IMG/VR virus record: IMGVR_UViG_3300020042_010636
Location: 1-28,052 of that record
DNA from: a virus
Lineage: Duplodnaviria > Caudoviricetes
Reading direction: 5' to 3' (one strand)
DNA length: 28,052 bases
The notes under the pieces were generated by a model. That model did not search any database. It was not told the origin of the DNA and was given only the letters and a program-made list of their open reading frames with translations. Below, piece by piece: positions 1-28,052 of this stretch (position 1 is its first letter; every line of letters begins with the position of its first letter). The position numbers and the translations under genes were made by a program.

Positions 1-261
1 GCCATCTTCTTCCTTCACTTCATCTGACTTCCTAGGGTCACCGGTAGAAAATTTACTGTCATTGGCATAGATGGGGAAGGCATACCTAGGCAGTGGCAGC
101 TCCCGGTAGGGGATTATAGGCGGGTTAAGTGTCCTAAATTCAGCCTGTTGCACTGCTGTTAGGGTATCCCACCAGGCATCAAAGGCTGTTTCTTCAGCCC
201 TGCCATCCCGCAGGTGTTGAAGATGTGCCATTTTCCTTCTCTTTATTGGGTCAGATGCCAC
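1..261 (-). CDS. hypothetical phage protein, partial (runs off the left edge)
   Basis: Hand translation: open frame from GTG 261 or ATG 231 (MAHLQHLRDGRAEETAFDAWWDTLTAVQQAEFRTLNPPIIPYRELPLPRYAFPIYAND...) with no stop before base 1; not in the ORF track. Confidence 0.6.
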   Translation of the reverse strand, partial: MASDPIKRRKMAHLQHLRDGRAEETAFDAWWDTLTAVQQAEFRTLNPPIIPYRELPLPRYAFPIYANDSKFSTGDPRKSDEVKEEDG

Positions 262-295
262 TAGATGAACAGTTTTTTTGTTTATGTTAGTGGTT

Positions 296-646
296 TTAAG
301 CCCCAGATTGGGCTGTTAGGCTATTAATCCACAGTTTTTTCTGCTTATCAAACTTTATAAATCCATAGCGCACAGCATAGACCCTAAGCCTTTTCAGTCT
401 GGCTTTGGATGGGTCAAGCCCTTGGGCTGCTAGGGCATCACCCATCAGCTGCTTGCTTAGGGATGCCTGGAATGACCTAGGAAGCCTTTGGATGACTTGG
501 CTGACACTTCCTGCCTTCCTTTCCTTTAAAGCCTTCCTAGAGGCAATCAGGGCATCCAGGTTAGCCTTCATAGCTTCTGGGTTAACCTTCCATTGCTTCT
601 TCCAATGTTGAAGCAGTGAGAAATGCCTTTTGCCTTTATTGGGCAT
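296..646 (-). CDS. basic hypothetical protein (possibly DNA-binding)
   Basis: ORF track 296..694; ATG 646 (MPNKGKRH) preferred because the upstream part overlaps the palindrome cluster; K/R-rich. Confidence 0.6.
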   Translation of the reverse strand: MPNKGKRHFSLLQHWKKQWKVNPEAMKANLDALIASRKALKERKAGSVSQVIQRLPRSFQASLSKQLMGDALAAQGLDPSKARLKRLRVYAVRYGFIKFDKQKKLWINSLTAQSGA

Positions 647-680
647 AGAACACCGGCTGACCGGAAGGGGAAGGGGTAGG

Positions 681-762
681 CATAGGGGGTGCATCCCCTT
701 GGCTTAGCGTAGCGTTAAAAGCCATAGGGGTAAATCCCCTATTATTACCCTTTAGGGTAATA
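681..762. repeat. cluster of inverted and direct repeats downstream of the helicase (candidate replication origin or regulatory site)
   Basis: ATAGGGG-taaat-CCCCTAT (724-742); TATTACCCT-tt-AGGGTAATA (743-762); related AGGGG-gtgcat-CCCCT (684-699). Confidence 0.55.
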
Positions 763-789
763 GGTCTGTGCCAGGGAAAGAACACAGGG

Positions 790-2112
790 TTAAACATCAT
801 CCTTAGAAGGGGGTGGTGCGTTGTTAATCTCCCACTTAATTTCACCCCTAACCTTACTGTGCCGGATGCGCAGTGACTCAGTGAACATACCTTGGGCATC
901 CCGCATCCCTGCCCTTCCTCCCCGCTTGCCTAGTTTGAAGATGAAGTGGGGCTGTTCAGCATCTTCCCTGCGCAGGATGGCTGTGCTTCTAAACCAATTT
1001 GCTAACTCACTACTGCCGGTGAAGTCATAGGTAGCTTGCACATTACCATCACCCTTCTTAGGGGGTTTGTTTTGATGGTGGACAGCTACCAGGGCGCAGC
1101 CTGTCCGCATAAGACAGGGCTGAAGGATGTGGCGCAGGAAGTGGCTGCAGAATTCCTGCTTAGATACATCCCCACCAGCGAACCCCAGCAGTGGGTCACA
1201 CACTAGCAGGTCTGCACTGTGGGTCTTAACCAAATCTTCAATCAGCTGCCCAAAGGCATCACCGGTCTTAACTGCTTCCCGGTAGATGAATACATTTTCA
1301 GCCAGGGTCTGATGGTCAGCCTGGGTTAAGTGCATTGCATTTGTTACATCTAACCACTGTTCACTTAAATCACCTAGGTCATTTTCACTTTGCAGCAGGA
1401 CAATCCGCAAGGGCTTGACCGGTTTGATGCCCCATAGGGGTTTGCCCAAAGCCCAATTTATAATCATTGAAGTGACCAGGGATGACTTACCACAGCCAGC
1501 CTGACCGGAAAACAGTAGGCTACCACCCCGGCACAGCCACCGGTTACCTATTAGGTTGTTAGGGTCATTGTGCCGGTCAAAGGCATACAGGTCTGGCAGC
1601 TGCATCCTTTGGGTGGTTGTTTGCCCTGTGTTGCCTTCCAGGATGGCTTTAGCCTGGGCTTGAAAGGATGTGGCTAACTCAGATGGCTTGAAAGCCCCGG
1701 ATAGTGCCTTGGCTGTAATGTCCCGGGCTATGTAGATTAACTGCCTAGCCTGGTGCTTCTCAGTCAGGATGTTGATGGCTGGTTTGATGTTCCCTGAAGG
1801 CGCAAACAGGCTAGCGGTCAATTCATTGATGTAACTGATGCCCCCTGCCTGGTCTAGTGCCAGGGTGCTTCTTAGGTGGTTGGATAGGGTTAATTCATCC
1901 GGGCTAATGCCTTCAGTGATGAGCTGCTGGCAAGCCTGGTAGATGGTCTGGTGCTTTGGTTCAAAGAAGGCATCTGGCTTCAGTGCTAGGTCAGTGCAGG
2001 TTTTGAAGATGCCAGCAACCTGGTCAGCATCTACCAAAATTGAAGCCAGCACTGTGCGCTCAGCATCCAGGTCTGAAGGTGGAAGCTGTGCGGGTGCTTT
2101 GTGGGTTGTCAT
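790..2112 (-). CDS. replicative helicase: DnaB N-terminal-like domain fused to a RecA-fold RepA/AAA_25-type ATPase
   Basis: N-terminal PPSDLDAERTVLASIL...FFEPKHQTIY...GGISYINEL (DnaB-N pattern); Walker A GQAGCGKS, Walker B LLVCDP, VHHQNK and GSS motifs. Confidence 0.8.
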   Translation of the reverse strand: MTTHKAPAQLPPSDLDAERTVLASILVDADQVAGIFKTCTDLALKPDAFFEPKHQTIYQACQQLITEGISPDELTLSNHLRSTLALDQAGGISYINELTASLFAPSGNIKPAINILTEKHQARQLIYIARDITAKALSGAFKPSELATSFQAQAKAILEGNTGQTTTQRMQLPDLYAFDRHNDPNNLIGNRWLCRGGSLLFSGQAGCGKSSLVTSMIINWALGKPLWGIKPVKPLRIVLLQSENDLGDLSEQWLDVTNAMHLTQADHQTLAENVFIYREAVKTGDAFGQLIEDLVKTHSADLLVCDPLLGFAGGDVSKQEFCSHFLRHILQPCLMRTGCALVAVHHQNKPPKKGDGNVQATYDFTGSSELANWFRSTAILRREDAEQPHFIFKLGKRGGRAGMRDAQGMFTESLRIRHSKVRGEIKWEINNAPPPSKDDV

Positions 2113-2135
2113 AGGTTGGGTGGGTTGTCTGTTAA

Positions 2136-2267
2136 TCAGTTATTAGGTTGCTTGGAAAGTTTTAAAACCCTGCGGACATAAATGCACTGATGGCATCTGC
2201 ATCCACCGGTAGGGTCAGCTGCTAGTGGCTTCTGCTTGGGCTTAGGCTTTTGCTTTGGCTTCTTCAT
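2136..2267 (-). CDS. small Lys/Pro-rich peptide with a GCRCxxC motif (43 aa)
   Basis: Hand translation MKKPKQKPKPKQKPLAADPTGGCRCHQCIYVRRVLKLSKQPNN*; CCTATG start context; fills the gap between methyltransferase and helicase. Confidence 0.45.
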   Translation of the reverse strand: MKKPKQKPKPKQKPLAADPTGGCRCHQCIYVRRVLKLSKQPNN

Positions 2268-3342
2268 AGGCTTTGATGCGCTCACCTAACAGCCGGATGA
2301 CCGGCACTGCCATTGAATTGCCTAGGGCAATCATCCGCAGGTTGTCTGGGCATTTGTCTGGGTGCTTACCCTTCCAGGGAATTTGGGTGTAGTTATCTGG
2401 GAAGCCTTGCAGCCTTTCCACTTCAACACAGGTCAACCTGCGCACACATTCAGCCCTGACTAGTGGGGTGTTATTTCCCCCTGTTCCGTATTTAGCCACC
2501 ACTGTTGGGGCTATGGTAGGGCAGGGTGTTATCCGGCTGTCCTGTCCGTGATTTTCATAAAGCACTGCTTCATCTACCACAGCTGATGTGCTGCGTATGT
2601 CACCCAGGTCAAACAGGTTGAAGGTGTTAGTGAAAGGGCTTTCAACCCAGGTTTCATAGCCATCACTGCTGACAGCCCGGGCTGACTTCCTAAAGTGCTT
2701 TAGGCTTCCTGCGCCTGTAGCAATAGGGCTTTGTGCAGTAGGGGTGGCAGTGTCCGGTCTTTCTTCACAGCCCTGGTCAAGATGCCCTGGCAAGCCTTGG
2801 GGCTTAAATAGTATTTGGGCAGCTGCTTCCCGGTCAGTAAGATGTGCGACAAGATAAACCCTGCGTCTACGCTGGGGCAGGGGTTTAGGGCTTCCTGTGC
2901 CTTTAGCATCCAGCACCCGCCATCCAAAACTATACCCGCACTGTCCCAATGCCCAGATGAAGGAAGCGAAATCTGCCCCCCGGTTACTGTTAAGCACACC
3001 TGGGACATTTTCCCACAGGACATAGGATGGGCGCAGCCTAGCAATAAGGCTGACAAAAACCAGGGTAAGGTTTCCCCTTGGGTCTGCAATTCCTTCCCGG
3101 TAACCTCCAATGCTGAAGGCTTGGCAAGGGCTTCCCCCAATGAGAATGTCAACTGTGCCGGGTTGGATGTTCCAGGTTGGGTGTTGGGTAATGTCTCCAT
3201 AGTTTTTATGTGTAGGATAATGATGCGCTAGGACAGCAGATGCAAAAGGGTTTATGTCTGCAAACCCAAGGGCTTTAAACCCCAAGGGCTTCCAGGCAAC
3301 AGATGCAGCTTCAATGCCACTGAACACAGAAAGGTAATTCAT
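2242..3342 (-). CDS. DNA (cytosine-5)-methyltransferase (alpha-like chain)
   Basis: Motif I SVFSGIEA, motif IV GGSPCQ, motif VI WENVPG, motif VIII QRRRRVY, C-terminal RRLTCVEVERLQGFPD and ALGNSM. Confidence 0.95.
   Translation of the reverse strand: MNYLSVFSGIEAASVAWKPLGFKALGFADINPFASAVLAHHYPTHKNYGDITQHPTWNIQPGTVDILIGGSPCQAFSIGGYREGIADPRGNLTLVFVSLIARLRPSYVLWENVPGVLNSNRGADFASFIWALGQCGYSFGWRVLDAKGTGSPKPLPQRRRRVYLVAHLTDREAAAQILFKPQGLPGHLDQGCEERPDTATPTAQSPIATGAGSLKHFRKSARAVSSDGYETWVESPFTNTFNLFDLGDIRSTSAVVDEAVLYENHGQDSRITPCPTIAPTVVAKYGTGGNNTPLVRAECVRRLTCVEVERLQGFPDNYTQIPWKGKHPDKCPDNLRMIALGNSMAVPVIRLLGERIKAYEEAKAKA
2700..3200 (-). CDS. nested alternative-frame ORF, putative methyltransferase beta-like subunit (EcoHK31I-type arrangement)
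   Basis: 166-codon same-strand +1-frame ORF wholly inside the methyltransferase; C-terminus LSHILLTGKQLPKYYLSPKACQGILTRA..LPPLL..AL resembles, from recall, the beta-polypeptide pattern; ACTATG start context. Confidence 0.7.
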   Translation of the reverse strand: METLPNTQPGTSNPAQLTFSLGEALAKPSALEVTGKELQTQGETLPWFLSALLLGCAHPMSCGKMSQVCLTVTGGQISLPSSGHWDSAGIVLDGGCWMLKAQEALNPCPSVDAGFILSHILLTGKQLPKYYLSPKACQGILTRAVKKDRTLPPLLHKALLLQAQEA

Positions 3343-3359
3343 TTGTCAAAGTCAGTTTA

Positions 3360-3797
3360 TCAAAAGTCTGGGGAGTCAGTAGTGTCAACCTGGTTAGTGA
3401 AGGGATGAAACTTAGTCACCTTGCAGATGGTTTTGGTAGTGCCATCAGCAAAGGTAACATCTTCCTGCACCACACTTACCTTCAGCCACTTGCCTTCAGC
3501 TTTGGAAAGGAATGTGCGCAAGCCTTCACCAGACCGGACAGGCAAGCCAACCTTATCACCGGTGGCTGTCCCGACAAAGGCAGCAGCGCGCTTCAGTGCG
3601 CCATCAGTGCTGGCAAAAAAGGTGTCATTAATCTTCTGACTGTCCTTAGTTACCATCAGCACTTTAATCTTAGCATCACCCTTCTGGGTGGTGGAAATGT
3701 CATCATCAGTAATCCGGCACACCTTAACCAGATAATCACCTGGCTGGGTGATGCGGGTAAGCTTAGGCTTAGGGTTGTTTTCGTTTTGGTAGCTCAT
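3360..3797 (-). CDS. putative single-stranded DNA-binding protein (DUF669-like)
   Basis: PGDYLVKV N-terminal motif, beta-rich, acidic tail ending DTTDSPDF, located in the recombination/replication module. Confidence 0.6.
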   Translation of the reverse strand: MSYQNENNPKPKLTRITQPGDYLVKVCRITDDDISTTQKGDAKIKVLMVTKDSQKINDTFFASTDGALKRAAAFVGTATGDKVGLPVRSGEGLRTFLSKAEGKWLKVSVVQEDVTFADGTTKTICKVTKFHPFTNQVDTTDSPDF

Positions 3798-3799
3798 TG

Positions 3800-4036
3800 T
3801 TATTGGTTAGTTTCGGTAGTGAAGGGTTTGACTGTAAGGCTTCCATCATTCAGCAGCTGCTGAAGCAGGATGGCAGTAGCAGGGTTGTCTGTTTTGACAA
3901 AGCCATTGCCACTGTAAAGGCAAGCAGTGCCGGTGGGTGACTCATCATTGGCATAGCGGAACAGATAGAAAGGGCTTTCCCCTTCCTTCCTAGCCTGGAT
4001 GACTTGCGCCACCCAGATTTTGCGTTTGGTTTCCAT
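3800..4036 (-). CDS. hypothetical protein
   Basis: ORF track 3800..4057; ATG 4036 abuts the exonuclease stop. Confidence 0.55.
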   Translation of the reverse strand: METKRKIWVAQVIQARKEGESPFYLFRYANDESPTGTACLYSGNGFVKTDNPATAILLQQLLNDGSLTVKPFTTETNQ

Positions 4037-4037
4037 A

Positions 4038-4916
4038 TTAGGCAAAGGTGATGCCATCTAACTCTGCCTTATTCTCATAAGGTTTCAGCATCTGGATTTG
4101 CTTAGGATAGGTTGGGTAACTGTTGAAGGCAGTAGCAGCCCGGTATGCTTCAACAGCCTGGGTGACCAGCACCCCACCTTCAGCAATCAATTCACTACTC
4201 ATTTCAAACACACCGGTGGCATTGGGTGCAGCCTTCTCACCACAGATGAAGCGGACACCCTGTGGGCGAACCCCGAACACCTGCTTAAACAGCAGACAAT
4301 AGAAGGCAGATTGGATGTGCCAGCCCCGCTTGTAAACTGTGCGCAGGACATTCTTAGGGGTGATGTATTCACCAAAACTTTTCAGGTCATAAATCCAACC
4401 ATCAGAAGTCACGAAATCTAACTGACCCTTCAGTTTAACATCACCATAGTCACAGGTTAGGCAGATTTCAGTGGCAAGGGGTGTGATGTTCCAATGCTTC
4501 ATTTCAGCATTTAAAGCCAGACCGGTGGTGATGGCTTCCTGGTATTCATCCCGGTCAGCAATGGTCTTACCCTGGCTGGTCAGCTCAAAATTATCCCACC
4601 AGGCTATTGCTTCCAAGGTTTCGGGCTTAGGCTTCTTAGCAGTGCGCTGCTTCTCAGTGGGCTTCTTAGGCGCATCTTCCGGAAGGCAGATGACCTGGCT
4701 AGTGAACAGCTCAGGTTCAAGGCAGAAAAGGTGGGTCAGACTGCCAATGCGCAGGGCAGGTGTTTCCTTCTTAGGGCTGTCCAGGTATGCCTTAAGGTGA
4801 CCGGGGCTAATTAAGATAAGCTTTGCAGCTGTCTGGTTAAGCGCACTGTGGGCATCATAGTCAGCCCTGTTCCAATTAGCAGTGGGCAGGTTATCAATCA
4901 TCTGTTTAGTTATCAT
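4038..4916 (-). CDS. PD-(D/E)XK exonuclease (RecE/ExoVIII, DUF3799-like)
   Basis: ALRIGSLTH, KGQLDF...IYDLKS and QSAFY motifs; near the ERF gene. Confidence 0.85.
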   Translation of the reverse strand: MITKQMIDNLPTANWNRADYDAHSALNQTAAKLILISPGHLKAYLDSPKKETPALRIGSLTHLFCLEPELFTSQVICLPEDAPKKPTEKQRTAKKPKPETLEAIAWWDNFELTSQGKTIADRDEYQEAITTGLALNAEMKHWNITPLATEICLTCDYGDVKLKGQLDFVTSDGWIYDLKSFGEYITPKNVLRTVYKRGWHIQSAFYCLLFKQVFGVRPQGVRFICGEKAAPNATGVFEMSSELIAEGGVLVTQAVEAYRAATAFNSYPTYPKQIQMLKPYENKAELDGITFA

Positions 4917-5145
4917 TGTGTTTAGGTGCTTTAGTTTTTTTGGTTGGGTTGCAGAAGGGAAAGGAAATGAAACCAGCGTTAGCCATCAGACAGAAAAGGG
5001 CTGCATCAGCCTTAGTGTCAAACCGGATAAGGCTACCATCCCAGGAAAGAAAGCCTGGGCTATGCTGGAACATCCCACCGGTGACCAGGATGAATAGCTT
5101 AGTGCTTCCGTTGCTGTCCCTGCCTTCTTCAATCTTAAAGGTCAT
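4906..5145 (-). CDS. hypothetical protein
   Basis: ORF track; CCTATG start; tight packing with neighbours. Confidence 0.55.
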   Translation of the reverse strand: MTFKIEEGRDSNGSTKLFILVTGGMFQHSPGFLSWDGSLIRFDTKADAALFCLMANAGFISFPFCNPTKKTKAPKHNDN

Positions 5146-5148
5146 AGG

Positions 5149-5355
5149 TTATTCAATGGGGTATTTCTTCCGGTAGGCTTCAGCCTGTCTTTCCAGGGCA
5201 TCAATCCTTTGGCGCATTTCCCTGGCATCCCAATCAACCTGCCGGATGCAACCAGCCAGGTCTTTCTGTCGGGTTAGCAGGTCAGCCATTATGTCTAGGA
5301 TTTGGCGCAGCTTAGACACCGGGTAGGGCTGGGGCTGTTTGTTTTCTTCAACCAT
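5149..5355 (-). CDS. hypothetical coiled-coil protein
   Basis: ORF track; heptad-like helix; overlaps the upstream stop. Confidence 0.55.
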   Translation of the reverse strand: MVEENKQPQPYPVSKLRQILDIMADLLTRQKDLAGCIRQVDWDAREMRQRIDALERQAEAYRKKYPIE

Positions 5356-5710
5356 TGTGGGCAGGGCAGATTGTCCGGATGGTCTTAACTAGGGAAGAAG
5401 CCCTGGCACTATCTTCCCTGGAATAATAATAGGCTTTGTCAGCTAGGTCAGCTAGGCAAAGGGCTGCTGTCTGGGTTACCTTCAGCCGGTCAGAATTGTC
5501 ACCCCGGATGGATTGCTTTAGCATCTGCACTTCTTCTAAAGCTGCCTGGTATAACAGCCAGGTGTGGTCAAAGGTAGCCTTGCTGACAAACTGCTTAGCC
5601 TGGGCTTCCAGGGCTGCTTCAGCCAGGGCAATGGGGATAAGGTTAGACATTCTTAATTGGGCATTTTCCTGCAAAGCAGCCTTTAGTTTCCTGCGCACTT
5701 GCTGGCTCAC
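5348..5710 (-). CDS. hypothetical helical protein
   Basis: ORF track; GTG start 2 nt after the ERF stop. Confidence 0.55.
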   Translation of the reverse strand: MSQQVRRKLKAALQENAQLRMSNLIPIALAEAALEAQAKQFVSKATFDHTWLLYQAALEEVQMLKQSIRGDNSDRLKVTQTAALCLADLADKAYYYSREDSARASSLVKTIRTICPAHNG

Positions 5711-5712
5711 TG

Positions 5713-6429
5713 TTAGCCATTGTTCACTGCTTCCATAAACGCCTGGGTCATCTTAGGGTTACCGGTCAACAGCTGCACTTTGTCATCCGGCAGGAAGTCA
5801 AGCTGCTCACCTTCCCTAATCCACCCCTTCTTCCATAGGATAACTTCAGCAGTTTTGATTTGGGTAGGGGTGGTGATGCCAATGCTTTCCCACCAGGATT
5901 TGCTAGGCTGGCTGGGCTGGGGCTTGGCAATGACTTGCTGTGCATAGGGCTTAGGCTTGCTAGCCAGGTTGCCATCATCATCAGCCAGGTCTGTGTCAGC
6001 ACTGATACCCGCTAGGGTGCTGATGGCATAACGCCTAAGATAAGTGGTAATGCTTCCAACCATCTGAAGGTTTGCGCCTTCTGACTTCACTGCCAATTCT
6101 TTAAAATCAAACCGGTGACCGGTGTGGTGCAGCACTTCTGTCTTAACACAAATCTTACCTTCTTCTGTGTAGGATGTTTGCAGGATAACCAAACCATAGC
6201 TGCAGAACACAGGCTTAACTTCAGCCAACAGGTCACTTAGCCCATAATACTTTGACTTAAAATGTGGGTTGAATTTCTCAGCAGCCACATTGTGACAGTG
6301 AGCAATAGCCAGCACCAGGGCTTCATTGGGGCTGAGCTGCTTGACAGCTTCAGATAGGATGACCGGGGTGATGGTGGCAGGGATGGAAGCCTGGGCTTCA
6401 GGCTGGGTGTTATCTTTTGTTTTCTTCAT
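5713..6429 (-). CDS. erf: ERF-family single-strand annealing recombinase
   Basis: NPHFKSKY, GSITTYLRRYAI and DDDG signature motifs. Confidence 0.9.
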   Translation of the reverse strand: MKKTKDNTQPEAQASIPATITPVILSEAVKQLSPNEALVLAIAHCHNVAAEKFNPHFKSKYYGLSDLLAEVKPVFCSYGLVILQTSYTEEGKICVKTEVLHHTGHRFDFKELAVKSEGANLQMVGSITTYLRRYAISTLAGISADTDLADDDGNLASKPKPYAQQVIAKPQPSQPSKSWWESIGITTPTQIKTAEVILWKKGWIREGEQLDFLPDDKVQLLTGNPKMTQAFMEAVNNG

Positions 6430-6451
6430 TGGATGTATGGGGGAAATGGGA

Positions 6452-6523
6452 AGCTTCAGACAGGGCTTGAACCTGCAACCTATGGTTTACAAAACCATTG
6501 CACTACCATTGTGCTACTGAAGC
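6452..6523 (-). tRNA. tRNA-Thr(UGU)
   Basis: Cloverleaf: acceptor GCTTCAG/CTGAAGC, D arm GCAC/GTGC, anticodon arm ATGGT-TTTGTAA-ACCAT, T arm GCAGG-TTCAAGC-CCTGT; no CCA directly after the discriminator. Confidence 0.9.
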
Positions 6524-6530
6524 AGTTTGC

Positions 6531-6740
6531 TTAGGCTTGCTTATCAATCTTCTGGGTTAGGGAAAGGTATTCAGCCAGGGTTTCAGGCTTGTCTAGGTTG
6601 ATGCGCTTAGTCTGACCTGCCTTGCCTGTTCCCAAATTCCACAGCTGATGACCATTGTGGATGATGGGCTTAAGTTTCCGGGCTACTGTGCCACAGGGAA
6701 GGATGACATAGGGGGTGCTTCCAATCGGTTTGATTTCCAT
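6531..6740 (-). CDS. hypothetical protein
   Basis: ORF track; CCTATG start. Confidence 0.6.
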   Translation of the reverse strand: MEIKPIGSTPYVILPCGTVARKLKPIIHNGHQLWNLGTGKAGQTKRINLDKPETLAEYLSLTQKIDKQA

Positions 6741-6755
6741 AGGGTGTGCGGGTGT

Positions 6756-7238
6756 TTAGTTTCTAGGTGAAAAGTTAAGGGCATAATCTAGGATAAGCAG
6801 GGCATCACTTGTCTTAAGGGTCAGACCGGTCACCCCTGGGTAACGCCTAGATGCTTCTGCTTTCAGGGCTGACTTCCATTTGCCTTGCATCAGCTTACCC
6901 TTGGTAATGCCAAGCCCTGCTTGCCAGGTCTGTGGGCTAACCAGAATAACCCGGTGCTGTCTGCCAGCAGCCCAGCCTTCCAGCCAGCCACAGGATTTGC
7001 CTAACTTAAAGGCTGCACTGCTAGGGATGATGCGCCCAACAAAGGGTGGCACTTTCTCAATAAAGATAACAGACCCAAAGGGGATAAGCTCAGACAGCTC
7101 AGCAGGGTCAGCCGGTATAGGGTGCAGGTCAATCATCACTGACCTATCTGGTCTGGTGCTGGCAAGTGCTAGCCCACCGGATGCACCAGGGTCAAGGGCT
7201 GCAACAGCAGGGAAGTTATCTAGAAGGGATGTTTTCAA
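6756..7238 (-). CDS. RuvC-like Holliday junction resolvase
   Basis: ALDPGASGG, IFIEKV, SPQTW and SDALLI acidic motifs; start codon (TTG) uncertain. Confidence 0.85.
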   Translation of the reverse strand: MKTSLLDNFPAVAALDPGASGGLALASTRPDRSVMIDLHPIPADPAELSELIPFGSVIFIEKVPPFVGRIIPSSAAFKLGKSCGWLEGWAAGRQHRVILVSPQTWQAGLGITKGKLMQGKWKSALKAEASRRYPGVTGLTLKTSDALLILDYALNFSPRN

Positions 7239-7245
7239 AGCAGGA

Positions 7246-7677
7246 TTATCTAAGCAGAAGTGATTTCCTCACTGTGATGGCTGGGCAATTCCTTATGTCA
7301 AACCCTCTTTTCCGGTAACCGGTGAACCCTAGATTGTGGATGGCATACAGGTCAACCAGGGTAGGCTTCCTGCCGGTGACCTGGGTGAAGCGCACAGCAT
7401 TGATGCTAAGCCAGCTGTGCAGGTATTCCCTAGCAATGGTTGCATCCAGGGCTTTATGGAATGGATAGACAGGCAGACCCTGCTTAACCCGCCAGGCTGA
7501 AGTGTCCTGCCAGGCTGCGTAGTGAAACTGTGCCAGCCCAAGCCCTGCACCCTGGTCACCTATAGCTGAAGGGTTGCCACTGCTTTCAATGGCAATGACT
7601 TTATCTAGCATAGCCGGGGTGATGGTAGCCTTAGCCACTGCGCACATAAGCAATAGGGGTAGCAAGGCTGCTTTCAT
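7246..7677 (-). CDS. lysozyme-fold muralytic enzyme (SLT-like) with N-terminal signal peptide
   Basis: IESSGN catalytic Glu motif, GLAQF, HNLG; N-terminus MKAALLPLLLMCAVAKA. Confidence 0.8.
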   Translation of the reverse strand: MKAALLPLLLMCAVAKATITPAMLDKVIAIESSGNPSAIGDQGAGLGLAQFHYAAWQDTSAWRVKQGLPVYPFHKALDATIAREYLHSWLSINAVRFTQVTGRKPTLVDLYAIHNLGFTGYRKRGFDIRNCPAITVRKSLLLR

Positions 7678-7982
7678 TTGCGGACAGGCATTGCATAGCC
7701 CTTCTGCACTTCACCATCTTCCCAGGTGACCCGGTAGCTTAGGGTTAGAAAGCCACCATAACCAATGTGGGCATCTAACCAGGCTTCAGTGCAGCCTTCA
7801 AGGGAAGCCAAGTGCTTTTGCTCATCAGCTAAAATGTCTTTTGCTTTCTTTAGCACAGCCTTTTCAGTCATATCCCCAAATAAAATCCGGTCATTGAAAT
7901 AGTAGAATTCCTGCAAAAGATTGTGAAGGATGAAGGTAGCAAAATCTTTACGCATCTGAAGTGGGGGTGGGTTATAATTCAT
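7674..7982 (-). CDS. hypothetical protein
   Basis: ORF track 7674..8129; CCTATG at 7982 (MNYNPPP) avoids overlap with the ligase. Confidence 0.6.
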   Translation of the reverse strand: MNYNPPPLQMRKDFATFILHNLLQEFYYFNDRILFGDMTEKAVLKKAKDILADEQKHLASLEGCTEAWLDAHIGYGGFLTLSYRVTWEDGEVQKGYAMPVRK

Positions 7983-8016
7983 AGGGTTGTCAAAGTGGAT
8001 GGGGTGGCAAGCCTGG

Positions 8017-8883
8017 TCACTTATCCCACCGGATGCAGACCAGGGAAGGGTGGCGCATAGACCCAGAAGGGGTAAGCTGCTGGCAGGAAACTTCAGCCAC
8101 CTTGCCAATGTATTTGGCTGGGTGGTCATACAGGTCTAGGCGCAGGGCATCATCTAACCCTGACCCTACTGCAACCATACTGCCACAGTGGTTAACCAGG
8201 ATAGCACCGGCAGACCCATCAAACCTGCCCTTGCCTGGGGTGAAACCAATAATGGTGCAGTCATAGGTTTCAGATGCCTTCAGTTTAATCCAAGCCTTAC
8301 TGCGCTTGCCTGGGGTGTAAGGGCTATGCACATCCTTCAGCATTACACCTTCCCAGCCCAGCCCAATGGCAGTGTCTAGCAGGGCTTCAGTGTCAATGGC
8401 TTCACTGTCTAGGGTTTCAAACACCGGCACTAGCAGGATGCCATCAGCTGCCAGGTCATCAACACCCACTTCTTCAAACAGGGTCTGAAGCCACAGCCTT
8501 CTTTCACCATAGGGGGTTTCTTCACTGTCAGCCCAGCCTTCCACCATAGGCGCATCAAACACAGCCAGCCTAGCCAGGTCTGCTTCACCACTTTTCTTCA
8601 TCAGCTCACCTACCCCGGTGAAGAAGTCACCTAGGGCAAGGGCTTCACAATCCAGGCACAGGGTAACCCCAAGGTGTTTGCCAATCTTCAGCAGGGCTTG
8701 GGTTAGTTTGCTAAGGCTGGTGATGGCATTGCCATTTCTGGTTTCATAGGTGACCCAGCCCTGGCTTGGGTTGATGGTGACCATTACCCGGATGCCATCT
8801 AGTTTGGGTTCAACAGCCCAGGTCTTACCTGGCTTCAGGTCACCGGTGTGGCTGCTTGCCAGCATAGGTTTGATGGGTAGCAT
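8017..8883 (-). CDS. ATP-dependent DNA ligase
   Basis: EPKLDGIR (KxDG adenylation motif), EGVMLK, WIKLK, OB-fold VGSG and SMRHP. Confidence 0.95.
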   Translation of the reverse strand: MLPIKPMLASSHTGDLKPGKTWAVEPKLDGIRVMVTINPSQGWVTYETRNGNAITSLSKLTQALLKIGKHLGVTLCLDCEALALGDFFTGVGELMKKSGEADLARLAVFDAPMVEGWADSEETPYGERRLWLQTLFEEVGVDDLAADGILLVPVFETLDSEAIDTEALLDTAIGLGWEGVMLKDVHSPYTPGKRSKAWIKLKASETYDCTIIGFTPGKGRFDGSAGAILVNHCGSMVAVGSGLDDALRLDLYDHPAKYIGKVAEVSCQQLTPSGSMRHPSLVCIRWDK

Positions 8884-8887
8884 AGGG

Positions 8888-9076
8888 TTATTTGCGCTTG
8901 CTGGTGAATAGGGAACACAGGCTGATACCTAGCACCACCGGGATAAGGATGGTGAGGAAGAAAAGGGCTAGCCCATAGCAGCCCTGGTTGAAGTCAGCCT
9001 GGGTCAAGGGCTGGTCATAAGCAGCCCGGTGGTTAGCGGGTGTGGTAGTGTGTGCTTTCATAGTGTGGGTTGTCAT
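8888..9076 (-). CDS. small membrane protein (early region)
   Basis: ORF track; one TM helix and basic C-terminus; MTTHTM leader. Confidence 0.6.
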   Translation of the reverse strand: MTTHTMKAHTTTPANHRAAYDQPLTQADFNQGCYGLALFFLTILIPVVLGISLCSLFTSKRK

Positions 9077-9116
9077 AGGTAGGGTTAGGGAAAAGGTTAG
9101 TGCTTAGTGATGCGCC

Positions 9117-9539
9117 TTAAGCTTGGGGATGATGGGCAATGTTCATCAGGTCAGAAAAGATGCTGATGATTGTCTGGCAATCAATCTGCCTGTGCATCAG
9201 GTGAAGCTTCTGGTTGGCAAGCTGCTTGCCTTCCTTTGTTTCAAGGTCACCCCTGGGCATTGCCTGGTGCTGAGCCTTCAGGCTTTCAAATTCAATGGTG
9301 GCTGCACTGATGTAATAGGCAATGACCTGCTGGTTGCTGATGACCTGGCTGACAGCAGTGCCGGTTTCCAATCTGCGCAGCATCATCATTGTCAGATGGT
9401 TCACAGTGCCTGTCCGGTGGGTGTTGCCATAGTGCCTGAAGCCATTGGAAGCATACCGGATGCCAGCCTTGCGCAGTGCCAGCACCAGACCGGCTAGCAC
9501 CGGATTGGTAAGGGTGGGGATGTTTTGATTGTTAGGCAT
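9117..9539 (-). CDS. hypothetical early protein
   Basis: ORF track. Confidence 0.6.
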   Translation of the reverse strand: MPNNQNIPTLTNPVLAGLVLALRKAGIRYASNGFRHYGNTHRTGTVNHLTMMMLRRLETGTAVSQVISNQQVIAYYISAATIEFESLKAQHQAMPRGDLETKEGKQLANQKLHLMHRQIDCQTIISIFSDLMNIAHHPQA

Positions 9540-9577
9540 TTTCGTTTTATCAGGTGAAGGTTATGGGCTGGGGCTAA

Positions 9578-9964
9578 TCACTTAGCCCAGGTGATGCCAA
9601 AGGCTTTGTTCCAATCACCCACCAGGCTACCCCTTTTGACCAGCCCACATTCATTGTAACTAGCACCCCTGTAGTAAGTGCGCAGGGAAGGGGGTAAGGG
9701 CTTGTCACCTTTAACACCCTTAGTGTCCCTGTGCCACTTCCAATAGGTCAGCTGTTCCTGGTGCTTCTTCTTAATGCCAAGGGCATCCACCAGCAGCTGA
9801 CTGTTGGCAGGGCATTGGGCAATCAGGGCATCATCTTCAACCATCCAGGCTTCCAGCCGGGTTACCCAGAAGGGTGCAGCATATTCAATCTGACCGGGTG
9901 ACCAGGTCTTTAGGTCAGCAGGGTTAGCAGGGATAGTGGGGATAATCATAGGGTGTGTGGTCAT
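9578..9964 (-). CDS. hypothetical early protein
   Basis: 3' part of ORF-track 9578..10180; start reassigned to the MTTHPM leader (ATG 9964 or 9949). Confidence 0.65.
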   Translation of the reverse strand: MTTHPMIIPTIPANPADLKTWSPGQIEYAAPFWVTRLEAWMVEDDALIAQCPANSQLLVDALGIKKKHQEQLTYWKWHRDTKGVKGDKPLPPSLRTYYRGASYNECGLVKRGSLVGDWNKAFGITWAK

Positions 9965-9974
9965 AGGTGGAAAG
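9946..9974 (-). repeat. 29-bp start-associated repeat, copy 1
   Basis: TCATAGGGTGTGTGGTCATAGGTGGAAAG (+ strand), identical at 11160-11188, one mismatch at 10621-10649. Confidence 0.9.
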
Positions 9975-9976
9975 TG

Positions 9977-10009
9977 GATGGTCAGTGGTGGGTTGTCAAA
10001 TGGTTTGTG
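9977..10009 (-). promoter_or_regulatory. 33-bp repeat containing TTGACA, putative early promoter
   Basis: Identical to 10885-10917; TTGACA on the minus strand at 9994-9999; -10 element not canonical (CACTTT at 17 nt). Confidence 0.65.
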
Positions 10010-10010
10010 A

Positions 10011-10259
10011 TTAGCCCCGGTCAGCCCGGTCATCAATCTGGTCAGCCAGAAGGCGCAATTGTTCAGCAATCGGCCATAGGCAAGCACCACCATTGGGAAG
10101 CCTATAATCTTTATTGATAAGAGTAGCTGCTTCTTCAAAGGCTTCTTCAAAGCAGTCAGCATTGGTAAAGGAAGGCGCAAACAAAGCCTTCACAAAGGCA
10201 TCCACTTCAGCCGGGTTGGGTTCATAAGCCTTTAGGCTTTCATTGTAATCAGCAGACAT
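10011..10259 (-). CDS. hypothetical early protein
   Basis: ORF track 10011..10307; CCTATG at 10259 (MSADYN) preferred. Confidence 0.6.
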   Translation of the reverse strand: MSADYNESLKAYEPNPAEVDAFVKALFAPSFTNADCFEEAFEEAATLINKDYRLPNGGACLWPIAEQLRLLADQIDDRADRG

Positions 10260-10294
10260 AGGTTTTAGGTATTGGGTTGGGTTATCTGGGTGGG

Positions 10295-10639
10295 TTAGGA
10301 AATGCAAAGGTAGTGGTGACCATAGGAAGAAACAACCCGGTGGGTGTGCTGCTTCTGGATTTTCTTAAAGCAAGTGCTACCCACAGAATGAAGCCCCAGC
10401 GCATCTGGGAAGGTGTTGCTCAGGTATTCAATGCAACCTTCAGCTACCTTCTGCCCAGCCAGGGCTTCAAGGGTTTCCAGGCTGCAAGGCTGACCCTGCC
10501 AGGAAACAAGCCAATGCTTGCCTTCAGACTTCCTGCCACAGCAGTAGCAGGTGTAGTAACGAACCACCACACTAGGCTTCTTAGCCTTACCGGTGTAGGG
10601 GATAATGTTGCGCAGGGTGGTCATAGGGTTTGTGGTCAT
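10295..10639 (-). CDS. hypothetical early protein, possible Zn-ribbon
   Basis: CYCCGRK ... VGSTCFKK Cys motifs; MTTNPM leader. Confidence 0.6.
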   Translation of the reverse strand: MTTNPMTTLRNIIPYTGKAKKPSVVVRYYTCYCCGRKSEGKHWLVSWQGQPCSLETLEALAGQKVAEGCIEYLSNTFPDALGLHSVGSTCFKKIQKQHTHRVVSSYGHHYLCIS

Positions 10640-10649
10640 AGGTGGAAAG
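10621..10649 (-). repeat. 29-bp start-associated repeat, copy 2
   Basis: TCATAGGGTTTGTGGTCATAGGTGGAAAG. Confidence 0.9.
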
Positions 10650-10657
10650 GGGAAGGG

Positions 10658-10858
10658 TTAGCCCTGCCGGTGTCCGTAGCTTAGGCTTTCATTGACAGCC
10701 TGGCAGCGCAACCTGTTCAGCTTCCGGTCAATAACCTTCTTAGCCATAGGGTTATTGGCTAACTTGCGCTGGGTCTGGTAGAATTCAACGCTGCGCTTAG
10801 TGCTTGGAAGCACACCTGGTAAGGCAATGGCTTCAGTAATGGTGGGGAGTTTAGTCAT
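10658..10858 (-). CDS. small basic early protein
   Basis: ORF track; follows a promoter repeat. Confidence 0.6.
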   Translation of the reverse strand: MTKLPTITEAIALPGVLPSTKRSVEFYQTQRKLANNPMAKKVIDRKLNRLRCQAVNESLSYGHRQG

Positions 10859-10884
10859 AGTCGGGTTGTCTTAGGTGTTAGGTT

Positions 10885-10917
10885 GATGGTCAGTGGTGGG
10901 TTGTCAAATGGTTTGTG
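10885..10917 (-). promoter_or_regulatory. 33-bp repeat containing TTGACA, putative early promoter
   Basis: Identical to 9977-10009; TTGACA at 10902-10907. Confidence 0.65.
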
Positions 10918-11178
10918 TTAGGCAATTTCAAAGGCAATTTTAAGGGCATCCAATTTGGCTTTAAGGGCAGTGCGCTGGGCAGTGGAAACCTTCAACATTT
11001 CAGCAGCCCGGACAGCTTCAATGCTGGGCTTACCATTTTGCTTTGTGTAGCCAGAATACATCTGGTTAATGTGGATGCAGCCATCCAAGCGGGAAATGTT
11101 TAATTCAATCTGTTCAATGGCAAACAGGATGGCAGTTGCTTGGGTTTTAGTCAGGGTGGTCATAGGGTGTGTGGTCAT
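10918..11178 (-). CDS. hypothetical early protein
   Basis: ORF track; MTTHPM leader. Confidence 0.65.
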   Translation of the reverse strand: MTTHPMTTLTKTQATAILFAIEQIELNISRLDGCIHINQMYSGYTKQNGKPSIEAVRAAEMLKVSTAQRTALKAKLDALKIAFEIA

Positions 11179-11188
11179 AGGTGGAAAG
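11160..11188 (-). repeat. 29-bp start-associated repeat, copy 3
   Basis: Identical to 9946-9974. Confidence 0.9.
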
Positions 11189-11202
11189 GTTGGGTGCTTC
11201 CG

Positions 11203-11225
11203 GGTGGGTTGTCAAATCGTTTGTG
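11203..11225 (-). promoter_or_regulatory. third TTGACA repeat, putative early promoter
   Basis: Minus strand CACAAACGATTTGACAACCCACC, one mismatch to the matching part of the 33-bp repeat. Confidence 0.6.
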
Positions 11226-11450
11226 TTAGGCGCAGTGGTTGGCAGTGTGGTGGTTAATAATGTCCAGGCTACCCATAGCATTGCTAAGATTGTGCGCCTT
11301 CCGGTAAGCAGTCAGGGCATCATCAATAGCCTTATCCATAGCCTTGCGCTCAGCCTGGGTTGCATCTTTCCATTTGTTGCTGGCAGTGTTCCAGGCAGTG
11401 CTAAGGGTTTCAGCAGCCAGGGTTTGTTGGGTGGTCATTTGTTTTTTCAT
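11226..11450 (-). CDS. small helical early protein (first gene of the early array)
   Basis: ORF track; CCTATG start. Confidence 0.6.
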   Translation of the reverse strand: MKKQMTTQQTLAAETLSTAWNTASNKWKDATQAERKAMDKAIDDALTAYRKAHNLSNAMGSLDIINHHTANHCA

Positions 11451-11477
11451 AGGTGTTAGGTTGTTTGGAACATCAGC

Positions 11478-11515
11478 ACACTAGCCCCCTGCCTTTCCCT
11501 TAGTCAAACAGTTTG
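11478..11515 (-). promoter_or_regulatory. putative sigma70-type promoter at the head of the early array
   Basis: TTGACT-N18-TAGTGT, with the palindrome CAAAC-A-GTTTG (11505-11515) overlapping the -35 box. Confidence 0.55.
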
Positions 11516-11557
11516 TAAGGCTATCTGTTATAACCAGCCAGGGGGATTTATAACGCC

Positions 11558-11716
11558 TTAAGCCCCCTGTTTCCGCAGGGTCTGCCGGGCTTCCTGCCTT
11601 TTCCGTAGCCATAGCAGCTTAGCCAGCCGGTCAGCCTGGGGCTTCTCCTTAGCCTTCCTAGCCTTTCTAAGCAGGGCAGTCAGGTCATTGATGGTTAGCC
11701 TAGGGCTGGGCTTCAT
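11558..11716 (-). CDS. small highly basic protein (52 aa)
   Basis: Hand translation MKPSPRLTINDLTALLRKARKAKEKPQADRLAKLLWLRKRQEARQTLRKQGA*; below the ORF-track cutoff. Confidence 0.5.
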   Translation of the reverse strand: MKPSPRLTINDLTALLRKARKAKEKPQADRLAKLLWLRKRQEARQTLRKQGA

Positions 11717-11756
11717 ACCCGCCTAGGAAGCCAAGCCAGCCACCAGCAAGCAAGCA

Positions 11757-12110
11757 TTAGTTAGCCTTAGCCTTACCCCTACCCCAGCCGGTCATCTTCC
11801 AACCCAGCGCAGCTGCAATCATACAGCACGAAACCCCTAGGGCTAGGCTTACATCCCGGCAGGTCATCAGTGCCTGGGTTGCAGTGTTCAAATTCCTTTC
11901 AAGGTTTTTATCATCAGCCACAAAGGTTTGCCCAGGTATGTCTGTTATCAGCAGTGCCATTACATTGGATGACCGGATGCTGGTTAGGATGAAGTCAGCA
12001 GTTAGGTAAACAGTTAAGGAACACAGACCGGTAATGATGATGCACCCTATTACTGCCAGGAGTAGATTGGCTGGGTGCATCCCATAGGGTCTGGTTTCCT
12101 GGTCTATCAC
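11757..12110 (-). CDS. two-TM membrane protein (lysis cluster)
   Basis: Two hydrophobic helices and basic tail; GTGA overlap with the holin stop. Confidence 0.65.
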   Translation of the reverse strand: MIDQETRPYGMHPANLLLAVIGCIIITGLCSLTVYLTADFILTSIRSSNVMALLITDIPGQTFVADDKNLERNLNTATQALMTCRDVSLALGVSCCMIAAALGWKMTGWGRGKAKAN

Positions 12111-12487
12111 TTTGTTTTCTTCTTCTTCTTCTTAGGTGGCTTGCTGTCTTTGCTCAATCCCTTTTGCGCTTCCTGAACTTTGCCCTGCATCTTAGCCTTC
12201 AGGAAGTCTAGACCATAGCTAAGGATTTCCGGTGAAGCAAACCCGGCAATGCCACAAATGCACACCCGCAGGTTTTCTGACTGCACATAATCCTTAGCTG
12301 CGAAGTTAACGAAATAGGCAGTGACGCAGGCAGCTAACCCAGACCTAACCAGGTAACCCCAGGTAGGCTTGTCTGTGGACAGAAGCTGTCTGGAAATCAT
12401 AGCAGCCCCACCTAGCGCAGCTGCAATGACACCCTGCTTAAACGCATCATCAGATGTGACTGCTTCAAATGTTGGGGCTGCTGCCAT
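12107..12487 (-). CDS. putative holin (LydA-like)
   Basis: 2-3 TM segments, GIAGFAS motif, poly-Lys C-terminus; located after the tail fibre. Confidence 0.6.
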   Translation of the reverse strand: MAAAPTFEAVTSDDAFKQGVIAAALGGAAMISRQLLSTDKPTWGYLVRSGLAACVTAYFVNFAAKDYVQSENLRVCICGIAGFASPEILSYGLDFLKAKMQGKVQEAQKGLSKDSKPPKKKKKKTK

Positions 12488-13253
12488 TGTCCGGATGGTT
12501 AGGTTGTTTCACTATTGCACCAGCAGTCACATCCACCGGCACAGGCACAGGCTTCAGCCACCGGTAGGTTTTAACACCCATAGCCAGCAGACCCTGCAAG
12601 GCTGCAACAGACAGGGTAACCCCAATGACCCAGGGGAAATAATTGCTTTCAATGACCCAGGGCAAAGCAGCTGTCATCACCCCACCCAGAACCACTAGAC
12701 CGGCAGACAGTTTGTTTACCCCTACCCAATGCCCAAAGGCTAGCAGTAGGACACCCAGGGCAATCATCCCTGCGCCTAGACCGGTCAGGATTAGCAGACC
12801 CTTTTCCTTCCGGGCTGCTTCCAATTCAATCTGCTTATCATCACAGTGTTTCTTAAGCGCAGTAATTTCTTCCTGGGATTGTTTCTGCTGGGCTTCCATC
12901 TTTTCCCATAGGCTGTCTAGGTCAGCCTTCAGTTTCTGTCCGTAAGCCACAGCTTCCACATAGGCTTTAGGGTCACCTGCCATCCGTTGCCTAGCATAAG
13001 CCAAGTCACCTGGCTGGGGGTTGGGCAGGTAGGCAGCTGCCACTGATAACTCTGCTTCAACCTTATCTGGCTTCCCGGCAGTGTTGGCTTCCCTGGCAAC
13101 CTGGACAGCAGAAGCAACCCGGCTATCAGCCTTATCTAACTTAGCCCCAAAAATTTCAGTGGTCTGGGTCTGGGCTTCCGGCTGTGGGTCTGGCTTAACC
13201 TGGGGCTGACAGGTCTGGAACAAAGCCACCACTGCCAACATAGCCAGGCGCAT
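12465..13253 (-). CDS. lipoprotein-like coiled-coil protein with three C-terminal TM helices (spanin candidate)
   Basis: Signal MRLAMLAVVALFQTC, helical/coiled-coil middle, three hydrophobic segments; adjacent to the holin. Confidence 0.55.
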   Translation of the reverse strand: MRLAMLAVVALFQTCQPQVKPDPQPEAQTQTTEIFGAKLDKADSRVASAVQVAREANTAGKPDKVEAELSVAAAYLPNPQPGDLAYARQRMAGDPKAYVEAVAYGQKLKADLDSLWEKMEAQQKQSQEEITALKKHCDDKQIELEAARKEKGLLILTGLGAGMIALGVLLLAFGHWVGVNKLSAGLVVLGGVMTAALPWVIESNYFPWVIGVTLSVAALQGLLAMGVKTYRWLKPVPVPVDVTAGAIVKQPNHPDNGSSPNI

Positions 13254-13257
13254 TGGC

Positions 13258-13398
13258 TTATTTCTTCAGTGCGTCCAGGGCTGTCTTAGCCTTCTGTTCT
13301 ACAGCTTGAAGTTTAGAAACATTGTTCCTGTAAAGCAGGATGCCGGTAGCTGCACCCAGAAGAAAGAAAGTGACAGAAGAAATGAGAAGCAGAAGCAT
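13258..13398 (-). CDS. small single-TM protein (46 aa)
   Basis: CCTATG at 13398; TM helix followed by an amphipathic basic helix. Confidence 0.65.
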   Translation of the reverse strand: MLLLLISSVTFFLLGAATGILLYRNNVSKLQAVEQKAKTALDALKK

Positions 13399-13405
13399 AG
13401 GTGTA

Positions 13406-13582
13406 TTAGTTAAGGTTTGAATTGAGTAAGGTCTGCAAGGCACTTTCTGTGCTGGCTGAATAAATTGTTACATCATCAATGTGGGTAAGGGTATGCCCTG
13501 CTAAAACCTTACCAATCACAGTGGCTTTATTATCATAAATAAAACCAATGAAACAATCAGTGGCTGCTGTGTAGGTATTCAT
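13406..13582 (-). CDS. small protein after the tail fibre (58 aa, possible fibre-associated chaperone)
   Basis: Hand translation MNTYTAATDCFIGFIYDNKATVIGKVLAGHTLTHIDDVTIYSASTESALQTLLNSNLN*; starts 2 nt after the fibre stop and fills the gap. Confidence 0.55.
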   Translation of the reverse strand: MNTYTAATDCFIGFIYDNKATVIGKVLAGHTLTHIDDVTIYSASTESALQTLLNSNLN

Positions 13583-13584
13583 AA

Positions 13585-15195
13585 TTAAATTACTGTAAAG
13601 GCTGAGTCACCTGTGCTGTCAATGACTCGGATTTTAAAGGCGTGGGCTGTGTTTGTGTTCATCCCATTAAAATAAACAGTGTTGCCAGAATGAATTAATG
13701 AAGCATTATAAACACTTGTAGTGGTATTAAAGATACCCCAATTACCTACCCCAATGTTAACCATCATTCTGGGGATTGTAGTCCCCCAGCCAAAGCCCAT
13801 TGCTGCATTTGCCCTATCAATGGAAATCACTTCAGAAGCAATGATGTTTGCCTTAATTTTATTAGGTTCAGCTACTGCCCTGGTAACATAGAAGGTGGTA
13901 GCAATTTCTGCGTTGTTTGATGAAGCAAGCTGTGATGGTGCTAGTGGGTAACCTGTGAAACTTGGGCTGGATAAAGCTGCCTTTAGTGCCAAAGCAGTGT
14001 CAACCTGTGCAATGCTGTAAACGCTAAGATTTGTCCGGGCTGTGGTAGTGCTTCCTAGGTCAGAAAGGTTATTAGTTTGGCGCAGATAGCGACCATCAGC
14101 AGTGGCTTCAGTTAAAGGTGTTTCAAGTGGTGAAATGCTTAAAGCACCTTCATCAATAACAGCTGACTTAAGGGTGCAGGGGATTTGTAGAATTGTCTGC
14201 TTTGAAGCACCATCTGCAATTTCCACTTCCAAGGTGGTTTCAATGCTTTCAGCACCATCAAGATAGCTGATGGCATTGGCTGTGTTAATGTCAAGGTCAC
14301 CCTGGAAGCCAGCAAAGGACAGCAGCCCTGCACTGCTTGCAGTCATACCGGCTGTGTTAGGCTGCACAGTTACTGCAATGTCATAGGCAAAAGCCCCAAC
14401 CTGTTGCACTGTAACCTTATCAGCCAGGGCATTAATGCTTAAGGCGTTTTGAACATCCAGGGCTGTGCTTCCTACAGCAATGGAAGCAGTGCTTACATCA
14501 GTGCCTGTAAGCGCATCATAGGCTAGGCCAAATGTTCCACCCTTTGGGTCAGGGCTAATAGCCAATCGGTAAACAGCCCGGCTACCATCCCAGGCTGACA
14601 GGGCAGTTACTGTTGCAGTGCTGGCAGTAAGCGCACTGAAGGAAGTGGCAAGCGCAGCCACATTTTGTTGAAGGTGAACCAGGACAATTTCAGGGTGTGT
14701 AGCATCACCTTCCTGCAAAACGGAAATGCCAACACTGCTAAGGGGGATGAGCGCAAAAGCATCACCGGTGAAAAGCCCCCTGCTACCATTGGTAATAAAT
14801 TTGATGGCATAGTTATCCCCAACCTTAGTAACAGTTACATCACCGGCTGCTGTGATGGAAGCCAGCTGATTAAGCTTAGTTTCCATAAAGGCAGCTGTGG
14901 TATTGTAATCCATTACATTGGTAGTGTTACCCCCAAAGGTAAGGGTGAAGTGACCGGCAGTGGGGCTAGCATCGATTTTGCCCACAGCAATCCGGATGCC
15001 AGGTGTTCCAAGCCCAGACACTTCCTGCCGGGGGTAAGACCCTAGCCCGGTTTCCTCAATAAAGAAGATTTGCAGCTTAGCCAGGTCACCTAGGAAGAAG
15101 GAAGGATTACTGACCGGGCTGGTGCTGGAAAAGTTGGGATAGGCTAAAGCAGCCTTAACATCAATAAACAGTTTATGTGTGGTAGGTAATGGCAT
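13585..15195 (-). CDS. tail fibre / receptor-binding protein
   Basis: A/T/S/G-rich; NNLSDL..TARTNL and SPSFTGYPLAP...IATTFYV fibre motifs; last large tail gene. Confidence 0.75.
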   Translation of the reverse strand: MPLPTTHKLFIDVKAALAYPNFSSTSPVSNPSFFLGDLAKLQIFFIEETGLGSYPRQEVSGLGTPGIRIAVGKIDASPTAGHFTLTFGGNTTNVMDYNTTAAFMETKLNQLASITAAGDVTVTKVGDNYAIKFITNGSRGLFTGDAFALIPLSSVGISVLQEGDATHPEIVLVHLQQNVAALATSFSALTASTATVTALSAWDGSRAVYRLAISPDPKGGTFGLAYDALTGTDVSTASIAVGSTALDVQNALSINALADKVTVQQVGAFAYDIAVTVQPNTAGMTASSAGLLSFAGFQGDLDINTANAISYLDGAESIETTLEVEIADGASKQTILQIPCTLKSAVIDEGALSISPLETPLTEATADGRYLRQTNNLSDLGSTTTARTNLSVYSIAQVDTALALKAALSSPSFTGYPLAPSQLASSNNAEIATTFYVTRAVAEPNKIKANIIASEVISIDRANAAMGFGWGTTIPRMMVNIGVGNWGIFNTTTSVYNASLIHSGNTVYFNGMNTNTAHAFKIRVIDSTGDSAFTVI

Positions 15196-15207
15196 TGGCT
15201 TCTTCTA

Positions 15208-15221
15208 TGCAGAAAGGTCAA
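15208..15221 (-). promoter_or_regulatory. late-gene motif TTGAC-N5-TGCA
   Basis: TTGACCTTTCTGCA, 12 nt before ATG 15195. Confidence 0.45.
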
Positions 15222-16123
15222 GCATTGGCTGAAGGGCTAACTTCAGTCAGCACCACTTCACCCCAGCCCACCCAATAATCTTCCCCACCGGTGACACTGA
15301 AGGTTTGGGTGGGCAAGGGGTAAGGGGTAGTGCCTTCCACATAATCAATGAAATCCTGCTGGGTCACTGTGTGGGCTGGGGTTATAGTCACTTGGCTAAT
15401 GCTTATGGCAGATGAAACATAGTCATAGCCACCACTGCCATTGGCTACCCAGGAAGCTGTTTGTTCTAACTTTTCTACATAGCCTGTGTAGGTCTTACCC
15501 ACAAACACAGGATGTGGGCAGCTGATGTATTTGTTAAGCACCAGGTCAACAGATGACAGGGTGGGTGGGGGTGGGGGTGATGGGTCACCTGGCTGGGGGG
15601 ATGAATAACCATTACCACCATAGACTTGGGAAAGGGTTGGGGTTGGGGTGTAGGGAAGATGCCACTTAGTGAAGATGCCTGTGGCTGTTTCCAGGCTGTT
15701 CCCAGAAGGGATAGGCGCAATCAGCCGGTAGTCTGTAGATGCTGTGCTTACCGGGTGAAGGTTTTGTGAAGCACTGCCAAAGAAGCTGATAACTTGAAAA
15801 TAATTAGAAATGTGGTTATAACAATCTTCATCATAGACCAAAGCCACCCCACCTTCTGGGATAACACTGTGAAGGTGTTGCCAATAAAACCTAAAGCCCT
15901 TTTCAATCTGGGCTTGCTGACCGGTGGGGGTGTAAAGTTTCCAAGTGCGGATGCCACCCACTTCTTCTTCATTGGGTTTCCCTGTTCCCCCGGTGTGCCG
16001 GTTAGACTTTACATAGACCAGCCCATTAAACTGAACCACAGTGGGTTGACCGGCTGCATCTGTCCACTTGGGTGGGGCTGTGCTACTGCCAGGGTAAACC
16101 CCATCTGGGTAGGTTTCAGACAT
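15218..16123 (-). CDS. putative minor tail protein
   Basis: ORF track; G/T/S/Y/P-rich with a poly-Pro linker; tail-tip position. Confidence 0.6.
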   Translation of the reverse strand: MSETYPDGVYPGSSTAPPKWTDAAGQPTVVQFNGLVYVKSNRHTGGTGKPNEEEVGGIRTWKLYTPTGQQAQIEKGFRFYWQHLHSVIPEGGVALVYDEDCYNHISNYFQVISFFGSASQNLHPVSTASTDYRLIAPIPSGNSLETATGIFTKWHLPYTPTPTLSQVYGGNGYSSPQPGDPSPPPPPTLSSVDLVLNKYISCPHPVFVGKTYTGYVEKLEQTASWVANGSGGYDYVSSAISISQVTITPAHTVTQQDFIDYVEGTTPYPLPTQTFSVTGGEDYWVGWGEVVLTEVSPSANA

Positions 16124-16589
16124 TGAACCAATAGAAAACAGCTGCGCTTACCCCATAGGCTTGCCTTCCCACAATCAAACTTTGTGAAGTCAGTTGGCTG
16201 ATGGTTAGGCTATTTCCGGTCTTAGTTACTGAGGCAATGGCAAAATGTCCAATGGTGCTAGTGTCCGCAGGGACAGTGCTGGCACATTCAATAACCACTG
16301 TCTTAGGGAACACATCACCTGTTGCCCTGGTAACCTTTATATAAACATAGCCGGTGCTGCTTACTGCTAGTTTTGGTTTGGCTGTGGCATCCAGGGAAAC
16401 ACTAGAAATCTTAGGCATCACCCCATTGACTGTGCCAGGAAAGATGCTGACTGCTGTGCTTCCGTTGTCAGGGTTGCTGTAAACTTCCAATGGATGCCTT
16501 CTGCGCCCAGGGCTATCAATAAGAAGTGACTGCCCCCGGCTGTCAGATGTGAAGGTGTAGCCAACCCCAGGCTGTAGCTTATTGCTCAT
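16116..16589 (-). CDS. putative minor tail protein
   Basis: ORF track; beta-rich; coupled to its neighbours. Confidence 0.6.
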   Translation of the reverse strand: MSNKLQPGVGYTFTSDSRGQSLLIDSPGRRRHPLEVYSNPDNGSTAVSIFPGTVNGVMPKISSVSLDATAKPKLAVSSTGYVYIKVTRATGDVFPKTVVIECASTVPADTSTIGHFAIASVTKTGNSLTISQLTSQSLIVGRQAYGVSAAVFYWFNV

Positions 16590-17323
16590 CAGTTATGGGT
16601 TTCATAAATCAAACTGTGCCAGCCACCGGTTGCTACCCGGAAGGTGAAACGCACTTTGAAGATGTTAGCAAACTGTTCATAGGTAACCCCGGTAATAAAT
16701 CCAAAGCGGATGTGATAGCTGCTGATGGCATTTAGGATTGGAGGGATGACCATAGACTCAGCACCAGGGATTGTGTTGAATGTCTTACCAATCATTTTCT
16801 GATTGTCCAAAAGTGTTGCCTTACTGTTTGTGTAGTAAGTGCCGGTAAACTGTAGGTCAGGCGCATTGAATGACTTAAGCCCAACCAATGCGTATTTGAT
16901 AGCATCCAAGCTGCTTTCTGGAAATGACTGTGTTGACTCATCCCAGCCCAGGTCTTTCAAGGGCAGACCGGTAGTGCCAGCCTTGCCCTGGTAAAACTTA
17001 GGGTGGGTCTGGATGGGCTGGGTGGAAAGGGTAACATCACCGGACACTTGCACTTTAGTCATAGTGCCAGCAGCTATCCCCACATATTCAGCAGTTACTT
17101 TGGCAATGCCACTTTCATTGATGACATAGGAAGCCCGGTGGCAAAGCAGTCTGCCATCTTTAGGATGCGCTTCATTCTCTTTAGGCTTCTTCCCTTCAAC
17201 AGCATCAGCATCAACCTTGAAGGTTAGCCGGGAAGTCAGCAAACCAAAGCCATCATTTTCAATGACATAGCCTGGTTGTAATTGAAGTGTGCTAAGTTTA
17301 TTACCCTTTGAAATTTGTGACAT
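16589..17323 (-). CDS. putative tail hub / distal tail protein
   Basis: Directly after the tape measure; PIQTHPKF and GWHSLIY motifs. Confidence 0.55.
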   Translation of the reverse strand: MSQISKGNKLSTLQLQPGYVIENDGFGLLTSRLTFKVDADAVEGKKPKENEAHPKDGRLLCHRASYVINESGIAKVTAEYVGIAAGTMTKVQVSGDVTLSTQPIQTHPKFYQGKAGTTGLPLKDLGWDESTQSFPESSLDAIKYALVGLKSFNAPDLQFTGTYYTNSKATLLDNQKMIGKTFNTIPGAESMVIPPILNAISSYHIRFGFITGVTYEQFANIFKVRFTFRVATGGWHSLIYETHN

Positions 17324-17326
17324 AGG

Positions 17327-18685
17327 TTAGGCAGTGAACACTGATTGGTTAGGGTCTTTAGTGAAATCAACACCTGGTCTGGGTTGCTCATTGAAAATGT
17401 TATTAATCTTTTCAAGCTCACTTAAAATCTTCTGGTCAACAGTCAGTGTTTCCTTCTGGTAATCAATTACCGGGGCTGCTGTTCCTGGCATAAACTCACC
17501 AGCCATAGCACCCCCAATTTCCCGAAGGCTGGACACAGTTAGTTTATTAGCCTTTTCAGACTGCTTAGCTGCATCCTTAGCAGCTGCATCCTGGTCTTTC
17601 TGCTGGGCATCCAGCAATTCACCTAAGTCTTTCCTGCGCTTCTTTAGGGCTTCTGCATCATCCTTATTATTAGCAGCTGTTGAAGCAGCCATTTCATCTT
17701 CAACAATCTTTAGGGCTATGGCATTTAACTTAGCCATTTCCAGGTTATGCAATTCAGCTGCTGAAGCAGACCCGGCAATAGCTGCACCCCTTTTCTTTTC
17801 CTCATTCCTTTTACGGATAAGGGCTAGCACTTCAGCTTCTGCTTCAGCTGCCACTTCAGCATCTGTAACAGTAATGCCTGAAGCACCCTGACCGGCAGCA
17901 GCAGCCTTTGAGCTGAAAAGCCTACCTTTAATCTTTGCAGAAATAGCTTTGCCTTCATCATCAGTGTTAAGGAATTCAGTAACTGCTTCCTTCTTAGCAA
18001 TGGCAGCTGCTTCCCGGTTAGCCTTCTGTTTTTCCTTCTTCTTCTTATCTTCCAAAATCTGCACTTCTTCCGCTGTAATACCGGGGTCATCACCATAGCC
18101 ACTGATTACCTGCTGTGCCTTTAGAAGCACAGGGATTAGGTCAGCTGCATTATTGCCCAGCAACACAGTAGCCAGGGAAAGCTGTTCAGTGTTGCTGGTG
18201 GCACTGCCAAGGGTAGCAGCCATAGCTTCAATGACCTGAGTGGGTTTAAGCAGACCGGATGCAATCTGTTCAGCTGAGAAGCCCAAAGCCTTTAGCATCC
18301 TTTCCTGGTCACTGCCTTTCACTGTGGCTTGCTCAATAATGGCTGTGGTTTCCTTAAACAGTTTGCCCACCTTATTGATGGAAACCCCGGAAGTATCAGC
18401 TGCATTTTGAAGTCTAAGGAATTCATCCGCATTAACCCCAATGTCAGCAGCCTTATCCCCAATGCCAGAATAGGCTTCCACTGCTTCCAGCACTTTCTTC
18501 TTCTGCGCTTCAATGGCATCAGTCACAAACCCAATGGCAGATTGTGCCAGGGCAAGTGGGGCTGCAAAGGAAAGGAAACCTTTGGCTAGGTCTTTCCCTA
18601 AATCCTTAATCTTATTTTGCACTGTCTGCACAGCCCGGCTAGCCTGGTCTTTAGCAGAAATTGTGAATTCTAATCCATCAGCCAT
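17327..18685 (-). CDS. tail tape measure protein (short, 452 aa)
   Basis: N-terminal LEFTISAKDQAS, Ala/Lys/Glu-rich helices, SSLREIGG near the C-terminus; synteny. Confidence 0.8.
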   Translation of the reverse strand: MADGLEFTISAKDQASRAVQTVQNKIKDLGKDLAKGFLSFAAPLALAQSAIGFVTDAIEAQKKKVLEAVEAYSGIGDKAADIGVNADEFLRLQNAADTSGVSINKVGKLFKETTAIIEQATVKGSDQERMLKALGFSAEQIASGLLKPTQVIEAMAATLGSATSNTEQLSLATVLLGNNAADLIPVLLKAQQVISGYGDDPGITAEEVQILEDKKKKEKQKANREAAAIAKKEAVTEFLNTDDEGKAISAKIKGRLFSSKAAAAGQGASGITVTDAEVAAEAEAEVLALIRKRNEEKKRGAAIAGSASAAELHNLEMAKLNAIALKIVEDEMAASTAANNKDDAEALKKRRKDLGELLDAQQKDQDAAAKDAAKQSEKANKLTVSSLREIGGAMAGEFMPGTAAPVIDYQKETLTVDQKILSELEKINNIFNEQPRPGVDFTKDPNQSVFTA

Positions 18686-18707
18686 AGTGTTAGTGGGTCT
18701 TTAGTTT

Positions 18708-18721
18708 TGCCATTTAGTCAA
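18708..18721 (-). promoter_or_regulatory. late-gene motif variant TTGAC-N5-GGCA
   Basis: GGGCTGA-TTGACTAAATGGCA upstream of the tape measure. Confidence 0.4.
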
Positions 18722-19282
18722 TCAGCCCTGGGGCTTGGCTTCCATTTCAGCCTTCAAATGGTCAATCAGGGCTTCATCATCTGTGGTCAGCAATTCAAGT
18801 TTAGCACCAGCCTGGATGTTGAAGGCTGTGGATAACCAGATTGCCTTGGCTTCTGGCATAGTCAGGGCTGCTTCATAGCTAACCCCATTTCTCATAAGGG
18901 TAGCCAGGATGCACAGCTGCCAGGGCATTTGTTCAGCAGACTGCCCCACTTCTTTCTTCTGATAAAACTTAGGGTAGGCTTCCGGCTGGTTGACATACCG
19001 GACAAAACTAAGGGATGCCTGGGCAAACAATTCTTTTGAAAGGGTAAGGCGCAAGCCTAGCCACTTATCCCATAGGCTGAAGTTATCCAGGCTTTCATCT
19101 GCACAAATCTTCAGGGCAATCAGTAGGTCAGCCGGTGACAATTCCAGGTCAGACTGAAGGTAAGGGCTGGCAATGCCTTCTAAGAAAATCCGGTGCTTAA
19201 GGCTGAAGGGCTTTAACTTCTTACCCAGGATGATTGTCCGGGATGGGGTTAGGAAGGCACAAAAAAAACGCTGGTCAGCCAT
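18722..19282 (-). CDS. putative tail assembly chaperone
   Basis: Between tail tube and tape measure; start reassigned to ATG 19282 (MADQRFF). Confidence 0.6.
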   Translation of the reverse strand: MADQRFFCAFLTPSRTIILGKKLKPFSLKHRIFLEGIASPYLQSDLELSPADLLIALKICADESLDNFSLWDKWLGLRLTLSKELFAQASLSFVRYVNQPEAYPKFYQKKEVGQSAEQMPWQLCILATLMRNGVSYEAALTMPEAKAIWLSTAFNIQAGAKLELLTTDDEALIDHLKAEMEAKPQG

Positions 19283-19316
19283 TATGCTAACTAGCGTTTC
19301 TTTAATGGGCTGACTG

Positions 19317-19679
19317 TCAACCCAGGTTAAGCAAAACAATGCTTTCAAAATCCACAGCAGTAATGCTGACTCGCATAAAGCCCTTGGCTTCCCCGCGTTC
19401 CTCAATCTGGGTGATGTGTCCGGCAGTAAAGGCAACCCCATTACCGGTAAAGGTTAGCTGGTCACCCAGCGCACCAGCATAAGTGCTAGGCACTAAGCCT
19501 TCCACAGTAAGGTTAACCCGCTTGTCAGAATAGCGGACAGCAATGACTTCACCCACAGAATTAGTGACTTCATCAGCATTTGCCCAGGAGCTGCTGACTG
19601 TGTAGCTTTGGACAGTCAGCCCGGTGACTGTGCCAGCAATGCCGTAGATGTGAGCTGTTCCTTTTGTAGTAGTTGACAC
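19317..19679 (-). CDS. putative major tail (tube) protein, minimal
   Basis: 120 aa, T/G/V-rich beta strands; follows the tail-terminator-like gene; own upstream motif. Confidence 0.65.
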   Translation of the reverse strand: MSTTTKGTAHIYGIAGTVTGLTVQSYTVSSSWANADEVTNSVGEVIAVRYSDKRVNLTVEGLVPSTYAGALGDQLTFTGNGVAFTAGHITQIEERGEAKGFMRVSITAVDFESIVLLNLG

Positions 19680-19720
19680 GGATGGATAGGGTTAAATTTA
19701 AATGGGTTTATGCTTAACTA

Positions 19721-19735
19721 TGCACCCTAAGTCAA
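19721..19735 (-). promoter_or_regulatory. late-gene motif TTGAC-N6-TGCA
   Basis: GGGCTGT-TTGACTTAGGGTGCA upstream of the tail tube gene. Confidence 0.5.
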
Positions 19736-19751
19736 ACAGCCCACTGCGCCT

Positions 19752-20186
19752 TTAGGCAGGGGGTAGGACAATCAGCACATCATAATCCAGGGTTGTCATA
19801 AAAGCCCGGTCACCCCTGCCTTCTGTGATACCGGTAAGGGTTGTGTCATAGCAGGTTGCATCCCCTATTGTGGTGAAGGCTGCTTTGATTGTAGGCACAT
19901 CATCCAGCACCCCCATCACATCCTGGGTAGCGTTTCTATGGGTGGTCAGGCTGTCATCATCCAGGCTGTTTAACACACCCACACTAACCTTGCACAAATA
20001 GTTTCCCAGACCCTGGGCAATTTCTGGGTGCAGCTGTGCATTTTCACAGCTAACAATAATGCTGGGCAGGGTCAGCTCAGTGGCAGCTTCCCCCTTAAAT
20101 TTGGTAAAGGCAGACAACCCTGCTTCAGCTGTAAGGGCTGCAACCAGGGCATCTTCAATAATGTTCAGTGGGGATTTAGAAGCCAT
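19752..20186 (-). CDS. putative tail terminator / neck protein
   Basis: 144 aa, acidic, LPSIIV motif; synteny. Confidence 0.6.
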   Translation of the reverse strand: MASKSPLNIIEDALVAALTAEAGLSAFTKFKGEAATELTLPSIIVSCENAQLHPEIAQGLGNYLCKVSVGVLNSLDDDSLTTHRNATQDVMGVLDDVPTIKAAFTTIGDATCYDTTLTGITEGRGDRAFMTTLDYDVLIVLPPA

Positions 20187-20191
20187 AGTGG

Positions 20192-21151
20192 TTATTTAGG
20201 TGATTGGTTTTTATTAACTTTATCAATGGCAATCCGCATAAAGTGGCGCATCCGTTTTGTCATCTTACCAGCCCTGACAGCTATGACTTCCCGCTTTGTT
20301 CCGGCTAGGTAGCCTACCCCAAAAATGTTGGCTAGGTCATTCCTTACAGTCATCATCACATTGTTTGACCCACCCCCAGAATAGGTGTTAAGCCCAACCC
20401 CTCCGTGACCAGCCTTATGCCTGGTAATCCAAGTAGGTAGTTTGCGTAGTCCAAAGTTTTTAGGCACACCATTAATCATAGGCTTACCAATCTTATTGAT
20501 GGCAGTAACCCATCCAGCCTTCATCCATCCTACCCGCTGCTGTCTGCGTTTTGTATAGGATTTAATAACGCTAAGCTCGGCAAAGGCAGGGGGTTCACCA
20601 ATTTTGCCACCACTGTTTTTCTTAATTCTACCCCGGTAAAGCTTTCTAATCCGGTTATGCCTGGCTTCTAAGGCACTATCATTTGTAAGGACATTAGTGC
20701 GTCTGCCACCCCAATTCTTAAATAGGGTGCTAGCCCTGGCAAAAGCCCTTTCAGTGTTACTGTCTAACCAAATTTTGCTGACAATCCCTGAAGTTTTAGG
20801 GGGCTTGCCACTGCGCCACTTAAGGAATTTCTGCTTAGCATTTCTATTAGACTTAATCGCAACAGCTAGACTTTTGCTATCTTCTGAAACAACCAGGGAA
20901 ATGTCATTCAGGACAGCCCAATTTCCCCAAGTTTCAGCAATCTTCTTATCACCTTTGCCACCACCACTACCAGGGTTACCACTACCACCATCTAAAGATG
21001 GGCTGTATTTAATAGCTTCCCGGCAGGTCAAAGCACCTTCCTCTTTAACCAGGTCAATGCTCATCTGCTTTGTGTATGCGCCAAAATCCTTATAAGCCTT
21101 TAGCAGCTTTTCATTTAAAGCCCGGTTAACTGTAATTGTAATGTCTGACAC
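20192..21151 (-). CDS. putative neck / tail-completion protein (basic)
   Basis: Between adaptor and terminator; K/R-rich; VGWMKAGW. Confidence 0.55.
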   Translation of the reverse strand: MSDITITVNRALNEKLLKAYKDFGAYTKQMSIDLVKEEGALTCREAIKYSPSLDGGSGNPGSGGGKGDKKIAETWGNWAVLNDISLVVSEDSKSLAVAIKSNRNAKQKFLKWRSGKPPKTSGIVSKIWLDSNTERAFARASTLFKNWGGRRTNVLTNDSALEARHNRIRKLYRGRIKKNSGGKIGEPPAFAELSVIKSYTKRRQQRVGWMKAGWVTAINKIGKPMINGVPKNFGLRKLPTWITRHKAGHGGVGLNTYSGGGSNNVMMTVRNDLANIFGVGYLAGTKREVIAVRAGKMTKRMRHFMRIAIDKVNKNQSPK

Positions 21152-21156
21152 AGCAG

Positions 21157-21486
21157 TTAACGCTGGTCTGCATCCTGGCAGTTTAACTGCACCCAGCAGC
21201 CACCAGGCTTCCGGGTTTTACCGGTGATGCGATAAACTCTGCCATCCCAGGTAAGCTTCTTACCCAGGGTCATAAAGGAAGCAGCTGCCACCACAGCAGC
21301 TGTGGCTGGTATTTTAACCACTGTTTCAATCCTATCCAAAAGCCCACCTGCTTCATAGCCTTGGGTTAGGGTGGCATCAGTAATCATAGCAGGGTAGTTA
21401 ACTGCATTGATTGTCACAGTCTGTCCTGCTTCAGCTGCAATAGCCTGGGCATCAGCCAGCATCATAGCTGAAAGGTTAGCATCCAT
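21157..21486 (-). CDS. putative head-tail adaptor / head closure protein
   Basis: WDGRVYRIT motif; first gene after the capsid; start reassigned to ATG 21486. Confidence 0.65.
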   Translation of the reverse strand: MDANLSAMMLADAQAIAAEAGQTVTINAVNYPAMITDATLTQGYEAGGLLDRIETVVKIPATAAVVAAASFMTLGKKLTWDGRVYRITGKTRKPGGCWVQLNCQDADQR

Positions 21487-21492
21487 TATAGA

Positions 21493-21507
21493 TGCACCAC
21501 CGGACAA
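21493..21507 (-). promoter_or_regulatory. late-gene motif TTGTC-N6-TGCA
   Basis: GGGCTGT-TTGTCCGGTGGTGCA, 6 nt before ATG 21486, just after the capsid terminator. Confidence 0.5.
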
Positions 21508-21528
21508 ACAGCCCAGGTGACTAGGCAC

Positions 21529-21558
21529 AAAAAAACCCCACCATTTCTGGCAGGGCTT
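21529..21558 (-). terminator. intrinsic terminator after the major capsid gene
   Basis: GCCCTGCCA-GAAA-TGGTGGGG stem-loop (with G-U pairs) followed by a T7 run. Confidence 0.75.
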
Positions 21559-21579
21559 GTGTAGTTAAGGTGTTAAACC

Positions 21580-22455
21580 TTAAGCTGTCTTTACCCGCTT
21601 TCCGGCTGTGCCTCGCGCCTTCGACACCCCAAAACGCATAGTGGCTGTAAGGCGCACAATGCCATCTGTGCCTTGCGAGCGCAACACTTGGACAGAAAGA
21701 CCAGAAGCATCAGTGGCAGTGGAAGCTTCACCTGGGAACATACCCGCAAAAGGCGCACCCATACCGATTGCCAAGGCATCAGCACCACAGGCGAAGGCTG
21801 CGAGATTTTCCGAATTGGTAGGAAGGTCAGTGAATTCAAAGACCTGGAAACCAGCAATAGTGCCAATCAGACCGGAGCTGATAAGGGAAGATTGACCAGC
21901 CTGGTTAAAGGGGGCTGTCAGTGTGGCATCCTTACGGAGCGCACCGGCATAAGCACCATTGACCAGGAGACAGCGAGGGTCACCAGCCTTGGCATCATTC
22001 AGGTCAGTGTTAAGGTCAACAACCTGGGCATAATTGAAGTTAGCAGCTGTGATGACTTCATTAGCACTGAAGTTTGCATTAAGCAAAACAGCACCGATTT
22101 CAGAATGAACCTTCTTCACAAGCTGGTTGATGGCTTCCGGAACGAAAGCACGAGCAAGGTATTCTTCACCATATTCACCGATTTCATCAGGCGAGAAATC
22201 CTTAGTGCTGTGCAGGTGTTTAAGGGTTACGCTGACAGCAGTAAGGTCAGCTGCATCAGACTCATTGTAACCGCCATTTGCCTTAGAGAATTCTTTAGCA
22301 GCACCACCAGAAACCAGGCTGACCTGGATGGTCTTACCCACAGCATTTGTGGAAAGGTTTGTGCTGAAAGCGGACAGGAAGCCTAAGCGACCCTTAAGAC
22401 CGGGAAGGATGATTTCGGAGAGGGCTGCGGGCGCAGCCGAGAATGTATTAGCCAT
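21580..22455 (-). CDS. major capsid protein
   Basis: 291 aa after the protease and scaffold genes; GKTIQV, PRCLLVN and GLIGTIAGFQVFE HK97-fold-like motifs; followed by a terminator. Confidence 0.85.
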   Translation of the reverse strand: MANTFSAAPAALSEIILPGLKGRLGFLSAFSTNLSTNAVGKTIQVSLVSGGAAKEFSKANGGYNESDAADLTAVSVTLKHLHSTKDFSPDEIGEYGEEYLARAFVPEAINQLVKKVHSEIGAVLLNANFSANEVITAANFNYAQVVDLNTDLNDAKAGDPRCLLVNGAYAGALRKDATLTAPFNQAGQSSLISSGLIGTIAGFQVFEFTDLPTNSENLAAFACGADALAIGMGAPFAGMFPGEASTATDASGLSVQVLRSQGTDGIVRLTATMRFGVSKARGTAGKRVKTA

Positions 22456-22491
22456 AGTAGTTTTTTATTAGGTTAGATTGAGTTAGGGAAA

Positions 22492-22941
22492 TTAGGAAAG
22501 GTTAAGTGGGTCTAAGATAGCTTTGTGCTTACGGAAGAAAGCCTGCTTTTCAGTGCCAGCCTTCATCTTCACAAAGGCAGACCAGACAGCCTTGGCATCC
22601 AGGGCTTCTTCATTGGCAGACTTATCAGCCGGTGAGATTTCAACAGGCTTCATCCCTAGGGAAGAAATCACCTTGGCAGCTTCCTTAGAAGCAGTGACCT
22701 GGGTGGCTTGCGCCTGGGCAAGCAAAGTGGTAAGCTCAGCCTTTTCAGTTTCAGCCAGAAGCTTATGCGCTTCAAAGTCAGCCTTCAGCTTTGTGGCTTC
22801 ATCAGCCACTGCCATCTTCTCAGAAGCCAAGGCTTCAAAGGTTTTCTGTAGCTCAGACTTTTCAGCCTGAATAGTGGCAAGGGTAGAAGCCAGCTTTTCA
22901 ACCTGTGCTTCCGGTGTAAGTGAATTGATTTCAGATGCCAT
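22492..22941 (-). CDS. predicted in-frame internal product: scaffold protein (MASEINSL..., 149 aa)
   Basis: TTGAC-N6-TGCA copy at 22950-22964, 8 nt before in-frame ATG 22941; E/K/A coiled coil. Confidence 0.5.
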   Translation of the reverse strand: MASEINSLTPEAQVEKLASTLATIQAEKSELQKTFEALASEKMAVADEATKLKADFEAHKLLAETEKAELTTLLAQAQATQVTASKEAAKVISSLGMKPVEISPADKSANEEALDAKAVWSAFVKMKAGTEKQAFFRKHKAILDPLNLS

Positions 22942-23310
22942 CTTAGTTATGCACTTGAAGTCAAATGCCATTGCTTCCTGGTCTAGTTTTTCAACCTGCC
23001 GGGTAGCCCAATCAGCTGCATCCATTACATCACCGGACACAGACCCACCCCAGATAAGCCAAGCCACAGCACCAGCCCCAGGGAAGTCATCATTGTCAGG
23101 TTTGTTCTTAGGCGCATCCAGGTCAGGCTTATGCCTAGCAAACCAGGCTGGCATCAGGCGCAGCTTGCTTTCTGTGGTAAAGCCTTGGGCAAGCTCCCTG
23201 GCTTCATCTAGGGTCTTATCAGTTAAGCCATCCCCACCCTTGCCTTCCCGGTTATAATCTAACCCCCTTTGGGCATTAGCTTTAATGAAGTCTGGAACAT
23301 CAATAGCCAT
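22492..23310 (-). CDS. head protein: uncharacterised N-terminal domain (RGL...WFARH...AWLIWGG) fused to a coiled-coil scaffold-like region
   Basis: ORF track; between the S49 protease and the capsid. Confidence 0.7.
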   Translation of the reverse strand: MAIDVPDFIKANAQRGLDYNREGKGGDGLTDKTLDEARELAQGFTTESKLRLMPAWFARHKPDLDAPKNKPDNDDFPGAGAVAWLIWGGSVSGDVMDAADWATRQVEKLDQEAMAFDFKCITKMASEINSLTPEAQVEKLASTLATIQAEKSELQKTFEALASEKMAVADEATKLKADFEAHKLLAETEKAELTTLLAQAQATQVTASKEAAKVISSLGMKPVEISPADKSANEEALDAKAVWSAFVKMKAGTEKQAFFRKHKAILDPLNLS

Positions 23311-23312
23311 AA

Positions 23313-24119
23313 TCAAACCCGCTTCTTTAAAGCACCAGGTTCAAGCTGTGCCATTAGCACCTTGAAGCTATCCACCAGACCGGTAGCCAAACCCTTTGCA
23401 GCTGCTTCCCTGCCGGAAATAGAAGCACCGGTTAGGTCAGCATCAGCAACCATCTTCCGCTTCATCTTCACATCAGCCTTAAAGGTGTTGGCAGTTTCAA
23501 TGACAGACTTCTGAAGGTAGGCTTCCTGGGCTGTGGTCATTTCTGTTCCTGGGATGCCAATGCCTTTCAGCTCATCTGACCGGTAAACCTTAACCTTAAT
23601 GCCCATAGCCTTAGCCTGTTCAGATACATCGTGAACCACAGCATAGACCCCCACGCTGCCTACGGAAGCTGAAGGGCTGACCACCACCCGGTCACTAGCA
23701 CTGCCAATCCAATAGGCACTGCTGTTCATAGACCCGGCACTGAAGGCAATGGTGGGGATTTTAAGACCCCGGATTTTGGAAGCTAATTCTTCAACCCCAT
23801 CCACAGTGCCACCATCTGAATTAATGTTAAAAACAATTTGCTTAGGGTTGGCTGCAATAGCCTGGTCAATGTAGTCATCAATCACTTCAACATCTGTTGC
23901 GCCTATGGCTTCATAAGGGCTTAAGCCCTTGCCAATCATCCCGGTCACCGGGATTACAAAAGTGCCACCTACCTGGTAGGGCTTTGGGGCTTCTCCAAAA
24001 AACTTGGAAATAAGGTCAGTGAAGCCAAGCTTTTCAGTGGTAGCCAGATGCTGTTGGGCAATCTGATAATCCACTAGGAAAACCTTTTGACCGGTGATGG
24101 CTTTGTTTAGGCTACGCAT
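23313..24119 (-). CDS. S49 (SppA/ClpP-class) prohead protease, lambda gpC-like
   Basis: INSDGG, MNSSAYWIGS and SVGSVGVY motifs. Confidence 0.9.
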   Translation of the reverse strand: MRSLNKAITGQKVFLVDYQIAQQHLATTEKLGFTDLISKFFGEAPKPYQVGGTFVIPVTGMIGKGLSPYEAIGATDVEVIDDYIDQAIAANPKQIVFNINSDGGTVDGVEELASKIRGLKIPTIAFSAGSMNSSAYWIGSASDRVVVSPSASVGSVGVYAVVHDVSEQAKAMGIKVKVYRSDELKGIGIPGTEMTTAQEAYLQKSVIETANTFKADVKMKRKMVADADLTGASISGREAAAKGLATGLVDSFKVLMAQLEPGALKKRV

Positions 24120-24131
24120 AGAATAAAAGTG

Positions 24132-25625
24132 TTAAGGGTTTGTGTCCTGGGCTGGGGCTTCCGGCTGTGGCATTTCATCCATCTGCGCTTCAGCAGCTGT
24201 GGGTTTGCCCTGTCCCTGTTGAAGCCAATTAAAGCCAGGTTTATAAAGTGTCCAAAGTGGTATGCCTTCCTTTTCAGCAAGCTGCATAATAAACTTAAAG
24301 TCAGCAGCCCGCTTAGTCATTTCTGTGCGCAGGTCTAATCCACGCTGGGCATAAAGCTCAGACATAGACAGCAGACCTAATTCAACATCAGCCCGGTCAG
24401 CAGCTGCATCCCTACCAGCATCAATGGTTAGGCGCTTAGGGGTAGTCCAAGAAACCTTGAACCAATCAGGGCTGTCAGGCAATTCACCCCGGTCAATCAT
24501 ACTGCCTACCACATAAAGATAGACAGGTGTGCAAAGCTTCTCAATCAGGATGACCTGCCACCGGGAAAAAATTCTGTCAGCCTTGGCTGCAATTAAACGC
24601 AAAGCAGCTCCCCCTGCGCCACCAGGATTGGAGGTAAATTCATAAGGGATTGTTCCCCGGGCAATGTCTTTCTGCACTGCTTCTAGGAAGGCTACAAAAT
24701 TATTGTTTGGACGATTTGAACCAATGCTAGTTAGGCTTTCACCAGGTTCTAGCACAGCAAGTTTGCCACCTAGTTTTCTGGACAGCACTTCACCATTACT
24801 ACCAGACCCACCCAATTCATCCTTAAGCTGACCAGCCACAAAGCCACCTTGCTTCTGCAACACCCTAGTAAAATCCGCATCATTTTGAACAGCCAACATT
24901 TCCAATTTAAGTAGCTCATCCTCACTTTGAATGTCTGCCCAGCTGTGCTGAAGCATTGGCAATCCCCGGCTACCACTAGAATAATCCTGTTCACAAATCT
25001 GCCGGACAGAAGATGCGGGCAATAGTTTGCTTTTGCCTGTGCCTTCCAGGATGTTAAATGCTTTGATGCGCCCAACACTGTCAAACTGCACCCCATCAAT
25101 CATCCCAGCCGGGATGGGTTCACCAGGGGGATTGCCCACCCTATGCCCTTCAACCATTTGGATTTTAGGCATCCCTTCTTCATCATTAACTAAAATGGCA
25201 AAGCTATCACCATCCCGTATAGCACCCCTAAGCAGGATGCGCTGGATTTCTACCCAGGTAAATTTACCGGATAGGTCTAGGGTCTTAGCAGCCTGGGTGA
25301 AGGCTTCTTCATAAAGTGCAGCCTTAGCTGCATCAGAACAATTTGATTGATGAGTAATGCCAGCTTCACCTGCGACATAAGTAACAAAGTCACCAAAGAT
25401 TTGGCGCACCAGCCCACAGTTTCTTTCACCATAGCGAAGGCGTTTAATCATTTCCAGCCGGTCAGCCGGGGTGTAGTCAGCACTGAAATCTACAGCTGTG
25501 CCATAGACAGCAGCCCGGTTACCATTATTCTGGATGCTAGTAAACTGCTGTGTGCCAGCCAGCTTCTTAGGCTGGTTGCTGTCTGCTGTGACTTTAGGTG
25601 TTCCCTGTGGTTTCTTCTTAGGCAT
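24132..25625 (-). CDS. portal protein, lambda family
   Basis: 497 aa; RDGDSF, DGVQFD and RGLP motifs; between gpW-like and protease genes. Confidence 0.85.
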   Translation of the reverse strand: MPKKKPQGTPKVTADSNQPKKLAGTQQFTSIQNNGNRAAVYGTAVDFSADYTPADRLEMIKRLRYGERNCGLVRQIFGDFVTYVAGEAGITHQSNCSDAAKAALYEEAFTQAAKTLDLSGKFTWVEIQRILLRGAIRDGDSFAILVNDEEGMPKIQMVEGHRVGNPPGEPIPAGMIDGVQFDSVGRIKAFNILEGTGKSKLLPASSVRQICEQDYSSGSRGLPMLQHSWADIQSEDELLKLEMLAVQNDADFTRVLQKQGGFVAGQLKDELGGSGSNGEVLSRKLGGKLAVLEPGESLTSIGSNRPNNNFVAFLEAVQKDIARGTIPYEFTSNPGGAGGAALRLIAAKADRIFSRWQVILIEKLCTPVYLYVVGSMIDRGELPDSPDWFKVSWTTPKRLTIDAGRDAAADRADVELGLLSMSELYAQRGLDLRTEMTKRAADFKFIMQLAEKEGIPLWTLYKPGFNWLQQGQGKPTAAEAQMDEMPQPEAPAQDTNP

Positions 25626-25631
25626 AAAAGG

Positions 25632-25886
25632 CTAGTCAATTAGGTTATCATATTTCTGGATGATAACTGTAGTGCGCTCACCATAGGTGGCACTGTCTGC
25701 AACAGATAGGGCAAAGGTGGTTTCTAGATACCTTTCCTTTGCTGGCATTGTGATGGATTTGCCAACAGATGTGCCACTGTCAGAATAATTGATGGTGACA
25801 ACCCCGGTAGTTAACTCAGCCAAAGCTGCATCCCGCATAGCCACTAGGGTGTTTACAGGGATGCCTATGAAGATGCCTGAAGCCAT
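25632..25886 (-). CDS. gpW-like head-tail joining protein
   Basis: Small ORF between terminase and portal; start reassigned to ATG 25886 (MASGIF). Confidence 0.6.
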   Translation of the reverse strand: MASGIFIGIPVNTLVAMRDAALAELTTGVVTINYSDSGTSVGKSITMPAKERYLETTFALSVADSATYGERTTVIIQKYDNLID

Positions 25887-25892
25887 TTGAAT

Positions 25893-25907
25893 TGCACCAT
25901 TAGTCAA
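25893..25907 (-). promoter_or_regulatory. late-gene motif TTGAC-N6-TGCA
   Basis: TTGACTAATGGTGCA, 6 nt before ATG 25886. Confidence 0.5.
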
Positions 25908-25925
25908 TTAGTGGTGAAAGCCAGG

Positions 25926-27767
25926 TTAGCCGGTCTGGTCATTGCCTTCAGGCTTAGGGTCATCAGGCACTGCTTCTGTGGCTTCCCTACCAATGATGCC
26001 CCAGCGCACTGCCAGGATAAGACCCATAAGCGCACAATCCCAGGCGTGGTTGCCCTGGGTCTTACCGGCTGGCATTATCCAATGTGGCTTCCCTGTCCGG
26101 CTATCCTTCACCCGCACTTCAGCTGTTAGCTGTTGCACATATTCATCCGGCACATTTCTGGGGTAGGTATGCAGTCTGCGTTTCTGCAAGCCACTTAGGA
26201 AATCCTTTGTGGGTAGGTTTCCCCACACAATCATTTCACATCTGCGTTGCTGACCAGGAATAAAGATGAGCTGCTTATCAGAATAAAATCGTTTGGTAGT
26301 TTTACCCCCACCATCCTGCACTGAGAAGTCAGCCTGACCACTACCCCTTAAAGCCTTCCATCCCCGGCTGGCACACTGCGCATAGACTTCCTGGGTCTGG
26401 TCACCACAGTCAACCCCCACCAGGGCTTTGTTTACCTGGTGCAGTTTAACCAGGTCATCAATCTGTTGCCAGGTTTCAAGTTTGCCATACCACCTTAACC
26501 GGCTGTGACCGGTCTTAGCCCATCCCCGCACTTCAGCCCAGAAGTGTCCCCGCTGCACATCTACGGAAACTGTCCGGAAGGGGATTGAACCATCAGGGAT
26601 GTTGGCACTGTGAATGTCCACCACCCTGGCTTCAGGCGTTAACTTGGCTTCTAAATCCCACACATCATCTAAGGCATAATCACCTGCCTGGGCTTGGGCA
26701 GAAATCTCACCCCCATCTTCTGACCAGGGCTGTGCCATCCGCTTCATTTTCCATATCCGCCTGGGTTCATCATCCCCATATAGGTCTGCACTTTCTTTAG
26801 CCTTTAGCAGCCGGACACCTTCTTTTCCAAAGCTGCTATTGCACAAACAATTCCAATGAAGCCCAATGCTTCCCCAGCTGCTAGCCTGGGTGGTAGCCCG
26901 GAAGCCAGCACCCCGGTCAATCCGGTTAGCTTCTGCCCTAACCCCAGGGCTATCCTTCAGCCGGGTATGGCAGCTGCAACATTCATAGGTTGTGCCGGTT
27001 TCAACCTTCTGGAAATCCCACATCCCACCCACCTTGGCATCATCCGGAAAGCGCACATAATCCCACAGCCAGGGCTGGACAAAGGAACAGGCAGGGCAGC
27101 TGAAGCACCACTGCATCTGGTTAGTGCCATTGTGCAAGGTGTGGAATTCATCACCCACTGTCCCAGCCTGTGACATAATAATTACCCGCCCCATAAAGCT
27201 GAAGCTTTGGGTTCGTGCCATTGCTTCTGCTATGTGTCCCCTAGGCACTAACCAGGCTTCATCAATAATCACTGTGCGCAGGGAAAGGCGTTGCAGGTTG
27301 TTTTCATTCCAAGCCCCCCGGCAGTAAACTGTTACCCCATTGCTGAAGTCAGCCACTGTGCTTTTATCATTGTCCCCTTCAGCCAGCATTGCTTGCACCA
27401 CCGGTGTCTGCTTCCACAATGGTCTGACATAGCGCAGGAAGAAATCCTTTGCTTCAGGGTCATTGGCTTGCAGCATCATAAAGGGTGCGGGTGCATTGAT
27501 GATTTGCCAGATGGAATAAAGCCTAGCAAACAATGACTTCCCAGATTGGGTGCTAGCCAGGATGGTTAGCAGTTTGGTTTCTGGGTCAGTGGCAATGCGT
27601 AAGGCTTCAGCAATCCAGGGTGTCCGGTTAAGGTTAAGCCTTCCCCTGATTGGGCTGTCGGGAACATCATTCACATTGTCCTGAAGCCACTGCACTACAT
27701 CCCCTGAATAACTAGGTTTGATAATAGTTTGGGCTGCTTCAATCAGCTTTGCTTCCTGGTCTGTCAT
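25926..27767 (-). CDS. terminase large subunit, GpA family
   Basis: RTPW, Walker A STQSGKS, Walker B VIIDE, CPAC Zn motif, VDVQ and NHAWDC nuclease motifs. Confidence 0.92.
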   Translation of the reverse strand: MTDQEAKLIEAAQTIIKPSYSGDVVQWLQDNVNDVPDSPIRGRLNLNRTPWIAEALRIATDPETKLLTILASTQSGKSLFARLYSIWQIINAPAPFMMLQANDPEAKDFFLRYVRPLWKQTPVVQAMLAEGDNDKSTVADFSNGVTVYCRGAWNENNLQRLSLRTVIIDEAWLVPRGHIAEAMARTQSFSFMGRVIIMSQAGTVGDEFHTLHNGTNQMQWCFSCPACSFVQPWLWDYVRFPDDAKVGGMWDFQKVETGTTYECCSCHTRLKDSPGVRAEANRIDRGAGFRATTQASSWGSIGLHWNCLCNSSFGKEGVRLLKAKESADLYGDDEPRRIWKMKRMAQPWSEDGGEISAQAQAGDYALDDVWDLEAKLTPEARVVDIHSANIPDGSIPFRTVSVDVQRGHFWAEVRGWAKTGHSRLRWYGKLETWQQIDDLVKLHQVNKALVGVDCGDQTQEVYAQCASRGWKALRGSGQADFSVQDGGGKTTKRFYSDKQLIFIPGQQRRCEMIVWGNLPTKDFLSGLQKRRLHTYPRNVPDEYVQQLTAEVRVKDSRTGKPHWIMPAGKTQGNHAWDCALMGLILAVRWGIIGREATEAVPDDPKPEGNDQTG

Positions 27768-28052
27768 AGCTTGGATGTGGCTAGAAACTTCCGGGCTTCA
27801 AGTGTCCACTTCTGCAAAGCCTTCTGCGCTACTTCCGGTCTGTCTGGGTTACAGGCTTCAGCTGCTTCTAATTCTAACTTATCCAATTTCTGAACCACCC
27901 TGGCTGTCCAGGCTTCAATGACTGTCTGGGCTTCTGTGGTCTTAATATAATCCCGGGCTTCTATTGCCCTTTTCTTTTCCTCATCTTCCAGGTCAATCAG
28001 GGTCTTAAGGCTTTGGTTATAGGCTGATTGAAGTTTAGACTGCGCTGGGTCT
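27764..28052 (-). CDS. probable terminase small subunit, C-terminal part (partial)
   Basis: Hand translation ...DPAQSKLQSAYNQSLKTLIDLEDEEKKRAIEARDYI...FLATSKL*; ATGA overlap with the large terminase start; helical. Confidence 0.65.
   Translation of the reverse strand, partial: DPAQSKLQSAYNQSLKTLIDLEDEEKKRAIEARDYIKTTEAQTVIEAWTARVVQKLDKLELEAAEACNPDRPEVAQKALQKWTLEARKFLATSKL

Follow-up and report, generated by a model that had tools for sequence, protein, structure and literature searches.

Features of the phage genome

The window, that is, the whole stretch of 28,052 nucleotides analysed here, is the near-complete genome of a tailed phage, with every annotated gene on the minus strand. The features on which the analysis turns are as follows.

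1..28052: whole genome, near-complete (97%) tailed phage; word purge genome-wide and strand-symmetric
790..2112, minus strand: helicase (DnaB-N + AAA_25), whose N-terminal domain served as a host clue
2242..3342, minus strand: predicted accessory C5 cytosine methyltransferase, 366 aa (PF00145, E 8e-49; phrog_116; TIGR00675)
2700..3200, minus strand: nested out-of-frame ORF of 166 aa within the methyltransferase gene, no family match
6452..6523, minus strand: tRNA-Thr(UGU) gene, flanked by erf and the neighbouring ORF
10072..10075: GGCC site, first of just two
14526..14529: GGCC site, second of just two
14972..14975: TCGA site, first of just two
21580..22455, minus strand: major capsid protein
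21621..21624: TCGA site, second of just two
24132..25625, minus strand: portal, lambda-family
25926..27767, minus strand: large terminase, GpA-type

Relatives, designated by G numbers, were gathered with the major capsid protein, and their tree was built on the GpA-type large terminase. No integrase or repressor was found among the proteins scanned, in a genome that is 97% complete and has many unassigned ORFs, and the phage is probably lytic. The 19-kb stretch tested is covered by contigs of four runs from four studies, and the word pattern described below is common to independent virus records, which together rule out an assembly artefact.

Words missing from the window

The purge extends along the entire window. 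Bases 1-1200 contain 20 CG dinucleotides where 74.5 would be expected, and CCGG, GCGC or CCGC/GCGG account for 16 of the 20, just as the earlier note had counted; over the whole window CG occurs 483 times against 1720 expected (rho 0.28), with 211 occurrences inside CCGG and 101 inside GCGC (312/483). GATC, CATG and GTAC, which that note reported missing, have exact counts of zero, its two GGCC and two TCGA sites lie where it placed them (10072 and 14526; 14972 and 21621), and the words that it called common are indeed so (CTAG 105, AGCT 172, TGCA 148, TTAA 150). Its inclusion of CCGC/GCGG among the retained CG contexts does not hold, these being purged in fact (54 vs 211), and it overlooked ACGT (0), CGCG (3) and ATAT (11). 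Also at zero are ACTGG, GGNNCC, GGWCC, GAWTC, GDGCHC, GCSGC, CGWCG and GAAGAC, and 883 of the 4096 six-letter words, about a fifth, are missing from 25 kb. At the trinucleotide level GAG/CTC is found 114 times against 868 expected, and CGA, ACG and GAG are reduced to 6–13%. Most hard-zero words of four to six letters appear to match classical Type II sites; the trimers and many asymmetric 6-mers among the purged words have no obvious fit to orthodox Type II sites.

Codon-shuffled controls, which the earlier note had proposed, were run on 42 genes with both codon-usage-preserving and uniform synonymous shuffles. The depletion survives (observed vs shuffled: CG 452 vs 1070, GATC 0 vs 102, GGCC 2 vs 105), and CCGG is in excess (200 vs 109). 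Words are eliminated (observed/expected <0.1) beyond composition and codon effects, as in restriction-modification site avoidance, and the note's proposal that restriction-type sites were purged is supported. Selection at the codon or mRNA level, through the host tRNA pool or sequence-specific RNases, would suit the extreme codon use (ACG is 1 of 623 Thr codons) and the tRNA-Thr(UGU) carried by the phage, but it is at odds with a depletion that remains against codon-preserving shuffles and is contradicted by the near-equal loss on the two strands, and we give it next to no credence. The tRNA-Thr(UGU) gene is present in CG-purging relatives and was not found in the unpurged relatives tested; it tracks the CG purge loosely.

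Strand symmetry and mutation spectrum

Among non-palindromic 5-mer pairs in the window, 66 are purged in both orientations and none in just one, and the loss of trimers is likewise about equal on both strands. Because both orientations are hit, the purging force acts on double-stranded DNA; Type III-style avoidance of one orientation was not seen in the window. The CGA, ACG and GAG sites that survive are short-lived between close relatives, 0.42-0.50 of them being kept against a background of 0.72, and C>T is not markedly in excess among their changes. This spectrum bears on a mutational origin of CG loss, in which deamination of methylated cytosine would yield TG and CA. The excess of TG/CA (rho 1.34) is what such a process would leave, but among single changes at non-spared CG (unpolarised), C>T accounts for 37/71 between the window and G001 (762/1536 overall) and for 135/266 between G002 and G004 (1590/3597 overall), pairwise figures that suggest a normal spectrum at CG; CG loss does not extend to all contexts, and the losses of GAG, GATC, CATG and GTAC as well as the on/off switches described below lie beyond its reach, making it a highly improbable cause.

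A synonymous maximum-entropy model with 42 terms, all of them depletion-only, yields 175 CCGG (197 seen) and 97 GCGC (94 seen); because its terms, which encode the exceptions, were picked from the very data that it fits, it speaks to sufficiency only. In it the CCGG excess arises as codon choices are concentrated on the small number of permitted words. Positive selection for the spared words is superfluous in the window, where the depletion-only model suffices. In G018 an excess of AGCT is left over (431 vs 327).

Switching of words between relatives

Between the window and G002, which share 79% amino-acid identity, 0/143 GGCC, 0/73 GCGC and 0/167 CCWGG sites are kept, against a baseline of ~40% for all 4-mers. 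Every terminase subclade shows its own on/off word pattern, and a sister clade (54-56% terminase identity) and the complete genome G025 are unpurged. The trimer sets vary as well, with CGA, ACG and GAG lost in the window and GAG, CAC and GAC in another subclade; in G011, CCGC and ACGG stand at ~1.0 although CGA is lost, and such graded CG contexts fit a sum of separate sites. One word pattern is common to G017, in which a methylase was not found, G018, which has an N4/N6 methylase and Mom, and G019, which has a different C5 methylase. Each lineage's pattern is independent of the phage's modification genes.

The C5 methyltransferase and its nested ORF

The methyltransferase gene is intact and itself fully follows the word purge of its lineage, and motifs I, IV (PC), VI (ENV), VIII, IX and X are all present in its single chain. 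The predicted recognition region shows a weak alignment to its counterpart in M.HhaI, a GCGC enzyme (2.9 bits, not significant), and is unusable in the AlphaFold model, where pLDDT is <50 across residues 182-344. The earlier note envisaged a combined strategy of purging and methylation, in which the phage's own enzyme would methylate CCGG and/or GCGC and let both persist. The intact, pattern-adapted gene and the faint resemblance to M.HhaI lean that way, as does CCWGG, which the window's lineage retains and its enzyme-less sisters G002-G005 lack. Against this, CCGG/GCGC are retained without the enzyme in G002, G004, G007, G016 and G017: G002 and G004, in which the gene is absent at the syntenic site and no match to five modification-enzyme families was found, hold 333 and 319 CCGG, and the complete genome G007, without a methylase match, has 150 GCGC and retains CCWGG too. 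Conversely, GCGC is wholly missing from G021 and G022, which retain GGCC and GATC and whose enzyme is 69-70% identical to the window's and nearly identical to it in the predicted recognition region. Word retention does not co-vary with the presence of the enzyme, and the enzyme does not account for the spared words. Self-methylation as the cause of sparing is therefore largely refuted, and we consider it very unlikely. The other possibility raised in the note, that CCGG and GCGC are simply untargeted in the host, is supported.

The enzyme shares all the catalytic motifs of phage orphan C5 methyltransferases (PF00145, phrog_116), with full-length relatives of 37-42% identity in Roseobacter phages CRP-821/822, Akkermansia phage Chantilly and Burkholderia phage Bcep22, in each of which an annotated hypothetical gene lies under the match. 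It differs in that its gene is accessory and occurs without regard to which words a genome retains. The nested ORF is open in 5/5 methyltransferase carriers. In the part of the M.EcoHK31I literature drawn on here (PMC2836561), the beta chain is encoded inside alpha in another frame and carries motif IX. The window's C5 methyltransferase gene is similar in enclosing a conserved ORF in a different frame, but unlike M.EcoHK31I it has motif IX in the main ORF. The nested product therefore need not supply that motif, and its identification as an EcoHK31I-type beta chain is rejected.

Search for the host

Scans of GTDB, one using the capsid and one a terminase alignment, brought up no real relative and no prophage, only one spurious 47-residue match, and the capsid had no match among isolated phages. 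For the portal, the isolates listed first are phages that infect Akkermansia and Puniceicoccales, at 24-26% identity. Searches with the DnaB N-terminal domain reach cellular proteins, and 2 of the 26 clusters examined bear an organism name (Muribaculaceae and Opitutales); the last ten of the 26 were chosen partly by an Opitutales pattern, and the vote is weak. Among the metagenomic Opitutales-like DnaB loci (80 returned), CG purge was seen in 0/47 of at least 7 kb, the lowest CG ratio being 0.7. Sequencing runs with shares <0.2 were left out as evidence. A freshwater member of the Verrucomicrobiota is a possible host, but the assignment is weak.

Proposed origin of the purge

We infer that restriction enzymes are the purging agent. 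Most probably, a large and shifting array of such enzymes in the hosts purged dozens of short words from the genome by long-term selection, and CCGG and GCGC likely survive uncut by the hosts of this lineage and not shielded by the phage's methylase. Each lineage's word pattern would then be set by the restriction enzymes of its own hosts, CCGG and GCGC likely persisting where those hosts do not cut them. If host strains carry differing restriction systems, methylation acquired from the last host would give no protection in the next, and every site would carry a cost. The softer loss of CGA, ACG and GAG may be what numerous longer sites with these cores add up to. Neither a host genome nor a host restriction repertoire emerged from the two GTDB scans and the 47 metagenomic DnaB loci. 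The passage of a phage that has 150-400 copies of a word into a host that cuts it is a difficulty for this account.

A second host-side explanation is that the defence reads very short motifs, or consists of variable-specificity enzymes sharing such cores, with the spared palindromes methylated in every strain. It draws on the low CG in all eight four-base contexts that are not spared and on the differences in trimer sets between subclades. Two further observations are no more than leads: surviving GAG is most often found where it overlaps the spared AGCT (24/114), and in G018 one of the top residuals is CGA leading into the spared GATC family (46 vs 13). The MmeI family provides a precedent for enzymes with a shared core and a variable remainder, its sites having a common penultimate methylated adenine and variable other positions in the portion of that report relied on here (PMC2731913). 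The gradation of CG contexts in G011 argues against a uniform short target, and neither such a defence nor its host was found; we hold this explanation to be unlikely, and it could operate beside restriction-site avoidance. Equally unlikely is a fuller scenario, in which an abundant freshwater bacterium would defend itself with nucleases that read only about three bases (CGA, ACG or GAG cores), these being tolerated only inside always-methylated palindromes, and its phages would have rewritten their genomes and kept tRNA-Thr(UGU) for the forced shift from ACG to ACA. Were such three-base nucleases real, the on/off word pattern of a lineage would let the methylome of an uncultured host be read from its phage.

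Under the preferred explanation, long-term purging by many host restriction enzymes, we predict a freshwater host whose restriction arsenal is unusually large. Near-complete relatives, which differ in hundreds of sites lost or gained in concert, form a natural experiment, with which the speed of phage re-coding after a change of host or restriction system can be tested, as can the assignment of uncultured phages to hosts by comparing missing-word patterns with metagenomic methylomes.

Comparison with known systems

A literature search, with subscription journals largely outside its coverage, listed no paper on this phage family or its purge. The Verrucomicrobia phage P8625 and the Akkermansia phage Moulinsart are of similar size (31-33 kb) and have distantly matching portals, and the capsid, fibre and terminase match P8625 too, but identity is only 20-31% and the purge is absent in both. 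Five-mer types at <=10% of expectation number 103 in the window (25 kb), against 7 in T7, 13 in KHP30, 20 in A-4L, 10 in Pan4, 10 in Moulinsart and 6 in P8625, so that avoidance is about five times broader than in the strongest of these six hand-picked controls.

Site avoidance as such is already known, and its extent in this family is the new aspect. In the portion of Rusinov et al. 2018 (PMC6286503) drawn on here, non-temperate phages are the main place of near-complete site elimination, phages with protective modification avoid little (2.4% vs 55.8% of sites), and avoidance of Type I and IIG sites is absent; because the latter go unavoided there, the trinucleotide purge and the many asymmetric 6-mers of the window exceed the usual pattern. 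Like the non-temperate dsDNA phages of that study, the window has short, mostly palindromic words fully eliminated from both strands. Unlike them, it shows a far broader avoidance with a purge at the trinucleotide level, and reciprocal all-or-none switches between relatives of ~80% protein identity.

Word purge in the window

An exact recount bore out every count in the earlier note, which had described a context-specific loss of CG and of palindromes sparing CCGG and GCGC. Bases 1-1200 hold 20 CG against 74.5 expected, 16 of them within CCGG, GCGC or CCGC/GCGG; GATC, CATG and GTAC are absent from the window, and two sites each remain of GGCC (10072 and 14526) and TCGA (14972 and 21621). Over the whole window 483 CG were observed against 1720 expected, of which CCGG holds 211 and GCGC 101, and the depletion persists against codon shuffles that preserve both the proteins and the codon usage. 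The purge is real but far broader than had been stated. ACGT, ACTGG, GGNNCC, GGWCC, GAWTC, GDGCHC, GCSGC, CGWCG and GAAGAC are all at zero, CCGC/GCGG is depleted rather than spared (54 against 211 expected), and, with complements included, the trimer CGA reaches 0.06 of its expected count, ACG 0.09 and GAG 0.13. The first 25 kb contain no copy of 883 of the 4096 six-mers, whereas a shuffle lacks 0. In 25 kb, the 5-mer types that reach no more than 10% of their expected count number 103 in the window and 41-101 in its relatives, against 7 in T7, 13 in KHP30, 20 in A-4L, 10 in Pan4, 10 in the Akkermansia phage Moulinsart and 6 in the Verrucomicrobia phage P8625, six hand-picked controls that give no rank among all phages.

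The window is a tailed-phage genome, 97% complete, with its genes on one strand; they encode a helicase, a C5 methyltransferase, an exonuclease VIII-like protein, Erf, a resolvase, a ligase, a holin, tail and capsid proteins, a protease, a lambda-type portal and a GpA terminase, and no integrase was found among the proteins scanned. At least one fifth of its sampled words occur in each of eight runs from five studies, all freshwater or riverine. Contigs of four sequencing runs span the tested stretch and differ at strain level, and the sequence is therefore natural. Positions 9000-11460 form a variable region in which short ORFs follow repeated leaders of 30-50 nt (families D2 and D5); its modules are skipped or rearranged in strains from other runs. 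We found no publications on this phage family, as judged by titles and the starts of abstracts.

A switching barcode among relatives

Virus-contig searches yielded many relatives (labelled G or L with a number), among them 14 purged genomes with a completeness of 87% or more. In a terminase tree of 58 rows, built by a quick method, every subclade carries its own on/off pattern of words.

Counts of four words in the window and relatives (CCGG, GCGC, GGCC, GATC)
Window: 211, 101, 2, 0
G002: 333, 0, 187, 0
G007: 0, 150, 237, 196
G015: 122, 0, 201, 114
G018: 111, 413, 2, 108
G026: 0, 519, 316, 260

GTAC, CATG, ACGT, GGWCC, GGNNCC and CGWCG are at or near zero in almost every member, the exceptions being CATG in L010, G022, G024 and L156, GTAC in L010 and ACGT in G011. 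In codon alignments the window and G002 are 79% identical in amino acids and 76.5% in nucleotides, and the sites common to both number 0/143 for GGCC, 0/73 for GCGC and 0/167 for CCWGG, against 40% for all 4-mers; hundreds of sites have therefore been both lost and gained, the two genomes moving in opposite directions within a short distance. No purge is seen in the sister clade, whose terminases are 54-56% identical and whose GC is 58-64%, or in its complete member G025. L144 (5.8 kb, 67% terminase identity) is nested within the purged clade and lacks the general purge, possibly through a host switch or mosaicism.

Two further patterns were observed. L010 (7 kb, 42% GC) has AGCT at eight times expectation and no CCGG, GCGC or GGCC, and keeps CATG and GTAC. 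The G014/G016/G026 subclade has undepleted CG, with GAG and CAC purged, GAC reduced, and AGCT and CASTG mostly absent.

The spared words and the methylase

CCGG occurs in the window at about twice expectation. When synonymous codon choice was modelled by maximum entropy with 42 depletion-only terms, 175 CCGG, 97 GCGC and 188 CCWGG were predicted in coding sequence, where 197, 94 and 210 are seen; with nine such terms the expectation is already above the counts. The terms were picked on the same data, and the model shows positive selection to be unneeded, not absent. The CCGG excess is the remainder once codons are forced into permitted words.

2242..3342, minus strand: C5 methyltransferase (PF00145), 366 aa
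2700-3200, minus strand: ORF nested within the methylase gene in another frame

The earlier note had proposed that this methylase may protect CCGG and GCGC, or that the host leaves them untargeted; the relatives do not support the former. G002, G004, G007, G016 and G017, with zero matches to PF00145, phrog_757, PF01555, PF02086 and phrog_1384, retain CCGG, GCGC or both, and the fragments G021 and G022 (8 and 6 kb), whose enzyme is 69-70% identical with a near-identical predicted recognition region, have zero GCGC and retain GGCC and GATC. One word pattern is common to G017, G018 and G019 despite their differing modification genes. What favours the proposal is that the gene remains intact and itself conforms to each lineage's word pattern, that its predicted recognition region has a weak, non-significant alignment with M.HhaI, and that the window's lineage retains CCWGG where its sisters G002-G005 do not, although G007, with no methylase hit, also retains it.

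All C5 motifs lie within one chain. The gene is flanked by the 3360-3797 gene and the helicase gene, whose homologues are direct neighbours in G002, G004, G007, G008 and G011. The nested ORF is open in 5/5 methylase carriers (175-212 codons) with a conserved C-terminal motif. The protein collection contains 17 homologues of it; its Atlas clusters are hypothetical, mostly viral proteins. It recalls the beta chain of M.EcoHK31I (PMC2836561), but the window's main methylase ORF retains its own motif IX.

Across G003, G005, G008, G011, G014, G015, G018 and G019 the family exchanges its accessory genes for modification, which are short C5-type methylases (phrog_757), a second long C5 type, an N4/N6 methylase and a Mom-like protein. 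CGCG counts 69 in G008, which has a short methylase, and 1 in G007; AGCT counts 49 in G014 and 0 in G016. The slight differences within these two pairs might mean that certain short methylases shield a single word.

A tRNA gene in the purged genomes

6452-6523, minus strand: tRNA-Thr(UGU) gene

This gene is present in 12/12 near-complete CG-purging genomes and in 0/4 unpurged ones (G014, G016, G025 and G026). Only 1 of the window's 623 Thr codons is ACG and 175 are ACA, and ACA makes up 19-37% of Thr codons in 11 carriers, against 4-6% in G014 and G016. The tRNA may serve a forced codon shift; however, G011 fits poorly (ACA 10%), and the presence/absence contrast may reflect a single evolutionary event. 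Alternatively, it could replace a cleaved host tRNA.

Host

Among 20 isolate-phage records matched by the portal, the two top-listed infect Verrucomicrobiota (24-26% identity), and the capsid, fibre and terminase all have local-search matches in P8625; in a terminase search against all phages, Verrucomicrobiota phages were not near the top. Of 26 DnaB clusters looked up, a partly biased selection, two cellular ones were named, one as Opitutales. No prophage relative was found in GTDB, no locus with the phage's word pattern among 47 examined of 80 metagenome DnaB loci, and no matching host methylome in passages of PMC6329791. We consider a host within the Verrucomicrobiota somewhat probable.

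Mechanism and comparison with known avoidance

Losses of 66 non-palindromic 5-mer pairs are in both orientations and 0 in one only, and the purged trimers are depleted on both strands; because the purge is strand-symmetric, causes at the codon or mRNA level are excluded, as is Type III-style avoidance in one orientation. Between close relatives, surviving sites are kept at 0.43 (CGA), 0.42 (ACG) and 0.50 (GAG), against 0.72. C>T makes up 37/71 single changes at non-spared CG and 762/1536 overall (unpolarised), no marked excess, and short-lived sites without such an excess fit selection rather than deamination. Restriction enzymes widespread in the present host population would account for a hard layer of zero words, and many rarer or longer sites having short cores in common for a softer one. 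Host strains would differ in their systems, since selection would be relaxed if a uniform host passed its methylation on to the phage.

By analogy with the MmeI family (PMC2731913), a short-motif or variable-specificity defence with safe words methylated by the host is possible. Rusinov et al. 2018 (PMC6286503) report elimination chiefly for sites of the orthodox Type II class and in non-temperate phages, no avoidance of Type I and IIG sites, and only weak avoidance where the phage carries a protective modification. This matches the hard layer, but the trimer layer has no clear fit. The window's purge is real and an exceptionally strong example of a strategy already known, most likely restriction-site avoidance, with an on/off barcode specific to each lineage and a trinucleotide layer that goes beyond the usual avoidance.
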